The notes: generated from the letters alone by a model not told the origin. DNA of 62,070 bases from a virus (IMGVR_UViG_3300034063_001003:1-62070); one strand, 5' to 3'; shown: positions 1 through 62,070, numbered from the stretch's first letter. Made by a program: numbers and translations.

Positions 1-11
1 GGAGACTCAGT

Positions 12-137
12 AGACGAGCTTTGCGTTCGTCTACTGAGTCTCCTGGGCCAGCAAGGCTATCCTGCTGAGCAGGCACAGAAGATCGAACCCCAGACCCTCA
101 AGGCCTGGGTGAAAGAGCGTGTCGAGAAGGGTGACCA
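12..137. repeat. 126-bp direct terminal overlap, copy 1 (circular or circularly permuted complete genome)
   Basis: 12-137 is identical to 61945-62070 (agacgagctttgcg...gggtgacca). Confidence 0.95.
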
Positions 138-214
138 AGTCGACACAGAGCTGTTTGGCGTGTACATCGGCCAAAAAGCAACCATCAAGACCAAGTGAAC
201 CAAGGAAATTTATC

Positions 215-988
215 ATGGCAAAGAACGAGATCGCGGAACAAAAGGCCAGCACCGCACTGGCAATCATGAGCGACCTGGAGCAGGACGCTGGCGCCGGCTT
301 TGACGGCATGACGCAGGACGACTATGCACTGCCGTTCCTGCGGCTGCTGACCAGCACCAGCCCTGAGGTGGGGGAAGTGGACGGCGCGCTGCCGGGCATG
401 ATCCTCAACTCTGTGACCGGCGAGCTCTACGACGGCAAGAAGGGCATCACCGTTGTGCCGTGCGCCTACGTGCGCCAGTACATTGAGTGGGCACCCCGCG
501 GCCAGGGCAGCGGTGCACCCGTGCACATCTACCCCGCAACCAGCGACATCCTCGCGCAGACTCACAAGGAGCCTGGCGACAACAAGGACTACCTGGACAA
601 CGGGAACTACATCGAGAACACGGCCAACTACTACGTCATGCTGGTGGGCGCCAATGGCGTGCCGGAGCCGGCGCTCATCACCATGAAGTCCACGCAGCTC
701 AAGAAGAGCCGCAAGTGGAACTCCATGATGCAGTCGGTGAAGATGTCGGGCAAGAACGGCCTCTTCACGCCGCCGATGTACAGCCAGATGTACATGCTGA
801 CCACCGTGGCCGAGTCCAACGACAAGGGCAAGTGGTTTGGATGGGAGATTCAGCGCATTGGCGACGTAGGCAGCGCGGACATCTACAACGCAGCCAAGTC
901 GTTCGCGCAGTCAGTCGGCGCGGGTGATGTCAAGGTCAAGCACGAGAGTGAGTCGGGCGCCACGAGCAACGGGCCAGCTCCATTCTGA
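215..988 (+). CDS. Putative phage ssDNA-binding protein
   Basis: ATG at 215 after AAGGA; lies in the replication module; PFLRLL..SPE and ITMKSTQLKKSRKWNS motifs typical of this phage SSB-like family; C-terminal ...APF. Confidence 0.6.
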   Translation: MAKNEIAEQKASTALAIMSDLEQDAGAGFDGMTQDDYALPFLRLLTSTSPEVGEVDGALPGMILNSVTGELYDGKKGITVVPCAYVRQYIEWAPRGQGSGAPVHIYPATSDILAQTHKEPGDNKDYLDNGNYIENTANYYVMLVGANGVPEPALITMKSTQLKKSRKWNSMMQSVKMSGKNGLFTPPMYSQMYMLTTVAESNDKGKWFGWEIQRIGDVGSADIYNAAKSFAQSVGAGDVKVKHESESGATSNGPAPF

Positions 989-992
989 TTTT

Positions 993-1087
993 GGGGCCGA
1001 AAGTGGCTGGGTCACTGATAGTTGAGTCATCCTGGGTAGCTCCCAGGAGGCAACACACGGGTACCCGCCTGGCCATGAGTAGGCCCC
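993..1087 (+). ncRNA. Candidate structured intergenic RNA (multibranch, loop-E-like GAAA/GAGUA internal loop)
   Basis: GGGGCC 993-998 pairs with GGCCCC 1082-1087; 1003-1011 with 1068-1076; inner TCCTGGG 1030-1036 with CCCAGGA 1042-1048. Confidence 0.5.
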
Positions 1088-1106
1088 TCCTCACAAGAAA
1101 GAAGAA

Positions 1107-2639
1107 ATGACTGACATCACCAGGTTCAAGGCGATCTTCTCCGGCCTGGACATCGCCTATGGAACATACAAAATCGAGTCCTCACGAGGGGACGGAAAGC
1201 AGGCAGGCAAGGCCGTCGTGGTGCGCAAGCCACCGACTGACGACCTCTGGTCCAAACACCTCGAAGGCGTTGAGCCGAGTCTGGGGATTATTCCGATCAG
1301 GGCGGATAACACGTGCATCTGGGGCTGTATTGACATTGACCAGTATCCACTGGACCACGCCGGGCTCATAAAGAAAATCCGCAGCCTGGACCTGCCCATG
1401 GTGGTGTGCCGCAGCAAGTCCGGCGGCGCTCACGTCTTCCTCTTCATCAAGGACCCCATCCCCGCCTCGGAGATGCAGCGGTTCCTCAAGGCTGCAGCGG
1501 CGCTGCTGGGTGAAGCAGGGCGCGAGATATTCCCCAAGCAGTCAGAGATTCTGGTCGACCGCGGCGACACCGGCAACTTCTTGAACCTGCCCTACTTCGG
1601 CAGCGACCAGACCATGCGCTACGCCATCAAGGACGATGGCACAGCAGCAACCCTTGAAGAGTTCTACGGCCTTTACGACCAATGGGTCCAGCCCACAGAC
1701 CTTCAGTTTCCCGAGCAGCCCAAGCAGGCTGACCACCCAATCAAAGACGGCCCTCCGTGCCTGCAAGCATTGTGCGCGCAGGGCGTACCAGAGGGCACAC
1801 GCAACAACGCGCTCTTCAACATTGGCATCTACCTCAAGAAGGTGCACCCAGTGAACTGGGACAATGCCCTGTCCGAGCACAACTTCAAGTACGTGGCGCC
1901 TCCGCTGCCCAACAACGAGCTGCAGGTCATCATCAAGCAGCTCCACAAGAAGGACTACCGCTACAAGTGCAAGGACGCGCCGCTCAACAGCTTTTGCAAC
2001 AGCGGCCTGTGCAGGACACGCAAGCATGGGATCGGGGCCCACGGGCCAGACGCCCCGCAGATGTCTTCACTGTCCAAGTACAACAGCGACCCGCCCCTGT
2101 GGTTCCTCGACATCAACGGCAAGCGCATCGAGCTCGACACCGAGAGCCTGTTTGCCCAGGCAGCCTTTCAGAAGGCCTGCGTTGAGAAGATTAACCTGCT
2201 GCCGCCCACACTGCGCAAGCAAGACTGGGAGCAGCTCCTCAACGCGTTGCTCAAGGAGATGGTCGAGACTGAGCAGATCACCGAGGCCAGTGAAGACACC
2301 AGCATCACCGGCCGCTTCAACGACCTACTTGAAGAGTTCTGCACCCACCTGCAACAGGCCATGGACCGCGATGAGATTCTCATGGGCCGGCCGTGGACGG
2401 ACGACGAAGAGGCCAAGACTTACTTCCGCATGAAGGACCTCGAAGCGCACCTGGTGCGCAACAACTTCAAGGGCATGACTGCGCCCAAGATGGCCCAGCG
2501 CATCCGCGACCTCGGGGGCGAACCCATAAGCCTCTTCTTGAAGAACAGAGCGGCGCGCTGTTGGCGCATCCCGCGCTTTGACCGGCAAGACGCCCCATTC
2601 GCAACGCCCGAGCAACGCACCCAGAGGAGCCCATTCTGA
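1107..2639 (+). CDS. AEP-type primase (prim-pol) with PriCT-like domain
   Basis: WGCIDID and RSKSGGAHVF catalytic motifs; PPCL...GTRNNALFNIG PriCT-like region. Confidence 0.8.
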   Translation: MTDITRFKAIFSGLDIAYGTYKIESSRGDGKQAGKAVVVRKPPTDDLWSKHLEGVEPSLGIIPIRADNTCIWGCIDIDQYPLDHAGLIKKIRSLDLPMVVCRSKSGGAHVFLFIKDPIPASEMQRFLKAAAALLGEAGREIFPKQSEILVDRGDTGNFLNLPYFGSDQTMRYAIKDDGTAATLEEFYGLYDQWVQPTDLQFPEQPKQADHPIKDGPPCLQALCAQGVPEGTRNNALFNIGIYLKKVHPVNWDNALSEHNFKYVAPPLPNNELQVIIKQLHKKDYRYKCKDAPLNSFCNSGLCRTRKHGIGAHGPDAPQMSSLSKYNSDPPLWFLDINGKRIELDTESLFAQAAFQKACVEKINLLPPTLRKQDWEQLLNALLKEMVETEQITEASEDTSITGRFNDLLEEFCTHLQQAMDRDEILMGRPWTDDEEAKTYFRMKDLEAHLVRNNFKGMTAPKMAQRIRDLGGEPISLFLKNRAARCWRIPRFDRQDAPFATPEQRTQRSPF

Positions 2640-2875
2640 TGCTCAAGATCGACGGACACGACAACGCCATCATCGGGCCTGCAATGGTCTGGCGGGACAA
2701 GGGACTGTGCAGCGCACTGGTGTACGACGCCGAGCAGATCAGGGAGAACCTGATCAAGCAGGGCATGACGCACGAAGAAGCACGCGAGTTCATCGAGTTC
2801 AACATCGAAGGCGCCTACGTGGGCGAGCACACGCCGGTGTTGGTGTGGCCAGCGGACGAGTGGGAGGAAGAATGA
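2639..2875 (+). CDS. Small conserved phage hypothetical protein
   Basis: Translationally coupled; DGHDNAIIG...EEAREFIEFNIEGAYVGEHTP motif is common in phages. Confidence 0.7.
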   Translation: MLKIDGHDNAIIGPAMVWRDKGLCSALVYDAEQIRENLIKQGMTHEEAREFIEFNIEGAYVGEHTPVLVWPADEWEEE

Positions 2876-4371
2876 ACATCACCAAAGTTTTCGGCCCACC
2901 CGGCAGCGGCAAGACGACGTTCTTGTTGGGCATCGTAGAGACAGAGCTGGGCCGCTCAGTGCACCCGAGCCAGATCGGCTACTTTGCCTTCACCAAGAAG
3001 GCGGCCACCGAAGCGCGCGACAGGGCCATCCAGAAGTTCCCGCACCTGAACCCCGACACGGACTTCCCATGGTTTCGAACGCTGCACAGCCTGGCGTACC
3101 GGTGCCTTGCCATCAGCACCAAGGACATGATGGCGCCTGAGCACTACAGGGAGTTCGCCCTGGAGGCCGGCATTGAGCTTGCCATCGAGAGCGGCGAGGA
3201 AGAGTTTGCCGTGAAGGCGGACAACCCCATCCTCAACGAGATCAACATCGCACGGATCAAGGGCCTGGACCTGCGCACTCACTACAACCAGTCGCAGATG
3301 GAGATCGAGTGGTTTCACTTCGAGTACGTCGAGCGCGCCTATCGCCACTACAAGACCAGCCGCAACCTGCTGGACTTCACCGACCTGCTGGAGCAGGCTT
3401 GCCAGTTCCCCGAGCGCCTGCCGCGCCTGGAGTCCCTGATCATTGACGAGGCGCAGGACCTCTCGCGTTTGCAATGGAGGCTGGTCGAGCAGTTGGCACT
3501 GCGCGCCCAGCGCTGCTTTCTGGCAGGCGACGACGATCAGGCCGTCTACACCTGGGCCGGAGCAGACGTCGACAGCTTCCTGAACTTCGAGGGCCAGATC
3601 AAGGTCCTCGACCAGTCCTACCGCGTCCCGGCCAAGGTGCACGCCCTGGCCGACCGCGTGGTGCACCGCATCCGCAAGCGCCAGCCCAAGGTCTGGAAGG
3701 CCCGCGAGGAGGCGGGCAGCGTCCACTACTACAACGACTTCCAGCAGGTCGACATCACCGCCGGCAACTGGCTCATCCTGGCCAGCACCAATTACATGCT
3801 CACCGACATGCACGACTGGATCAAGAGCCAGGGCTTGCTGTTCGAGCGCCACGGCCAACGCAGCGTCAGCGAAGCAGTGCTCACCGCGGTGCTGGGCTGG
3901 GAGAAGCTGCGCAAGGGCGGGGAGGTGCCCTACCCGGTCGTCAAGCACGTCTACAAGTACCTCGACAGCAGCTGCATCAAGCACGGCCACAAGATGCTGC
4001 GCACGGCCGACACGACCGCCAGCTACACGCTCGATCTGTTGAAAGAAAAGCATGGGCTTCTTTCCACAGAAATCTGGCACAAGGCGCTGACCAAGATCAG
4101 CGAAGAGAGGCGCGACTACCTGATCTCGCTCTTGCGTCGCAACACACGGCTCACGGGCCACGTGCCAATCAAGCTGTCCACGATCCACGGCGCCAAGGGC
4201 GGGGAGGCGGACAACGTCCTGCTGCTCACGGACCTGTCGACTAGGTTTGCCAAGGACTACGACAAGAACTCCGACGACATTAACCGGCTGCTGTACGTGG
4301 GCATCACCCGCGCCAAGCAGACACTGCATGTTGTCCTACCCAAGAACGAGCAAAAAGGATTTCGACTATGA
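2872..4371 (+). CDS. UvrD/Rep-like superfamily 1 DNA helicase
   Basis: GPPGSGKTT Walker A, IIDEAQD, GDDDQAVY, QSYR, STIHGAKGGEAD, YVGITRAK; start at ATG 2872. Confidence 0.92.
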   Translation: MNITKVFGPPGSGKTTFLLGIVETELGRSVHPSQIGYFAFTKKAATEARDRAIQKFPHLNPDTDFPWFRTLHSLAYRCLAISTKDMMAPEHYREFALEAGIELAIESGEEEFAVKADNPILNEINIARIKGLDLRTHYNQSQMEIEWFHFEYVERAYRHYKTSRNLLDFTDLLEQACQFPERLPRLESLIIDEAQDLSRLQWRLVEQLALRAQRCFLAGDDDQAVYTWAGADVDSFLNFEGQIKVLDQSYRVPAKVHALADRVVHRIRKRQPKVWKAREEAGSVHYYNDFQQVDITAGNWLILASTNYMLTDMHDWIKSQGLLFERHGQRSVSEAVLTAVLGWEKLRKGGEVPYPVVKHVYKYLDSSCIKHGHKMLRTADTTASYTLDLLKEKHGLLSTEIWHKALTKISEERRDYLISLLRRNTRLTGHVPIKLSTIHGAKGGEADNVLLLTDLSTRFAKDYDKNSDDINRLLYVGITRAKQTLHVVLPKNEQKGFRL

Positions 4372-6245
4372 AACGCGACACCAAGACCATGTCCATGTTC
4401 CCCCGGATTTCCGAGTGGGTGCCCCCTCAATCATTCCCCAACCTGAGCGAAGCCAAGGAGATTGCAATTGACCTCGAAACGTGTGATCCCAACATGGAAT
4501 CAATGGGCCCTGGCTGGCCTCGCAACGACGGTTACATTGTGGGCTACGCTGTGGCCGTCGACGGTTGGGCAGGCTATTTTCCTGTTGCTCATGGCGGTGG
4601 CGGTAACCTTGATCGCCGGATTGTTGATCGCTGGGTGCGAGATGTACTCGCAACGCCAGCAGACAAGATCATGCACAACGCAGCCTACGACCTCGGCTGG
4701 CTCAAAGCCTCCGGCTTCGAGGTGAATGGCACGATCTATGACACCATGCTGGCAGCGCCGCTGCTCGACGAGAACCGGTTCAGCTACGCCTTGAACAGCC
4801 TGGGCTTTGACTACCTCAAGGAGATCAAGAGCGAGCAAGGCTTGAAGGAGGCGGCGCAGGACTTCGGCGTGCACGCCAAGAAGGAGTTGTGGAAGCTGCC
4901 GGCCATGCACGTGGGCGAGTACGCGGAGCAGGACGCGGCCCTCACGCTCAAGCTCTGGCACCATTTCAAGGCGCTGATGCGCAACGACGAGGTCGAGTCG
5001 ATCTTCCAGCTTGAAACAGAGGTGCTGCCGGTGCTGGTGGACATCACGCTCAAGGGCATCCGCTTCAATCGCGCCGAGTGCGAGGCCAAGATGGAAGAGA
5101 TGCGGACCAAGGAGCAGGACATCCTGAAGTACATCAAGAACCAGGCCGGCGTGAAGGTGGACATCTGGGCCGCGGCCAGCGTCGCCCATGCTTTTGACAA
5201 GCTGGGCATCCAGTACCCACGCACCGCCCAGGGCGCGCCGAGCTTTACCAAGAGCTTCCTGGACACGCACGAGCACCCCATGGCCAAGATGATCGTGGAG
5301 GCCCGGGAGCTCAACAAGACCCACGGCACGTTCCTGGAGCCCTACTTGCGCCACAGCGCCAAGGACGGGCGCATTCACACCCACTTCAACCAGATGCGCA
5401 ACGAGGACGGCGGCACGGTCACCGGGCGCCTGTCGGCGGCCAACCCCAACCTGCAGCAGGTGCCGGCCAGGCATGAGGTGATCGGACCGCTGGTGCGGGG
5501 CTTGTTCCTGCCGGAGGAGGGCCAGCTTTGGGCGGCAAACGACTTCTCCTCGCAGGAACCGCGCTTGCTGGTGCACTATGCCACACTTCTGGGCCTGCCG
5601 GGTGCTGAGAAGATGGCGCAGGCCTACCGCGACAACCCAGATACCGACTTCCACCAGATGGTCGCGGACATGGCCAGCATCAAGCGCAAGGCGGCCAAGA
5701 CGATCGGCCTGGGGCTGATGTACGGCATGGGCAAGCCCAAGCTGGCGGGTAGCCTGGACTTGCCGTTGGACGAGGCCAGCGAGCTGATCGCCACCTTCCA
5801 CAGCAAGGTCCCCTTCCTCAAGGGCACCGTGGACGCGGTGATGAAGCGCATCGAGCACCCGGCCTCGGGCGGCGCGATCCGCACGCTGCTGGGCCGCAAA
5901 TGCCGCTTCCCGTTGTGGGAGCCAGTGGAGTGGGGCGTCAACAAGGCGCTGCCGCGCGAGCAGGCAGTCATTGAATACGGCTCACGGATCAAGCGCGCCG
6001 GCACCTACAAGGGCCTGAACAGGCTCATCCAGGGCTCGGCCGCCGACCAGACCAAGGCGGGCATGGTGGCGCTGGCCAAGGCCGGCTTTGACATCCGCCT
6101 GCAAGTGCACGACGAGATCGCCCTGTCGGTCAAGAGCGTTGAGGAGGCCCGCGAGGCTGCAGACATCATGGCCAAGGCCGTGAAGCTGGAAGTGCCCAGC
6201 CGAGTGGACGTTGAGACTGGACCGAGCTGGGGGGCCGCGGCATAA
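4368..6245 (+). CDS. polA: Family A DNA polymerase with 3'-5' exonuclease
   Basis: IDLET, HNAAYD, YAEQDA exonuclease motifs; TGRLS..NPNLQQVP, DFSSQEPR, KTIGLGLMYG, IQGSAAD, QVHDEI polymerase motifs. Confidence 0.95.
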   Translation: MKRDTKTMSMFPRISEWVPPQSFPNLSEAKEIAIDLETCDPNMESMGPGWPRNDGYIVGYAVAVDGWAGYFPVAHGGGGNLDRRIVDRWVRDVLATPADKIMHNAAYDLGWLKASGFEVNGTIYDTMLAAPLLDENRFSYALNSLGFDYLKEIKSEQGLKEAAQDFGVHAKKELWKLPAMHVGEYAEQDAALTLKLWHHFKALMRNDEVESIFQLETEVLPVLVDITLKGIRFNRAECEAKMEEMRTKEQDILKYIKNQAGVKVDIWAAASVAHAFDKLGIQYPRTAQGAPSFTKSFLDTHEHPMAKMIVEARELNKTHGTFLEPYLRHSAKDGRIHTHFNQMRNEDGGTVTGRLSAANPNLQQVPARHEVIGPLVRGLFLPEEGQLWAANDFSSQEPRLLVHYATLLGLPGAEKMAQAYRDNPDTDFHQMVADMASIKRKAAKTIGLGLMYGMGKPKLAGSLDLPLDEASELIATFHSKVPFLKGTVDAVMKRIEHPASGGAIRTLLGRKCRFPLWEPVEWGVNKALPREQAVIEYGSRIKRAGTYKGLNRLIQGSAADQTKAGMVALAKAGFDIRLQVHDEIALSVKSVEEAREAADIMAKAVKLEVPSRVDVETGPSWGAAA

Positions 6246-6293
6246 TTCCCTCAGGGCTTCTTGCAGTTGCCCTTTGGGGGAAGTCTCCAACTT

Positions 6294-6321
6294 GGCCAGG
6301 CCGCGTGCCTGGCCTCTTTTT
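6294..6321 (+). terminator. Intrinsic terminator after polA
   Basis: GGCCAGGC-cgcgt-GCCTGGCC followed by TCTTTTT. Confidence 0.7.
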
Positions 6322-6338
6322 CCACAGAAAGGAGAATC

Positions 6339-6716
6339 ATGCCTACATGGGTTAAGAACAGAGTGGTTCCGGCCTATCCGGAGCCTTACGTGCGCAAGCG
6401 CAAGAGAGGCAGGCCGAAGAAGAACGGCCGCCCAAAGAAGGACCGCTGGCAGGAGATGCGCGCGTCGCCCTCCAAGCGCACCGGCAGCCGCTTCCGTACC
6501 GTGTCCATGCCTGAAGAAGCGTACTTCATGCTCGACGAGATGAGCCTGTTTTACAAGTCCCCGAAGAGCGGACTATTGGCCAAGCTGGTAGAGGCTGCAT
6601 TCGAGAAGGCACACAAAGAGTCACTCACCCTTCAACGTATCAACGAGAACAGAAAGAAAGAGGTCCCCAATGAAGCATCAGACGGAGATATCCCTGCCCG
6701 TAGAACTCACTTTTGA
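6339..6716 (+). CDS. Basic DNA-binding protein with AT-hook-like motifs
   Basis: ATG 6339 after AGAAAGGAG; KRGRPKK..GRPKK. Confidence 0.65.
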   Translation: MPTWVKNRVVPAYPEPYVRKRKRGRPKKNGRPKKDRWQEMRASPSKRTGSRFRTVSMPEEAYFMLDEMSLFYKSPKSGLLAKLVEAAFEKAHKESLTLQRINENRKKEVPNEASDGDIPARRTHF

Positions 6717-6894
6717 GGTCTGGGAAGAGATCAGACTTACAGGCATAGAAATGCCTGCGGAGCTACACTTAAAACGCGTCATGCTGCCGGTGATTGGGCC
6801 GAGCAACAAGCTGCGCTACATCGACATCACCAACAGCATCTCCGAGGCCCAGAAGCTGCTCTGGGAGGAGGAGTTTCTTGAGTCCCAGTCATGA
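6670..6894 (+). CDS. Hypothetical protein
   Basis: ORF with GGAGG RBS, in an overlapping gene chain. Confidence 0.55.
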   Translation: MKHQTEISLPVELTFEVWEEIRLTGIEMPAELHLKRVMLPVIGPSNKLRYIDITNSISEAQKLLWEEEFLESQS

Positions 6895-7067
6895 AGCTAT
6901 CTGATATCCTGCGCGACCTGGCCAAGTACCCAAGCCACTCCCTTATCAGACCGTACCTTCAAGCCGCGGCAGACAAGATTGACGAGAGCCATTTGTGGCG
7001 TGAAGCGTGGCTGAGAGCAGAAAAAAGAGTTGAGGAGTTGACAAAAGAATTGGAGTCGCTAAGATAG
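6891..7067 (+). CDS. Hypothetical protein, 58 aa (not in ORF track)
   Basis: ATGA overlap with upstream stop; MKLSDILRDL...KELESLR. Confidence 0.55.
   Translation: MKLSDILRDLAKYPSHSLIRPYLQAAADKIDESHLWREAWLRAEKRVEELTKELESLR
7038..7065 (+). promoter_or_regulatory. Sigma70-like promoter
   Basis: TTGACA-N16-TAAGAT upstream of an AGAAAGGAGAAAG RBS. Confidence 0.55.
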
Positions 7068-7096
7068 CGTTTCCACGAACAGAAAGGAGAAAGAAG

Positions 7097-7240
7097 ATGA
7101 GCCCTAAGTTACAGCCCTGGCCCTGGCCATTCCCTCAGTGGGATGGCACTCGTTGGGTCATGCCTGCTGAGCAGGCACCTGAAGAATTCTTGAAGCGCCC
7201 CGATGCGCCTGTCGAAGAACTTGAGGAGGCACCGTTTTGA
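7097..7240 (+). CDS. 47-aa Pro/Trp-rich peptide ending in EELEEAPF (not in ORF track)
   Basis: Strong RBS and promoter upstream; stop overlaps the next start. Confidence 0.6.
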   Translation: MSPKLQPWPWPFPQWDGTRWVMPAEQAPEEFLKRPDAPVEELEEAPF

Positions 7241-7476
7241 ACCCCGATGTCTTTAAAGCCCTAGCTGCCAGTGGGCGTTACTACAACACCGGCAAAGTAC
7301 TCATTGGCCTGCAATACAACAAGCCTCTCCCGCAGCTCAACAGCGACGAGGAGCTCGTGCAAGCAGGACTGCTGGGCATCCCCAAGAAGCGCCCCTTGGC
7401 CACCTTTTCCCTCTGCTTGGTGTATGGACTTGCCGTCTTTGCGGCCGGCTCGTACGTCGCCAAGCTTCTTGCCTGA
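7237..7476 (+). CDS. Small membrane protein
   Basis: C-terminal hydrophobic helix; YNTGKVLIG motif. Confidence 0.6.
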   Translation: MNPDVFKALAASGRYYNTGKVLIGLQYNKPLPQLNSDEELVQAGLLGIPKKRPLATFSLCLVYGLAVFAAGSYVAKLLA

Positions 7477-7502
7477 CCTCCAACCATTTAAGGAGAACCC
7501 CC

Positions 7503-8000
7503 GTGAAAACTGCAAAAGCAAAATCCAAAACCGCCCAGGTCCGCGAGTTCCTGGCCAAGAACCCCAACGCCAAGGCCAAGGACGTGGCCACGAAGTTTGG
7601 CGTCTCAGCGCCCGTGGTCTACGTAGTGCTCAGGCACATCAAGGAGCAAGCCGAAAAGATCGCCCAAGAGGGGGCGGCACAGGTGCAGCAAGAAGAGGTG
7701 TCGACCACGCTGACCGTCCACGAGGGCGGAGGCATCGTCGCGATACTCACGGAGCGCGGCGACCGCTACGGTAAGTTTTCTGGCCACGCCAAGATCACGC
7801 AGGACATCAAGCGTGCGATGTCAGAGCATGCCCGTCTGCACAACAAGACCTTCACCGATAGCCAGTGGGAGTCATTGGAGATGATCGCCCACAAGATCGG
7901 CCGCATCGTCAACGGCGACCCGGATCACGTCGATAGCTGGGTTGACATTGCTGGCTACGCCCAACTGGTTGCCGACGAGTTGCAAGGAGTGGAGCGATGA
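7503..8000 (+). CDS. HTH plus DUF6378-like domain protein
   Basis: N-terminal AKDVATKFGVSAPVVY HTH; ILTERGDRYGKF...KIGRIVNGDPDHVDSWVDIAGY. Confidence 0.7.
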   Translation: MKTAKAKSKTAQVREFLAKNPNAKAKDVATKFGVSAPVVYVVLRHIKEQAEKIAQEGAAQVQQEEVSTTLTVHEGGGIVAILTERGDRYGKFSGHAKITQDIKRAMSEHARLHNKTFTDSQWESLEMIAHKIGRIVNGDPDHVDSWVDIAGYAQLVADELQGVER

Positions 8001-8164
8001 GCGAACTTCTTCCTATCGTAGGCATCATCTGGGTTGCCGCTGCGTGGCTCACGCATGTGGTCACCTGCTTGAGCGCGGCCAAGTGGGGCTTCCTCATTGC
8101 AGGGGCCATCTTCTTTCCGGTCGGGTGCGTGCACGGCACAGGCATTTGGTTTGGGGTGTTCTGA
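7997..8164 (+). CDS. Small two-TM membrane protein (not in ORF track)
   Basis: MSELLPIVGIIWVAAAWLTHVVTC...GIWFGVF; coupled start and stop. Confidence 0.6.
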   Translation: MSELLPIVGIIWVAAAWLTHVVTCLSAAKWGFLIAGAIFFPVGCVHGTGIWFGVF

Positions 8165-8541
8165 TGAAGAAAACGCTTCTCATTGCACTTGCGGCCGCCG
8201 CTCTTGCTGGCTGCCAGTCTGACGCTGACGTGGCATCACGCAACGTGTCAAAGGCAGCGGACAACTTTGAAGTTGCCCGCCGCGTGATCTTCTACAACGG
8301 CATCACGAACGACTACATGCTGTCCATTGAAGGCTACTGCAGCCTGGGCAACAACGACAAAGCAGGCTTCTTGTCTGTGACGTGCAGGACCGGGCCTGGC
8401 GCGTTCAAGAAGCACTTCTTGGGGCTGTCCGACAACGTCACGTTCTTCGTTGAGCAGATCGATGCGAAGAACGTCAGCACGTCGTTTTACCGAGTGGTGT
8501 TCAAGCCCTCGGTCATTGTCCCTGACATTGAGATCAGGTAA
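8164..8541 (+). CDS. Conserved phage lipoprotein
   Basis: Signal peptide with LAGC lipobox; ADNFEVARRVIFYNGIT motif. Confidence 0.75.
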   Translation: MKKTLLIALAAAALAGCQSDADVASRNVSKAADNFEVARRVIFYNGITNDYMLSIEGYCSLGNNDKAGFLSVTCRTGPGAFKKHFLGLSDNVTFFVEQIDAKNVSTSFYRVVFKPSVIVPDIEIR

Positions 8542-8628
8542 GAGAAAGCCGTGGTGTAGGGAAAACACCTAGATTAACTTTTGCTGTGATTAGTAAAATC
8601 ACTACGCCAACTTAGAAAGGAGAAAGGC

Positions 8629-8829
8629 ATGAGCAAGAACTTCAACCTCAACATCCATCACGTCACCTCGATCAGCATCGGCTCCATCAAGGAGACGCTC
8701 AGCTATGGTGGCGTGAGCGCCACTCGTGAGCTGGTGATCGAGACGCCTGAAGGCACCATCGAAATCACCCTGTTCTCGCAGCACGTCAGCGAGGACTCGG
8801 ACGAGAAGCTGCTGGAGGTGCGACTGTGA
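8629..8829 (+). CDS. Hypothetical protein
   Basis: AGAAAGGAGAAAG RBS; AT-rich promoter-like region upstream. Confidence 0.65.
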   Translation: MSKNFNLNIHHVTSISIGSIKETLSYGGVSATRELVIETPEGTIEITLFSQHVSEDSDEKLLEVRL

Positions 8830-9023
8830 CCGGCCGCCAGTATGAAATTGAAGACAAGGAGCTTGTCCAGGAGCTTTTGGACTTGGTGGACAGGCTGGAA
8901 CGGCTTAACGACAGCGTAGGTTACACGCCGATACGGCATGCAATAAGCCACCGTGTCGTAGAGATACGCTTGCTGGCACGCGATGGGCATCTCAGGAACA
9001 TGAACGGGGGGAAAGGGCTATGA
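8826..9023 (+). CDS. Hypothetical protein
   Basis: Coupled GTGA overlap. Confidence 0.5.
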   Translation: MTGRQYEIEDKELVQELLDLVDRLERLNDSVGYTPIRHAISHRVVEIRLLARDGHLRNMNGGKGL

Positions 9024-9340
9024 GCATGAACACCCCGTTCCATCTGCGGCAGCGGGAGTTCAACGCCTTCAACGCGGCCAACCCGGCCGTGTGGGAGCAC
9101 TTTGAACGCTTCACGCTGGAGGCCATCAACGCCGGCCACAGGAAGATCAGCCACTGGCTCATCATCAACCGCATCCGCTGGGAGGTGATGATCACCACCC
9201 GCGGTTCGGACTACAAGATCAGCAACGACCACATCGCGTTCTACGCGCGCTTGTTCGTGAAGGTGCACCCGCAGTATCGGTTCATCTTCAACCTCAAGCG
9301 CATGAAGGACGAACCATGGCACGGGGACATGCCGCTATGA
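9020..9340 (+). CDS. Conserved phage hypothetical protein
   Basis: NPAVWEHF...NRIRWE...YKISNDHIAFYARLF motif. Confidence 0.7.
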   Translation: MSMNTPFHLRQREFNAFNAANPAVWEHFERFTLEAINAGHRKISHWLIINRIRWEVMITTRGSDYKISNDHIAFYARLFVKVHPQYRFIFNLKRMKDEPWHGDMPL

Positions 9341-9525
9341 CCTTCACCGGAACAAACCTCATCCTCGTGCGCCAGGCCCTGGCCTTGGCCATCGAGCATG
9401 TGACCATTGAAATAGGCATGTGCCCCGACGTTGAGTTGTGGGGCGTGGAGATTGAAGATTTGGAGCGTGACCGGGCGGCCTACCAAAGGCTGCTGGCGCG
9501 CATTGACAGAAAGCTACTACCGTGA
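9337..9525 (+). CDS. Hypothetical protein
   Basis: Coupled ATGA overlap. Confidence 0.5.
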   Translation: MTFTGTNLILVRQALALAIEHVTIEIGMCPDVELWGVEIEDLERDRAAYQRLLARIDRKLLP

Positions 9526-9776
9526 ACAGTAAATACAAACGGCGCACGTTCGCCGACGTCGAAACCGAAGCCTACGCCAAGGGCTGGAGCGAGGGCCGCG
9601 AGCTGGCGCGCAAGGAATTTGAAGAGGGCTGGAAGCTTCTGTCCAAACACGACAGCGACACCATGGCAGAGCTGCTGCGCACCCAGGCACAGCTTCGTAA
9701 CATCTCCCTGCGCCGGCTGGCCTGGCAGCGGGTCAAGGCAATCTTTTCAAGGACCAAGGATCATGACTTTCAATGA
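9522..9776 (+). CDS. Hypothetical protein
   Basis: Coupled ORF. Confidence 0.55.
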   Translation: MNSKYKRRTFADVETEAYAKGWSEGRELARKEFEEGWKLLSKHDSDTMAELLRTQAQLRNISLRRLAWQRVKAIFSRTKDHDFQ

Positions 9777-10029
9777 GTGGTGGGGCGGCCTGACCAAGGG
9801 CGAGCGCAAGGTGATCGGTGAGGGCAACGCGCGCTTCGTCTGGGAGGAGTGCGAGAAGCACACCGCGGCCAAGGAGGACGGCGATGAGGTCCAAATTGGC
9901 GGCTACACCCTCAAGCAGGGCGAGCGCCCGGGCATGATCTGGATCAGCGCTGCCAGCGGTGAAGGCGGGGAGTTTCACCTTGACGAGCTGGCCCAGATCA
10001 TCGACCGCTTCTTTAAGGAGAAGTTCTGA
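9763..10029 (+). CDS. Hypothetical protein
   Basis: ATG 9763 after AAGGA (MTFNEWW...). Confidence 0.55.
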   Translation: MTFNEWWGGLTKGERKVIGEGNARFVWEECEKHTAAKEDGDEVQIGGYTLKQGERPGMIWISAASGEGGEFHLDELAQIIDRFFKEKF

Positions 10030-10194
10030 TGGACGACAACCACCTGCTCTATCTGACCACCGCCGAGTGGCTCAAAGGATACGCTTCAGGACTCGACGAG
10101 CACCTGCACCCGGCCCTGATCTTCCGCCTCAACTGCGCCGCCGACTTGCTGACCGCAGTGTGGGAGAAGGGCTGCGGCCAAGGGGAGCCCAAGC

Positions 10195-10527
10195 ATGACT
10201 GACTGCAAACACGACTGGCATTTCACCAGTGACGCGACCATGGCCATGCGGTGCCAAAAGTGCGGCCAGGATACCGGACCGCGGGACATTCTGGCCGACG
10301 TCACGATGTTCGGCATGTCCTGGAGCAGAGGCGGTGAGCGCATCGACCCGACAACCGTCTACAAGCTTCAGAAGCCGCCGAAGTCAGTAGGGGCCTGGGT
10401 GATTGACCCATCACCAGACGAGGGCCACGGACCGAGCACCACGTTCTACATCTATCACAGGCCCACGGACGAGCAGATCAAGAACACTGAGCAGGCCTTT
10501 GGCTGGAAGTGGAAGGACTTGGCATGA
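10195..10527 (+). CDS. Hypothetical protein with N-terminal CxHxW..CxxC zinc ribbon
   Basis: CKHDW...CQKCG. Confidence 0.55.
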   Translation: MTDCKHDWHFTSDATMAMRCQKCGQDTGPRDILADVTMFGMSWSRGGERIDPTTVYKLQKPPKSVGAWVIDPSPDEGHGPSTTFYIYHRPTDEQIKNTEQAFGWKWKDLA

Positions 10528-10979
10528 CTATTGAAGCAATGAAGCAGGCGCTGGAGGCATTGGAGACTTGCGCCGAAGACGAGTGGTGTAGTGAAGATGA
10601 CTTTGGCATGGTGCAGGTTTATGACGAAGGCAAGGTGAAGACAGCCATCACCGCCCTGCGCACCGCCATCGAGGCCGCTGAGAAGCAGGAGCCGGTGGCG
10701 TGGGCTGTGTTTGAGGGGTGGAACGCGCATGACCTGTACCTGCCTCAAGAGTACGACGAGGCTCTGAAGATGGCGGGATACAAAGGCGATCACGCTGAAA
10801 TTAAGCCTCTCTACACCACCCCACCCGCAGCACAGCGCCAGCCGCTGACGGATGATCGGATCGGCCAGATCATCGAGCAGTGCAAAATCACTTTGGTCAA
10901 CTATTGCAGTGGCGAAAAGCAAACCGAGTTTGCCCGCGCCATCGAAGCCGCGCACGGCATCGCAGGAGAGAAGACATGA
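10524..10979 (+). CDS. Modular MKQALEAL/EPVA-family hypothetical protein
   Basis: Paralogous to 11463-11864. Confidence 0.65.
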   Translation: MTIEAMKQALEALETCAEDEWCSEDDFGMVQVYDEGKVKTAITALRTAIEAAEKQEPVAWAVFEGWNAHDLYLPQEYDEALKMAGYKGDHAEIKPLYTTPPAAQRQPLTDDRIGQIIEQCKITLVNYCSGEKQTEFARAIEAAHGIAGEKT

Positions 10980-11299
10980 CTCAACAACCCAAGGCTCTGC
11001 AACTGGCTGATGCTATGGAAAATGCTGAATATCCAAATGACTATGACGTAGCAGCCGAACTGCGCCGTCAGCATGCGGAGATCGAGCGACTGACAAAGTT
11101 CTGTGACGACCTCATCTGCGAGCTATCGGGTTTAAGAATGGCGGCGAATATGCAAAAGCGGATCGACGAACTTAAGGCATCCCCATCCGCACAGGGCCAG
11201 TGGGTCGGGCTCACAGACGAGCAGATCAACCAGTACGACTACCAGTACCGCGATCTGCTCTATGACGCTGAGAAGATGCTCAGGGAGAACAACGCATGA
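10976..11299 (+). CDS. Hypothetical protein with WVGLTDE module
   Basis: ATG 10976 after GGAGAG; coupled. Confidence 0.6.
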   Translation: MTQQPKALQLADAMENAEYPNDYDVAAELRRQHAEIERLTKFCDDLICELSGLRMAANMQKRIDELKASPSAQGQWVGLTDEQINQYDYQYRDLLYDAEKMLRENNA

Positions 11300-11466
11300 C
11301 CAAGCGCATCACCATTCCGGTGTCCACGGACATCGACAAGATCAGAGACAGGCTGGAGCGCGACACCGGGGTGCGAATGACCTACACGCAGGTCTTCAAC
11401 TTCCTGGTTCACTTTTACGTCCAACGGGCCAGCGAGCCCAAAAGCAGATGGAGGTCATTGGAATGA
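11296..11466 (+). CDS. Small putative ribbon-helix-helix DNA-binding protein (not in ORF track)
   Basis: MTKRITIPVSTDIDKIRDRLERDTGVRMTYTQVFNFL; coupled at both ends. Confidence 0.5.
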   Translation: MTKRITIPVSTDIDKIRDRLERDTGVRMTYTQVFNFLVHFYVQRASEPKSRWRSLE

Positions 11467-11864
11467 ATGTAGATGCGATGAAACAGGCGCTGGAGGCGCT
11501 GGAAAACGTGAGAAGCTACGACAAAGGTAATCTTTACGGACTTGACGAAAACATCACCGCCCTCAATGCCGCAATCGCGGAGGCTGAGAAGCAGGAACCG
11601 GTGGCTGACGGGTTGATTCGTAGGTACATAAACGCGCTGGTTGCAAACAAGCCCGACGAAGCTGCCGATGCGACAAAACGCATGGTTGATTATGTGTTTG
11701 CCACCCCACCCGCAGCACAGCGCCAATGGGTTGGGCTGACGGATACGCAAATTGAACAGGTTTACTTTGAAACGGTAAAGAAACACCGAGGCGCACCAAT
11801 GCCTTGGGGGCAAGTGCAGTTTGGCAAAGCATTGGAAGCCAAACTCAAGGAGAGAAACACATGA
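11463..11864 (+). CDS. Modular MKQALEAL/EPVA/WVGLTD-family hypothetical protein
   Basis: Paralogous to 10524-10979. Confidence 0.65.
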   Translation: MNVDAMKQALEALENVRSYDKGNLYGLDENITALNAAIAEAEKQEPVADGLIRRYINALVANKPDEAADATKRMVDYVFATPPAAQRQWVGLTDTQIEQVYFETVKKHRGAPMPWGQVQFGKALEAKLKERNT

Positions 11865-12238
11865 TCGACTTTATTTCATCCAATCCCTCCGCGCACCCGC
11901 AGACAGTGGCCTGCGCGCGCCTGTTGGCCGCGGTAACTGCCCAGGCCATTGAGGACGCTTCCAGCAGGCAGGCAACCGGCGCCGAGAACTTCGCCGCCAT
12001 TGACTGGCTGTTCAGCAAGACCTCTGCGTTTGAGGACTACGCCCGGCTGATTGGCGCGGACGCAGAGCAAATTCGCACCGCCCTGCTGGAGCCGCCCCCC
12101 GACATCGAGCCCAAAAGCAGCAGGTTCGACACGAGCAGACGCCGCTACTTGAAAGTCTCTCATGGGAAGTGGCTGGCAAGACGCAAGGCAGAAGAAGCCG
12201 CCCTGAAGAAGGCAATGGGGGAGGACAATGCCGCTTAA
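11861..12238 (+). CDS. Hypothetical protein
   Basis: ATG 11861 after AGGAG. Confidence 0.6.
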   Translation: MIDFISSNPSAHPQTVACARLLAAVTAQAIEDASSRQATGAENFAAIDWLFSKTSAFEDYARLIGADAEQIRTALLEPPPDIEPKSSRFDTSRRRYLKVSHGKWLARRKAEEAALKKAMGEDNAA

Positions 12239-12629
12239 CAAGCCACTCACACGAGAAGACTGGCTGACGTACTTGGACACAACTTGGAAAAAATGTTTGG
12301 CTGATGCATGGCAAAAGGAGTGGGATGACATGAACAGAGACGACATCATCAAAATGGCGCGTGAGGCTGGGTTCAATCTGGAGCACGGCTTCTTGCTGCG
12401 CGTGACAGGCATTGATGAAGACCTTGAACGCTTCGCCGCCCTTGTCCGTGCTGATGAGCGCAACCGCACATGGACGCAAGAGCATTGGACTGAGTATGAG
12501 CGCAGCATCGCAGCAGCCGAAAGAGAGGTGTGTGCAAAGGTGGCTGACCTTGTGGCCCGTGAGATGGACGACACGAACGGCATCGCAACCTACATAGCCG
12601 CTGCCCTCCGAGCAAGGGGGCAGACATGA
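12228..12629 (+). CDS. Hypothetical protein (MAREAGF/AEREVCAK modules)
   Basis: Typical phage accessory modules. Confidence 0.55.
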   Translation: MPLNKPLTREDWLTYLDTTWKKCLADAWQKEWDDMNRDDIIKMAREAGFNLEHGFLLRVTGIDEDLERFAALVRADERNRTWTQEHWTEYERSIAAAEREVCAKVADLVAREMDDTNGIATYIAAALRARGQT

Positions 12630-12832
12630 CAAGCCCCGAAGTAATGGGGGCCCTGGCCCTCGTGCCGGTGATCCTGGTCATCCTGTGGGCGTTCAACGCC
12701 GACTGGGAACAGGACCACGGACCGCGCGACGACTTCCTGCCCGACTACCCGCCATGCCCGCCCTGCAACAACGACTGCGAACAAGGTCGGGACTGCCCAA
12801 ACAAAGCAGACAAAGCACACAAGGAAAACTGA
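12626..12832 (+). CDS. Small membrane-anchored protein with Cys cluster
   Basis: N-terminal TM helix; CPPCNNDCEQGRDCP. Confidence 0.6.
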   Translation: MTSPEVMGALALVPVILVILWAFNADWEQDHGPRDDFLPDYPPCPPCNNDCEQGRDCPNKADKAHKEN

Positions 12833-12833
12833 G

Positions 12834-13046
12834 ATGCCGAAAAAATTGATCCTGTCCCCGCGCGAGGAGCAAATCCTCAACGCCATCTGCGAGCTTGGAC
12901 AGACCGACCTGGTGGCCCGTAAACTGGATATCTCGCCGCGGACCGTGGAGGTCTACATCAGCCGCGCCATGTCCACCAACAAATACCCCAACCGCCTCAT
13001 GCTGGCCCTGGCCAGGGACAGAGAACTTCGTAGCAAAAGGAGCTGA
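12834..13046 (+). CDS. Stand-alone LuxR/NarL-type HTH transcriptional regulator
   Basis: LSPREEQIL...VARKLDISPRTVEVY. Confidence 0.8.
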   Translation: MPKKLILSPREEQILNAICELGQTDLVARKLDISPRTVEVYISRAMSTNKYPNRLMLALARDRELRSKRS

Positions 13047-13048
13047 AC

Positions 13049-13297
13049 ATGAGACCCGCTGAATTTTCAACAGAAAACCCACCCCGGCCCATCGACTGCC
13101 TGGAGACCAAGGAATACATCGCCGGCCTGCGCCGCCGCATCGAGGTCCAACAGGACGGCATGGAACACCTGGCCAACCAAGTCCACCAACTCAGAGTCCA
13201 AAAGCGCCGGCTGGAAGAGCAAATCGAGCGCCTCGCCCTCGACCTGGGCATCAAAGACGGCCACACCGGGCCAGGATGGGAAGAGGTACCCAAGTGA
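13049..13297 (+). CDS. Coiled-coil hypothetical protein
   Basis: AAGGAG RBS; heptad pattern. Confidence 0.6.
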   Translation: MRPAEFSTENPPRPIDCLETKEYIAGLRRRIEVQQDGMEHLANQVHQLRVQKRRLEEQIERLALDLGIKDGHTGPGWEEVPK

Positions 13298-13452
13298 CCC
13301 CGGCGTTCGAAGGGCTCATCGCGGGCCTCGTGCCACGGCCCACGGTCCAACTGCTCATCATCACCGCCGGCAACACCAAGTACGCCTTCGTCGGGCCCTG
13401 CTTCGGCGACAAGGCCATCACCGCCATCGAAGTGGCGGACACCCTCCCCATG

Positions 13453-13788
13453 TCAGTGGCCGCCCGCCTGATGACAGGGGAATGGTGCGAGCCGGGGGAG
13501 CTGCAGTGAGGACAAAGCCAAGTTCTCAATCCGGTTGTCCCAGCGGTTGCCGTTGAGGTGGCGCACAGGGGACATGGGCCACTCCCCGTCAGTCAAGTAC
13601 AAGGCAATGTCCTGACCGTCGAAATAACGGCCGCCAATGCCAATGCGGACAGGGGAATGAGGCTTGTACGTGCCAGCAAGAGCACCGGCCTTGACCCGCG
13701 GACCAAGGGCCTTGCGCCAATAGATGCGGCCAGTGTCGGGTTCGTACCGGAGAAACTGGGAGATCAGGGTAAGATAGTCGTCGCTCAT
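13453..13788 (-). CDS. HNH endonuclease-like protein, possibly degenerate
   Basis: YEPDTG..W...GEWP...HLNGNRWDNRIENL; the usual AHR and DH residues are altered. Confidence 0.65.
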   Translation of the reverse strand: MSDDYLTLISQFLRYEPDTGRIYWRKALGPRVKAGALAGTYKPHSPVRIGIGGRYFDGQDIALYLTDGEWPMSPVRHLNGNRWDNRIENLALSSLQLPRLAPFPCHQAGGH

Positions 13789-13932
13789 GTCGTTCCTCTC
13801 CAACGATGATGGGAAGTGAAGCCCAGGTGTGTCGAGCACCTGGGCTTTGCGCATTTTATAGGCAATGCGGTGGTTTAGGGGCGAAGAAGGGTGTTTTGTC
13901 AGGGTTTCTACCTACACGGACCACGGGTCACG

Positions 13933-14176
13933 GGCAAATTCGGGGTTTCTATAGACCAAATGAGACTCAACATGTGTTTTTATTTTTTTTTTTTTAAAAA
14001 TGACGTGATAGACGTAATGGTGTAATAGATCAATGAAATCAATAGGTTAGATGTGTACAGTACATTACAAGGTGTTCTACAGTGTAATTTCACATAAAAT
14101 GCGCGCGCGACCTTTTTTTGAAAAAAAAAAAACATACATTGGTCATTTTTTTCCTATATAAACCCCCGAATTCGCC
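13933..14176. other. AT-rich non-coding locus with imperfect long inverted repeat and IHF consensus (candidate ori or pac)
   Basis: aattcggggtttctatag...poly-T versus poly-A...ctatataaacccccgaatt; AATCAAtaggTTA at 14037-14049. Confidence 0.5.
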
Positions 14177-14233
14177 TTCCCCGGCCTTGGGAGGAGGTTG
14201 CGTTACCCTGTAGAAGTGTTGCACAATCGGCCT

Positions 14234-14449
14234 ATGAGAATCGAGAGACACGTCCCCCTGCCTGACGACCGCCAACGGCAGGTCTACCCCTTCCCTGACA
14301 TGGCGGTGGGCGACAGCTTCCTGGTGCTGGACGCGGATTGGATCAAGAACTTGCGCAGCGCGGCCTACATGTACGCCAAGCGGCATCCTGGGGTGCGGTT
14401 CACCATTCGCAAGTATGGTGAGGGCTGGCGGCTGTGGAGGGTCACTTGA
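14234..14449 (+). CDS. Small conserved phage DNA-binding-like protein
   Basis: IERHVPLP...YPFPDMAVGDSFLV...RLWRV motif; TTGCGT-N18-CACAAT upstream. Confidence 0.7.
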   Translation: MRIERHVPLPDDRQRQVYPFPDMAVGDSFLVLDADWIKNLRSAAYMYAKRHPGVRFTIRKYGEGWRLWRVT

Positions 14450-15123
14450 TGCGGACGTACAAGGATGAAAAGTTCTTGGCTGGCAAAAGCCTTGGTGGGG
14501 TGGACCAACGGGTCGAGGACCGGATCACCGCGCCGGTCAAGCCCCACAAGCCCCGGGTGCTGACACCGCAGGAGTGGAAGTTCGTCGAGGAATTCGTGGC
14601 CGGTGATGGGCACGTGACCCTCAAGGAAGCCGCGATCCGCGCCGGGTACAGCGAAATCTGGGCAAAGAACCGGGCCCGGGAGCTGACCGACCCTGACAAG
14701 AGCCCCCACATCGTGGCCGCTATCCAGGAGCGCCGCCGGGAGCTGGGCGAAAAGTACGCCACCACCTTTGAGCGGCACATGCGCGACCTCCAGGTCATCC
14801 GCGACCAGGCGCTGGCTGCAGGTGCGTATGGCGCGGCCGTGCAGGCAGAGTATCGCCGCGGCCAGGCCCTGGGCACGATCTACATCGACCGCAAGGAAAT
14901 CAGGCACGGGACCATTGACAGCATGTCCAAGGAAGAGGTCATGCGAAAGCTTGAGGAGATCAAGCGCCTGTACGGTGGCCAGGCCGGGCCCATCGTGGAC
15001 GTAACGTCCAGGCAGATCGAGGAAGAGCCTGAAGAGGAAAAAGACGATGGCAATGAAGCCCGAAGCGAACCTGTACAAGCGCCTGAAAGACAACGTCCCA
15101 AATTGCCATTTCACCCGGATTGA
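14449..15123 (+). CDS. terS: Terminase small subunit
   Basis: LTPQEWKFVEEF...AAIRAGYS HTH typical of TerS. Confidence 0.8.
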   Translation: MRTYKDEKFLAGKSLGGVDQRVEDRITAPVKPHKPRVLTPQEWKFVEEFVAGDGHVTLKEAAIRAGYSEIWAKNRARELTDPDKSPHIVAAIQERRRELGEKYATTFERHMRDLQVIRDQALAAGAYGAAVQAEYRRGQALGTIYIDRKEIRHGTIDSMSKEEVMRKLEEIKRLYGGQAGPIVDVTSRQIEEEPEEEKDDGNEARSEPVQAPERQRPKLPFHPD

Positions 15124-15463
15124 ATCCCGGGTCAACCTGGGCATCCCGGACTGTCTGGTCGCCTTCCCGCACGGGGAGTTCGTGATGGTCGAGCTCAAGG
15201 TGGTCAAGCGTGGGCGCAAGATTGCCCTGTCTCCGCACCAGGTGGCCTTCCATGTCAAACACGCGGACCTGCGCTGCCCGACCTACATCCTGGTCCAGTA
15301 TTTCCCGCCTGGTACTGCCCATGCTCACAAGTCGGACCTGCTGCTATACGCGGGAGAGCAGGCCCTGGACCTGGTGCGCATGGGGATCGACACACCGCCT
15401 ATGGCGCGCTGGCCCTGGACAGGGATTTCCTGGGCTGAACTGCGCGCTGCCATGCTGGCTTGA
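15047..15463 (+). CDS. VRR-NUC / Holliday junction resolvase-like PD-(D/E)XK nuclease
   Basis: PEANL...GIPDC...VELK...LSPHQVAFH. Confidence 0.75.
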   Translation: MAMKPEANLYKRLKDNVPNCHFTRIESRVNLGIPDCLVAFPHGEFVMVELKVVKRGRKIALSPHQVAFHVKHADLRCPTYILVQYFPPGTAHAHKSDLLLYAGEQALDLVRMGIDTPPMARWPWTGISWAELRAAMLA

Positions 15464-15489
15464 CGATCGTAAAAACACTATGCTATGAT
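15460..15489 (+). promoter_or_regulatory. Sigma70-like promoter with extended -10
   Basis: TTGACG-N18-TATGAT preceded by TGc. Confidence 0.65.
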
Positions 15490-15534
15490 GCCCCTGCCTG
15501 GATGACCAGGTAACCATAGAAAGGTAGAAAGCAA

Positions 15535-16209
15535 ATGAGGAAGCTCAAAACATTCACGCAAGGCGACGGCGCACATTGGGGCCTGTCTGATTGGTATGAC
15601 GACGGCGAGACAGAGCTTGCCGCTGCGCTTACCGACCATGCCCCGTTCGATACGGGTTGGTACTCCAGCAAGAAGGAGATCGCATCCGCACGCATCTGGT
15701 CAGAGGACGGCATCAAGATCAAGGTCGAGGTGTCTGTGTCTGATGACTTTGACACCCTCGGCGGAGGCTACGCCAGCACTAACGAGTGGACGATTGATGC
15801 CATCCGTGCCTGCATCAGCAACGCATGGGACAGGGCGGAGTCGGACAGGGGGGAGAATCAGGAGTACGAAGGATTCAGAGTCGGGCGAGAGGGGCGCTGG
15901 GAGGAGACTTACCTCGTCAGCATTGGGTGGGGAGAGAATCTGTCACCCCCGGGCGAAAACTACCATTGGTGGGGTTGGCAATACGACGGCGCTGACGACA
16001 CAGTTGGCGTGCCGCACCCTGACATCCCGGTCGAGATCGTGCAAGCGTTTGAGAAGTGGGCGAATGACTGGGCGTTCGGTCGCATCGAGGAGAAGTCCCT
16101 CACAGTTGGGGAGTGGACGATCACCCCGTGGAGGGATACTCGCTCGCAACCCGAAGACCCCAACGATTACGTTGGGATGGGGTGGGTCGGTCATGATGGT
16201 CGCCCGTAA
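15535..16209 (+). CDS. Acidic, Trp-rich hypothetical protein
   Basis: Own promoter and AGAAAGGTAGAAAG leader. Confidence 0.7.
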   Translation: MRKLKTFTQGDGAHWGLSDWYDDGETELAAALTDHAPFDTGWYSSKKEIASARIWSEDGIKIKVEVSVSDDFDTLGGGYASTNEWTIDAIRACISNAWDRAESDRGENQEYEGFRVGREGRWEETYLVSIGWGENLSPPGENYHWWGWQYDGADDTVGVPHPDIPVEIVQAFEKWANDWAFGRIEEKSLTVGEWTITPWRDTRSQPEDPNDYVGMGWVGHDGRP

Positions 16210-16258
16210 TTTGTAGCCGAGGGTGAACCGGACCACGCGCAAGAAAGTTAGAAAGCAG

Positions 16259-16375
16259 ATGATTGCCAACAGCCGGCCTAAAGAACCCGAAATGGTCCCA
16301 AACACGCAGCGGGGGCTTGTCCTGCGCCTGTTCTGGCTTTGGCTGTTCCATAGAATTGTTGGCGGGGATAGTTGA
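16259..16375 (+). CDS. 38-aa peptide with hydrophobic C-terminus (not in ORF track)
   Basis: Directly after AGAAAGTTAGAAAG; MIANSRPKEPEMVPNTQRGLVLRLFWLWLFHRIVGGDS. Confidence 0.45.
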   Translation: MIANSRPKEPEMVPNTQRGLVLRLFWLWLFHRIVGGDS

Positions 16376-16402
16376 CACCAGTTGATAATTGTGGTGTAGA
16401 AT
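16372..16402 (+). promoter_or_regulatory. Sigma70-like promoter
   Basis: TTGACA-N19-TAGAAT. Confidence 0.5.
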
Positions 16403-16455
16403 TTCAACCAGGCCGAGCATTCCGCAAGGCCTACAACCTAGAAAGTGAGAAAGAC

Positions 16456-16941
16456 ATGTCCGAAACGAATCCTATCGTGGCCGCCTTGCAGGGGGCATTT
16501 GAGTCCGCGGTCCAGGCCGCGGTCGAGCAGCGTCTGGCGCCCCTGGCCGCCCGACTGGCCGCGCTTAAGCGCGGCCTGGCCGCGCTTGAGGCGGTACAGG
16601 TGCCGCACGAGCAGCGCCTGATTTTCAACGATGACGAGCTGCGCCAACTGGCCGCGCACGTCAACCTGGCAGAGCTGGCCGGCGAACTGATCCCTGCCCA
16701 ACTGCGGACAATAGGCGAGGGCGTCAACCTGGCCAGCCTGGCCGCCGAGCTGAGCCCGTCCGAGCTGCTCGACAATGTCGATTGGTCCGAGGTGCTGGAC
16801 TATGCCGACCTGGCCAGCGAGGTCGACCTGTCCGACCTGGCCGATGAGATCAGCATGGAGCGCCTGACGGATGCGATCGACCTGAATGGGAAAATCCGCG
16901 ACTATTTGTCCGACACGATGTTCAACATCCGGGAAGCCTGA
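16456..16941 (+). CDS. Coiled-coil plus acidic 9-aa repeat protein
   Basis: ATG 16456 after AGAAAGTGAGAAAG; VNLAELAGE/VNLASLAAE/LDYADLASE/VDLSDLADE repeats. Confidence 0.7.
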   Translation: MSETNPIVAALQGAFESAVQAAVEQRLAPLAARLAALKRGLAALEAVQVPHEQRLIFNDDELRQLAAHVNLAELAGELIPAQLRTIGEGVNLASLAAELSPSELLDNVDWSEVLDYADLASEVDLSDLADEISMERLTDAIDLNGKIRDYLSDTMFNIREA

Positions 16942-16942
16942 C

Positions 16943-17170
16943 ATGCGGCGCAAAGATAACGTGCAGAAAATCACCCACCTGATGGTAATGAACCCGGGCG
17001 GCCCACTGACCCAGGCCCTGGTGCTCGAGGCGGTGCGCCAGTACTGCAGCGACATAGTCGCGGCCGGCCGGCCTGAGGATGACTCGCGCGCCTGGATCAG
17101 CCCGGTCGCGATCTACAACTGCGCCGAGGGCATCATCGAGGCGCTCGACCACATGGAGGCCGCGGTATGA
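16943..17170 (+). CDS. Hypothetical protein
   Basis: ATG 16943 right after the upstream stop. Confidence 0.6.
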   Translation: MRRKDNVQKITHLMVMNPGGPLTQALVLEAVRQYCSDIVAAGRPEDDSRAWISPVAIYNCAEGIIEALDHMEAAV

Positions 17171-17397
17171 CCGACGACCAGGAATGGGCGCTCTGGCAGA
17201 AAGAGCTCGCGCTCTGGAACCACCGCGCGGCCCAGGTGATGGACAAAATGGGCGGCGGCTTTGCCGCAGCTATCGCCCTGGCCTACTTCCGCGCCGACAG
17301 TGACAACAGGGCGCGCTTGCTTGACGCCTTCCCCGACCTGTTCGCGAAATACCGCCAGTGGGCGCGCGACCTGCACGATGATCAACCAGGCGCTTGA
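17167..17397 (+). CDS. Small conserved phage protein
   Basis: GGGFAAAIA.AY.RADSDNRARLLDAFPDLF motif. Confidence 0.65.
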   Translation: MTDDQEWALWQKELALWNHRAAQVMDKMGGGFAAAIALAYFRADSDNRARLLDAFPDLFAKYRQWARDLHDDQPGA

Positions 17398-17424
17398 CGC
17401 CTGCCCCTTGTTTGCATGTAGAAT
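17394..17424 (+). promoter_or_regulatory. Sigma70-like promoter overlapped by a palindromic operator-like site
   Basis: TTGACG-N19-TAGAAT; TGTTTGCAT-N5-ATGCAAACA at 17409-17431. Confidence 0.55.
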
Positions 17425-17483
17425 GCAAACACCGCCGCCGGGACGGTTTCCCGGTTTCCTAGAAAGTTAGAAAGAGAGTCAGT

Positions 17484-18581
17484 ATGAAAACACTTATGCA
17501 GGCCAACACTCAGTGGGCCACCCGTCCGGACGAAGAGCGCTTTTGCAGCCTCCCCGAGATGCATGCCGCCATGGAGGCGCGCCGCGCCATCAGCCGCGCG
17601 GCCGTGGTCAGCAGTCGGCGCCTGCGCGCCGTCCCGACCGACGATAACCGGGGCCTGATGATCGAGGGCCCGAACGGCCACGGCTATGCGCCCACGCACT
17701 GGGCCATGGGCCAGGCCGCTAACCTGGTCGGCGCGCCAGGCGCCTACCTTCGGCAGCTGCCGGCCCCGCTGGCGGCCGACTGCCTAAATTACGGGTTCCA
17801 GGTCGAGCGTGACGCCAAGGATATCGGCGTCCTGTTGTCTCGGAATGGCGTGTCGGAGCTTCGGGCCGTGACCGGGCCCAACTATGGCCGCATTTGGGAC
17901 GGTGACGTGGTGGCCGCCCTGATGGATCGCTTCGGGGATGGGGTAACCGGTGACTGGCGCGTCCCTGGCACGTGGGGCAAAGCACTCGACCAGGTGACAA
18001 AGGCCAACACCACGTTATATGCCGGCGATAGGGATTGTTTTATTTTCCTGGCGGATGAGATAAACCGTATTGAACTGCCAGGCCGGCGTGACGGTAAAAC
18101 CGGCGAGCTCGCGCGCGGGTTTTTTGTCACCAACAGCGAAACCGGCGCCGGCTCCCTGCGCGTCAAAACCTTTTTGTTTGATTTTGTTTGCGCTAATCGC
18201 ATTGTTTGGGGCGCGCACGAATTGGATGAAATCAGCATCCGGCACACGGCCAGCGCGCCGGATAAATTTATCGACCAGGTGACGCCCGCTCTTTTGGAAT
18301 ATAGCCGCGCGAGCGCGGCCAATATATCCGGGGTCCTGCGCGGCGCCCAGGCCAGCAAAATCGACAAGGTCGATAAATTCCTGGCGAACCGGTTCGGGCC
18401 GCGCGTGGCCGCACGCGTGCAACATGCGCACATGCTCGACGAAGGCCGGCCGATCGAGACGGTTTGGGACGCGGTAACCGGCGCCACCGCGTACGCCAGG
18501 TCGATCCCCTGGCAGTCCGACCGGGTCGAATTTGAAACCCAGGCCGGCGGCCTGTTGGACCTGGTAGAGGTGGTTTCGTGA
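17484..18581 (+). CDS. DUF932-like phage/plasmid protein
   Basis: QWATRPDEERF...RGFFVTNSETGAGS...FVCANRIVWG...IRHT motifs. Confidence 0.65.
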   Translation: MKTLMQANTQWATRPDEERFCSLPEMHAAMEARRAISRAAVVSSRRLRAVPTDDNRGLMIEGPNGHGYAPTHWAMGQAANLVGAPGAYLRQLPAPLAADCLNYGFQVERDAKDIGVLLSRNGVSELRAVTGPNYGRIWDGDVVAALMDRFGDGVTGDWRVPGTWGKALDQVTKANTTLYAGDRDCFIFLADEINRIELPGRRDGKTGELARGFFVTNSETGAGSLRVKTFLFDFVCANRIVWGAHELDEISIRHTASAPDKFIDQVTPALLEYSRASAANISGVLRGAQASKIDKVDKFLANRFGPRVAARVQHAHMLDEGRPIETVWDAVTGATAYARSIPWQSDRVEFETQAGGLLDLVEVVS

Positions 18582-18787
18582 GCCGGCGCCTGGTTTATGC
18601 CGGGGCTTTCCCCGGGGTCGGTCGGTTTCGCGTTACCTGGTCGGCCGAATATTCCGAATACAGGGTCCAGTTAATCGACCAGGTCGAAAACCTGGTTTCG
18701 GAATATTTCACGCCCGACCGGGTTGACGCAATTAACACGGCCGACCGCATGCTATCCGACCAGGCCGCGCGCCTGGGGGTCGACTGA
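18578..18787 (+). CDS. Hypothetical protein
   Basis: Coupled GTGA; EYSEYRV...YFT.DR.DAINTA. Confidence 0.6.
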   Translation: MSRRLVYAGAFPGVGRFRVTWSAEYSEYRVQLIDQVENLVSEYFTPDRVDAINTADRMLSDQAARLGVD

Positions 18788-18808
18788 CCTGGTCGACCTG
18801 GTAGATTT

Positions 18809-18834
18809 AACCCGGCCAGCGTGCCGGGTTTTTT
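18809..18834 (+). terminator. Intrinsic terminator
   Basis: AACCCGGC-cagcgt-GCCGGGTT-TTTT. Confidence 0.75.
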
Positions 18835-18900
18835 ATGGTTAGAATGTTTGCACCGCGCCAGGTCGGTTACCTGGTTAGAAAGTTAGAAAGTGAGCCCCGA

Positions 18901-19074
18901 ATGCTTAAGACAATCCGCACCAGCGCGAACCGCAAAACCGGTCCCGCAACAGTCACGCACCGCCCCGACCCGCGCCAGGCTTTGCCCGCTACCAGCGCGA
19001 TCGCTCGCGATTGGACCGGGCGCCCGTTGGCCTATCGCATCCCCGGCCTTGGCCGTTTTACTTCAAACAAGTAA
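18901..19074 (+). pseudogene. Truncated, diverged duplicate of the 5' end of the downstream gene (57 aa)
   Basis: 18901-18944 matches 19085-19128 at 43 of 44 nt. Confidence 0.5.
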
Positions 19075-19084
19075 GGGGCCGGCC

Positions 19085-19774
19085 ATGCTTAAGACAATCC
19101 GCACCAGCGCGAACCGTAAAACCGGTCCGATTGCCGTCACCTACCGCGCCGGCCAGCATGCGACCCTGGCCACCTGCCCCAAGGCGTGCCCGCTAAACCC
19201 CAAAGGGGACCAAGGCGCCGACCTGGTCGACCAGGCCTATTTGACGGCCGTGCGCCAGGCCGTGCCACCTGGTGGCCAAGCTTGGACCTATTCGCATTTC
19301 CCGGCCGAAACCCTGCCGGCGCCGGCGCCTGGTGAAACCGTGATTAACGCCAGCTGCGACACGATCGACCAGGCCCTGGCCGCCATGGCCATCGGCCGCC
19401 CGGCCACCGTGGCCGCACCGGCCGGCACGGTTTGGCCGTATACCGTGGCCGGCCGCCGGTTTATCCAGTGCCCGGCCGAAACGGTCGACACGGTTACGTG
19501 CGCCAGCTGCGGCGCCGGCCGTCCCTTGTGCGCACGCGGGGACCGGGACTACGCGATTGTTTTTGTTGCGCATGGCCAGGCCGCGCGCCTGGTCGGGTCC
19601 GACCAGGCCGGCGGATGTTACGGGACCGGCGGACCTGTTGCGATAGCCTGGCACAGTACCCGCCAGGCCGGCGCGCCTGATGACGCGGCCGCCGTGGTCC
19701 GGTTTGCCCGGTCCCTCCCGCCTGGGTCCCTGTTGCGCCACCACGTGGTCGGCGACCTGGGTCGCGACCAGTAA
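19085..19774 (+). CDS. Cys-rich conserved phage protein (possible metal or Fe-S binding)
   Basis: SANRKTGPI, TCPKACPL, WTYSH, INASCD, CPAE..TCASCG..LCA, FVAHG, LRHHVVGD. Confidence 0.7.
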   Translation: MLKTIRTSANRKTGPIAVTYRAGQHATLATCPKACPLNPKGDQGADLVDQAYLTAVRQAVPPGGQAWTYSHFPAETLPAPAPGETVINASCDTIDQALAAMAIGRPATVAAPAGTVWPYTVAGRRFIQCPAETVDTVTCASCGAGRPLCARGDRDYAIVFVAHGQAARLVGSDQAGGCYGTGGPVAIAWHSTRQAGAPDDAAAVVRFARSLPPGSLLRHHVVGDLGRDQ

Positions 19775-19796
19775 CCCGTTTTCACCCCACAGCGAG

Positions 19797-19819
19797 CCCG
19801 GCCGCGCGCCGGGTTTTTT
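19797..19819 (+). terminator. Intrinsic terminator
   Basis: CCCGGC-cgcgc-GCCGGG-TTTTTT. Confidence 0.75.
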
Positions 19820-19829
19820 GCTTCGGGTA

Positions 19830-20310
19830 TCAAGCTCCTGCCGGCCTACCTGGTCAAGCTCCTGCCGGCCTACCTGGTCGAGCTCCCATTAACCCGCCAG
19901 GCCGGCCGCCGGCCGTGCCAGGCCGCGAGCTTCGGCCAGCTGGCCCGTGGTCCGCGCGCCAGGTATCACGCGCCTGGTCGACCTGGTGCTGCAGCTGGTG
20001 GCGCGCGGTTTTGCACCTGGTGCTGCAGCTGGTGGCCGTGGCCGTGTTTGTGTTTGTGTCTACCTGGTGGCCCGTGTTTGCATGTACATGCAAACCAGGT
20101 CCGGGGCCCGTGCACCTGGTCGACCAGGCCGCCGACCTGGTGCCCGTGCTACCTGGTCGACCAGGCCGCGCACCTGGTGCCAGGCGACCAGGCGACCAGG
20201 CCGCCGACCAGGTGGCCGCGGCGCCCGGCGCCAGGTCCGCGGACCGCGGCGCCCGGACCCCCCACCCCGGACCCCGGGTCCAAAAAACGGGCCGCTGCCC
20301 AGGCTGCGCC
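19830..20310. repeat. Non-coding CCWGG-rich repeat array
   Basis: About 22 CCWGG by manual count; 24-bp tandem repeat x2.4 (19830-19886); 22-bp direct repeat (19981, 20015); CCTGGTCGACCAGG palindromes (20115, 20152). Confidence 0.85.
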
Positions 20311-20437
20311 GGCCTTGGCCCGGTTTTACACGGTCAGTGGTCCGCGAAACAGTTTTCTTGTTCCATGAAAACTACCCCCTTCCAAAAAACCTCGATTTGG
20401 CCCAAAAATTTTTCGCAGTTGAAATACAATCAGTTCC

Positions 20438-20770
20438 ATGAAAACAACCTGCTCAAAGTGTGGCTTGCCCAATGACCGCCTGCCCCAGCGGTATTGCCGC
20501 GTGTGCCATGCTGCGTACGCCAGGGCCCGTCGTCCGCGGCACGCGGACCTTGAACCGGGTCAAAAGCAGCGATCGATCGCCCGCTCGTACGCCAACGTGT
20601 ATCAGCGCCGTGGCAAGATTGCCCCCGAGCCGTGCTCCGTCTGCCGTGATCCGGTTGCCCAGAAGCATCATGAGGACTACAGTAGGCCCTTGCAGATCAC
20701 CTGGCTCTGCCGCAAATGTCACCAAAAGCGGCATTTGGATGACAAACTTCTTCACGTGAAACAATCATGA
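20438..20770 (+). CDS. Zinc-finger / HNH-like protein upstream of TerL
   Basis: CSKC..CRVC and CSVC...HHEDYSRPLQITWLCRKCH. Confidence 0.7.
   Translation: MKTTCSKCGLPNDRLPQRYCRVCHAAYARARRPRHADLEPGQKQRSIARSYANVYQRRGKIAPEPCSVCRDPVAQKHHEDYSRPLQITWLCRKCHQKRHLDDKLLHVKQS
20748..20763. promoter_or_regulatory. parS-like site
   Basis: TTCTTCACGTGAAACA, 14/16 match to TGTTTCACGTGAAACA. Confidence 0.45.
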
Positions 20771-22227
20771 TCCCTGACGACGTTGACGCGGAACGACTGC
20801 GCCTTGAGCTGCGGCTCTCGCAACTTGAAGCTCAAGACAGAGCGAGGACTCACTTCATCGACTTTGTTCGGTACGTCTGGCCTGAGGCGATCCTTGGCGC
20901 GCACCATGAGAAGATGGCCGCGGCCTTTGATCGGATTGCCAACGGCACGCTCAAGCGCCTGATCATCAACATGCCGCCCCGGCACACGAAGTCTGAGTTT
21001 GCGTCCTACCTGCTGCCGGCGTTTCTCATGGGCCGCGCTCCGCGGACCAAGGCCATTGAGGCGACCCACAATGGTGAGCTTGCCGTGCGCTTTGGTCGCA
21101 AGGTCAGGGACCTGATGGATCAGCCTGCGTACAAGGAGCTTTTTCCTGAGGTGAGCCTGAAGCAGGATTCAAAGGCTGCTGGCCGGTGGGACACGAACAA
21201 GGGTGGCGAGTACTTTGCGGTCGGTGTTGGCGGTGCGATGACCGGGCGGGGTGCGGACGTGTTGGTGATTGACGATCCGCATTCAGAGCAGGATGCCTTG
21301 TCGGATTTGGCTTTGGACAATGCCTGGGAGTGGTACCAGGGTGGTCCTCGTACTCGTTTGCAGCCGGGCGGGGCGATTGTGATTGTGATGACGCGCTGGG
21401 GCACGAAGGACATGACGGCCCGGCTGATCAAGGCGCAGTCGAGCCACAACGCGGACAAGTGGGAGGTGATTGAGTTCCCGGCCATCTTACCTAGTGGTAG
21501 ACCCTTATGGCCTGAGTTCTGGAAGCTCGACGAGTTGTTGGCGGTGAAAGCGTCGCTGTCGGTGCAGAAGTGGAACGCGATGTACCAGCAGCAGCCCACG
21601 AACGACGAGGGCGCGATCTTGAAGAGGGAGTGGTGGAAGGTCTGGCAGCATGATGATCCGCCGGTGGTGAACTACATCATCCAGACGATGGACACGGCGT
21701 ACTCGAAGAAGGAGACGGCTGACTTCTCTGTCATCGCGACCTGGGGCGTGTTTTACCTGAACGAGGACTCGGGGGCCAACATCATCTTGTTGGACGTCAA
21801 ACGGGGCAGGTGGGATTTCCCGGAGCTCAAAAAGGTGGCCAAGGAGCAGTACGACCACTGGCAGCCTGACAACCTGCTGATTGAGGCGAAGGCGACGGGA
21901 ACGCCGCTGCAGCAGGAGCTGCGGCGGATGGACATCCCGGTGACGATGTACTCACCTGGTGGGCGCAAGACGGGGACGGACAAGATTGCCCGGGTCAACG
22001 CGGTGGCGCCGGTGTTGGAGTCGGGGATTGTCTGGGCGCCGGATACGGACTGGGCCGAGGAGTTGGTGGAGGAGTGTGCGGCGTTTCCGCACGGGGACAA
22101 CGACGACATGGTGGACGTGACGACCATGGCGCTGATGCGCTTTCGCCAGGGCAACTTCGTGACCTTGGCCACTGACGCGCCGGACGAGGAGCCTAGCCAA
22201 GAAGGGCTTGTCCCAGAGTACTACTGA
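20767..22227 (+). CDS. terL: Terminase large subunit
   Basis: MPPRHTKSE Walker A, VIDDPH Walker B, DTAYS..TADFS, IEAKATG, HGDNDDMVD nuclease motifs. Confidence 0.95.
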   Translation: MIPDDVDAERLRLELRLSQLEAQDRARTHFIDFVRYVWPEAILGAHHEKMAAAFDRIANGTLKRLIINMPPRHTKSEFASYLLPAFLMGRAPRTKAIEATHNGELAVRFGRKVRDLMDQPAYKELFPEVSLKQDSKAAGRWDTNKGGEYFAVGVGGAMTGRGADVLVIDDPHSEQDALSDLALDNAWEWYQGGPRTRLQPGGAIVIVMTRWGTKDMTARLIKAQSSHNADKWEVIEFPAILPSGRPLWPEFWKLDELLAVKASLSVQKWNAMYQQQPTNDEGAILKREWWKVWQHDDPPVVNYIIQTMDTAYSKKETADFSVIATWGVFYLNEDSGANIILLDVKRGRWDFPELKKVAKEQYDHWQPDNLLIEAKATGTPLQQELRRMDIPVTMYSPGGRKTGTDKIARVNAVAPVLESGIVWAPDTDWAEELVEECAAFPHGDNDDMVDVTTMALMRFRQGNFVTLATDAPDEEPSQEGLVPEYY

Positions 22228-22268
22228 GGCATAAAATGGGGCGACACTCTTGACCCGGACGGGGAAAT

Positions 22269-25200
22269 ATGCAAGACGAACTCTCGCCCTATCAGCTCAA
22301 CACCGACCCTATGTCGGAGCCTATTGACTTGAACGCGGAGCAGCCGCTGCCGCAGTTCGCTGAGGGCGGGGAAGTCATGCAAGAGCCTGAGGAGCCGGAC
22401 TCCGAGGGCTACTACCGGCAACTGCTGGCCCAGTACGCCGGCTACGGCGCGCCGCCGCAAGCACCAGTGCAGTCCTTTGCCAAGGGCGGCTCCGTGAGCC
22501 TTGATGCGATGAGCGCGCTCATTGACGCGAGCGAGCCGCAGACTGAGGACGAGGCGACGGCCGACTACCTGTCGCAGTCGCAGCGCATGCTCGAGAACCT
22601 CGGTCCGCGGACCAGTCCTCGTCAGGCCACCGGCATGCGCCGGGTGCTGGCGCCCTCTGGTGGTGGCGCGGCGTCTCCGAAGGAGATGGAGTTGGCTGCC
22701 GGACCGCTGGCCACGGGCCAGGACTTTGCGATCAAGGAGCCCAAGGCGAAAGGCAAGGGCAAGGCGGGCAAGTCTGCCAAGGAGCAGTTGCAGGCTTTGG
22801 CCAGGCAGTACAAGCTCAAGCTGCGGGCGACGGAGAACGAGTCGCGTGGGCTGATGCGCTCGACGCTGGGCGCGCCCACATTGGAGCAGCCCACCTTGAC
22901 TTCGGAGACGCTGGGCGTGCGCCGGTTCCAGAAGGGTGGTGAGGCAAAAAAGTCTGAGGGGCAGGAGCTGCGGTCCCCTGAAGAGCAGCCGGTGACCGAA
23001 GAGTCCAGCGCCTCGCGGGCGCTCAAGTCAATGGTCTCTCCTGTCATGGAAGGCCTGCGTGGTTACGCGGGCCTTGAGCCGAGCGCCTCTGGCAGTGACG
23101 CGTATCGCACTGGCCAGGCCTTGGGCAACATGCCTGGCGTGGGCGTGCCTGGGGCGCTGGCGGGCATCTTCATTGGCAAGGGCGCCAAGGGCTGGAACGC
23201 GGCTTCCAATGCCTTGGCCCAGAAGATGACCAAGCAGGGTGCCGCGCCTGAGGAGGTTTGGAAGGCGACGGGCAACTTCAAGGCGCCGGACGGCATGTGG
23301 CGCCAGGAGATATCGGACGCAGGCGCGACGATTCGCGAGTCTGTTCTTCAGGGTCGGGCGGAGCGAGTGCTGTCGCATCCGGAACTCTTCGCAAACTACC
23401 CCGAGCTGGGCAAACTGTCGACGATTGTGAACCCACGGTCAATCAACAGCGCACTTGTTGGTGGTGCAGAACCAGGTGCCGTGATCACTGTCGGTGGGGC
23501 CTTGGGAAAAAACGCAGGGGCGAAAGGCATGCTTCACGAGCTGCAGCATGCAATTCAGTTCAAAGAAAATTTCGGCCAAGGCGGGTCAAAGGCCCTGGCC
23601 TTTACTGACCCCCAGGCGTTTGAAATTTTAAAGACGGTCCGGGCCCGAATGGCTCAGCCCGTGTCGGCAGAAAAGTTTGCCAAGGAGGGTTGGCAAAGTG
23701 ACGTGGTGACACCAGAGATTGCGCAGAATTACCAGAAATATCTGAACCACCACAAGAAAAATTTGACCCGCATGGACAAGGCAGCTCAGCAAGCTGCTGC
23801 GGAGGAGTATTACATGAGGCTTCTGGGCGAGGCCGAGTCGCGAGCCGTTGAACTCCGTAAGGACATGCCATGGGACAAACGGCTTCAAGTCATTCCCTCG
23901 CAAAGTTACCGTATGAATGATGGCCGGGACATCATCCCGCTGGACAAGCTGATCGTCAAGCGCGCCGAGGGCAGTCCCAAGGAAGGCGAGGTCAGTGACG
24001 CGGAGATGGAAGCGGCCAGCCGCCCGGCCTTTGTCACGCCCAAGTCAGGCAAGGGCCGCAAGCGCGGTCCCATCAGCGATGCGCTCAACACCGGCTCGGC
24101 GTACGTGGCCGCGGCCAAGGGAGCGTCGGAGCTGCCCTACGACATCGCCGGCGCACCGGTGGACATTGCCACGATGGCGCTGCGCCCCCTTGGCTACAAC
24201 GTCGACAAGCCTGTCATGGGCAGCGACTGGATCAAGGAGAAGATGACGCGCGCGGGCGTGCGGCAGGCGCCTCCTGAGGACCCGACGGCCAAGGGCTTTT
24301 ACACGGCTGGCGAGCTCATGGCCAACGTAGTCAACCCAGCGGCGGCAGTGCGCAGCGGGGTCCGCGGTGCGCAAAGGGTTGGCCAAGCAGCGCGGAGCGC
24401 GGCCCAGGACTTCCAGCAGTACAACCGCCAGTTGGACGTGCCCGGTGCGTCGTACGCCGTGCGGCCCATTGGCAGCACCATGCTCACGGGTCCTGTGGGC
24501 CACGATACCGACGTCAGCGAGATAGATCACATTCTGCGGCAGGGAAGAGACAGTGCGCGTAGCGTGGCGGGACAAAACGTTGAACAAGAAGAGCTGATTA
24601 AAAACTTCTGGGACGTAAAAGCTCGCAACTTTTTTACGCGTCAATTTGGAACGCCAAATGACCCCATTGCCGCGGCTATTTCCAAGAAGCAAATCAAAGG
24701 CTCGGCTTTGGACAAACTTTTCCCTGGATACATGATTGACCAGCTTTCAGTGGGCAAGACGCGCGTAAACGATCAGGGACAAGAACGCTTTTTCCCCAAG
24801 TACCCGCAAGCCATGGAAGACTTTACAAGTCGTTATGACCAGGCCACCGGCATTAAAGGCGGCCTGCTTACCCGCAACCCTGCTGCCTCTGAAAAAGACT
24901 ACACCTCGCTCAGCTCCGAGGGGCGGGCCATAGGCAGTGCCGCGGAGGAGTCAGAGGCGGACAGGATGTTGATGCAGGGCATGAGGCCTGAGCTGATTAA
25001 CGCAAGGGTGGGTGCGGTCACGCGCTCTTTGAAAGACCCTGCCCGCGTTATTGGAGACGGACCTAGTTCAACCAAAGACCTGTACCTGGCCTATGAGGAT
25101 TTATTGGCTTACGACAAGATGACGCCTGAGCAGAAAACAGCGTGGGCCAGCAACGAGTTTGGTAGAGGACGCAAGTTGCACGGCATGGACGAGGCGGAGG

Positions 25201-25925
25201 TCGGCAGGGGCTTTATGGGGGAAAACGTGCGGGCAGCCATTGAAAAGGGCGAGCCAATCTACGACGTCGGTTACATGGGCCGAGAGCTCAAGACGCTGTT
25301 CAACGCCGAGAACATCAACACCTATCTGTCAGGCCTGTCTCCCAGAGAACTTGCCAACATCCGGTTTGAAGACGCGGTACGAGGGGGCCTCAAGTTTGGG
25401 GACCGGGCCTCAGAATTTGAAAAAATACACGAACGCATTAGGGCGAACAAGCCCGTAGCCGACACAGTGTACTCAAACGGTGTGAGCGCTCCTTTACTGC
25501 AGTTTGGCGAGGGCTCAGGCCTTGATGGATTTGCTTGGAAGCGCATCGAAAAGCGCGAAGCCACCGTGCCTGAGGGGGCGTACGTAGGTCACTCTGTTGC
25601 AGGATATGAGCTGGGCGGCGTGGGGTACACATCCGACAAGCGCAACGGTTTCAACACTGGCAAGTGGCAAATATATACTCTACGTGACAACAGGAATAGG
25701 CCCGTCAACACAATTGAAGTGCGCATGGAAAATACGGGTCCGGTGGTCACGCAAATTAAGGGCAACGGCCGAGCCACAGGCAATACGGCCCCGGAGAAAT
25801 ACGACCAAGGAGTGCTGAGCTTCTTGCAAAACTACCTCAAGCCTATCAGCATTGCGGAGTCGGACACGTACCTCACCCCGCTGTTACAGTCCTATCGGGA
25901 TCAGCTCAAGACCGCTCGGCCATAA
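22269..25925 (+). CDS. Large polyvalent protein: LPD23-like plus HExxH zincin plus C-terminal PcfJ-like domain
   Basis: IFIG...VWKATG.FKAPDGMWRQEISD; LHELQHAIQ...YMRLLGEAESR; EG..VGHSVAGY...IYTLRD...TIEV...QIKGNG. Confidence 0.7.
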   Translation: MQDELSPYQLNTDPMSEPIDLNAEQPLPQFAEGGEVMQEPEEPDSEGYYRQLLAQYAGYGAPPQAPVQSFAKGGSVSLDAMSALIDASEPQTEDEATADYLSQSQRMLENLGPRTSPRQATGMRRVLAPSGGGAASPKEMELAAGPLATGQDFAIKEPKAKGKGKAGKSAKEQLQALARQYKLKLRATENESRGLMRSTLGAPTLEQPTLTSETLGVRRFQKGGEAKKSEGQELRSPEEQPVTEESSASRALKSMVSPVMEGLRGYAGLEPSASGSDAYRTGQALGNMPGVGVPGALAGIFIGKGAKGWNAASNALAQKMTKQGAAPEEVWKATGNFKAPDGMWRQEISDAGATIRESVLQGRAERVLSHPELFANYPELGKLSTIVNPRSINSALVGGAEPGAVITVGGALGKNAGAKGMLHELQHAIQFKENFGQGGSKALAFTDPQAFEILKTVRARMAQPVSAEKFAKEGWQSDVVTPEIAQNYQKYLNHHKKNLTRMDKAAQQAAAEEYYMRLLGEAESRAVELRKDMPWDKRLQVIPSQSYRMNDGRDIIPLDKLIVKRAEGSPKEGEVSDAEMEAASRPAFVTPKSGKGRKRGPISDALNTGSAYVAAAKGASELPYDIAGAPVDIATMALRPLGYNVDKPVMGSDWIKEKMTRAGVRQAPPEDPTAKGFYTAGELMANVVNPAAAVRSGVRGAQRVGQAARSAAQDFQQYNRQLDVPGASYAVRPIGSTMLTGPVGHDTDVSEIDHILRQGRDSARSVAGQNVEQEELIKNFWDVKARNFFTRQFGTPNDPIAAAISKKQIKGSALDKLFPGYMIDQLSVGKTRVNDQGQERFFPKYPQAMEDFTSRYDQATGIKGGLLTRNPAASEKDYTSLSSEGRAIGSAAEESEADRMLMQGMRPELINARVGAVTRSLKDPARVIGDGPSSTKDLYLAYEDLLAYDKMTPEQKTAWASNEFGRGRKLHGMDEAEVGRGFMGENVRAAIEKGEPIYDVGYMGRELKTLFNAENINTYLSGLSPRELANIRFEDAVRGGLKFGDRASEFEKIHERIRANKPVADTVYSNGVSAPLLQFGEGSGLDGFAWKRIEKREATVPEGAYVGHSVAGYELGGVGYTSDKRNGFNTGKWQIYTLRDNRNRPVNTIEVRMENTGPVVTQIKGNGRATGNTAPEKYDQGVLSFLQNYLKPISIAESDTYLTPLLQSYRDQLKTARP

Positions 25926-25934
25926 GGAAAGCAC

Positions 25935-28268
25935 ATGCCAATCGACAAAGCACTTAACCGGGCGCCCGTTCTGGACGTCGTAGTGGGCCTACCAGAGCCT
26001 GAGATGGACATTGAGGTGGTCATCGACGAGGACGGAGGCGCCACGGTTGAGATCGGCGGGGACGAGGCCGACGAGGTCGACTTCTACGCCAACCTGGCAG
26101 AGGTCATTGACCCTGACGACCTGGGCAGAATTGCCCTTGACGTGAGCGCTTTGTTCGAGGCAGACAAGGGTTCGCGCTCCGATTGGGAGCAGATGTACGC
26201 CAAGGGCCTTGATCTGCTGGGCTTGCGCATGGAAGAGCGCACAAAACCCTTCCGCGGGGCCTCTGGCGTGGCCCATCCGATGCTCACCGAGGCCATCGTG
26301 CAGTTTCAGGCGCAGGCATTCAAGGAGCTTTTGCCCGCCGGCGGACCTGTTCGCAGCCAAATCGTGGGCAAAGAGACGGTGGAGAAGTACCAGCAGTCCA
26401 CCCGCGTGCAGGACTTCATGAATTACCAGATCACAACGGTGATGGAGGAGTACACACCGGAGTTTGATCAGCTACTTTTCTACACCGGCTACGGCGGATC
26501 GACCTTCAAGAAGGTCTACTACGACTACCAACTGGGCCGGATGGTGTCAAAACTGTGTTTGGCCGACGACGTGTACATCCCGTACAACGGTTCGAGCGTC
26601 ATGAGCCAGTGCGCGCGGATCACGCACCGCATTGCGATGGACTCCAACGACTTTCGCAAGCGCATTGTGGCCGGCGAATACCTCGATGTCAGGGTTGACA
26701 CCGCCGCATCGCCTGCCGATCCCAGCCAAATCAAGGAAGCGGTCGACAAAGCGATCGGAGTGCAGCCCACGGACGACATCGGCGAGGTCTTTTTGCTGGA
26801 GATGATGGTCGATTTGGACATTCCAGGCTTTGAAGACAAGGACGAGAACGGGGAGCCCACCGGAATCAAGCTGCCGTACGTTGTCACGCTGGCCGAAGAC
26901 ACGTTGCGGGTTGTCGGAGTGCGCCGAAACTGGCGCGAAGAGTCGAAAAACAAGCAGCGCAAGAACTATTTTGTCCACTACGTGCTCGTGGAGGGCCCGG
27001 GCGCGTACGGATTGGGCTTTGTGCATCTCGTTGGGGGCCTTTCTAAGGGCGCAACGAGCGCCTTGCGCCAGTTGATCGACGCTGGCACGCTCGCAAACCT
27101 GCCGGCAGGCTTCAAAGCCAAGGGCGCGCGGATCGCGGACGACTCCACGCCCATCCAGCCGGGCGAATGGCGCGACATTGACGCTGGCGGCGCGGAACTT
27201 TCGGCCTCGCTCATGCCGCTGCCGTACAAGGAGCCCAGCCAAGTGCTCTTTAGCCTGCTTGGCTTCCTCGTGGACGCCGGAAAACGGCTCTCCAGTACCG
27301 CGGACATGCAAGTTGGCGACGGCAACCAATACGCACAGGTCGGAACGACCCTGGCGCTGCTCGAGCGCGGCTCCATGGTCATGTCCAGCATTCACAAGCG
27401 CATGCATTACGCGCAGACGCTGGAGTTCAGGCTGCTGTTTGAGGGCTTTGGCACCTTCTTGCCCGACGAGTACCCCTACGAGGTCCCTGGCGCGTCCCGG
27501 CGCGTCAAGAAATCGGACTTCAACGACATGGTGTCGGTGTTGCCGGTGGCCGATCCCAACATCTTCAGCACTGCGCAGCGCATTCAGCTTGCTCAGATGC
27601 AGTTGCAGCTCGCGCAAAGCGCCCCGAACATGCACAACATGTACGAGGCCTACTACCGCGTGTATGCGGCGCTCAACGTGCGCGACATCGACGGCATTTT
27701 GATGCCGCAGAACACGCAAAAGCCCAACGACCCGGCCTCAGAGAACGGCGACGTGCTCAACGGCATGCAGCTCAAGGCGTTTGCCGGCCAGCAGCACGAC
27801 GCGCACATCGCAGCGCATCTGATGATGGGCCTGTCGCCTATCCTGCAGTCCAATCCGATGTCAGCCATGATGCTGCAGCGCCACATCCTTGACCACGTGC
27901 GCCTGAAGGCCGAAGAGGACGTCGAAGCCGAGCTCTTCAAGCTCTACGGGGTGGACCCGGACCGCATGATTTCTCTGATCCAGAAAGAAGGCATGGTTGC
28001 GCTCAAGATCGCGCAGTACATGAAAGAAGTTCGCGAGATGCAAGACGAGCTTGCTGGCGGTGGCGGCGAAGACCCGCTGATCGCGCTCAAGCAGCAGGAA
28101 TTGCAGCAGCGTGCGCAGAACGACCAGGCAGATAACCAGATTGACCAGCAGCGCCTGGCACTGGATCAGCAACGGCTGCAGCAGAAGACGGCGCTCGACC
28201 AGCAGCGCCTGGCGTTGCAGATGAACAAGACCCAGCAACCACCTCAGGGAGTACGCAATGCCGCTTAA
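25935..28268 (+). CDS. Portal protein
   Basis: Follows TerL; HPMLTEAIVQFQAQA, GSTFKKVYYD, LRQLIDAGTLANLPAGFK motifs. Confidence 0.9.
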   Translation: MPIDKALNRAPVLDVVVGLPEPEMDIEVVIDEDGGATVEIGGDEADEVDFYANLAEVIDPDDLGRIALDVSALFEADKGSRSDWEQMYAKGLDLLGLRMEERTKPFRGASGVAHPMLTEAIVQFQAQAFKELLPAGGPVRSQIVGKETVEKYQQSTRVQDFMNYQITTVMEEYTPEFDQLLFYTGYGGSTFKKVYYDYQLGRMVSKLCLADDVYIPYNGSSVMSQCARITHRIAMDSNDFRKRIVAGEYLDVRVDTAASPADPSQIKEAVDKAIGVQPTDDIGEVFLLEMMVDLDIPGFEDKDENGEPTGIKLPYVVTLAEDTLRVVGVRRNWREESKNKQRKNYFVHYVLVEGPGAYGLGFVHLVGGLSKGATSALRQLIDAGTLANLPAGFKAKGARIADDSTPIQPGEWRDIDAGGAELSASLMPLPYKEPSQVLFSLLGFLVDAGKRLSSTADMQVGDGNQYAQVGTTLALLERGSMVMSSIHKRMHYAQTLEFRLLFEGFGTFLPDEYPYEVPGASRRVKKSDFNDMVSVLPVADPNIFSTAQRIQLAQMQLQLAQSAPNMHNMYEAYYRVYAALNVRDIDGILMPQNTQKPNDPASENGDVLNGMQLKAFAGQQHDAHIAAHLMMGLSPILQSNPMSAMMLQRHILDHVRLKAEEDVEAELFKLYGVDPDRMISLIQKEGMVALKIAQYMKEVREMQDELAGGGGEDPLIALKQQELQQRAQNDQADNQIDQQRLALDQQRLQQKTALDQQRLALQMNKTQQPPQGVRNAA

Positions 28269-28530
28269 AAAGGGTTCAAGTCAGAAGACGATCAGCTCCA
28301 ACATTGGCGAGATCGTGCGCGACTACAAGAAAGACGGGATGATTGGCACCAGCAAGCCAAAGAGCAAGGCTGCCGCTGTCAAACAGGCCGCGGCAATTGC
28401 CTACGACAAAGCAGGCAAGTCGCGCAAGATGGCCAAGGGCGGCGACGTCATCAAAAAGGCCAAGGGCGTGCAGGGCCCGTCGATGATTGTGAAGAAAAAG
28501 GACGGTAACCGTCCGGTGAAGATATACTGA
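28258..28530 (+). CDS. Small basic protein (MPLKKGSSQKTISSNI family)
   Basis: Lys-rich; QAAAIA; contains MAKGG. Confidence 0.7.
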   Translation: MPLKKGSSQKTISSNIGEIVRDYKKDGMIGTSKPKSKAAAVKQAAAIAYDKAGKSRKMAKGGDVIKKAKGVQGPSMIVKKKDGNRPVKIY

Positions 28531-28540
28531 TCCTCACCAA

Positions 28541-28569
28541 CGCCTTCAGTCGGGGCGCAAAACCGACTG
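28541..28569 (+). ncRNA. Candidate H-type pseudoknot in a 5' leader
   Basis: CGCC 28541-44 pairs with GGCG 28554-57; CAGTCGG 28547-53 with CCGACTG 28563-69. Confidence 0.45.
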
Positions 28570-28587
28570 CTTTTCATGGAAACGACC

Positions 28588-28788
28588 ATGCTTGAATTTG
28601 CAGAAGCAGTCTTGAAAGAAATCAGAAAGCACCGTCAGCAGGCACACGAAATTGTGCTCAGTGGAGGTATTTCCGACATGGAGCGTTACCGCTTCATGAT
28701 GGGCCGCCTTGAGGGTTTGAACCTGGTCGAAGAATCCGTGAGAGGCCTTTTGAAAAAGGTCAATGGGGACCAAGACGAGGATTTTTAA
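28588..28788 (+). CDS. Conserved head-module hypothetical protein
   Basis: GGISDMERYRFMMGRLEGL motif; start could also be 28576. Confidence 0.7.
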   Translation: MLEFAEAVLKEIRKHRQQAHEIVLSGGISDMERYRFMMGRLEGLNLVEESVRGLLKKVNGDQDEDF

Positions 28789-28803
28789 CCCGAAAGGAGA
28801 GCC

Positions 28804-29274
28804 ATGGAAGTCGAAACTGCACCGGTCGAAATGACCGCACTTGAGCGCAAATGGGCCGAACAGGCCGCGACCAAGGCACCCGCCTTGGACGATGCCTACA
28901 CGGAGCTGGGGTTTGACCCCGAGAAGCTTCATGAGTCCGTTGTTGACACCATCCCCAAGCCCACCGGCTGGCGGATCGCCATCCTGCCTTACCGCGGCGC
29001 TGAAAAAACCAAAGGCGGCATTGTCCTGGCGGAGGAGACGCAGCGTAAAACGCAGCTTGCCACCGTGTGCGGATATGTCCTGAAGGTGGGTGACCTGGCG
29101 TACGCGGACGAGTCTAAATTTCCCTCCGGCCCCTGGTGCAAAGAAGGTGACTGGATCATCTTCGGTCGCTACGCGGGCGCGCGAATTCCAATCGACGGCG
29201 GGGAAATTCGCCTCATCAATGACGATGAGGTGCTTGGCGTGGTCAACGACCCTGAAGACATTCTGCACATGTAA
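28804..29274 (+). CDS. groES: GroES-like co-chaperonin
   Basis: PTGWRIAI...TKGGIVL...VLKVG...GDWIIFGRYAG...RLINDDEVLGV. Confidence 0.9.
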   Translation: MEVETAPVEMTALERKWAEQAATKAPALDDAYTELGFDPEKLHESVVDTIPKPTGWRIAILPYRGAEKTKGGIVLAEETQRKTQLATVCGYVLKVGDLAYADESKFPSGPWCKEGDWIIFGRYAGARIPIDGGEIRLINDDEVLGVVNDPEDILHM

Positions 29275-29285
29275 AGGAGAGCAAT

Positions 29286-30209
29286 ATGGCGGATCAAATG
29301 GACCTACAGTTCAAAATTGGAGAGGACGAGCAGCCTGCTGCCGTCGAGATTAACGAAGAGGGGAAGGCGGAGCTGCTGGATCAGCCGCAGGACCCGGCGG
29401 TAGACACCTCTGGCGGCGCGGAACATCGCAGCGAGGTTGACGACTACAGCGAGAACGTCAAAAAGCGCATCGACAAGCTCACCGCCCGCCTGCGTGAGAC
29501 CCAGCGGCGCGAGCAGGCCGCCTTGGACTATGCGCGCAACGTGCAAGCCCGGGCCCAACAGCTCGAGCAGCAGTACTTGAGCACCGATGGCCAGCGCGTT
29601 GCCGAGGCGCAAAGCCGCATCGAAACCCAGAACGTGGCCCTCAAGCAGATCATCCGCAAGGCCCGTGAAGAGGGAGACGTGGACACCGAGACTGAGGCCA
29701 TGCAGCGCCTGGCCCAGTTGACCAATGAGCAGAGCACCATCCAGGCCCAGGCAGCTCAACGCGAGGCCTATCAGCAGCAACTTGCCGCTCAGCAGCAGGT
29801 GGCCCAGCAGCAGGCTCAACCGGCTGCGCAGGCTCCCCGCCAGATCGACCCCAGGGTCGAGGATTGGGCGGAACGCAACCCCTGGTATGGCCGAGATACA
29901 GCCATGACCCACGCTGCGTGGGGCATCCACAAACAACTTATTTCCGTCGAGGGATTTGACGCCAGCTCGGATGAGTATTATCATGAGCTCGATCGCAGGA
30001 TTCGTGAAACCTTCCCACAGAAGTTTCAGCAGAATGCTGCGCCCAACCAAAACAGGCCACAGCGAAACGTGCAGGCTGTGGCACCTGCTTCCCGGTCATC
30101 CGGGGTATCAAATGCACGCCGCACTGTCAAATTGACGCCAAGTCAAGTTGCAATTGCCAAAAAGCTGGGCGTTCCGCTTGAGGAATACGCCAAGTACGTG
30201 AAGGAGTGA
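29286..30209 (+). CDS. Capsid scaffolding-like protein
   Basis: Acidic N-terminus, long coiled coil, C-terminal VKLTPSQVAIAKKLGVPLEEYAKY. Confidence 0.7.
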   Translation: MADQMDLQFKIGEDEQPAAVEINEEGKAELLDQPQDPAVDTSGGAEHRSEVDDYSENVKKRIDKLTARLRETQRREQAALDYARNVQARAQQLEQQYLSTDGQRVAEAQSRIETQNVALKQIIRKAREEGDVDTETEAMQRLAQLTNEQSTIQAQAAQREAYQQQLAAQQQVAQQQAQPAAQAPRQIDPRVEDWAERNPWYGRDTAMTHAAWGIHKQLISVEGFDASSDEYYHELDRRIRETFPQKFQQNAAPNQNRPQRNVQAVAPASRSSGVSNARRTVKLTPSQVAIAKKLGVPLEEYAKYVKE

Positions 30210-30213
30210 GATC

Positions 30214-30696
30214 ATGAGCGACGTCAAAATACCAACTCTCAGCCGTACCCCGCGCGAGGCCGAATCTCGCGCAAAAAGTACGCGACGTAAGCCGTGGGCT
30301 CCGCCGTCTCGACTTGACGCACCGCCAGCTCCCCCTGGATACAAGCACCGTTGGATTCGGGCAGAGGCAGGTGGGGTAGAAGATCGTACCAATGTGGCTG
30401 GCAAAATCCGTGAGGGTTATGAGCTGGTCCGGGGCGATGAATACCCTGACTACCATGTGCCAACGATTGAAGACGGCCGACATGCTGGCGTGATCAGCGT
30501 GGGAGGTCTCTTGCTTGCACGCATCCCTGAGGAGACTGTTGCAGAGCGTAATGCGCATTACCGAGATCGTGCGAACGACCAATTGCAGGCTGCTGACAAT
30601 GAACTGTTGAAAGCCAATGCTCATTCGAGCATGGTGATCACCAAGCCCACGCGCCAATCTCGCGTGTCGTTTGGTGGCGGTTCACGAGGCAGCTAA
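30214..30696 (+). CDS. Conserved head-module protein
   Basis: WAPPSRLDAPPAPPGYKHRWIR...VGGLLLARIP. Confidence 0.75.
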   Translation: MSDVKIPTLSRTPREAESRAKSTRRKPWAPPSRLDAPPAPPGYKHRWIRAEAGGVEDRTNVAGKIREGYELVRGDEYPDYHVPTIEDGRHAGVISVGGLLLARIPEETVAERNAHYRDRANDQLQAADNELLKANAHSSMVITKPTRQSRVSFGGGSRGS

Positions 30697-30725
30697 TCAA
30701 ACACTTTTTGTGAAGGAACCATCAA

Positions 30726-31307
30726 ATGGCAAACGTCGATAAGCCCTTTGGTCTGCGTCCTCTCGGCAATCTGTCCGCTACTGGCTCTCAAAAACAGTAC
30801 GGCTACGAAATTGCTGATAACCAGTCCGGGGCAATTTTTCAAGGCGACCTAGTCACCGTCTATGACGGTTACCTGGTCAAGTTCGCACCTGCGACCCACA
30901 CCGCTGCTGTTGGTGTGTTCAATGGCTGCAACTACATTGACCCGACTTCGGGCAAACCCACCTGGAAGAACTACTACCCTGGTTCTGTCAACATCACCGC
31001 TGGCAAGATCATTGCCGACGTGATCGACGATCCCAGCCAGTTGTTCATCATCCAGGTCGATGAGTCCGTTGCCCAAACCCAAGTCGGCTTCAACGCTGAC
31101 GTGGTTGGCACTGGCGGTAGCACCACCACTGGTGTGTCTTCCATGGAACTCGACTCGTCCACTATCGCAAAAACTGCAGCTTTGAACCTGAAAATCGTTG
31201 GCCTGTGGGAAGTCCCTGGCAACGAGTTTGGGACCAACGCCGTGGTGGTAGTGAAGATCAACGAACACCTGTACGGTAGTGCCGGTGTTGCAGGCCAAGG
31301 AGCTTAA
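30726..31307 (+). CDS. Putative capsid decoration / minor capsid protein
   Basis: MANVDKPFGLRP..., directly upstream of MCP. Confidence 0.7.
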   Translation: MANVDKPFGLRPLGNLSATGSQKQYGYEIADNQSGAIFQGDLVTVYDGYLVKFAPATHTAAVGVFNGCNYIDPTSGKPTWKNYYPGSVNITAGKIIADVIDDPSQLFIIQVDESVAQTQVGFNADVVGTGGSTTTGVSSMELDSSTIAKTAALNLKIVGLWEVPGNEFGTNAVVVVKINEHLYGSAGVAGQGA

Positions 31308-31309
31308 TC

Positions 31310-32215
31310 ATGGCAATTTCCCGCGCACAACTGGTAAAGGAACTTGAGCCTGGCCTGAACGCTTTGTTTGGCCTGGAGTACAAGAACTACGAAAACGAGC
31401 ACGAGCAGATTTACACCATGGAAACTTCGGACCGCGCGTTCGAGGAAGAAGTGATGGAATCTGGCTTCGGCGAAGCTCCTGTGAAGACTGAGGGCGCTGG
31501 CGTCGCTTACGACCAGGCGCAAGAGGTCTACACGGCTCGTTACACCCACGAGACCATCGCTCTGGCGTTCTCGCTGACCGAAGAAGCCGTGGAGGACAAC
31601 CTCTACGACCGTTTGTCGGCCCGCTACACCAAGGCCCTGGCTCGCTCGATGGCTCAGACCAAGCAGATCAAGGCGGCCGCCGTCCTGAACGGCGCTTTCA
31701 CCACCTCGATCGGCGGCGACGGCAAGCCTCTGTGTGCAACCGACCACCCCACCCTGGGCGGTCCGGACCTGCGCAACGAGCTGTCCACCCCTGCTGACCT
31801 GTCCGAGACCTCCCTGGAGCAAGCTCTGATCGACATCGCGGCGTTCACCGACGAGCGCGGCCTGAAGATCGCTGTCCAAGGCCTCAAGCTCATCATCCCG
31901 AAGGAGCTGATGTTCACTGCCGACCGTATCCTAAAGTCCACGCTTCGCGTTGGTACGGCCGACAACGACCTCAACGCCATCCGGAACATGGGCATGGTGC
32001 CGCAGGGCTACGCCGTGAACCACTTCCTGACCGATCCCGACGCGTTCTTCATCAAGACCGACGCGCCCAACGGCATGAAGGGCTTCACCCGTGTGGCGAT
32101 CAAAACCGGCTTCGAGGGTGACTTCGATACCGGCAACGTCCGCTACAAGGCTCGCGAGCGCTACAGCTTCGGCTTCAGTGATCCGCGGGGCATCTTCGGC
32201 TCGCCTGGCGGCTGA
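31310..32215 (+). CDS. Major capsid protein (Mu gpT-like, HK97 fold)
   Basis: MAISRAQLVKELEPGLNALFGLEY...RYKARERYSFGFSDPRG; strongly biased codons; terminator follows. Confidence 0.9.
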   Translation: MAISRAQLVKELEPGLNALFGLEYKNYENEHEQIYTMETSDRAFEEEVMESGFGEAPVKTEGAGVAYDQAQEVYTARYTHETIALAFSLTEEAVEDNLYDRLSARYTKALARSMAQTKQIKAAAVLNGAFTTSIGGDGKPLCATDHPTLGGPDLRNELSTPADLSETSLEQALIDIAAFTDERGLKIAVQGLKLIIPKELMFTADRILKSTLRVGTADNDLNAIRNMGMVPQGYAVNHFLTDPDAFFIKTDAPNGMKGFTRVAIKTGFEGDFDTGNVRYKARERYSFGFSDPRGIFGSPGG

Positions 32216-32240
32216 AAAAGGGTTGGGGGTTCCCGGCCGA

Positions 32241-32271
32241 GAAAAAGGGGCTTCGGCCCCTTTTTCTTTTT
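32241..32271 (+). terminator. Intrinsic (bidirectional-type) terminator with UUCG loop
   Basis: GAAAAAGGGGC-TTCG-GCCCCTTTTTCTTTTT. Confidence 0.85.
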
Positions 32272-32300
32272 GCGGACTTGGGTTATATTCAGGTCAAGTT

Positions 32301-32371
32301 CCGGGGTCATCTCGGCACGTCTGACAGTCCCGGCTGACGACATGCAGACAGACGTGCCTTAACTCGCATGT
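32301..32371 (+). ncRNA. Candidate double-pseudoknot leader RNA
   Basis: Three interleaved helices: 32301-06/32328-33, 32314-23/32349-58, 32340-45/32366-71. Confidence 0.6.
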
Positions 32372-32381
32372 GAGGAAAGTC

Positions 32382-33092
32382 ATGGCTGCTACACACTATT
32401 CAGGCCCGCTCCAGTATTCTGGTAAAGGCGCAACGGGCGCATGGGGCACCGATCTGACCACCGCCGTCGATACCGATGTCGTCGTCTACATGGACGACTT
32501 CACCGGAGTGGCGTTGGATTCCACCAACGACTGGACCGTGGTCAAGGATTCTGGAGCCTCGGCCGGTATTGGCGCGGACGTTGTCAACGGCGTCCTCGAA
32601 CTGACCTCCACCGCCACGACCGACAACGATGGCGCGTCGGTTCAGGGCAACGAGGTCTTCAAGGCGCAGGCTGACAAGTCGCTTTGGTTTGAGACCAAGA
32701 TCAAGTGCAACGACGCTGACCAGACCGACATTTGTGTGGGCCTGACGGTGAACTTTGCGACCAACCCAGAGAACATGCTGACCGCTGCCGATCGGATTTG
32801 CTTCCAGATCGACGACGGCAATGCGTCGATCCTGTGCAAGACCGAGTCTGGCGGCACTGAGACCTCCACGGACTCGGGCATTGACCTGGTTGACGACACG
32901 TACGTGACGCTGGGCATTCGGATTGTAGGCACGGGCCAGGTGCTCTTCTACATTGACCGCACTCAGGTTGCTTACCACAGCACCAACATCCCGACAACCG
33001 AGCTGGCGCTTGCCGCCATGTCGCTGTCGGGCAGTGCCACGGGGACTCGGACGACCACTGTTGACTACATGTTCGCTGCGGCCACCCGCTGA
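32382..33092 (+). CDS. Virion structural protein (head fibre/decoration-like, beta-rich)
   Basis: ATG 32382 after GAGGA; MAATHYSGPL N-terminus; Thr/Asp-rich beta-sandwich pattern. Confidence 0.65.
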   Translation: MAATHYSGPLQYSGKGATGAWGTDLTTAVDTDVVVYMDDFTGVALDSTNDWTVVKDSGASAGIGADVVNGVLELTSTATTDNDGASVQGNEVFKAQADKSLWFETKIKCNDADQTDICVGLTVNFATNPENMLTAADRICFQIDDGNASILCKTESGGTETSTDSGIDLVDDTYVTLGIRIVGTGQVLFYIDRTQVAYHSTNIPTTELALAAMSLSGSATGTRTTTVDYMFAAATR

Positions 33093-33104
33093 TAGGAGGC
33101 CGCC

Positions 33105-33407
33105 ATGAGCTTCAGCAACATTCAGTCGGTACGGAAGACCGCTGCTGCGGCAGCGGTCTCTGGTCGCGCACGCTTGCTGGGGGTGTACTTCACGCATACG
33201 GCCACTTCTGCCACGATTACTCTCAAGGATGGGAGCACCAGTGGCGGCACGGCCAAGTTGACGTTGTCGTCGCCCGCAGCAATTGGCTCGCAGGACCTCA
33301 TCATCCCCGACATGGGGATTCTGTTCGAGAGCGGCATCTACATCGACCTCAGCTCGGCTGAGATCACGAGCGTGACGCTGCTCTTCGAAGGTGGAGCACC
33401 TGCGTAA
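33105..33407 (+). CDS. Small virion structural protein
   Basis: IPDMGILFESGIY motif; late operon. Confidence 0.65.
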   Translation: MSFSNIQSVRKTAAAAAVSGRARLLGVYFTHTATSATITLKDGSTSGGTAKLTLSSPAAIGSQDLIIPDMGILFESGIYIDLSSAEITSVTLLFEGGAPA

Positions 33408-33694
33408 TGGCTACCAAAAAGGGCATGGGCATCAAGACCTCGGTGAAGTCGGGCAACTTCCGACCCACCAAGCAAGGCGCTGGCATGACCAAAAAGGGCG
33501 TGGCGGCATTCCGCAAGGCCAACCCCGGAAGCAAGTTGAAGACGGCGGTGACCACCAAGACACCGTCGGCGGCAGAAGCAAAGCGCAGGGCGTCGTATTG
33601 TGCGCGGTCCGAGGGGCAGATGAAGCAGTTCCCTGACGCAGCAAAGGACCCCAATAGCCGCTTGCGCCAGGCGCGGAAGCGGTGGAGGTGCTGA
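33407..33694 (+). CDS. Small basic conserved phage protein
   Basis: GAGMTKKGV...NPGSKLK...RRASYCARS..QMK...PNSRLRQARKRWRC. Confidence 0.75.
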   Translation: MATKKGMGIKTSVKSGNFRPTKQGAGMTKKGVAAFRKANPGSKLKTAVTTKTPSAAEAKRRASYCARSEGQMKQFPDAAKDPNSRLRQARKRWRC

Positions 33695-33697
33695 GCC

Positions 33698-33943
33698 GTG
33701 GAGATGATGATTTGGAATGTTGTCTTGACGGCGATTGTCGGGATCATGGGCTTTTTGTTGAAGGCGAAGTTCGATGAGATCGGCCGGCTGGGCATTCTCT
33801 TGAACAAGACCCGCGAAGAGGTCGCTCGGGACCATGTCACGCGCAAGGAAGTCGACGACCGGTTTGATAAGTTCCTCAGTCATGTGGACCAGCGGTTCAA
33901 CAGGATTGAGGCAAAGTTGGATGAAATCCGAAAGGCAGGGTAA
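33698..33943 (+). CDS. TM plus coiled-coil small protein
   Basis: N-terminal TM; ILLNKTREEVA. Confidence 0.7.
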   Translation: MEMMIWNVVLTAIVGIMGFLLKAKFDEIGRLGILLNKTREEVARDHVTRKEVDDRFDKFLSHVDQRFNRIEAKLDEIRKAG

Positions 33944-33947
33944 GTAG

Positions 33948-34118
33948 ATGAAAAGTGCAGGCATGAAGATGGTGAAGAAGGGCGGCAAATCCGTCCCCGC
34001 TTTCGCCGCGGATGGCATTGGCAAGATGAAAAAGGGAGGTATGGCCGACAAAATGGGCCGTGCTGTGAAACGTAAAACGGCCGACGTCAAGGGCCGTGCA
34101 ATGAAAAAAGGAGCTTGA
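33948..34118 (+). CDS. 56-aa Lys/Gly/Met-rich protein (not in ORF track)
   Basis: MKSAGMKMVKKGGKSVPAFAADGIGKMKKGG... Confidence 0.65.
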   Translation: MKSAGMKMVKKGGKSVPAFAADGIGKMKKGGMADKMGRAVKRKTADVKGRAMKKGA

Positions 34119-34119
34119 T

Positions 34120-34413
34120 ATGGCTGGACGTGGAATGGGAGCCGCTACGCGCGGCGGTGGTGCCGTTGAAAGCGGCCCCGCGAACAAGGTTGTCTCGGAG
34201 CCCAGCAAGACTAGTGGCCCCATTATGATGGCCAAAGGCGGCATGGCCAAAGGCGGCATGGCCAACAAAGGCAACATGAACGAGCACAAGCGCATGGCCA
34301 TGGGCAAGCCCATCGGCATGATGGCTGGCGGCATGATGTCCAAAGGCTACGCTGCGGGCGGCGCTGTCAAGAAGACCAAGGGCTACGCTGCGGGCGGTAA
34401 ACGCGCGAAGTAA
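34120..34413 (+). CDS. Lys/Gly/Met-rich protein with tandem MAKGG/YAAGG motifs
   Basis: AAGGAG RBS; repeated motifs. Confidence 0.7.
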   Translation: MAGRGMGAATRGGGAVESGPANKVVSEPSKTSGPIMMAKGGMAKGGMANKGNMNEHKRMAMGKPIGMMAGGMMSKGYAAGGAVKKTKGYAAGGKRAK

Positions 34414-35081
34414 TGGCCTACCTCATCAGCAACATCCCGTACTTCAAGTGCTGGGTTAGACGCGAGTTTACCCACATGCACCAGAAGTACCATGGCGAGT
34501 ACTTGCACGCAAATGTCATTGCGGTCAATGTCATGCCGGATCGTTGCTTGAGTTTTCAGATCGTATTTACCGGGTGTGAAAGCCAGGAGGACGGTTCTGA
34601 AAACGTGCATGGGGGAGCGATGTGGGCGCGCATGCCCATCACGGCGCTGGTGGGGGACATCCCATTGGAAGAGTGGCCAGAGCGTATGCCTACACATCTG
34701 GCGCAGCCCTGGGACTGTCCTTCACATCACCATACTGTGGTGAAGTTCGCGAGAACCAGCCCGAGCCCTTGGTTATGCAAAATTGACGGCGAGTTCCACA
34801 CCGGCAGGTACCTGTTTACGGTGGACTACTCGGAGAGCGAGGTAGCTGATTGCCCTGCACAGCACAAGCAAAGTCATGTGCTGGTTTTGACCGATGCGGG
34901 CAAGTGGACAGGTAACATTGTGGCGCTGCCAAACAACCGCGTCCGGGTCACAAGCCCTGCGTTTTGGCAAACAGGGGAAGGGGCGCCTGACTTCAGGCCC
35001 AGTCAGTGGACACATTGTGCGGAGCAGGACGACTCGTACATGGATGCGCAAGCGACATTCGATAACCTCTACAACAAATGA
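34413..35081 (+). CDS. Conserved late protein of unknown function (Cys/His-rich)
   Basis: HGGAMWARMPI, WDC..HHH, QHKQSH, ALPNNRVR. Confidence 0.75.
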   Translation: MAYLISNIPYFKCWVRREFTHMHQKYHGEYLHANVIAVNVMPDRCLSFQIVFTGCESQEDGSENVHGGAMWARMPITALVGDIPLEEWPERMPTHLAQPWDCPSHHHTVVKFARTSPSPWLCKIDGEFHTGRYLFTVDYSESEVADCPAQHKQSHVLVLTDAGKWTGNIVALPNNRVRVTSPAFWQTGEGAPDFRPSQWTHCAEQDDSYMDAQATFDNLYNK

Positions 35082-35743
35082 CCACCTCCGGCACCACCAC
35101 CTTCGACCTAGCGATCGACGACTTGGTCGAGGAAGCGTTTGAACGCTGCGGCATTCGAGCAACGAGCGGCTATCAGCTCAACTCGGCTCGCCGTTCGCTC
35201 AACCTGCTATTCCTCGACTGGGCCAATCGTGGGTTGAACCTGTGGACGATCGAGCAGGCGACCTACGCGTTGACCCAGGGGGTCAACGAGATTAACCTGC
35301 CGACCGACACGGTCAATGTGCTCGAGGCCGTCATTCGACAGAACAGCCAAGGCATCAACACTGACGTCTACATCGAGCGCATTAGCCGAGAAGACTGGCT
35401 TAACGTGCCCGACAAGACAACGCAGGCACGGCCTGCGCAGTTCTACGTCCAGCGGGACAACGCCCCCAAGGCCTTCTTCTATCCGGCCGCCGACCAAAAC
35501 TACACGTTCGTGTACTACCGCATCCGCCGCATTCAGGATGCGGGGGCGTACACCAACACCTCGGACGTTAACTTCCGGTTCCTGCCTTGCCTGGCGTCTG
35601 GCTTGTCCTACTACCTGTCCCTGAAGTTCGCCCCTGACCGTGGCGCCGCGTTGAAGGCGATCTACGAAGAGGACTTCCAGCGCGCTGCCTTGGAAGATCG
35701 CGACACCGCCAGCGTCCAGTTTGTGCCGGACATGGGGGTATGA
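35078..35743 (+). CDS. Head-tail adaptor-like protein
   Basis: MTTSGTTTF...EEAFERCG...ARRSLNL...WANRGLNLWT; context. Confidence 0.7.
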   Translation: MTTSGTTTFDLAIDDLVEEAFERCGIRATSGYQLNSARRSLNLLFLDWANRGLNLWTIEQATYALTQGVNEINLPTDTVNVLEAVIRQNSQGINTDVYIERISREDWLNVPDKTTQARPAQFYVQRDNAPKAFFYPAADQNYTFVYYRIRRIQDAGAYTNTSDVNFRFLPCLASGLSYYLSLKFAPDRGAALKAIYEEDFQRAALEDRDTASVQFVPDMGV

Positions 35744-35744
35744 C

Positions 35745-36095
35745 ATGGCATTTGCATCCGGCAAGTTCTCGTATGGCTTGTGCGACTACTGCGGCCAGCG
35801 GTACGCGTACAACACCCTGCGCAAGAACTGGCAGGGGTACATGGTTTGCCCGGACGACTACGAGCCCAAAGAGCCGCAACTGGAGCCTCTGCGCTACCGG
35901 GGCGACGCGATCGCACTGCGCGATCCGCGTCCCGACCGCATCGAGCCAGTGTCCGTGTTCGTCGGTGCGCCAGGCTTCACCGCTTTCCAGAGCTACGGCA
36001 GCGCCCGTGGCACAAATGACATGCGGCCCTACGTGGAGGGCCAGGCTCTCATCGCCCAGGGCGTCGTCGGGTCCGTCACAGTGAGCACATCATGA
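35745..36095 (+). CDS. Conserved neck-region protein with CxxC
   Basis: ASGKFSYGLCDYCGQRY...EPKEPQLEP. Confidence 0.7.
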   Translation: MAFASGKFSYGLCDYCGQRYAYNTLRKNWQGYMVCPDDYEPKEPQLEPLRYRGDAIALRDPRPDRIEPVSVFVGAPGFTAFQSYGSARGTNDMRPYVEGQALIAQGVVGSVTVSTS

Positions 36096-36748
36096 CCTAC
36101 GACGAGCTTGTCACCAACATCCGCAACTACACCGAGGTGGACGCCAATGTGTTCTCCAACTCGGTGATCAACACGTTCATCACGATGGCGGAGAACCAGA
36201 TTCTCCGTGAGATCGATCTGGACGTGTTCAAGCTCGAAGTCGCCGGCAGCATGACTTCGGGCAACAAGTTTCTGACTGCTCCATCGGACATCCTGACCCA
36301 TCGCTACTTGATGATCACCGTGGACGGCAAGCAGGTCTTTTTGGACTTTCGCGACACGTCCTTCATGAAGGAGTACTGGGCGGACGGCACTGCCACCGGC
36401 GTGCCCAAGTACTACTCCGTGTGGGACCAGAACACGTTCTACATTGCCCCCACGCCTGCGCAGAACTACACGGCTGAGATGGGCTACATCTACCGCCCGG
36501 CCCAGCTCTCGCCTGCTGCGCCAACCACGTGGATCAGCACCAATGCCCCTGAGGCGTTGCTGTACGCCTGCTTGATTCAGGCCTACAGCTACACCAAGGG
36601 CCCGTTGGAGATGCTACAGTACTTCCGTCAGTCGTACAAAGAAGCGATCCAAGGCCTGGGTGTCGAGCAGCAGGGCCGTCGTCGTCGCGATGAGTACCGC
36701 GATGGCATGCTTCGCATTCCCCTTAAATCGGAGTCACCTGGACCATGA
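36092..36748 (+). CDS. Head-tail adaptor / connector protein
   Basis: MTYDELV..I..Y.E; PTP; LLYACLIQAYSYTKG. Confidence 0.7.
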   Translation: MTYDELVTNIRNYTEVDANVFSNSVINTFITMAENQILREIDLDVFKLEVAGSMTSGNKFLTAPSDILTHRYLMITVDGKQVFLDFRDTSFMKEYWADGTATGVPKYYSVWDQNTFYIAPTPAQNYTAEMGYIYRPAQLSPAAPTTWISTNAPEALLYACLIQAYSYTKGPLEMLQYFRQSYKEAIQGLGVEQQGRRRRDEYRDGMLRIPLKSESPGP

Positions 36749-37032
36749 TCTCTGTGCAATCACCCGTCCTCGTTGGAGGCGTACAAGTCGAAACTACTGC
36801 CCATCGTGGGTGGTCTGTCGAGGAGCTCGCGCAGCGGGCCGCCGACAAGATCATTTACGTGGGCGATCAGTCGCACCCGGCGGTGCGCGAGCAGGCCCGC
36901 GCTTTCAAAGAGAGCGTCAAAGGCGTGGTCGCGTTCTACCTTCGGGAGGCGGTTGAGCAGGATCGACTCACGCTGGCCAATCGTCTGCGCGAGGCGGGCT
37001 ACCCGGACCTGGTCCACCTATTAGGAGAGTAA
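36745..37032 (+). CDS. Conserved hypothetical virion protein
   Basis: VETT.HRGWSVEELA...HPAVREQARAFK. Confidence 0.7.
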   Translation: MISVQSPVLVGGVQVETTAHRGWSVEELAQRAADKIIYVGDQSHPAVREQARAFKESVKGVVAFYLREAVEQDRLTLANRLREAGYPDLVHLLGE

Positions 37033-37034
37033 TC

Positions 37035-37472
37035 ATGGCATTCAGCGGCAACTACATGTGCACCAGCTTCAAAGTGGAGCTGATGCGCGCGGTGCACAAC
37101 TTCACGACGAGCACCGGCAACACCTTCAAGCTGGCTCTGTACGACAACACCCCGTCGTTCACGGCCGCAACGACCGCCTACACCAGCTCGGGCGAGGTCG
37201 CCAACTCTGGCACCTACTCTGCTAGCGGCGGCGCGCTGACCAACGTCACGCCCACGAGCTCGGGAACCACTGCGTTCACCGATTTCGCGGACTTGTCGTT
37301 CACCAGTGCGACCATCACGGCCTATGGCGCGATGATCTACAACGACTCAGCAGCGGGCGACCCGGCTGTCTGTATCTTGGACTTTGGCGGGGCCAAAACC
37401 TCGACCAACGGCACGTTCACGATCATCTTCCCGACCGCTGACGCAACCAGTGCGATCATCCGCATCGCGTAA
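37035..37472 (+). CDS. Tail / fibre-associated structural protein
   Basis: CTSFKVELM..HNF...FKLALY...LDFGGAKTSTNGTFTIIFP. Confidence 0.7.
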   Translation: MAFSGNYMCTSFKVELMRAVHNFTTSTGNTFKLALYDNTPSFTAATTAYTSSGEVANSGTYSASGGALTNVTPTSSGTTAFTDFADLSFTSATITAYGAMIYNDSAAGDPAVCILDFGGAKTSTNGTFTIIFPTADATSAIIRIA

Positions 37473-37481
37473 GGAACGTAG

Positions 37482-38993
37482 GTGGCAGATGCAACCGTTG
37501 CGTTCCAAGGATGGAATGCCTCCGGCGTAGGCTGGGGTGAAGACCCCTGGGGGGAAAGCCTTGCCAGCTTACCCACCGGGACAGGTCAGGTTGGGTCTGT
37601 AGCGATCTCGGCCGATGCCAACGTCACGCTGACGGGGGTATCGGCCTCGGCACTTCTGGGCCAGGTGACGGTCACGGGGGATGCTAATGTCCTGGTAACC
37701 GGTGTGCAGGCCTCCGGCGCGGTGGGAACCGTGGCCGTTACAGGGGACGCCAACGTCCTCCCGACGGGTGTGCAGGGCACGGGCGCGGTGGGAACCGTGG
37801 CCGTTACTGGGGACGCCAACGTCCTCCCGACGGGTGTTCAGGGCGCTGGCGCGGTCGGCACCGTTGTGGTGGCCGCCGATGCCAACGTCACGCTGACGGG
37901 GGTATCGGCCTCGGCACTTCTGGGCCAGGTGACGGTCACCGCGAATGCGGACGTCCCGGTCACCGGGGTGTCTGCTTCCGGCGCGGTGGGAACCGTGGCC
38001 GTTACAGGGGACGCCAACGTCCTCCCGACGGGTGTGCAGGGCACGGGTGCAGTCGGCACCGTCGTGGTGGCAGCCGATGCCAATGTCACGCTGACGGGGG
38101 TATCGGCCTCGGCACTTCTGGGCCAGGTGACGGTCACGGGGGACGCCAACGTCCTCCCGACGGGTGTGCAGGGCACGGGCGCGGTCGGCACCGTTGTGGT
38201 GGCAGCCGATGCCAATGTTACGCTGACGGGGGTATCGGCCTCGGCACTTCTGGGCCAGGTCACGGTAACCGTAACCGCCAACGCGGACGTGCTGGTCACC
38301 GGTGTCTCGGCCACGGGCCAGGTTGGCCAAGTGGCCATGACGGGCGACGCCAACGTCCTCCCGACGGGTGTGCAGGGCGCTGGCGCGGTCGGCACCGTCG
38401 TGGTGGCAGCCGATGCCAATGTGACGGTCACCGGCGTCCAGGGCACGATGCAACTGGGCCAGGTCACGGTAACCGCCAACGCGGACGTGCTGGTCACCGG
38501 TGTCTCGGCCACGGGCCAGGTTGGCCAAGTGGCCATGACGGGCGACGCCAACGTACTGGTCACCGGCGTGTCCGGAACCATGCAGTTGGGCAGCGTGACG
38601 ATTGCGGCCAATGCCGACGTCTACGTCTACGTCACTGGCGTGCAGGCGACCGGCCAGGTTGGCAGCGTTAGCACCACGGGCAATGCCAGTGTCACGTTGA
38701 CAGGTGTGTCCGCCTCAGGTGCCGTTGGCACCGTGGTCGTTGATGCGAGCGGCAATGTCAATGTCACGGGCTTGCAAGCAACCGCCAGTGTTGGCAGTGT
38801 CACCGTGGCAGCCAATGCCGACGTGTACCTTACGGGCGTGTCCGCTCAGGGGCAGGTCGGCTCGGTACTGGTCTGGGGCGTGATTGATGACAACCAGACC
38901 CCCAACTGGCAAAATGTGGATGACTCCCAAGCTGAAAATTGGGTGGTTGTCAATGACGGCAACACAGTGACCTGGACACGGGTCACGACGTAA
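37482..38993 (+). CDS. Structural protein with about 20 tandem 22-aa Val/Thr/Gly repeats
   Basis: ANVxxTGVxxxGxVGxVxVxxD units with near-identical 66-bp DNA repeats. Confidence 0.8.
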   Translation: MADATVAFQGWNASGVGWGEDPWGESLASLPTGTGQVGSVAISADANVTLTGVSASALLGQVTVTGDANVLVTGVQASGAVGTVAVTGDANVLPTGVQGTGAVGTVAVTGDANVLPTGVQGAGAVGTVVVAADANVTLTGVSASALLGQVTVTANADVPVTGVSASGAVGTVAVTGDANVLPTGVQGTGAVGTVVVAADANVTLTGVSASALLGQVTVTGDANVLPTGVQGTGAVGTVVVAADANVTLTGVSASALLGQVTVTVTANADVLVTGVSATGQVGQVAMTGDANVLPTGVQGAGAVGTVVVAADANVTVTGVQGTMQLGQVTVTANADVLVTGVSATGQVGQVAMTGDANVLVTGVSGTMQLGSVTIAANADVYVYVTGVQATGQVGSVSTTGNASVTLTGVSASGAVGTVVVDASGNVNVTGLQATASVGSVTVAANADVYLTGVSAQGQVGSVLVWGVIDDNQTPNWQNVDDSQAENWVVVNDGNTVTWTRVTT

Positions 38994-39004
38994 AGGAACT
39001 GAAG

Positions 39005-42000
39005 ATGCCAAGCACCTACTCCAGCAATCTAAAACTTGAGCTGATGGCCACGGGTGAAAACTCGGGTACCTGGGGCAACATCACCAATACCAACCTTGGC
39101 ACAGCAGTCGAGCAAGCTATCGTCGGCTACGGCAATCCGAATTACGCGTCTGATGCCAACCTGACGATCTCGATCACCAACAGCAACGCAGCGCAGGCCG
39201 CGCGTGCGCTGGTGCTCAACGTGACGTCCTCGCTGAGTCTGACGGGTACTCGCGAGCTGGTGGTCCCGACCATCGAGAAGCAGTACATCGTCCAGAACAA
39301 CACCACGGGCTCGCAGAGCATCACGGTGAAGACCTCGGCCGGCACCGGCATCACTGTGCCCAACGGCCGCAAGGCGCACCTATACGTGGATGGCACGAAC
39401 GTCATCCAGATGTTCGACTTCGTGGACATCAACGGCGGCACGATTGACGGCACGGCCATTGGTGGCAGCTCGGCTGCAGCAGGCTCGTTCACCACGCTTG
39501 GTGCTTCTGGTGCTGCGACCTTCAACGGCGCGGTGACCTTGGGTGATGCGGCAGCCGACAACATCACGTTCAACGGAACCATCACCTCACACCTACTCTT
39601 CACCGACAACACCTACGACATTGGCGCGAGCGGTGCGACGCGGCCCCGGAACCTGTTCTTGGCCGGCAACGCGACGGTAGGCGGCAACCTGAGCGTCGGC
39701 GGCACGCTGACCTTGACGGGCGGCGTGAACCTGAACGGTAACGTGACCGTGGGCGACAGCTCGGCGGACACGCTGACGATCAACGCCACGATCACGAGCA
39801 ACCTGCTGTTCACCGACAACACCTACGACATCGGTGCCAGTGGCGCGACGCGCCCGCGCAACCTGTTCCTGGCCGGCAACGCGACCATCGGTGGCAACAC
39901 CACGATGACCGGCACGCTGACCGTGGACAGCACGACCGATTCCAGCAGCACGACCACCGGCTCGATCCAAACGGACGGTGGCCTGGGCGTGGCTAAGGCA
40001 CTGTACGTCGGTACCACGGCCAACATTGCAGGGGCCGTGACCCTTTCAGGCGGCACCGCCAACGGCGTGGCCTACCTCAACGGCAGCAAAGTCCTGACCA
40101 CTGGGTCTGCGCTGACGTTTGATGGGACGAATCTTGCCACGACCGGGACGGCTAGCGCAACGAAACTGATCCCGACCGGCGGCACGGCAACCGGCAACGG
40201 GATGTATCTGCCTTCGGCCAATACGCTTGGGTTCAGCACGAACGGCGTGTTGAATATGTCGCTCGACTCCTCCGGCAACCTAGGCCTGGGGGTGACGCCG
40301 AGTGCTTGGTATCCCGCTGTTTACACGGTGATGGATGTTGGTGCGGCATCATCCTTTGGAGGTTTTGCCTCTGGCGCATCTGGCGATGAGTTGTCTTTCA
40401 TGGCAACAAATACCTTTTTTAACAGTTCTAATAATCCAATTTATAAGGCAAACGGATTAGCGTCAAATTACCGTCAGTTCAATGGCGTTCACCAATGGTT
40501 CAACGCCCCCTCCGGCACCGCAGGCAATGCGATCACCTTCACGCAGGCGATGACGCTGGATGCGAGTGGGAATTTGGGTATTGGCATTACAATCCCGACT
40601 GTTAAATTGGATGTTCAAGCAGCTAATGTCGCAGCAACTGGTGATGCTACTCCACTAAGACTTTATCAAGATGGGGATGGCGGTGTCGCAATGCTGTTTA
40701 CAAACAACGTATCCAATTTGGTGCGTCTTGCTGGAACAGTAACGTCAGGTGGTGCTGGCACAAACGATGGTGTATTTACCATTCAAACTGCATCAGAGGG
40801 GACATTGGCCGAACGTATGCGCCTCGACTCCTCCGGCAACCTGGGTATTGGGACGAGTTCGCCTTCAAGCGGCTCAAACCCCGGCAAATTGGCGGTTCAG
40901 TCAACACAAGACTTTGGTATTTCAATTTACAGAAGTGCCACAAGCCCTTCGCAGATTGCTTTCTTGGACAACAACAATAGCTGTGCCATCGGAACAGACG
41001 GCAACAGCAATATGGTGTTTCTCAACAACAGCAGAACCACCGAACGCATGCGCCTCGACTCTTCAGGCAACCTGGGTATTGGGACGAGTTCGCCAGCTTA
41101 TAAGTTGGATGTTAGCGGAAGTGCGTTTGCGTCTAACTGGTATGGCCCTCAAACAGCATTTACTGTCGGAACGGTAGGTGGCGGCGTTGGTCTTATTGGC
41201 TACGGGTCAACTGGGGTAGGCGGATTAACAAACACACTGCTGTTTCAAGCTAATGGCGAAAAGATGCGCCTCGACTCCTCCGGCAACCTGGGCCTGGGGG
41301 TGACGCCGAGTGCTTGGCGCTCTGTTTTTAGGGCTTCACAGATTGGTCTTGGTGGCGCGGTTGCAGCCAGGACAGACAACAGCGCAATAAACCTGTCATC
41401 CAACTGGTATGAAGACAGCGGCGGCACGGACCGCTACATCAACACCGCCGCAGCTACGCGCTATCTACAGTTCAGCGGCGCACACTCTTGGTACACCGCC
41501 GCTTCCGGCACCGCAGGCAACGCGATCACGTTCACGCAGGCGATGACGCTGAATGCGAGTGGGAGACTGCAACTTGGAGCAACAGTCCCCGGTACATTTG
41601 ATATGGCTATTTTGTCCGGCACAGATGCAACGGCAAACGATTTAACTTTGTATGGTCCGTCTACGGCTCAAATCCGTTTGCAGTTTTCCCGTTCTGGTGG
41701 AACTGGTCGCGGCGAAGTTGGCTATGATATGGCTAACGATGTTATGCGCTTTGTGACTTCCGGCTCCGAACGCGCCCGCATCACGAGCGGGGGGAAAATG
41801 CTGGTTGGGACAACTAGCACATCTGGCACCCTTACTGTTGATGGTGTTGATGCGGTTTCAACGGGTAGCGCAAACACCTATGCAATAACCTGCGGTAACG
41901 ATGCCGCAGATGCGCTTGCTTTTGGTTCTGATGCTTCATTTGCTTTTATGCAAAGTTTTGGAAGCAGGGCATTAGTTATTAATTTCCAAGGTAACGAAGT

Positions 42001-42403
42001 CCGTGTTGCCGGTAGTACCGACCAAGGCGCTTACAACCTGCAAGTCAACGGCACAGGCGTGTGGGGCGCTGGCGCATACGTTAATGGCTCCGACGAGCGC
42101 CTGAAAGAAGACATCGCCACTATTGACGCTGCGCTTGATGTTGTCACTTCTTTGCGGCCTGTCACGTTCCGCTACAAAGAAGCGTACAGCAAAGACCAAA
42201 GCATTCAGCCCGGATTTATCGCGCAGGAACTTCAGGCCGCAATGGCTGGTAAGTCGTATCTTGGCGGCATCGTGCAAGAGGGGCCGCAACATCTGAATGT
42301 TGCATATCAATCCTTAATCCCACTTCTGACCAAAGCCATCCAAGAGCAGCAAGCTCTCATCCAAACCCTGACCGCCCGTGTGGCACAACTTGAAGGAAAG
42401 TAA
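39005..42403 (+). CDS. Tail fibre with C-terminal peptidase S74 intramolecular chaperone
   Basis: Repeated MRLDSSGNLGIG modules; SDERLKEDI...LRPVTFRY...GFIAQE...LTKAIQE. Confidence 0.9.
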   Translation: MPSTYSSNLKLELMATGENSGTWGNITNTNLGTAVEQAIVGYGNPNYASDANLTISITNSNAAQAARALVLNVTSSLSLTGTRELVVPTIEKQYIVQNNTTGSQSITVKTSAGTGITVPNGRKAHLYVDGTNVIQMFDFVDINGGTIDGTAIGGSSAAAGSFTTLGASGAATFNGAVTLGDAAADNITFNGTITSHLLFTDNTYDIGASGATRPRNLFLAGNATVGGNLSVGGTLTLTGGVNLNGNVTVGDSSADTLTINATITSNLLFTDNTYDIGASGATRPRNLFLAGNATIGGNTTMTGTLTVDSTTDSSSTTTGSIQTDGGLGVAKALYVGTTANIAGAVTLSGGTANGVAYLNGSKVLTTGSALTFDGTNLATTGTASATKLIPTGGTATGNGMYLPSANTLGFSTNGVLNMSLDSSGNLGLGVTPSAWYPAVYTVMDVGAASSFGGFASGASGDELSFMATNTFFNSSNNPIYKANGLASNYRQFNGVHQWFNAPSGTAGNAITFTQAMTLDASGNLGIGITIPTVKLDVQAANVAATGDATPLRLYQDGDGGVAMLFTNNVSNLVRLAGTVTSGGAGTNDGVFTIQTASEGTLAERMRLDSSGNLGIGTSSPSSGSNPGKLAVQSTQDFGISIYRSATSPSQIAFLDNNNSCAIGTDGNSNMVFLNNSRTTERMRLDSSGNLGIGTSSPAYKLDVSGSAFASNWYGPQTAFTVGTVGGGVGLIGYGSTGVGGLTNTLLFQANGEKMRLDSSGNLGLGVTPSAWRSVFRASQIGLGGAVAARTDNSAINLSSNWYEDSGGTDRYINTAAATRYLQFSGAHSWYTAASGTAGNAITFTQAMTLNASGRLQLGATVPGTFDMAILSGTDATANDLTLYGPSTAQIRLQFSRSGGTGRGEVGYDMANDVMRFVTSGSERARITSGGKMLVGTTSTSGTLTVDGVDAVSTGSANTYAITCGNDAADALAFGSDASFAFMQSFGSRALVINFQGNEVRVAGSTDQGAYNLQVNGTGVWGAGAYVNGSDERLKEDIATIDAALDVVTSLRPVTFRYKEAYSKDQSIQPGFIAQELQAAMAGKSYLGGIVQEGPQHLNVAYQSLIPLLTKAIQEQQALIQTLTARVAQLEGK

Positions 42404-42406
42404 ATC

Positions 42407-42727
42407 ATGACTACTATCACATGGACAATCACTGCGATGGACTGCTATCCGCAAGAGGGTGGCAACACCGATGTCGTGTTCAATGTCCACTGGACATGCG
42501 CTGGCACTGACGGCACATACAACGCCTCTGTGTACTCCACCTGTGCTGTTCCCGCGCCGACTGGCTCCGCCTTCACGCCCTACGCCAACCTGACTCAAGA
42601 GCAAGTCTTGGGCTGGATTTGGGCTGACGGGGTGGACAAAGCAGTCACAGAAGCTGCCGTGCAGCAGCAGATCAACAACCAGATCAACCCTCCGGTGGTT
42701 ACGCCCCCGCTGCCTTGGGCGGCATAA
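42407..42727 (+). CDS. Tail-fibre-associated small protein
   Basis: VVFNVHW...FTPYANLTQEQVLGW...PLPW. Confidence 0.7.
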   Translation: MTTITWTITAMDCYPQEGGNTDVVFNVHWTCAGTDGTYNASVYSTCAVPAPTGSAFTPYANLTQEQVLGWIWADGVDKAVTEAAVQQQINNQINPPVVTPPLPWAA

Positions 42728-42779
42728 TGCGTATGGGGTTCCATCGCTGCCCCATCTCAGCGATGCTTTGGAGATATCC

Positions 42780-42965
42780 ATGAATGACGAAGTGAAAGTG
42801 TCCCTGCCCCTCATCAACGGCATCCTGGGCTACCTGGGTACGCGCCCCTACGGCGAAGTGTTCCAGTTGGTCAATGCCATCCACGGTGAAGTGCAGCCAC
42901 AAATCCCGATGCCCGAGATGGCAAAGACCGATGAAGCTGCAAAGCCCGTCACGGACGCTGCCTGA
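42780..42965 (+). CDS. Hypothetical protein
   Basis: GGAG RBS; LGTRPYGEVFQL motif. Confidence 0.65.
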   Translation: MNDEVKVSLPLINGILGYLGTRPYGEVFQLVNAIHGEVQPQIPMPEMAKTDEAAKPVTDAA

Positions 42966-43143
42966 CGGCAGTATCGAGCCCGCACACGCCATAGAGGTCC
43001 TCTGTGGCGCGTGTGGCTACGACCTCGACCAGGCCGAGTTGGATGCAGACGCCTGCTCCGACTGCGGCCAGCCACTGAACCTCGCCCGTTCGGTGGCCAT
43101 TGAGATCACGACGGTTCCTGCTGCATCGGGGGCCACGATGTAA
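42931..43143 (+). CDS. Small zinc-ribbon protein
   Basis: CGAC...CSDC. Confidence 0.55.
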   Translation: MKLQSPSRTLPDGSIEPAHAIEVLCGACGYDLDQAELDADACSDCGQPLNLARSVAIEITTVPAASGATM

Positions 43144-43153
43144 TCAGGAAGCC

Positions 43154-43633
43154 ATGATTGATCCAATCACCGCCCTTGCTGCCGTCTCTTCTGCGGTCAA
43201 CCTGGTCAAAAAGGCCGTCAAGACTGTGCAGGATGTGCAGTCATTGGGGCCTGTTCTAGGCCAGTATTTCGACGCCAAGGCCCAGGCCATTGAGGTCGTT
43301 GAAAAGGCTAAAACCGGTGGATTTAAGGGGTCGGCACTTGGCAAGGCATTGGAGCTGGAGCTTGCATTGGAGCAGGCGCGGGAGTTTGAGGAGCAGGTGA
43401 AGATGCTCTTCTTTCAGTCGAACAAGATGGACGTCTGGATGCGCATCACGGCCAGGGCCAAGCAGATGGAGGCCGATGCCGCCCGTGCTGAAGGCAAACG
43501 CAAAGCAGAGGCAAAGCGCAGACAAGCAGAAATCGACGATATGTTCTTGATCGGCATTGCGGTGCTGACCGCTGTGTTTGTTCTAGGAATCACCTTTTAC
43601 TTTGTGGTTAATGCGCTGCAACATCAGCTATGA
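43154..43633 (+). CDS. Membrane-anchored coiled-coil protein
   Basis: MIDPITALA N-terminus; C-terminal TM. Confidence 0.7.
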   Translation: MIDPITALAAVSSAVNLVKKAVKTVQDVQSLGPVLGQYFDAKAQAIEVVEKAKTGGFKGSALGKALELELALEQAREFEEQVKMLFFQSNKMDVWMRITARAKQMEADAARAEGKRKAEAKRRQAEIDDMFLIGIAVLTAVFVLGITFYFVVNALQHQL

Positions 43634-44244
43634 CCGAAAAGCTCAACGCCAACACCACCCTCGACAAGGTTTTGGGGTATGTGGACTCACCGTTCAAGCT
43701 GTTTGCGGTGATCCTGATGGCGGTGTTTGCGTTTGCCGGCTACGCTTTGTACGAGAGCCAGGAATTTATCCGCGACGCCTATAAGGAGTCGCAGAAGCTG
43801 CCGGAGATACGAACAGACCGGGCCGATGACGCAGCAACGATGCTGTTCAAGCAAACTGGTGCAACGGTGGTGGCGGTCTTCAAAGTCAACCCGCTGTTCA
43901 ACTCTCGGACGCTCTACAGAGCCTACACCAAAGATGGGCGAGACAAGACAATTGAGGATATTGACGTTGGCCTGTTCACGCATAACTCGTCGAATAACGC
44001 GGACGTTGTCAAGCTGATGACCAACGAGATTCCATGCGGCGAGTATCGTTACGCTCAATCAGAGGTTGGGCTTTGGTATCTTGAGAAGGGCGTGACGTAC
44101 ACCTGCCGGGTAAGCGTCCCGCCGGACTCGCATCGTTTCGTGGGACAGGTTACAGTTGGCTGGGCAGCGCAGCCGGCAAACCTAGAGCAGACAAAATTCA
44201 TGCTGGAGATTGCCAGCGCGATGTTAACTAAAAGGGGTGGGTAA
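43630..44244 (+). CDS. Membrane protein with periplasmic GAF-like region (lysis-region; T4 holin T-like architecture is a guess)
   Basis: One N-terminal TM then soluble domain with CRVSVPP...GQVTVGW. Confidence 0.55.
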   Translation: MTEKLNANTTLDKVLGYVDSPFKLFAVILMAVFAFAGYALYESQEFIRDAYKESQKLPEIRTDRADDAATMLFKQTGATVVAVFKVNPLFNSRTLYRAYTKDGRDKTIEDIDVGLFTHNSSNNADVVKLMTNEIPCGEYRYAQSEVGLWYLEKGVTYTCRVSVPPDSHRFVGQVTVGWAAQPANLEQTKFMLEIASAMLTKRGG

Positions 44245-44747
44245 TGCTTTCACTGATTTCGACTCTCGGCGGCCTGCTGATCAGCGGCCTGCCCAAACTG
44301 CTTGAGTTCTTTCAGAACAAGAGCGACCAGAAGCACGAGCTTGCCCTTGCGCGGCTCCAGAACGAGCGGGAGTTGGCCTTGGCAGCCCAGGGCTACGCCG
44401 CCCAGCAGAAGATTGAGGAAATCCGCACGGATCAGGTCATGATGCAGACCGAGGCGCAGATGACTGAGGCCGCGCTCAAGCATGACGAGCAGGTGCTGGA
44501 GAAGGCCCACAAATGGGTCGCCAGCTACGTCGGCACGGTGCGCCCGACCGTGACCTACATCTTCGTGATTGAGCTTGTCCTGATTAACGCCTTCATGGCG
44601 GTGTACCTGTGGAACCACCCGACACTGATTACCAGCATCGACGATGTGGTCAAGTACAGCAGCTTGATTTTCTCCAGCGACGAGATGGCCATGCTGGGCG
44701 CTGTGGTTGGGTACTGGTTTGGGACAAGGGGATGGGCCAAGAAATGA
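44244..44747 (+). CDS. Holin (3TM gene-transfer-release-like)
   Basis: VRPTVTY, TM segments, YWFGTR; next to lysozyme. Confidence 0.7.
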   Translation: MLSLISTLGGLLISGLPKLLEFFQNKSDQKHELALARLQNERELALAAQGYAAQQKIEEIRTDQVMMQTEAQMTEAALKHDEQVLEKAHKWVASYVGTVRPTVTYIFVIELVLINAFMAVYLWNHPTLITSIDDVVKYSSLIFSSDEMAMLGAVVGYWFGTRGWAKK

Positions 44748-45277
44748 TTGGTCTGTACGCTAAACTGAGCAAGGTCGGTGCTGACTTGATGCACAAGTAC
44801 GAGGGGTACAGAACCCGCCCGTACCTGTGCCCGGCGCACATTTGGACCATTGGCTACGGCCATGTGCTTTACCAAGAGCAGATCAGGCTCCCGATGTTCC
44901 GGCCAGAAGGGAAGACCAAAGCCGACATTCCTATGATTCGCAGTGAGTATCCGCTCAAGCCGGAGGACAATCGTGTCTGGACAAAGCAGGAAATTGACGA
45001 ACTATTCGCGCAGGATGTCGCGTCTTTTGAACGTGGTGTTCTTCGACTTGTTCCCGGCAGTGCTAGCCGTCAAGGCCGCTTTGACGCTCTGGTCAGTATT
45101 TCCTTCAATTTTGGGTTAGGTAACCTCCAGCGCAGCTCTATCCGTATCAAGGCAAATCGCGGAGAATGGGAGGGGGCGGCAGATGCCTTCCTGCTTTGGA
45201 ACAAGGGCGGAGGCAAGGTGTTGCCGGGCCTGGAGCGCCGTCGCAAAGACGAGCGCGCTCTCTTTTTGTCGACCTGA
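44744..45277 (+). CDS. Lysozyme (GH24 endolysin)
   Basis: YEG.R..PYLCPA..WTIGYGH, FDALVS.SFN.G.G, GGKVLPGLERRR..E. Confidence 0.92.
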   Translation: MIGLYAKLSKVGADLMHKYEGYRTRPYLCPAHIWTIGYGHVLYQEQIRLPMFRPEGKTKADIPMIRSEYPLKPEDNRVWTKQEIDELFAQDVASFERGVLRLVPGSASRQGRFDALVSISFNFGLGNLQRSSIRIKANRGEWEGAADAFLLWNKGGGKVLPGLERRRKDERALFLST

Positions 45278-45291
45278 CCGAGGAGCTTAAA

Positions 45292-45489
45292 ATGCCCACT
45301 AAGAAACCTGCAACCAAGTCCAAAGTCAACGCCGCTGGCAACTACACCAAGCCCGAGATGCGCAAGCGGATCGTGAGCCAGGTTAAGGCAGCGGCCACGC
45401 AGGGCACTGGCGCGGGGCAGTGGTCCGCAAGAAAAGCTCAACTTGTCGCCAAGAAGTACAAGGCCGCAGGCGGCGGGTACAGAGACTGA
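45292..45489 (+). CDS. Small basic protein
   Basis: NYTKP.MRK...GQWSARKAQL...YKAAGGGY. Confidence 0.75.
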   Translation: MPTKKPATKSKVNAAGNYTKPEMRKRIVSQVKAAATQGTGAGQWSARKAQLVAKKYKAAGGGYRD

Positions 45490-45490
45490 C

Positions 45491-45724
45491 ATGAAGGCTC
45501 CTCAAAAAAGCCTCAAGGACTGGGGCGACCAAAAATGGCGCACCAAGAGCGGCAAAAAGTCGTCCGAAACGGGCGAAAGATACCTGCCTGAGTCCGCGAT
45601 CAAAGGCCTGAGCGCTGCGGAGTACGCTGCAACAACCCGCGCAAAACGCGCGGGCAAAAAGGCCGGCAAACAGTTCGTGGCGCAGCCTAAAAAAATAGCC
45701 AAAAAAACCGCAGGGTACAGGTAA
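45491..45724 (+). CDS. Small basic protein
   Basis: QKSLKDW..QKWRTKSGK.S..TGERYLP. Confidence 0.75.
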   Translation: MKAPQKSLKDWGDQKWRTKSGKKSSETGERYLPESAIKGLSAAEYAATTRAKRAGKKAGKQFVAQPKKIAKKTAGYR

Positions 45725-45727
45725 GCC

Positions 45728-47587
45728 ATGGCACTTCTTCGACTCTTCCTAAAACCTGGTGTCGACAAGCAGAACACCGAGTACGGCGCAGAGGGCGGCT
45801 GGGTGGATTCTGACTACGTCCGCTTTCGATACGGCCTGCCCGAGAAGATGGGCGGCTGGACCAACTTCAACAACACCGAGGCCTACTTTATTGGCGCAAC
45901 CAGTGAGGTCTTCACATGGACCGCGCTCGACGGCTCGCCGCGCGCGGCTATTGGCACCAACCGCAAGCTCTACGTGTTCTACGGCGGCTCGTGGGCCGAT
46001 GTCACCCCCATTCGAGACACCAACACCGGCGTCACCTTCAACACCACGAACGGCAGTACGAACGTCGTGGTCAACGACTCTGGACATGGAGTCATCACTG
46101 GTGACTTCGTGACCTTCTCCAGCGTCACTGGCAACCCTGGCGGCATACCCGATGCGGATTTGGACAACGAGTTCGAGATCGTCGAGGTCTTGAGCGCCAA
46201 CACCTACCGCATCACGTCCCCTACACAGGCCACCAGTACTGCCACTGCAGCCGGCACAGCAAGTGCTGCTTACCAGATCAACACCGGGGCTGATCGGGGC
46301 TACGTGGACTTCGGCTGGGGCACGGGCACGTGGGGCTTCTTTACGTGGGGCACGCCCCGTCCACCGTCTGCCGGTCTGCAGCTCAATCCCCGCGTCTGGC
46401 AGTTCGACACCTATGGCGAGAACCTGATTGCGCAGGTGGTCGACGGAGGCATTTACGAGTGGCTGCCCACTGGGGGCCTTGGAACGCGGGCCGTGGCCAT
46501 CTCAGGCGCGCCCACCAAGAGCAAGTACGCTCTGGTTTCCACGCCAGACCGTCACCTGATCTGCTTTGGCACGGAGAGCGTGCTCGGCACGCCGACGTCG
46601 CAAGACCCGATGTTCGTGCGCTTCTCTGACCAGGAGAACATCACCGACTTCGTGGCCACCGCCACCAACACGGCAGGCGGCCAGCGCCTGACGGATGGCA
46701 ACACCATCATCACGGCCGTGCGCTCGCGTGGCCAGATTCTGATCTGGACCGACACCTCAATGCACGGCCAGCAGTATTTGGGGCCGCCCTACACCTTTGG
46801 CTTTCAACAGCTCGGTGCCAACTGCGGCTGCATCGGGCCGCACGCAGCAGCGGACGTCAACGGCGTGGCGTACTGGATGGGCCGTGATGCGTTCTTCACG
46901 TTCGACGGCACGGTCAAGAAGATTCCCTGTACCGTGCAGGACTACGTGTTCAAGGACATCAACCTTGTCCAGAGCTTTCAGGTAAACGTGGGCATCAACA
47001 CCCAGTTCAACGAGGTGACCTGGTGGTACTGCTCGTTCACGAGCGACCACATTGACCGCTTCGTGAGTTACAACTACATGGAGAATGTCTGGTCCGTTGG
47101 CACTTTGGCGCGCACGTCTTGGGTGGACATGAACACCTTTGCCAAGCCCATCGCCGCGGCCTATCACCCTGACTCCACGCAAGCGCCGACGTATGGCGAC
47201 CCGATCTACGGCCTCACGGCCGGCCGCACGCGCCTGTACAACCAAGAAGACGGGGTCAATGCAGTGGATCAGCCGATCTCCGCTTACATCGTCTCGGGGT
47301 ACTTTGACATTGGTGACGGCGACCAGATGTTGCTCATGAGCCGATTCATTCCCGACTTCAAGAACCAGGTAGGCAACCTGACCGTGAGGTTGCTGCTCCG
47401 CGCGTTCCCACAGGCCACGGCCAGCCCTAGTTCTTTGGACCCCTACGTCATTGCACCTGGCACGCAGAAGGTGGACACGCGGGCGCGCGGCAGGCAGATT
47501 CAGCTTCGCATCGAGAGCGCAGACTTGAACAGCAACTGGCGTTTTGGCACGATGCGTGTCGACATCCAACCTGATGGCTTGAGGTAG
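45728..47587 (+). CDS. Tail tubular / DNA-stabilisation protein (P22 gp10-like beta-propeller)
   Basis: VRFRYGLPEKMGGW, RFSDQE, ATNTAG..RL, DTRARGRQ; podovirus-type context. Confidence 0.75.
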   Translation: MALLRLFLKPGVDKQNTEYGAEGGWVDSDYVRFRYGLPEKMGGWTNFNNTEAYFIGATSEVFTWTALDGSPRAAIGTNRKLYVFYGGSWADVTPIRDTNTGVTFNTTNGSTNVVVNDSGHGVITGDFVTFSSVTGNPGGIPDADLDNEFEIVEVLSANTYRITSPTQATSTATAAGTASAAYQINTGADRGYVDFGWGTGTWGFFTWGTPRPPSAGLQLNPRVWQFDTYGENLIAQVVDGGIYEWLPTGGLGTRAVAISGAPTKSKYALVSTPDRHLICFGTESVLGTPTSQDPMFVRFSDQENITDFVATATNTAGGQRLTDGNTIITAVRSRGQILIWTDTSMHGQQYLGPPYTFGFQQLGANCGCIGPHAAADVNGVAYWMGRDAFFTFDGTVKKIPCTVQDYVFKDINLVQSFQVNVGINTQFNEVTWWYCSFTSDHIDRFVSYNYMENVWSVGTLARTSWVDMNTFAKPIAAAYHPDSTQAPTYGDPIYGLTAGRTRLYNQEDGVNAVDQPISAYIVSGYFDIGDGDQMLLMSRFIPDFKNQVGNLTVRLLLRAFPQATASPSSLDPYVIAPGTQKVDTRARGRQIQLRIESADLNSNWRFGTMRVDIQPDGLR

Positions 47588-47597
47588 GGTAAACCCT

Positions 47598-48308
47598 ATG
47601 AGCAAGATCAACAACGTCCGCCTGCCCAATGCGGTTGCGCAGAACTACAGCCCTGAGCAGTTCAACCAACTGGTGCGCTCGCTTGAGCAGGTCATCTTTC
47701 AGCTCAACAACACCTACACGCCGGTGACCAGCGAGAACACTGCTGGCGCGGCCACGTGGATGGCCATGGGCAGCGGAGCGGGAGGCGGGTTTGCCGGCGG
47801 TATCCGTGGGTTCCAAAACAGCAATGGCATCATCTTGCCCCAGGCAATGATGGTCTCGGACCAGGACCAGACAAACGCCAGCATTACCGCTGAGAACTTG
47901 CTCACCTTTGCCCCAGCGTTTTCCAATGGCATCACCGTGGAGAGCGGCTCACGGATCAAGGTCCCCTGCGCAGGCCAGTACCTGGTGACGTTCACCTTGC
48001 AGGTGACAAACCGCAGCAATACGGCGGGTGAGTTTGAGGTATGGGCCAAGGACACGGGCGTCAACTACCCATTGAGCAACACACGGTTTGACGTGCCAGC
48101 CCGTAAAACTGCCACCATTTGGTCTCACGTGGTCCCGGCAGTTACCGGCATTTTCACTGTGGATGACCCCATCAACGACTATCTGGAGGTTGCATGGTGG
48201 TCAAACAACATTGACATTTACCTGGAGCACTATGCCGCTGGCACAAGCCCCACGCGCCCTGCCATACCGTCGGTGATCCTCACCATCAACTTTGTATCGG
48301 CGAACTGA
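47598..48308 (+). CDS. Virion structural protein
   Basis: VRLPNA...QLVRSLEQVIFQLN; RPAIPSVILT. Confidence 0.7.
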   Translation: MSKINNVRLPNAVAQNYSPEQFNQLVRSLEQVIFQLNNTYTPVTSENTAGAATWMAMGSGAGGGFAGGIRGFQNSNGIILPQAMMVSDQDQTNASITAENLLTFAPAFSNGITVESGSRIKVPCAGQYLVTFTLQVTNRSNTAGEFEVWAKDTGVNYPLSNTRFDVPARKTATIWSHVVPAVTGIFTVDDPINDYLEVAWWSNNIDIYLEHYAAGTSPTRPAIPSVILTINFVSAN

Positions 48309-48310
48309 CC

Positions 48311-48643
48311 ATGGCAAACAAGTACCTTCGGAAATATCTGACCCCAGCAGCGGCGACGGAGACCACGATTTACACCGCCCCAGACGCCAACACGGCGGTG
48401 TTGTCCTCTTTGCGGGTGACGAACAGGAATGCGTCAACCACCGCTTTGACGGTCAATGTCTACCCTGTTGGCGGGGCTACCGCATATTGTTTGCTCAAGG
48501 GTTATTCACTGCCCACGAACCAGACTTTGGACGTTTTAAGCGGAGTGCCATGCGTTTTGGAGACAGCCGACGTAATTAAGGTCACCAGCTCGCAGGCCAC
48601 GGCTGACTTTTACCTGTCCTACCTAGAGATGGACAGGTCGTAA
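48311..48643 (+). CDS. Small virion structural protein
   Basis: MANKY...IYTAP...LETADVIKV..SYLE. Confidence 0.7.
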   Translation: MANKYLRKYLTPAAATETTIYTAPDANTAVLSSLRVTNRNASTTALTVNVYPVGGATAYCLLKGYSLPTNQTLDVLSGVPCVLETADVIKVTSSQATADFYLSYLEMDRS

Positions 48644-48689
48644 TGAGTGGACAGGACGAGTGGTTTTGTTGGATAATTTCAGCCATTAA

Positions 48690-48747
48690 CGCGTCCTTTC
48701 CAGGCGCGCGGCCCCACGCAGGGCCACTGGCCAAACTCGGAAAGGAC
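48690..48747 (+). promoter_or_regulatory. Structured leader that can sequester the RBS of the internal-protein operon
   Basis: GTCCTTTCC 48693-701 pairs with GGAAAGGAC 48739-47; TGGACA-N18-GATAAT promoter-like site upstream. Confidence 0.5.
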
Positions 48748-48751
48748 AACC

Positions 48752-51064
48752 ATGGCGAATGAAGGCATCATGGCGCTGCCCCAAGGGGCAGGCATGCAGG
48801 ACGACCAGGCATCTGAGATGCCTGCGGTGACCAGTTTTGACGCGTACGACGCTGCGCAAACCGCTCTTAAGATGGCCCGGCCGGAGGAGCAGGACATGCT
48901 CCGCCAGGCCCTGCGTGAGAACATGCAGGAGCTGGAGCTGACCCCGTCTGAGCTTGAGCAGCTCATCGAGGTGTTTGAACAGCTCTCCCAACGCCCTGAC
49001 CGTTACAAGCAGATGCGCGAGCAGCTCATCCGCGAGGACATCGTCGACGCTGAAGACATCCCTGAGGAATACGATCCGGAGTTCTTGGGCGCTGTTCTGT
49101 CGGTGCTCAACGAGTTGAAGATGACCTCCATCCAGGGTGCGCAAGCTCCCATGATGGAGGAGTCTCCGATGGAGGGCATGGGAGCGATGCCCATGGCCCA
49201 AGGCGGGTTGGCCGATGTCGCTTCGTACTTGGCCTCTCAAGGGCGCCGCGGCGACACCATGCTCGCGCACATCACGCCAGAGGAGGCACAGCTTCTGCAA
49301 AGCCGCGGCGGCGCGGGCACGATCAACCCAAACACGGGCCTGCCTGAGTTTTTCGTGAAGAAGGTTGCCAAGGCCTTCAAGAACACCGTCAAGCGGGTTG
49401 TCGACGTCACCAAGAAAATTGTCAAGTCCCCCGTCGGTCGAATCCTGATGACCGTTGCATTGGCCACGGTCCTCGGGCCAGCAGGCATTGGCCTGGCCAG
49501 CACCACCGCCGGAGCAGCGGCCCTGGGCAGCGCGGGGGCCACGCTGCTTGGCGGCGGCAACCTCAAGGACGCTCTGATCTCCGGCGCCATGGGCTACATC
49601 GGCGGCGGCGGCACGATCATGGGCACCAACCCCATGGCAGCGGTCGGCAAATACCTGCCGGGCGTCACGGGTTCTGCCCTGAACACCGGCTTGGCCACGG
49701 GCGTCATTGGCGCCGGCTTGGGCAAGCTGGGAGGCATGAGCACGCAAGACGCCCTGCGCATGGGCTTGATGTCCGGCGCTTCCGCGGCGGCTTTGGCCGG
49801 CGTGCGGAACAACACGACCCTGATGGACGGTCGCGTGACCCCGGAAGACCTGCGTCAAAGAGCTCAGGAGGGTTTCAGGAGCGGCGAGATCGCGGCGCAA
49901 AACGCCGCTCAACCAAGTGCTCCGGGTCCTATCGGGACCGCTGCAGACCTCATGTCTCCGGTGGAGTCGCTGAACTATGGCGGCACTGCTCAGGCGGCCA
50001 GGTTCATGCCATTTGAGCCGCAAGGGCAAGGTATTTCTCCCCAGCGCCTAGCATATGACGCCGCGCAACAGGGGGATATTGGCCGTGTCGCGGACTTGCA
50101 GCAAAAGTTCCCCGATAGGATCGTGGGCCGCTATGAGTACGATGCAGGCGGCGGTGCTAGGTCTTATTCAATGGCAACCAGGGACCCAGTAAGCAAGTTC
50201 ACCCAGAGACCGCTGGAATTTAATCCTGCCGCTGGACCTGGCGTCGCGCCAGCGGGTGCCGCGCCTGCGGCCCCGGGGGCGACGGCCCCGTTTCCTTCCG
50301 CCTCTCAAAGCGCCCTGGACCAAATCTACGGAGGGCCTGCACCAGGGGCGGCGACTCCGGGGGCAGTGGCTCCAGGGGCAGGAGAACCGGGCTTTTTTGA
50401 TCGCATGGCCCAAGGCGCCAAGGACTTCTACAGCGAGAACATCTCGCCGAGCCGCCCGGGCCTGCCCAGCGACGTCAGCTTCATTCGCCAGTACGGCCCG
50501 CTTGCGGCAACCGGTTTGGCTGTGGCGGGCGCTGCCGGCGGGTTCAAGAGCAAGCCTGCCGACCAGAATCCGGCGTTCAACCGGGACTACACCGGCATCG
50601 ACTACATGAGGGATAACCCCAGTATGTTCACTGGGGGCCTGGACTCTGGCTATAGGCCGCCTATGGTGCGCCCGCCCATGGTAGATATCCCAACTCCTGG
50701 GTATGCCGCGGCGCCAATGGGCGCCCCAGGAATCTCGGCCCCCGGAGGTTTCAGCCGTAGTCCCGCGGGGATACCGCAGCCCTACAACATGGCGGGCCTG
50801 TACGGAGTGCCCATGTTGTACGGTCAGCCGCAGAGGCTCGCAAAAGGTGGCCAGCCCAAGCCGACGGAGTTCCCGCGCAAGACGGGCCCGATCAACGGCC
50901 CGGGCACGGGCACTTCGGACTCCATTCCGGCCATGCTGTCGGACGGCGAGTTTGTCTTTACCGCCAGGGCGGTACGCAACGCTGGGGGCGGCAGCCGACG
51001 CAAGGGAGCTGCACGCATGTACAAACTCATGAAAAAGCTCGAAGGCGGAGCTGTAAAGGCGTAA
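48752..51064 (+). CDS. Internal virion / ejection protein with tape-measure-like modules
   Basis: MAQGG..GRRGDTMLAHITPEE..INPNTGLPEF; Gly/Ala hydrophobic stretch; LAKGG..GPGTGTSDSIPAMLSDGEFV. Confidence 0.7.
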   Translation: MANEGIMALPQGAGMQDDQASEMPAVTSFDAYDAAQTALKMARPEEQDMLRQALRENMQELELTPSELEQLIEVFEQLSQRPDRYKQMREQLIREDIVDAEDIPEEYDPEFLGAVLSVLNELKMTSIQGAQAPMMEESPMEGMGAMPMAQGGLADVASYLASQGRRGDTMLAHITPEEAQLLQSRGGAGTINPNTGLPEFFVKKVAKAFKNTVKRVVDVTKKIVKSPVGRILMTVALATVLGPAGIGLASTTAGAAALGSAGATLLGGGNLKDALISGAMGYIGGGGTIMGTNPMAAVGKYLPGVTGSALNTGLATGVIGAGLGKLGGMSTQDALRMGLMSGASAAALAGVRNNTTLMDGRVTPEDLRQRAQEGFRSGEIAAQNAAQPSAPGPIGTAADLMSPVESLNYGGTAQAARFMPFEPQGQGISPQRLAYDAAQQGDIGRVADLQQKFPDRIVGRYEYDAGGGARSYSMATRDPVSKFTQRPLEFNPAAGPGVAPAGAAPAAPGATAPFPSASQSALDQIYGGPAPGAATPGAVAPGAGEPGFFDRMAQGAKDFYSENISPSRPGLPSDVSFIRQYGPLAATGLAVAGAAGGFKSKPADQNPAFNRDYTGIDYMRDNPSMFTGGLDSGYRPPMVRPPMVDIPTPGYAAAPMGAPGISAPGGFSRSPAGIPQPYNMAGLYGVPMLYGQPQRLAKGGQPKPTEFPRKTGPINGPGTGTSDSIPAMLSDGEFVFTARAVRNAGGGSRRKGAARMYKLMKKLEGGAVKA

Positions 51065-51067
51065 CCC

Positions 51068-53659
51068 ATGTCAGACCAGACCGTTACCCAATCGATAATG
51101 CGGGAAGCCCCGGAGATTGAAGCGTATAAGCTCAAACTCCTTCAACAGGCGCAGGCCCTTGCCTACAACAACATCATTGATGACAAAGGCAACGTCATCG
51201 GGCAACGGACCCCGCTGGGTGAGCAACTCCCCGCCTATCAAGTAGAGGGGTTTACTGGCCCTCAGACAACCGCGATTAACGCGGCAACGGCCACGGGGGT
51301 GGGGTCCTTCACGCCCTACATGACGGCGGCCAACCAGGCACTGGGCGGCGCCTATGCCACCACCGCCGAGGCCGCTGACATCCTGCGCGGCGCCGACACC
51401 CGGGCGCAGTTCACCGACGCACAGCGGGCCATGCAGCAAGCTGGGGGCGCCACTGCCAACATGGCAGCGGGCCTTGCCCCAATCTCCCAGGGGCTTGGTT
51501 ACCTGGGCACGGCAGGCCAGCGGGCCTTGGCCTCCGACACGTCCGCCCGGTTCAACCCGGCCTACCAAGACATCAGCAGGGGCCTCGGATCGCTGACCAC
51601 GGCCCAGCAGATGGCCGCTCAGGCCAGCCAAGCGGACCTTCGCCCGGCCACTGCGGCCATCGGACAAGGGCTCACGGGCCTGACCGAAGCGCAGCGCATG
51701 GCTGCGATGAGCATGGGCGCGGACCTGTCCGGCTCCCAGGCACTCCTGAGCCAAGCCGCTGGCATGACCGCTGGCGCACGTCCGGACTTTACGGGGGCGC
51801 AAAGCGTCACCATGGGCGGCCTGCAGCAAGGCTCGCTCGCGGCCCAGCAAGCCGCTCTGGCGGCCCAGCAGCCGGGCTTTGGCCAAGCCAACGCCTATCT
51901 GGGCATGGCAGGCCAGACTGCGGCTCAGGCCGGCCCTTCTGACTTCACCGGGGCCATGCAAGGTCTGGGTGGTGCTGGCCAGACGGCCGCGCAGGCTTCT
52001 CAAGCCGCTGCCCAGGCTGCCGCGCAGCCGGGCTTCAACATGGGCGTGTACAACGCCATGACTGCTGCGGAGCAGGCCCGCTTGGCCGCTGCGCAGCCGG
52101 GCTTTGAGACCGCAGGCCGCACGCTCCAGCAGGGCATTGCCCAACTGGGCGGTGCCGCTCAGGGCTACAACCCACAGGCCGCTCAGGCCTTCATGAATCC
52201 GTACCAGCAGCAGGTGATCGACGAGACCATGCGTCAGATCAACCGCCAAGGTGCGATTGCGCAGCAGGGTTTGGCAGCACAGGCCGTGCGGTCTGGTGCG
52301 TTCGGCGGCGAACGCGAGGGCGTTCAGCGTGCCGAGATGGAGCGCAACCTGATGGATCAGCGCGCCAGCACGATTGCCAACCTCCTGTCGCAGGGCTACA
52401 GCCAGTCGCAGGCGCAGGCCATGTCGGCGTTCGAGCAACAGCAGCAGCGCCAGGCGCAGGCTGCACAAGGCATTGGCCAGCTCGGCAGCCAACAGGCTGC
52501 CTTGGCCGCTCAACAGGCTGGTCTTGGCCAAAGCGCCGCGCAGCAGCTCGCGCAAGCCGCGCAGTTGCAGACTCAGGCCGCTGGCCAGCAGGGTCAGTTG
52601 GGCTTGCAGGCCGCGCAGCAGCGGTTCCAACAAGCTGGGTTCGACGCTCAAACGGCCATGCAGATGGCTCAGTTGCAGCAGACCCAACAACAGCAGCAGG
52701 CGCAGCAGTCTCAGTTGCTCTCAGGCATCGGCAGCTTGTACGGTCAGCAGGCACAGGCGCAGGGCGCTCTTGGCCAGCAGGCTGCGCAGACTGCTATGCA
52801 GCAAGCGCAGCTTGGTCTACAAAGCGGTGCCCAGTTGGGACAGTTCGCGGCCCAAGGAGCACAGCTCGGACAAGCCGCCGCAGGCCAGCTCGCCAACATC
52901 GGCCAGACCGTGGGCCAGCAGGCCGCGCAGCAGGCGCAGCTTGGCCAGGCGGCAGCAGGTCTCTACGGCAACCTTGCCCAGCAGCAGATCGCTGGTGGCC
53001 AGGGGCTGGGTCAGCTCGGCGTGCAGCAGGCGCAGCTTGGACAGGGGGCCGCGGGCCAGTTCCTGCAAGCAGGGCAGCAGTACGGCAACCTGGCCTCGCA
53101 GCAAGGCGCGCTAGCCGGACAGGAGTCGGCGATCAACCAGAACATCGCCAACCTCTTGGCTCAGCAGGCGGGCCAGTATGGTCAGATGGGTGGCCAGATC
53201 GCCAATATCTACGGCCAGCAGGGGCAGCAGTTCCAAGGGCTTGGGCAGGGCATCGGGCAGTTGGCCGGGCAGCAGTTTGGCATTGGCCAGGCTCAGGCCC
53301 AGGGCCTCGGTCAGATGGCCGGTCAACTCGGTCAACTCGGCGTGCAGCAAGGCGCGCTGGGCCAGACCGCGCAGGCGCTGCAGCAGGGCGACATCAACTT
53401 CCTGTACAACGTCGGCCAGGCGCAGCAGGCCTTGAATCAGCAGAAGGCAGACGCCGCGCGCGCTAACCAGTTGCAGAAGGTTTACGCCCCGTACCAGCAG
53501 GCAGGCTTCCTGTCGGACATCTACAAGGGTGCACCGTCGAGCCAGATGTCGACTCAGGTGGCCAGCCAGCCCACTGCAAGCCCGTTCCAGCAGGCTGTTG
53601 GCGTGGGCCTCGGCGCGCTGACCACGGCCGCTGGTGCGAAGAAAATGGGACTTTTTTAA
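51068..53659 (+). CDS. Gln/Gly/Ala-rich DNA transfer (ejection) protein
   Basis: FMNPYQQQVID...GAFGGER; long QAQLGQ repeats. Confidence 0.75.
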   Translation: MSDQTVTQSIMREAPEIEAYKLKLLQQAQALAYNNIIDDKGNVIGQRTPLGEQLPAYQVEGFTGPQTTAINAATATGVGSFTPYMTAANQALGGAYATTAEAADILRGADTRAQFTDAQRAMQQAGGATANMAAGLAPISQGLGYLGTAGQRALASDTSARFNPAYQDISRGLGSLTTAQQMAAQASQADLRPATAAIGQGLTGLTEAQRMAAMSMGADLSGSQALLSQAAGMTAGARPDFTGAQSVTMGGLQQGSLAAQQAALAAQQPGFGQANAYLGMAGQTAAQAGPSDFTGAMQGLGGAGQTAAQASQAAAQAAAQPGFNMGVYNAMTAAEQARLAAAQPGFETAGRTLQQGIAQLGGAAQGYNPQAAQAFMNPYQQQVIDETMRQINRQGAIAQQGLAAQAVRSGAFGGEREGVQRAEMERNLMDQRASTIANLLSQGYSQSQAQAMSAFEQQQQRQAQAAQGIGQLGSQQAALAAQQAGLGQSAAQQLAQAAQLQTQAAGQQGQLGLQAAQQRFQQAGFDAQTAMQMAQLQQTQQQQQAQQSQLLSGIGSLYGQQAQAQGALGQQAAQTAMQQAQLGLQSGAQLGQFAAQGAQLGQAAAGQLANIGQTVGQQAAQQAQLGQAAAGLYGNLAQQQIAGGQGLGQLGVQQAQLGQGAAGQFLQAGQQYGNLASQQGALAGQESAINQNIANLLAQQAGQYGQMGGQIANIYGQQGQQFQGLGQGIGQLAGQQFGIGQAQAQGLGQMAGQLGQLGVQQGALGQTAQALQQGDINFLYNVGQAQQALNQQKADAARANQLQKVYAPYQQAGFLSDIYKGAPSSQMSTQVASQPTASPFQQAVGVGLGALTTAAGAKKMGLF

Positions 53660-53668
53660 GAGGTAGCC

Positions 53669-55735
53669 ATGAAAGACAAGATGATGGGCGACGACGACGT
53701 CGAGAACGTCGGAATCATGCAGGGGTTCATGGACTCCATGAGCGAAGACGAGGATGAGGGCGAGGGCGAAGACCAGGATGAGGGCGAGGGCAAGTACCTC
53801 GAACGCCGTCCGGATTCCCCCGAAATCCTCATGAACAACCTGCGCGGGGACATGCGCTCGATCGACGCGCGCCGCGACGAACTGGCCGACATGGTCGGCT
53901 ACGCCGCTGCCACGGAGACCCCCGAGTCCGTGCTCGCGATGCTCCAGCCTATTCTCGCCCAAGGCGGCGGGATTGGCGCGCTGCCCCCTTCACAAGCCAT
54001 GGCCCAAGGGCCACAGCCCCCGATGGCGCCTCCTGGGCCCCAAGGAGCAGCCCCTGGCGGCCCGCCTCCTGGTGCACCGCCCATGGGCCCCGGCACACCG
54101 GGCGCAGAGATGGCGCCTCCCCCTGCGGACGGCGGCATTGCAGCACTCTTGGGCGGCGCCGGCGCGCCCCCGGCAGAAGGTCCGCCGCCCGTGCAGATGG
54201 CCCGCGGCGGCTACGTCCAACATTTTCAAACGGGGTCTGATCCGAGCGGCGTGACCCCTGCTGACGGTACCGCTCGGGAAGACGAGAACATGCTGTACGA
54301 CCCTGCGATGGTCAGCAGTGCCAAAGCAGAAATGAACAAGCTCCTGACGCGGTCCCCTGCCGCTGTGCCAACCCTGACAAAGGCCATGGAGGCGCGTCTG
54401 CCGGAGTACCAGAAGGCGTTGGGCGCTGACAGGAAGCTGTCGGAAGCCCAGATGCTGTTTGAGCTGGGCCAGCGGGCCTTTGGCTTTGCGGCCAACGTCG
54501 ACGAAGGCGGTCGCCCGCTCAAGGGAAGTTTCTTCTCGCGCCTGGCAGGGGCCACCAAGACGCTGCCGACAGCGATGGGCAGGCAATTGGAGGCCATGGA
54601 CAAGATTGACCGCCAGATCAAGGTACTGGCCCTCCAGCAGGGCGAGAAGGACATTGACCAGGTCGTCACCCAGAACAACGAACTGCTCAAGCGCAAGACT
54701 GACATCTTCAAGGACGTCCTGCGCGCTGACGCAAAACTCCAGGCTCAGAAACTCAAGATGGGCGAATCGATCTTCGGCAAGGGCGACTTTGAATGGAACA
54801 TCGTCAACATGCCCGGACTTACCGAGAGGTATGCACAGGGCCTGACCAATCCCGCAGAAGACAAGCTGATGGCTTCTGCCATCATGAAGTTCAAGCTGGG
54901 ACGGCAAGAGCTCAGAATTCACCCTGTCACGAGAATCCCCGACATCGTGCAGGTGCCGGGCGTGCTCCCCGACTTTGTGGCGCAGGCCGAGGCGGCGCGC
55001 AGGAGACTGGGGCTGCCGACAGCGCCGCAACCTGTGATGAACCCCGCGGCAGGGGCGCGCCCTGCTGCTCCGGAAGCGGGTGCCGCGGCTCCTGCCGCAG
55101 TGCCCGCTGGTGCAGCGCCTGCGGCAGGGATGCCCGCGCCTGGGGCTCCGGCGGCTCCGGCTGCAGGTGCGCCCGCAGGTGCGCCCGCAGGTGCGCCCGC
55201 AGCAGGTGCCGCGGCTCAAGGACCACGGCCCATGACGCTGTGGGCCACCCGGACCGATGTAGCGGGCCCAGGCGCGGCGGCGGTTGCCGGCGTGTCAGCC
55301 ATCCCTGGGCTGGGCGACCCTGCATCCTCAGTGACGATGGCACGCAAGAATGCTGAGCTTCTGGCAGAACGCTTGAAGGAGGCCATGCTCAAGAGCGTGG
55401 CCGGCAGTGTCTGGGAACAGAAAAACATCGACAAGGTCATGGCGATCCAGCCAAGCGCGTGGACTGACCCTGACGTGTACGGCACGCGTCTCATTACTCT
55501 TGGCCAGGCGCTTCGCGAGGGGATCGCGTCCTACCAGAAGATGGGGGCCGACAATTCTGGGCTTACTCCAGAGGACAAGGGCAAGGCGCGCGAAAAAGCC
55601 ATGGAGTACCAGAAGTTCCTGGGCCAGATTGGCCTTCCTCCTGCTGCGTACACAATGGAGCAGCTCAATGCTCTGCGCCGGCAAGGACACAGAGAGGTCC
55701 TCTGGCAAGGTATCACGCCCATCAAGCAGAATTAA
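53669..55735 (+). CDS. Internal virion protein
   Basis: Acidic N-terminus, TPESVLAMLQP, Pro/Ala linkers, MARGG motif. Confidence 0.7.
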   Translation: MKDKMMGDDDVENVGIMQGFMDSMSEDEDEGEGEDQDEGEGKYLERRPDSPEILMNNLRGDMRSIDARRDELADMVGYAAATETPESVLAMLQPILAQGGGIGALPPSQAMAQGPQPPMAPPGPQGAAPGGPPPGAPPMGPGTPGAEMAPPPADGGIAALLGGAGAPPAEGPPPVQMARGGYVQHFQTGSDPSGVTPADGTAREDENMLYDPAMVSSAKAEMNKLLTRSPAAVPTLTKAMEARLPEYQKALGADRKLSEAQMLFELGQRAFGFAANVDEGGRPLKGSFFSRLAGATKTLPTAMGRQLEAMDKIDRQIKVLALQQGEKDIDQVVTQNNELLKRKTDIFKDVLRADAKLQAQKLKMGESIFGKGDFEWNIVNMPGLTERYAQGLTNPAEDKLMASAIMKFKLGRQELRIHPVTRIPDIVQVPGVLPDFVAQAEAARRRLGLPTAPQPVMNPAAGARPAAPEAGAAAPAAVPAGAAPAAGMPAPGAPAAPAAGAPAGAPAGAPAAGAAAQGPRPMTLWATRTDVAGPGAAAVAGVSAIPGLGDPASSVTMARKNAELLAERLKEAMLKSVAGSVWEQKNIDKVMAIQPSAWTDPDVYGTRLITLGQALREGIASYQKMGADNSGLTPEDKGKAREKAMEYQKFLGQIGLPPAAYTMEQLNALRRQGHREVLWQGITPIKQN

Positions 55736-55757
55736 CCAAGGCAAGACGGGGTTTCGC

Positions 55758-58700
55758 ATGGATGAGAACGAAGCACAAGGTCAAGCGCCCTCTATCCCTG
55801 AGGGGTGGAGTCCTGTTGGCGGTTCACCAAACTTGAGGACGATTACGGAGCCTCTAAAAGGCTTTGATAGCGCCCCTCTCCCGGAAGGCTGGACAACAAG
55901 CAGGCCGACGTTGTCCCAACGCGCGGAGCAGGTCGGCATTGGCACTGTCCAAGGCGCAGCTCGTGACCTGCCTATTTTGACTGGCGCCGTAGGGGGCGCG
56001 CAATTTGGCATAAAAACAGCGCCTATGGTGGCGCCTGTCTTGGGCCCGTTCACACCTGCCTATCCGGTCGCCACGACCCTCTTTGGCATCGGTGCCGGGT
56101 ACTTGTTTGGCCAAGAGCTTGACCGCTGGTTTCCTGCTGTGCCGCGGGACGATCTGGTGCCCTACCGCGAGGGTGCAAAGACCTTTGGCTCTGCCCTTTC
56201 CACCGCGCCGGCGGCATTCGCCATTCCTCAGATGACGGCCAATCGGGTGGCTCGAATCCTGTCCGCGGTCGGAGAGTCGGCCCGCCGAAGCCCAGGTGTT
56301 TTCATGGCAACAGAGGCCGGCACTGCCGCTGCTATGGGGGTAGCGGGAGGAATTTCAGAGGCCTGGGCGCCGGGGCAAGCAGGAACCCGTTTTATGGCGG
56401 AGACCACTATGGGGGTTATCTCTCCAGGCAGACTGCTGGTGGAGGGCACGAACCTTACCAAGCAAGGTCTTCAGTATGCTCGCGGGGCGAAGGCCACGCA
56501 GTCCGTTAGAATGGAAAACAAGGCGGTGAACATCCTGCTCGATGCCTTGGAGAAAAACAAGGAAGACCCAGCGGCACTGATCGCGGAACTGCGGCAGCAA
56601 TTGCCTCGGGGCGTTGCTCCGACCGCTGCGCAGAAGACGGCCAGTCCTACTTTGATGGACCTGGAGAAGTCGCTGGGGGACTTCCACAAGCAGTTTGGCG
56701 CGCAGACGGCAAAGCAGGGCAAGGACGCGATGGCGGCGTACGAGCTTCTCATCGAGAACCTGCAAACCATGACGGGCAACCCCGCCGCACTGCGGGCGGC
56801 GGCCCAGCTTCGTGACACCAGGTTTCGCGCCACGTTGGACGCGCGCCTGGCACAGGCTGACGCCAACTCCGCGATGAAGATCGCGCAGATCACCAAGGAC
56901 ACCCCAGCCGCGCGAGCACAGATCGGCGACATTATCAAGACCGAAACAGAACTCGCACTCAGCCAGGCAAGGATGGCCGAGCGCGAGCTGTGGACCGCGG
57001 CTATCAGGGACCTGACGCGACCCGTGCAGAAAAAGACCTTGACGACAGTGCAGACTGGGTGGGACTACGGCAAAGACCGTCCTAAGACTACCACCTTCCA
57101 AGACGTGAAGCTGGTGGCACCAAGCCTTGCGCCGAGGCAAACTGCTGACCTCTTCTTGGCCCGCGCAGCAGAGGTCGGTGATGCGGTCTACGACCAGGCG
57201 GTCCCCGACATGGTTCGCAGGATCATGGATAGCTTCGGGTTGGACCAGGCGGCTGTGCGGAAGTACAAGCTTGGGCGCAACACGCAAGAGTTCTTGGACA
57301 CCGGCAAAGTTCCATCCTCCTTTGTTGCCACACCAAAGTCTGTTCCGCTGGCCGAACTGGTCAACTATCGCTCCAACCTGTTGGAAGCAGCGCGCAACGA
57401 TCCCGCCAATGCGGAGATGTATGCCAAACTGGCTGGATCGATGCTTGACGATCTAAGCACCGTCAATAATCCTATTCTTGATCAAGCGCGCGCTTTTTCT
57501 AACGCGCTGAACGACACGTTCACACGTACTTTTGCAAAGACCGCTTCCATTACTGGGGGCAAGGTGCGGGGTGGAGCGGAAAAGCTGCCCGCTGAAATCT
57601 TGGTTTCGCGGGCATTTGGCTCGAATGCAGACGTCACCATGCAGCGGATGGAGCAGATTGAAGACGCCGTCAAGTTTCTTCGCACGCAGTACGACGAGGC
57701 GGTGACCAAGTTTGGCACGAACAGCCCTCAGGCGCAAATGTTCAAGCCCATGGCCGAGCTGTCTGATATGGGCGTCGTGTCAGTTCGGGATGCGCAAAAT
57801 CGTGTGCTGCGTCTTCTCGCCGCTGACGCGATTGAAACCGTGTACGACAAGGCCAAGGGCGTCAATGTCCAACAGTTGAATACGGCCAAACTCACGCGCT
57901 TTACCCAGCAGAACGAGACCATGCTCAATAGGCTGGGCATCATGGACGACTTGCGCGACGCCACACGTGCACAGAACCTACTGTTGCAGGTTAAGAGCCA
58001 AAACGATGTGATGGCAGACACTATCCGCAAGCAGACGGCGTTTGCGCAGGTCCTCTCTGCTGAAAGTCCAACCAGGGTCATTGGCGACATACTCAACAGC
58101 CGCAACCCCGTCAAAGGCTTTACTCAGGTCGTGAAATTGGCGAGGGCAGCGGGACCAGACGCAATGGATGGCCTGCGAGCATCCGTACTGGACTACGCCT
58201 ACACAAAAGCAGGAGGCATGTCGAGCTCATTGCAAGCCGGCAGCGGGGCGAACAAGTTCAGTATCTCCGCCTACAACGACGCTCTCTTTGAGCCGCTGTC
58301 ACGCACACAACCGTCGATAGTCAACATGATGCGCGCCAGCGGGGCGATGACGGCGCAAGATGTTCAAAGGTTAAAACAACTGATCGACCCGATGATGAAG
58401 GTTGAGACGGCGATCAAGAACGGCATCCCAATCGACAACCTCATTGAGGGAGCGGATGCTGTCACTGATTTGGGCCTGAAGTTGGCTGGTTCTGCGATTG
58501 GTACCAGGGTCGCCTCCGGAGCCACACCTGGCGGGGGCAACTCGCTGATCGCCGCTGCGGCCGGCTCCAAGGCGATCCGCCAAATCTTCGACGCGCTGCC
58601 CAACGCGACTGTGCGCCAGGTCATGGAGAACGCTGCCAAGGACCCGGAGCTGATGGCGTTGCTGCTCGAAAAGGGCAAGACAGCCAAGCAGCAGACCAGC

Positions 58701-59072
58701 ATTGCCAACAGGTTTCTCGACAAGCTGGGCGCCATGGGCGTGGCGGTCGGCCGTACCGCGGTGACTCCTGCGCTGAACTACATCGCGCCTGAAGAACCAC
58801 GGCCCTCGCAACTGCGAGACACCGTCCAGCCCATCTTCACCCCGCAGGGCCAAGCAGCGCGTCAGTTGCGTCTGATGCCCGTGGCCCCCAACACCCGTGG
58901 GGTGCCTGGCGTGCTGCCGCCCAAGGGCCCGCAGGGCCAGGCGCCGCAAGGCGGTGGGGGTGGTGGTGGTGCACCCAACCCCAGCTCGCGGTCGATGTTC
59001 CAGCAGCTCTTCCCGTTCGACACGGTCAGCCCGCTGGTGGCTGCTGCTCAGCAGCCCGCTCCGCCGACGTGA
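55758..59072 (+). CDS. Large internal virion / ejection protein
   Basis: Start ATG 55758; helical, last gene of the late operon. Confidence 0.7.
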   Translation: MDENEAQGQAPSIPEGWSPVGGSPNLRTITEPLKGFDSAPLPEGWTTSRPTLSQRAEQVGIGTVQGAARDLPILTGAVGGAQFGIKTAPMVAPVLGPFTPAYPVATTLFGIGAGYLFGQELDRWFPAVPRDDLVPYREGAKTFGSALSTAPAAFAIPQMTANRVARILSAVGESARRSPGVFMATEAGTAAAMGVAGGISEAWAPGQAGTRFMAETTMGVISPGRLLVEGTNLTKQGLQYARGAKATQSVRMENKAVNILLDALEKNKEDPAALIAELRQQLPRGVAPTAAQKTASPTLMDLEKSLGDFHKQFGAQTAKQGKDAMAAYELLIENLQTMTGNPAALRAAAQLRDTRFRATLDARLAQADANSAMKIAQITKDTPAARAQIGDIIKTETELALSQARMAERELWTAAIRDLTRPVQKKTLTTVQTGWDYGKDRPKTTTFQDVKLVAPSLAPRQTADLFLARAAEVGDAVYDQAVPDMVRRIMDSFGLDQAAVRKYKLGRNTQEFLDTGKVPSSFVATPKSVPLAELVNYRSNLLEAARNDPANAEMYAKLAGSMLDDLSTVNNPILDQARAFSNALNDTFTRTFAKTASITGGKVRGGAEKLPAEILVSRAFGSNADVTMQRMEQIEDAVKFLRTQYDEAVTKFGTNSPQAQMFKPMAELSDMGVVSVRDAQNRVLRLLAADAIETVYDKAKGVNVQQLNTAKLTRFTQQNETMLNRLGIMDDLRDATRAQNLLLQVKSQNDVMADTIRKQTAFAQVLSAESPTRVIGDILNSRNPVKGFTQVVKLARAAGPDAMDGLRASVLDYAYTKAGGMSSSLQAGSGANKFSISAYNDALFEPLSRTQPSIVNMMRASGAMTAQDVQRLKQLIDPMMKVETAIKNGIPIDNLIEGADAVTDLGLKLAGSAIGTRVASGATPGGGNSLIAAAAGSKAIRQIFDALPNATVRQVMENAAKDPELMALLLEKGKTAKQQTSIANRFLDKLGAMGVAVGRTAVTPALNYIAPEEPRPSQLRDTVQPIFTPQGQAARQLRLMPVAPNTRGVPGVLPPKGPQGQAPQGGGGGGGAPNPSSRSMFQQLFPFDTVSPLVAAAQQPAPPT

Positions 59073-59730
59073 GCCTCTCCATCCACTGAGCCTTGAATGC
59101 GGACCATTCACGGCCAGTGGTGGTGAACTCCTGAGTTGTGCCATCCTGCACGGCAATCAGCACAGCGCCAAAGTCAATCTGCGTGTCGTACATGCGGTCG
59201 TGCGCGATCGCGTACGCCGCAAGCTGGTGGAAGTAGTCGGTGATGTACTCGTACCGCTTGGGCTTGACAGACTGCTTGAAGTCGACGATGGCCAGCTTGC
59301 CTCGGTACGTGGCCACCAGGTCGGTCGTTCCGGCATACCGGTGCCCAAAATGCAGGTTTATCTCCGAGCCATAAACCGTGGTAATTTGGCTAAAGTATGC
59401 ATCAACGAGCTTGAGTGCCATCAGGTGGCCCTTCATAGCCAGCCAGTCAGCACCAAACGTCATCGGCTCGCCCGTCAGCACGCTCTCCAGCGTCGCGTGC
59501 ATGTGCGTGCCGACGTAGGCCGCCTGCCCCTTGATCCTGTCAGCCTCCGCCTGCCCGACGCGGTCGGCCCATTCTTTGAGCTTTGCCTTGTCCTTCGTGC
59601 GGTCCAGGATCGTGGTGACCGACGGGACATGTACAGAATCTTCGGTTTTGTAAACACGTCCTGACGACGTGTCCATCCGGTCCAGTTTCTTGTACCCGAA
59701 TTGGTGCGACCAGGGGATCAAATGAGCCAT
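59026..59730 (-). CDS. PD-(D/E)XK exonuclease (RecB/Cas4-like fold)
   Basis: PSVTTIL, GTHMH, YAGTTDL, IVDFKQS, QLAAYA. Confidence 0.85.
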   Translation of the reverse strand: MAHLIPWSHQFGYKKLDRMDTSSGRVYKTEDSVHVPSVTTILDRTKDKAKLKEWADRVGQAEADRIKGQAAYVGTHMHATLESVLTGEPMTFGADWLAMKGHLMALKLVDAYFSQITTVYGSEINLHFGHRYAGTTDLVATYRGKLAIVDFKQSVKPKRYEYITDYFHQLAAYAIAHDRMYDTQIDFGAVLIAVQDGTTQEFTTTGREWSAFKAQWMERLTSAERAAEQQPPAG

Positions 59731-61169
59731 TGTTTGAGGTCCTCTCCCAGCACCTGGGTTGCGATGTTGATCTTGTCACGCAGGGCCTTCACGATCTTCT
59801 CATCCACCGTGCCTGGCGAGATGAGGTCGATGTAGGTCACGTTCTTGGTCTGCCCGATCCGGTGTGCGCGGTCCTCGGACTGCAAACGCTTTTCCAGGTC
59901 AAAGCTGTTGCTGAAGTAGACCATCGTGCTGGCCGCGGTCAGGGTCAAGCCGTAGCCGCCCGTGCTCGGGTTGCCAATGAAAAAGCGCATGTCACTGTCA
60001 GGCTTTTGGAACTCCTCCAGCACACGCTTGCGCTCGTCCCCATCGGTGTCGCCGTAGTACGTGCCGATGGTGTTCATGCCGTACTCTTTGGCCAGGGCCA
60101 TCTTGATGGCTTCGATGTCGTGTCGGTACGTGGCCCAGATGATGATCTTGCCGTCCGTCTCCTCGACCAGGCCAAGCAACTCCTTGATCCTGTTGTTGGG
60201 CAACTCTACCACCGTGCCGTCGTCCATCTTCACGTGGCCACAGACGATCTGGTGCATCCGCATGATCTGCGTGAGTGCATTGACCGTGCTCACCAGGCCG
60301 CCGTTGATCTGCGCCAGAGCCATCGTCTTCATCTCGTTGTAGGCCTTGACCTGCTCGTCAGTCAGGTCCACCTCACGCTTGACGTAGAGCTTGTCCGGCA
60401 AGTCCAGGCACTCTTCCTTCTTCACGCGAAACGCGAAGCGATCGAGCTTTTCCTTGAGCTCATCAAGGCGCCTGTAGCCGACGATCTGCTTGAAGCTGTG
60501 CGTGTTGAGCTGGCGCTCCACGGTCACAGCGTAGCGAGCCTGGAAGACGTAGTAGCTGCTCGTGTTCAAGCAGCCGTCAGACAGGAAAGCACATTGTTGG
60601 TACAGGTCCATCGGGCTCTTCGTGACCGGGGAGCCTGTCATGATGCGCCTGAACCGCGCGCCACGGCCCACCTTCTCGGTGTTCTTGCTGCGCGTCGATG
60701 TGGGCGTCTTGATGGTCGTGCTCTCGTCGACTGCCATGAGCGCGTTGTGCACCAGCAGGAACCGCTTGGCAAAGGCTGTGCCCTTGGGCGTGCTGAAGGC
60801 CTCGACGTTCATCACGAGAATCTTGAGGTCCTCTGTGACGGTGAACAGGTCATCGAGCGCCTGCTGCTCGGCCTTGCGTGGGCTTGCTGCCCAGATGGCC
60901 ATGCGGTAGACCACGTGCTCGGGTAAGTGCTTAGGGATTTCAGTGTCGTACCAGTTGCGGTAGACGCCCTTGGGGGCTACGATTAGCACCCCGTTGATCT
61001 TGCCCGTGTCGTAGAGCATGGCCGCGTTGTTGATCAGCATGAAGCTCTTGCCTGTTCCCATGTCGGCGAACAGGGCCGCAACTGGGCAATCCCAGAAGCG
61101 CTGAAGGTAAGCCTGCTGATGCAAAAACGGCTTGTTCTTGAACGGGTACGTCGAAAGAAATTGGTTCAT
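59718..61169 (-). CDS. SNF2-family helicase
   Basis: DMGTGKS, VDES, TGSP, GGYGLTLT, QSEDRAHRIGQ. Confidence 0.92.
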   Translation of the reverse strand: MNQFLSTYPFKNKPFLHQQAYLQRFWDCPVAALFADMGTGKSFMLINNAAMLYDTGKINGVLIVAPKGVYRNWYDTEIPKHLPEHVVYRMAIWAASPRKAEQQALDDLFTVTEDLKILVMNVEAFSTPKGTAFAKRFLLVHNALMAVDESTTIKTPTSTRSKNTEKVGRGARFRRIMTGSPVTKSPMDLYQQCAFLSDGCLNTSSYYVFQARYAVTVERQLNTHSFKQIVGYRRLDELKEKLDRFAFRVKKEECLDLPDKLYVKREVDLTDEQVKAYNEMKTMALAQINGGLVSTVNALTQIMRMHQIVCGHVKMDDGTVVELPNNRIKELLGLVEETDGKIIIWATYRHDIEAIKMALAKEYGMNTIGTYYGDTDGDERKRVLEEFQKPDSDMRFFIGNPSTGGYGLTLTAASTMVYFSNSFDLEKRLQSEDRAHRIGQTKNVTYIDLISPGTVDEKIVKALRDKINIATQVLGEDLKQWLI

Positions 61170-61193
61170 GATGTCTCACTTTCTGGCAGGGGG

Positions 61194-61223
61194 TTGCGGG
61201 TCCCTGAAAAGATAGTGTACACT
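61194..61223 (+). promoter_or_regulatory. Promoter in the divergent intergenic region
   Basis: TTGCGG-N18-TACACT; AGAAAG leaders on both strands. Confidence 0.45.
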
Positions 61224-61254
61224 GCATGTCCGCTTTTAGAAAGGAGAAATAAAA

Positions 61255-61599
61255 GTGCCAAAGGTATATGTCGTCTCTGAGACTTCGCAACACAACATTG
61301 CGAGCGCCTTGGATTACGGCCAGATCGAAACCATCCTGCCATTCAATGCGCAGATCGCCTTTTCTGTCGTCCCGACAGTACGGCGCATTCAGCGCAAACT
61401 CGAACGCTTCACCGACGAGGACTTCTTGCTTCTCATTGGTGATCCGTCTGCGATAGGTATCACCTGCGCAGTAGCAGCCGCGAAGAACAACGGCCGCTTT
61501 AAGTGCCTCAAGTGGGACAAGCGTGAGAGACGCTACATCCCGTTGGAGGTTGATCTTTTCAAGAAAGGAGAATCTGATGAGTCTTACGAATTTATTTGA
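61255..61599 (+). CDS. Conserved phage hypothetical protein
   Basis: GTG start after AGAAAGGAG; DFLLLIGDP..I...LKWD. Confidence 0.75.
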   Translation: MPKVYVVSETSQHNIASALDYGQIETILPFNAQIAFSVVPTVRRIQRKLERFTDEDFLLLIGDPSAIGITCAVAAAKNNGRFKCLKWDKRERRYIPLEVDLFKKGESDESYEFI

Positions 61600-62070
61600 G
61601 GAAGATGCCGGTGCCCTGCAAGTTTCTGACGAGCAGGTAACAGGCATCGCGGGCCTTGCAAAGCGAGCCAAGCTTCTTGAGAAAGAACTTGCTGACCTTG
61701 AGAAGACCGTCTCAGAAAAGTCTGAGCAGTACCGCAAGCTCACTGAGCAAACGATCCCCGAGGCCATGGCCGAGGCGGGCATGAAGAAGTTCGTGATGGG
61801 CGACGGCTCAACCGTTGACATCAAGCCCTTCTACAGCGCGAGCATCCCCAAGGCGCGGCAGGAAGAGGCCTTCCAATGGCTGCGCGATCGGGGCTTTGAT
61901 GACCTGATCAAGAACACCGTGAGCGTCCGCTTTGGGCGCAACGAAGACGAGCTTTGCGTTCGTCTACTGAGTCTCCTGGGCCAGCAAGGCTATCCTGCTG
62001 AGCAGGCACAGAAGATCGAACCCCAGACCCTCAAGGCCTGGGTGAAAGAGCGTGTCGAGAAGGGTGACCA
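61577..62070 (+). CDS. Replication-module protein spanning the circular junction (continues to TGA at 196-198)
   Basis: MSLTNLFEED...AFQWLRDRGFDDLIKN...IEPQTLKAWVKE...FGVYIGQKATIKTK, read through the terminal overlap. Confidence 0.8.
   Translation, partial: MSLTNLFEEDAGALQVSDEQVTGIAGLAKRAKLLEKELADLEKTVSEKSEQYRKLTEQTIPEAMAEAGMKKFVMGDGSTVDIKPFYSASIPKARQEEAFQWLRDRGFDDLIKNTVSVRFGRNEDELCVRLLSLLGQQGYPAEQAQKIEPQTLKAWVKERVEKGD
61945..62070. repeat. 126-bp direct terminal overlap, copy 2
   Basis: Identical to 12-137. Confidence 0.95.

Follow-up and report, generated by a model that had tools for sequence, protein, structure and literature searches.

A recurrent Gly-Gly peptide in a set of late phage proteins: a candidate docking tag for virion cargo

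The viral DNA analysed here in its full length of 62,070 nucleotides (the window, IMGVR_UViG_3300034063_001003) raises the question why a short Gly-Gly peptide, [FMYL]-A-x-G-G, recurs in six of its late proteins. An earlier note on this DNA had read the peptide as a signal either for a maturation protease or for sorting cargo into the head. The 14 pentapeptides listed there all translate as given (14/14), each in frame of a + strand ORF. The gene set of 81 proteins was obtained by ORF tiling and not with a gene caller; as the minimum length was 60 aa, one 56-aa bearer fell below it and was taken up separately.

Enrichment and family specificity

The strict form [FMYL]A.GG occurs 12 times in the late proteins (12,632 aa), against a mean of 2.80 after shuffling of whole proteins and 3.33 after shuffling within 30-aa blocks, and 12 matches were reached in 0/300 shuffles under either control. 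The early proteins (6,869 aa) have none, with 0.58-0.67 expected. The looser form of the earlier note, [FMYL][AQK].G[GS], gives 23 late matches versus 8.0-8.4 (0/300 shuffles). Plain GG is not enriched (144 late occurrences, 135-143 expected), and therefore glycine content alone does not explain the motif. F, M, Y or L precedes 12 of the 27 late A.GG sites, the summed background frequency of these residues being 16.6%. Since codon use at both motif glycines is that of ordinary Gly, the motif is not an RNA-level signal.

Could the excess have arisen by chance from a composition rich in Gly, Ala and Lys? The motif was defined post hoc, after inspection of the window; four of the 12 strict matches sit in one 97-aa protein as internal duplications, and with 160,000 gapped words possible, MA.GG by itself does not reach significance. 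Moreover, when every a-b-x-c-d word is scanned for as an exact pattern, this motif does not dominate; tandem repeats of a fibre-like protein do. The single-genome statistic is thus not decisive alone, and the argument rests on relatives. In phage DSL-LC04, for which the motif was prespecified, the late proteins contain 10 matches with 2.45 expected (0/500 shuffles) and the early ones 0 with 0.5 expected. Across 86 homologues of the window's polyvalent protein we counted 245 matches where 18 are expected, and the extended motif is present at least once in 86/86. A matrix derived from the polyvalent contexts only picked out 7 sites scoring at least 11.4 in the other 80 window proteins versus 0.55 expected, all of them in the 97-aa, 56-aa, 770-aa and 90-aa proteins described below. 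These results, the within-block shuffles and the alignment columns, with Gly-Gly invariant in three families, leave chance with only a very slim probability, and an explanation by Gly/Ala composition is not borne out.

The motif is also specific. In 160 related IMG/VR loci the strict form is confined to the same six families, with 77 matches in 41,542 aa of the polyvalent family, 22 in 7,723 aa of the 90-aa family, 10 in 1,514 aa of the 56-aa family, 20 in 2,162 aa of the 97-aa family, 98 in 33,894 aa of the 770-aa family and 26 in 13,366 aa of the 688-aa family. In the same loci the capsid, scaffold-like, GroES-like, adaptor and nozzle-like families have 0 strict matches, as have the 160-aa, 193-aa, 619-aa and 236-aa families. 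Two large proteins of 863 and 1104 aa from the same gene block as the large bearers do not have it either, so that the tag is not common to the whole block. The earlier note had not noticed the motif in replication, capsid or portal proteins; this holds for the early proteins and the capsid, but the C-terminal region of the portal contains one LAGGG (28050..28064, + strand). This copy is probably due to chance, with 3 strict matches in 77 portal sequences. Caulobacter phage RW shows no enrichment (late 2, 1.6 expected) despite having portal, GroES-like, scaffold-like and capsid genes in common with the window; a receptor among those proteins would therefore have to be clade-specific. Pelagibacter phage HTVC027P has only 2 strict copies, and the looser form also matches its helicase and terminase. 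A conserved YAAGGG is found in a folded 145-aa tail protein family.

When only hydrophobic-x-x-G-G was fixed, 346 contexts from the polyvalent homologues gave Ala in 50% at position 2, Lys or Glu in 50% at position 3, Glu in 33% at position 6 and Val or Ala in 69% at position 7. The families share these preferences at positions 2 (Ala) and 3 (Lys/Glu). The consensus is thus approximately [F/Y/M]-A-[K/E]-G-G-x-[V/A], and the peptide is both recurrent and conserved in a distinct group of proteins that the virion probably carries. Enriched over shuffles in late proteins and recurring in relatives, the motif is real, as claimed earlier, and is a selected protein-level signal specific to a subset of late proteins.

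Position of the motif in its bearers

The polyvalent protein (1218 aa; 22269..25925, + strand), encoded between the large terminase and the portal, comprises an N-terminal motif region, a module A (aa ~63-237), a cargo slot (~238-560) and a C-terminal module (565-1218). The variable slot of the window's protein holds LPD23 (Pfam; aa 300-355, E 3.4e-10) plus HExxH. Relatives align as mosaic BLAST segments, and the 86 homologues differ in Pfam content. These segments start at window residues 44-123, most of them at 61-70; the first ones end at 229-251 (most at 230-237), and similarity resumes at 558-566. FAEGG (22356..22370, +; aa 30-34) follows an acidic, Pro-containing leader and is retained in the closest relatives L005 and L007. 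FAKGG (22476..22490, +; aa 70-74) opens module A, and relatives read F/Y-A-K/R-G-G at this site, then an amphipathic stretch. FQKGG (22926..22940, +; aa 220-224) lies at the end of module A, before the cargo slot; F-x-x-G-G stands at the homologous place in 18/18 relatives listed, mostly with EAKK next, and in all 9 of these 18 scanned relatives that have a DUF6973 cargo domain, this domain begins 18-25 residues past the motif. BLAST segment edges and DUF6973 starts hence agree with the proposed placement at module boundaries. RAEGS (23961..23975, +), previously taken for a variant, is no copy but marks where the C-terminal module begins, a conserved site at which relative L017 reads FKDGG EAKKPDAFFRAEGSP. 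The first copy falls inside the first 60 residues in 65/86 homologues. In 37/86 a copy lies within the last 25 residues, and its distance to the C-terminus is quantised: 6 residues in 16 cases, 7 in 1, 13 in 13, 17 in 6 and 20 in 1.

The tape-measure- or ejection-like 770-aa protein (48752..51064, +) has a helical N-terminal part, a Gly/Ala-rich hydrophobic middle and a C-terminal tape-measure-type block. PHROG tape-measure families match residues 695-756, and matches in the PDB are the tape-measure proteins 8rk3 (JBD30) and 8zdo (Douge). MAQGG (49193..49207, +; aa 148-152) opens a conserved block, GRxGDxxLAHITPEEA, and conservation, at 0.54 over aa 124-146, reaches 0.80 over aa 147-200. Relatives' polyvalent proteins also carry this block. 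The six bearers, earlier described as unrelated, are therefore not wholly so; the 770-aa protein and these polyvalent proteins have a homologous module beginning with the motif, and part of the recurrence is common descent. The motif is also portable between otherwise unrelated proteins. LAKGG (50837..50851, +; aa 696-700; matrix score 15.9) lies 16 residues upstream of the GPGTGTSDSIPAMLSDGEF block. In 28 sequences of the family, A149, G151 and G152 as well as A697, G699 and G700 are invariant. The C-terminal tail KLEGGAVKA (51035..51061, +) presents a related GG-A-V-K in another register, with the hydrophobic residue at -2, and resembles the KHGGAVKRHA tails of polyvalent homologues. In the AF2 model (mean pLDDT 42) both copies lie in coil with pLDDT <50, and a helix (154-162) follows the first; at such low model confidence, disorder is only suggested.

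The block GPGTGxSDSIPAxLSxGEF downstream of LAKGG matches the predicted hook region of JBD30 gp46 and Douge gp16, and both of these tape-measure proteins have A-x-G-G at the equivalent place. Residues 1022-1066 of the JBD30 protein are described, in the part of the JBD30 paper that treats them, as a predicted hook anchoring the tape measure inside the baseplate; the hook is itself a prediction, as the stretch was unresolved and only the last 33 residues were built. The window's AF2 model gives a short hairpin and two helices there, which is also the prediction for JBD30 residues 1022-1066. For T5, the relevant passage of PMC10038345 has the cleaved tape measure modelled with its C-terminal 43 residues lying in a crevice of the hub protein. 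Both cases offer a precedent for an anchoring role. Unlike JBD30 and Douge, the window phage is an aquatic podophage without tail tube or baseplate hub, and the likeness concerns one motif context only.

The 688-aa protein (53669..55735, +), for which no family match was found, has an acidic N-terminus and a long, variable, Pro-rich linker, then a motif block. MARGG and its continuation YVQHFQTGS (54197..54238, +) form one conserved 20-residue block, so that FQTGS (54224) is part of this block and not a separate variant. M-x-x-G-G stands at the MARGG place in 20/20 aligned sequences, after the indel-rich linker, and conservation is 0.81 in the block vs 0.71, with 11% gaps, in the linker. The same protein contains LAQGG (53954..53968, +), a strict match that the earlier note overlooked; relatives read LAQQGGGG with unconserved spacing, and it is probably not a functional copy.

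Among the small bearers, the 90-aa basic protein (28258..28530, +), whose start overlaps the portal stop, consists in a 57-row alignment of a widespread 57-residue N-terminal domain, the motif and a conserved C-terminal stretch; phrog_2423 matches residues 1-20. Its MAKGG (28429..28443, +; aa 58-62; matrix score 13.8) keeps G61 and G62 in all of 34 sequences, the lowest identity being 57%, and distant homologues have F/Y/M-A-x-G-G at residues 58-61. A profile search found 1195 clusters at E<=0.001; of the top 150 cluster representatives, 122 are longer than 66 aa, and 26 of these 122 have the motif. In the motif-bearing relatives listed, one copy usually follows the 57-residue domain directly, and the longer ones listed usually have a second copy ~10 residues before the C-terminus. 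The 56-aa Lys/Gly/Met-rich protein (33948..34118, +) contains VKKGG (33972) and MKKGG (34026; matrix score 17.8), and its family keeps K-M-[KA]-K-G-G in a 19-row alignment. The adjacent 97-aa Lys/Gly/Met-rich protein (34120..34413, +) has MAKGG at 34228 and 34243, which abut without spacer, and YAAGG at 34348 and 34384, the last one 4 residues short of the C-terminus. Hydrophobic-x-x-G-G occurs in the last 20 residues of 18/19 distinct C-termini of this family, and the window's protein is probably disordered, judging from an Atlas model (pLDDT 0.24). In a further small basic family (45166-45489), the window's copy is without an N-terminal extension that some relatives have and that ends in YAKGG or MAEGG. 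Different small proteins gain or lose the motif as one piece.

Cleavage site, structural element or docking peptide

If the motif were a cleavage site, a phage or host protease cutting at or after Gly-Gly would free the polyvalent modules, strip ejection-type leaders and chop the small basic precursors into peptides. Such processing is known from the GG-X sites of adenovirus and African swine fever virus, which occur in several virion core precursors, small basic DNA-associated ones included, and are cut by cysteine proteases; T4 gp21 is a further parallel. The shared features are the di-glycine, an upstream hydrophobic residue and occurrence in several virion proteins. The position of the motif between polyvalent modules and directly before the variable cargo domain would suit cutting, and the YAKGG of the extended relatives ends exactly where the window's shorter homologue starts its conserved part. 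Polyvalent self-processing by own metallopeptidase domains has been proposed (passages of PMC5512222), and the cargo slot contains an HExxH (HELQH; HEVQH in relative L030). Lambda and T5 tape-measure proteins are cut during assembly (passage of PMC10038345). However, the HExxH module is missing in the closest relative L005 and in most homologues and hence cannot be the general processing enzyme, and no peptidase family was found in the 44 late and 32 further proteins, in line with the earlier remark that no canonical prohead protease is recognisable. Cutting 6-20 residues from the C-terminus, as in 37/86 homologues, would free a trivial peptide, the abutting copies of the 97-aa protein leave no spacer, and many copies lie so near the termini that cutting would hardly matter. 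In the 90-aa, 688-aa and 770-aa families the conservation extends to both sides of the motif. Constraint also acts on position +2 past Gly-Gly (V/A), an unusual feature where recognition relies mainly on the P side. Finally, LxGG- or MxGG-type sites have their hydrophobic residue at P4, whereas here it is at P5, five and not four residues before the putative cut. The maturation-protease half of the earlier proposal is not supported, and we rank cleavage second among the readings but regard it as unlikely.

Another reading needs no common partner: Gly-Gly would act as a hinge and the hydrophobic residue as an anchor starting a helix or strand, a convergent or inherited element recurring from the related disordered linkers that build these proteins. 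The residues past Gly-Gly do differ by context, helix 154-162 follows the first copy in the 770-aa model, the homologous 770-aa/polyvalent module starts with the motif, and, as YAAGGG in the 145-aa tail family demonstrates, such a pattern can have a purely structural role. Against this speak the one-family matrix that picks out other families, the residues conserved across families at positions 2 and 3, the gain and loss as a unit and the fixed distances from C-termini, and we consider a purely structural origin improbable.

The motif might also act only after ejection, being recognised in the envelope or the cytoplasm of the host, for instance in ordered passage through the tail channel or in binding a periplasmic or membrane component of the host. 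Substrates of conjugative secretion systems typically have C-terminal signals. Polyvalent effector carriers are expected to leave the capsid with the DNA (passages of PMC5512222), and the tape-measure-like bearer with its hydrophobic middle is of a kind expected to do so as well. But the motif has no similarity to a known host-binding box, and the small basic proteins have no obvious need for such a signal, so that we give a post-ejection role little credence.

We tentatively favour, at somewhat less than an even chance, a role in docking or anchoring proteins that travel inside the virion; judged from sequence, this putative cargo-loading or sorting function is a better fit than the protease half. 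Behind indel-rich linkers, the motif blocks stand out as conserved islands. The residues past Gly-Gly vary by context (a helix-like stretch, an EAKK linker, a hairpin block), and the copies may therefore not have one partner in common. Gene position, the PHROG tape-measure matches and the annotations of a relative place the bearers most likely inside the virion; an experiment or proteome placing any tagged protein there was not found in the literature examined.

Comparison with known peptide tags

The capsid targeting sequence of T4 is removed by the prohead protease gp21, and the cargo-loading peptides of encapsulins have a Gly-containing consensus. According to the passages of PMC3012670 concerned, the T4 peptide is short, is the sole common feature of diverse internal proteins and brings these into the prohead; it can also be used to load foreign proteins. 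The window's tag is likewise a short conserved peptide on otherwise diverse, probably internal proteins. The T4 sequence, however, is N-terminal, different in sequence and targeted to the scaffolding core, whereas the window's tag may lie inside a protein, near its N-terminus or at its C-terminus, frequently as several copies; a protease is not detectable here, and the loading is a proposed one. Encapsulin cargo-loading peptides are described in parts of PMC8346489 and PMC11866011 as short, usually C-terminal and transferable to foreign proteins, and they attach cargo to the inside of a shell with HK97 fold. The window's tag is similarly short, Gly-containing and often terminal; encapsulins differ in peptide sequence, are not viruses and hold no DNA, and capsid docking of the motif is putative.

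The large bearer itself resembles the polyvalent proteins of Iyer et al. 2017 (passages of PMC5512222) in being large and multidomain, in its LPD domain and variable effector module and in lying within the head-morphogenesis gene block. The main text of that paper uses neither 'glycine' nor 'linker' (0 times each), and as far as its passages go, an inter-module peptide that recurs in small virion proteins too is not described there.

The motif is a portable short linear element in flexible, often terminal or inter-module segments of proteins most likely inside the virion, namely the polyvalent effector carrier encoded next to the portal, several small basic proteins and, of the four large proteins whose genes follow the tail genes, two. 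If it is a docking peptide, its aromatic residue or Met and the residues past Gly-Gly would make contact with some virion component common to all bearers, or else the tagged proteins would attach to one another, and this binding would co-incorporate and hold them. New cargo could then be recruited simply by adding the tag.

Distribution of the motif in the window and its relatives

The window comprises essentially an entire podophage genome (G+C ~60%), in which almost all genes are located on the + strand. An AEP-type primase, a UvrD-type helicase and a family A DNA polymerase are encoded in the early region. The late region includes the gene for the large terminase (20767-22227) and, next to it, that for a polyvalent protein of 1218 aa with an LPD23 domain (22269-25925), followed by the portal (25935-28268), small proteins, a GroES-like protein within the head gene block (28804-29274, +; Cpn10, E 7.9e-10; 50-residue N-terminal extension), a coiled-coil protein whose sequence suggests a scaffold-like role (29286-30209), two conserved unknowns, the capsid protein (31310-32215) and more small basic proteins. 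Then follow, in order, two adaptors of the podophage SU10 type, the fibre and lysis genes, a structural protein of 619 aa and, finally, four large proteins of 770, 863, 688 and 1104 aa. According to portal identity, the nearest named relative is the lake phage DSL-LC04 (75%); HTVC027P and HTVC023P of Pelagibacter (46%), CRP-901 and CRP-902 of Roseobacter (40%) and the Caulobacter phage RW (32%) are more remote. The GroES-like protein is conserved in DSL-LC04, HTVC027P and RW. A Pam3 gp34-like gene (119-988, +) and a Pam3 gp33-like gene (61523-62068, +), adjacent to each other in other phages, are found one at either end of the window, which suggests a complete, circularly permuted genome opened between the two. 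Two further late products stand out by their composition. The 863-aa protein (51068-53659, +) consists almost entirely of Gln/Ala/Gly-rich low-complexity sequence, has no family match and lacks the motif. A 222-aa Cys/His-rich protein (34413-35081, +), encoded among structural genes, matches a PHROG labelled 'ferredoxin' (E 2.7e-29), and its HTVC027P match falls in the early region of that phage.

The earlier note had described a pentapeptide, [FMYL]-A-x-G-G, as common to six otherwise unrelated late proteins, and all 14 coordinates it listed indeed encode the given peptide in frame. Enrichment by gene class, which it had proposed to check, was seen as well. Late proteins contain 12 strict copies, where shuffling of whole proteins gives an expectation of 2.8 and shuffling within 30-residue blocks one of 3.3 (12 reached in 0 of 300 each), with the caveats that the motif was picked post hoc and that four hits are internal duplications within one 97-aa protein. 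In early proteins the shuffles gave an expectation of ~0.6 and no copy occurs, and GG alone is not enriched in the late proteins. When the late proteins were scanned for enriched exact words, tandem repeats from a 503-aa protein swamped the result, which was uninformative on the motif. For these reasons we regard the window statistic only as a lead, and the fixed motif was tested elsewhere. The 503-aa protein itself (37482-38993, +) consists of a 22-residue unit (..VTGDANVLPTGVQGTGAVGTVA..) repeated in tandem ~18 times and is probably a fibre or decoration protein.

In DSL-LC04, late proteins carry 10 copies versus 2.45 expected (0 of 500 shuffles) and early proteins 0 versus 0.5, and the copies occupy homologous places. 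For a broader comparison, 160 related IMG/VR loci were taken from the surroundings of the portal and 619-aa protein genes, and their + strand reading frames were assigned to window families by BLAST. It was precisely the six families of the earlier note that carry the motif as a rule (1.85-9.25 hits per 1000 residues), namely the polyvalent, 90-aa, 56-aa, 97-aa, 770-aa and 688-aa proteins. No hit was found in the capsid, scaffold-like, GroES-like, adaptor, 619-aa and many other families, and the portal has three in 57,660 residues. A YAAGGG is conserved in a 145-aa tail protein family, but in a different, folded context; the few hits in fibres, terminase and other proteins look like chance. 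Alignments show copies that keep their positions and motif blocks that form islands of conservation. G61 and G62 of the 90-aa family are invariant in 34 sequences, as are A149/G151/G152 and A697/G699/G700 of the 770-aa family in 28, and in the 688-aa family all 20 aligned sequences have M-x-x-G-G, past a Pro-rich linker rich in insertions and deletions.

The 86 homologues of the polyvalent protein, taken as 90% clusters from a large protein collection, contain 245 strict hits versus 18 expected (no more than 29 in any of 200 shuffles), with at least one in 82 of the 86. When only hydrophobic-x-x-G-G was fixed, the 346 contexts from these homologues showed F/Y/M at position 1, A (50%) at position 2, K/E (50%) at position 3, E (33%) at position 6 and V/A (69%) at position 7, and contexts from the related loci give a similar picture. 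A matrix trained on the polyvalent contexts alone found seven sites of at least 11.4 bits in the other 80 window proteins versus 0.55 expected, all of them in the 97-aa, 56-aa, 770-aa and 90-aa proteins; MARGG of the 688-aa protein scored under the reporting threshold of 8. Taken together, the window, DSL-LC04 and 86-homologue counts and the cross-family matrix contradict a composition artefact. The observation as a whole is confirmed and strengthened by independent tests.

Two other origins of the signal were considered and dismissed. An RNA-level signal, such as a Shine-Dalgarno-like AAGGNGG within genes, is contradicted by the codons of the two glycines in 219 distinct contexts (GGC 61% and 53%, GGT 24-25%, GGA 7-10%, GGG 5-15%), which follow ordinary usage (GGC/GGT/GGA/GGG 54/19/12/14%), and by retention of the motif in a low-GC relative; this ordinary codon choice indicates selection on the protein. 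The phage's own GroES-like protein contains ..KTKGGIVL.., reminiscent of the GroES mobile loop. That loop is defined by a hydrophobic triplet following Gly-Gly, which is not part of the motif, and the likeness is thus judged coincidental.

Placement of the motif within its carriers

The window's polyvalent protein is multidomain, with LPD23 and a slot for swappable modules (DUF6973, DUF6884, PcfJ and LPD23 among relatives). It resembles the polyvalent proteins of Iyer et al. (2017) in its LPD-type domain, its variable effector modules and its location in the head block between terminase and portal. As the earlier note had observed for the large proteins, copies of the motif bracket the modules. 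BLAST segments common with relatives begin near FAKGG (22476), stop just past FQKGG (22926) and resume at residues 558-566. At the second place, F-x-x-G-G is found in 18 of the 18 relatives listed, mostly with EAKK next, and in all nine carriers of the variable cargo domain DUF6973 among 18 scanned relatives this domain begins 18-25 residues after the motif. The window has LPD23 and an HExxH motif in the place of DUF6973. An extended copy is present in all 86 homologues, within the first 60 residues in 65; in 37 a copy lies in the last 25 residues, at a fixed distance of 6-7, 13, 17 or 20 residues before the C-terminus, and these C-terminal copies fall into two main tail types, ..KHGGAVKRHA and ..KGGxVDKNTAFIKAHS.

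The small basic proteins show a comparable arrangement. In the 97-aa family, 18 of 19 distinct tails have a terminal copy, and the Atlas model of the 97-aa protein itself (34120-34413) is essentially disordered. One small basic family acquires the tag in some relatives, on an extension of its N-terminus. The 90-aa protein (28258-28530) contains a 57-residue domain that a profile search retrieved in 1195 clusters; among the best 150 of these, 26 of 122 longer members bear the tag. The usual layout among the motif-bearing members listed is one copy right after the 57-residue domain and, in longer ones, a second near the C-terminus. More small basic proteins are encoded at 33407-33694, 45289-45489 and 45488-45724 (all +); their families are widespread in viruses, with DUF6321 found in Pfam and DUF6496 and DUF5872 only as low-score Atlas leads. 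With the tagged ones they make up a set of basic proteins that are probably virion-associated.

In the 770-aa protein (48752-51064), the second copy, LAKGG (50837), is located 16 residues upstream of a GPGTGTSDSIPAMLSDGEF block. This block, GPGTGxSDS[IM]..A..S.GEF, is invariant in 28 sequences and matches tape-measure proteins in the PDB (8rk3_A of JBD30, E 3.6e-5; 8zdo_S of Douge, E 0.0019), and PHROG tape-measure families match residues 695-756. The JBD30 and Douge proteins have A-x-G-G at the equivalent place, and RW keeps the LAKGG-block arrangement despite showing no general motif enrichment. In PMC11445458, JBD30 residues 1022-1066 are predicted by T5 analogy to form a hook, made up of two helices and one hairpin, that anchors the tape measure in the baseplate; for T5, PMC10038345 models the cleaved tape measure with its 43 C-terminal residues in a hub crevice. 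The AF2 model of the 770-aa protein likewise predicts a hairpin and two helices at the block, places both motif copies in low-confidence coil, and the protein ends in a related GG-A-V-K tail. For this one context the tape-measure block is a precedent for anchoring, which does not imply that the pentapeptide itself is the anchor. The link to siphophage tape-measure proteins suggests a mechanism that in part predates this clade and extends beyond it. The SU10-type adaptors, and the lack of any tail-tube family among 44 late proteins (PHROGs, Pfam), would fit a tape-measure-like ejection protein. Near the first copy, MAQGG, a conserved block (49220-49350, +; ..GRxGDxxLAHITPEEAxLL..GGxGTINPxTGLPEFF) is common to the 770-aa protein and to polyvalent proteins of relatives, and was found in a phage collection in DSL-LC04, Methylophilales phage Venkman and two spring-water phage records.

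Possible docking or cleavage roles and a candidate partner

The earlier note had read the motif as a signal for a maturation protease or for cargo loading. That it is a signal stands; the protease part is unsupported, and a cargo or anchoring tag is plausible, if unproven. We rank first, as a tentative reading, a docking or anchoring tag, because copies are terminal, portable, multiple and sometimes abutting, lie in flexible segments with conserved flanks, and no protease is detectable. Like cargo peptides, the motif is short and common to otherwise unrelated proteins (six families; matrix 7 versus 0.55), and it is portable and usually terminal, as seen in N-terminal extensions, in 37 of 86 polyvalent homologues and in distant 90-aa members. 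A structural hinge in such segments that has no partner is improbable, and a signal acting after ejection is more improbable still.

Cleavage at the motif would fit its placement between modules and an extension that ends exactly ahead of a conserved domain, and processing of polyvalent proteins is proposed in PMC5512222. The search for an enzyme gave no peptidase family (E<=0.001) among 44 late proteins in PHROGs and Pfam, and no convincing one (E<=0.1) among 32 more, a Peptidase_U40 match on the scaffold-like protein (E 0.059) being below the cut-off; a further protease search in NCBIfam yielded nothing. Proteins of unrecognised fold, such as a 160-aa head-module protein, could conceal a protease. 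A motif dividing a dispensable propeptide from a functional part is at odds with the conservation of both flanks in the 90-aa, 688-aa (53669-55735) and 770-aa families, and with the 37 of 86 polyvalent homologues in which the motif stands only 6-20 residues before the C-terminal end. Overall, we consider a cleavage site unlikely. The main texts of the literature examined offered no virion proteome for this phage group, nor did the CRP-901/902 paper. The HExxH sequence of the polyvalent protein (HELQH, ~23530-23560, +), situated in the LPD23-containing cargo module, recurs as HEVQH in one relative (L030) and is absent, as a module, from the closest relative and most homologues. The module has no peptidase family in Pfam and no PDB sequence match; judged by its sequence, it may be a zincin-like peptidase.

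One head-module product was considered as a candidate motif-specific factor. This 160-aa protein (30214-30696, +), encoded between the scaffold-like and capsid genes, is highly conserved, being 63% identical in DSL-LC04 and 54% in HTVC027P (above the portal), has an invariant Pro/Arg/Trp-rich N-terminal stretch, and has neither a BLAST match in RW nor a family. Present in DSL-LC04 and HTVC027P and without a match in RW, it has the phyletic pattern that best suits a candidate tag-specific factor. Its AF2 model (pLDDT 64.7) gave no fold at E<=0.001 in Foldseek and none above Z 4.1 in VIA-align, and in the Atlas it matches viral hypothetical clusters only. A complex prediction of the capsid, 160-aa and 90-aa proteins, run without controls, scored 0.10 and 0.01 and gives no answer either way.

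A stronger version of the docking idea is that [F/Y/M]-A-[K/E]-G-G-x-V is a transferable tag sufficing alone to load any protein into the capsid, across a large clade of abundant aquatic podophages, relatives of HTVC023P-type pelagiphages, via one conserved head or portal pocket. We hold this to be rather doubtful. The 863-aa and 1104-aa proteins have no tag, RW shows no enrichment though it shares the core head genes, and the residues following Gly-Gly vary with context, all of which speak against a single receptor.

Known systems and significance

To our knowledge, the rules by which proteins are selected for the phage head and for injection with the DNA are known for very few systems. In logic, the motif comes nearest to the capsid targeting sequence of T4 and the cargo-loading peptides of encapsulins; in sequence, it is nearest to the tape-measure 'hook' region. 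No description of it was found in the main texts of the papers searched. If the address tag were true, its cargo would comprise effector modules, small DNA-associated proteins and channel-forming ejection proteins, and it would act as a virus's equivalent of the cargo-loading peptide of encapsulins, allowing plug-and-play swapping of injected effectors. A single tag that marks effector carriers, small basic proteins and proteins of the ejection type would provide a direct experimental handle on how such proteins are selected, in phages common in lakes and the ocean, and a simple sequence marker of internal virion proteins among unannotated virome genes. It would also account for the exchange of cargo modules by polyvalent proteins, and might permit the packaging of foreign proteins.
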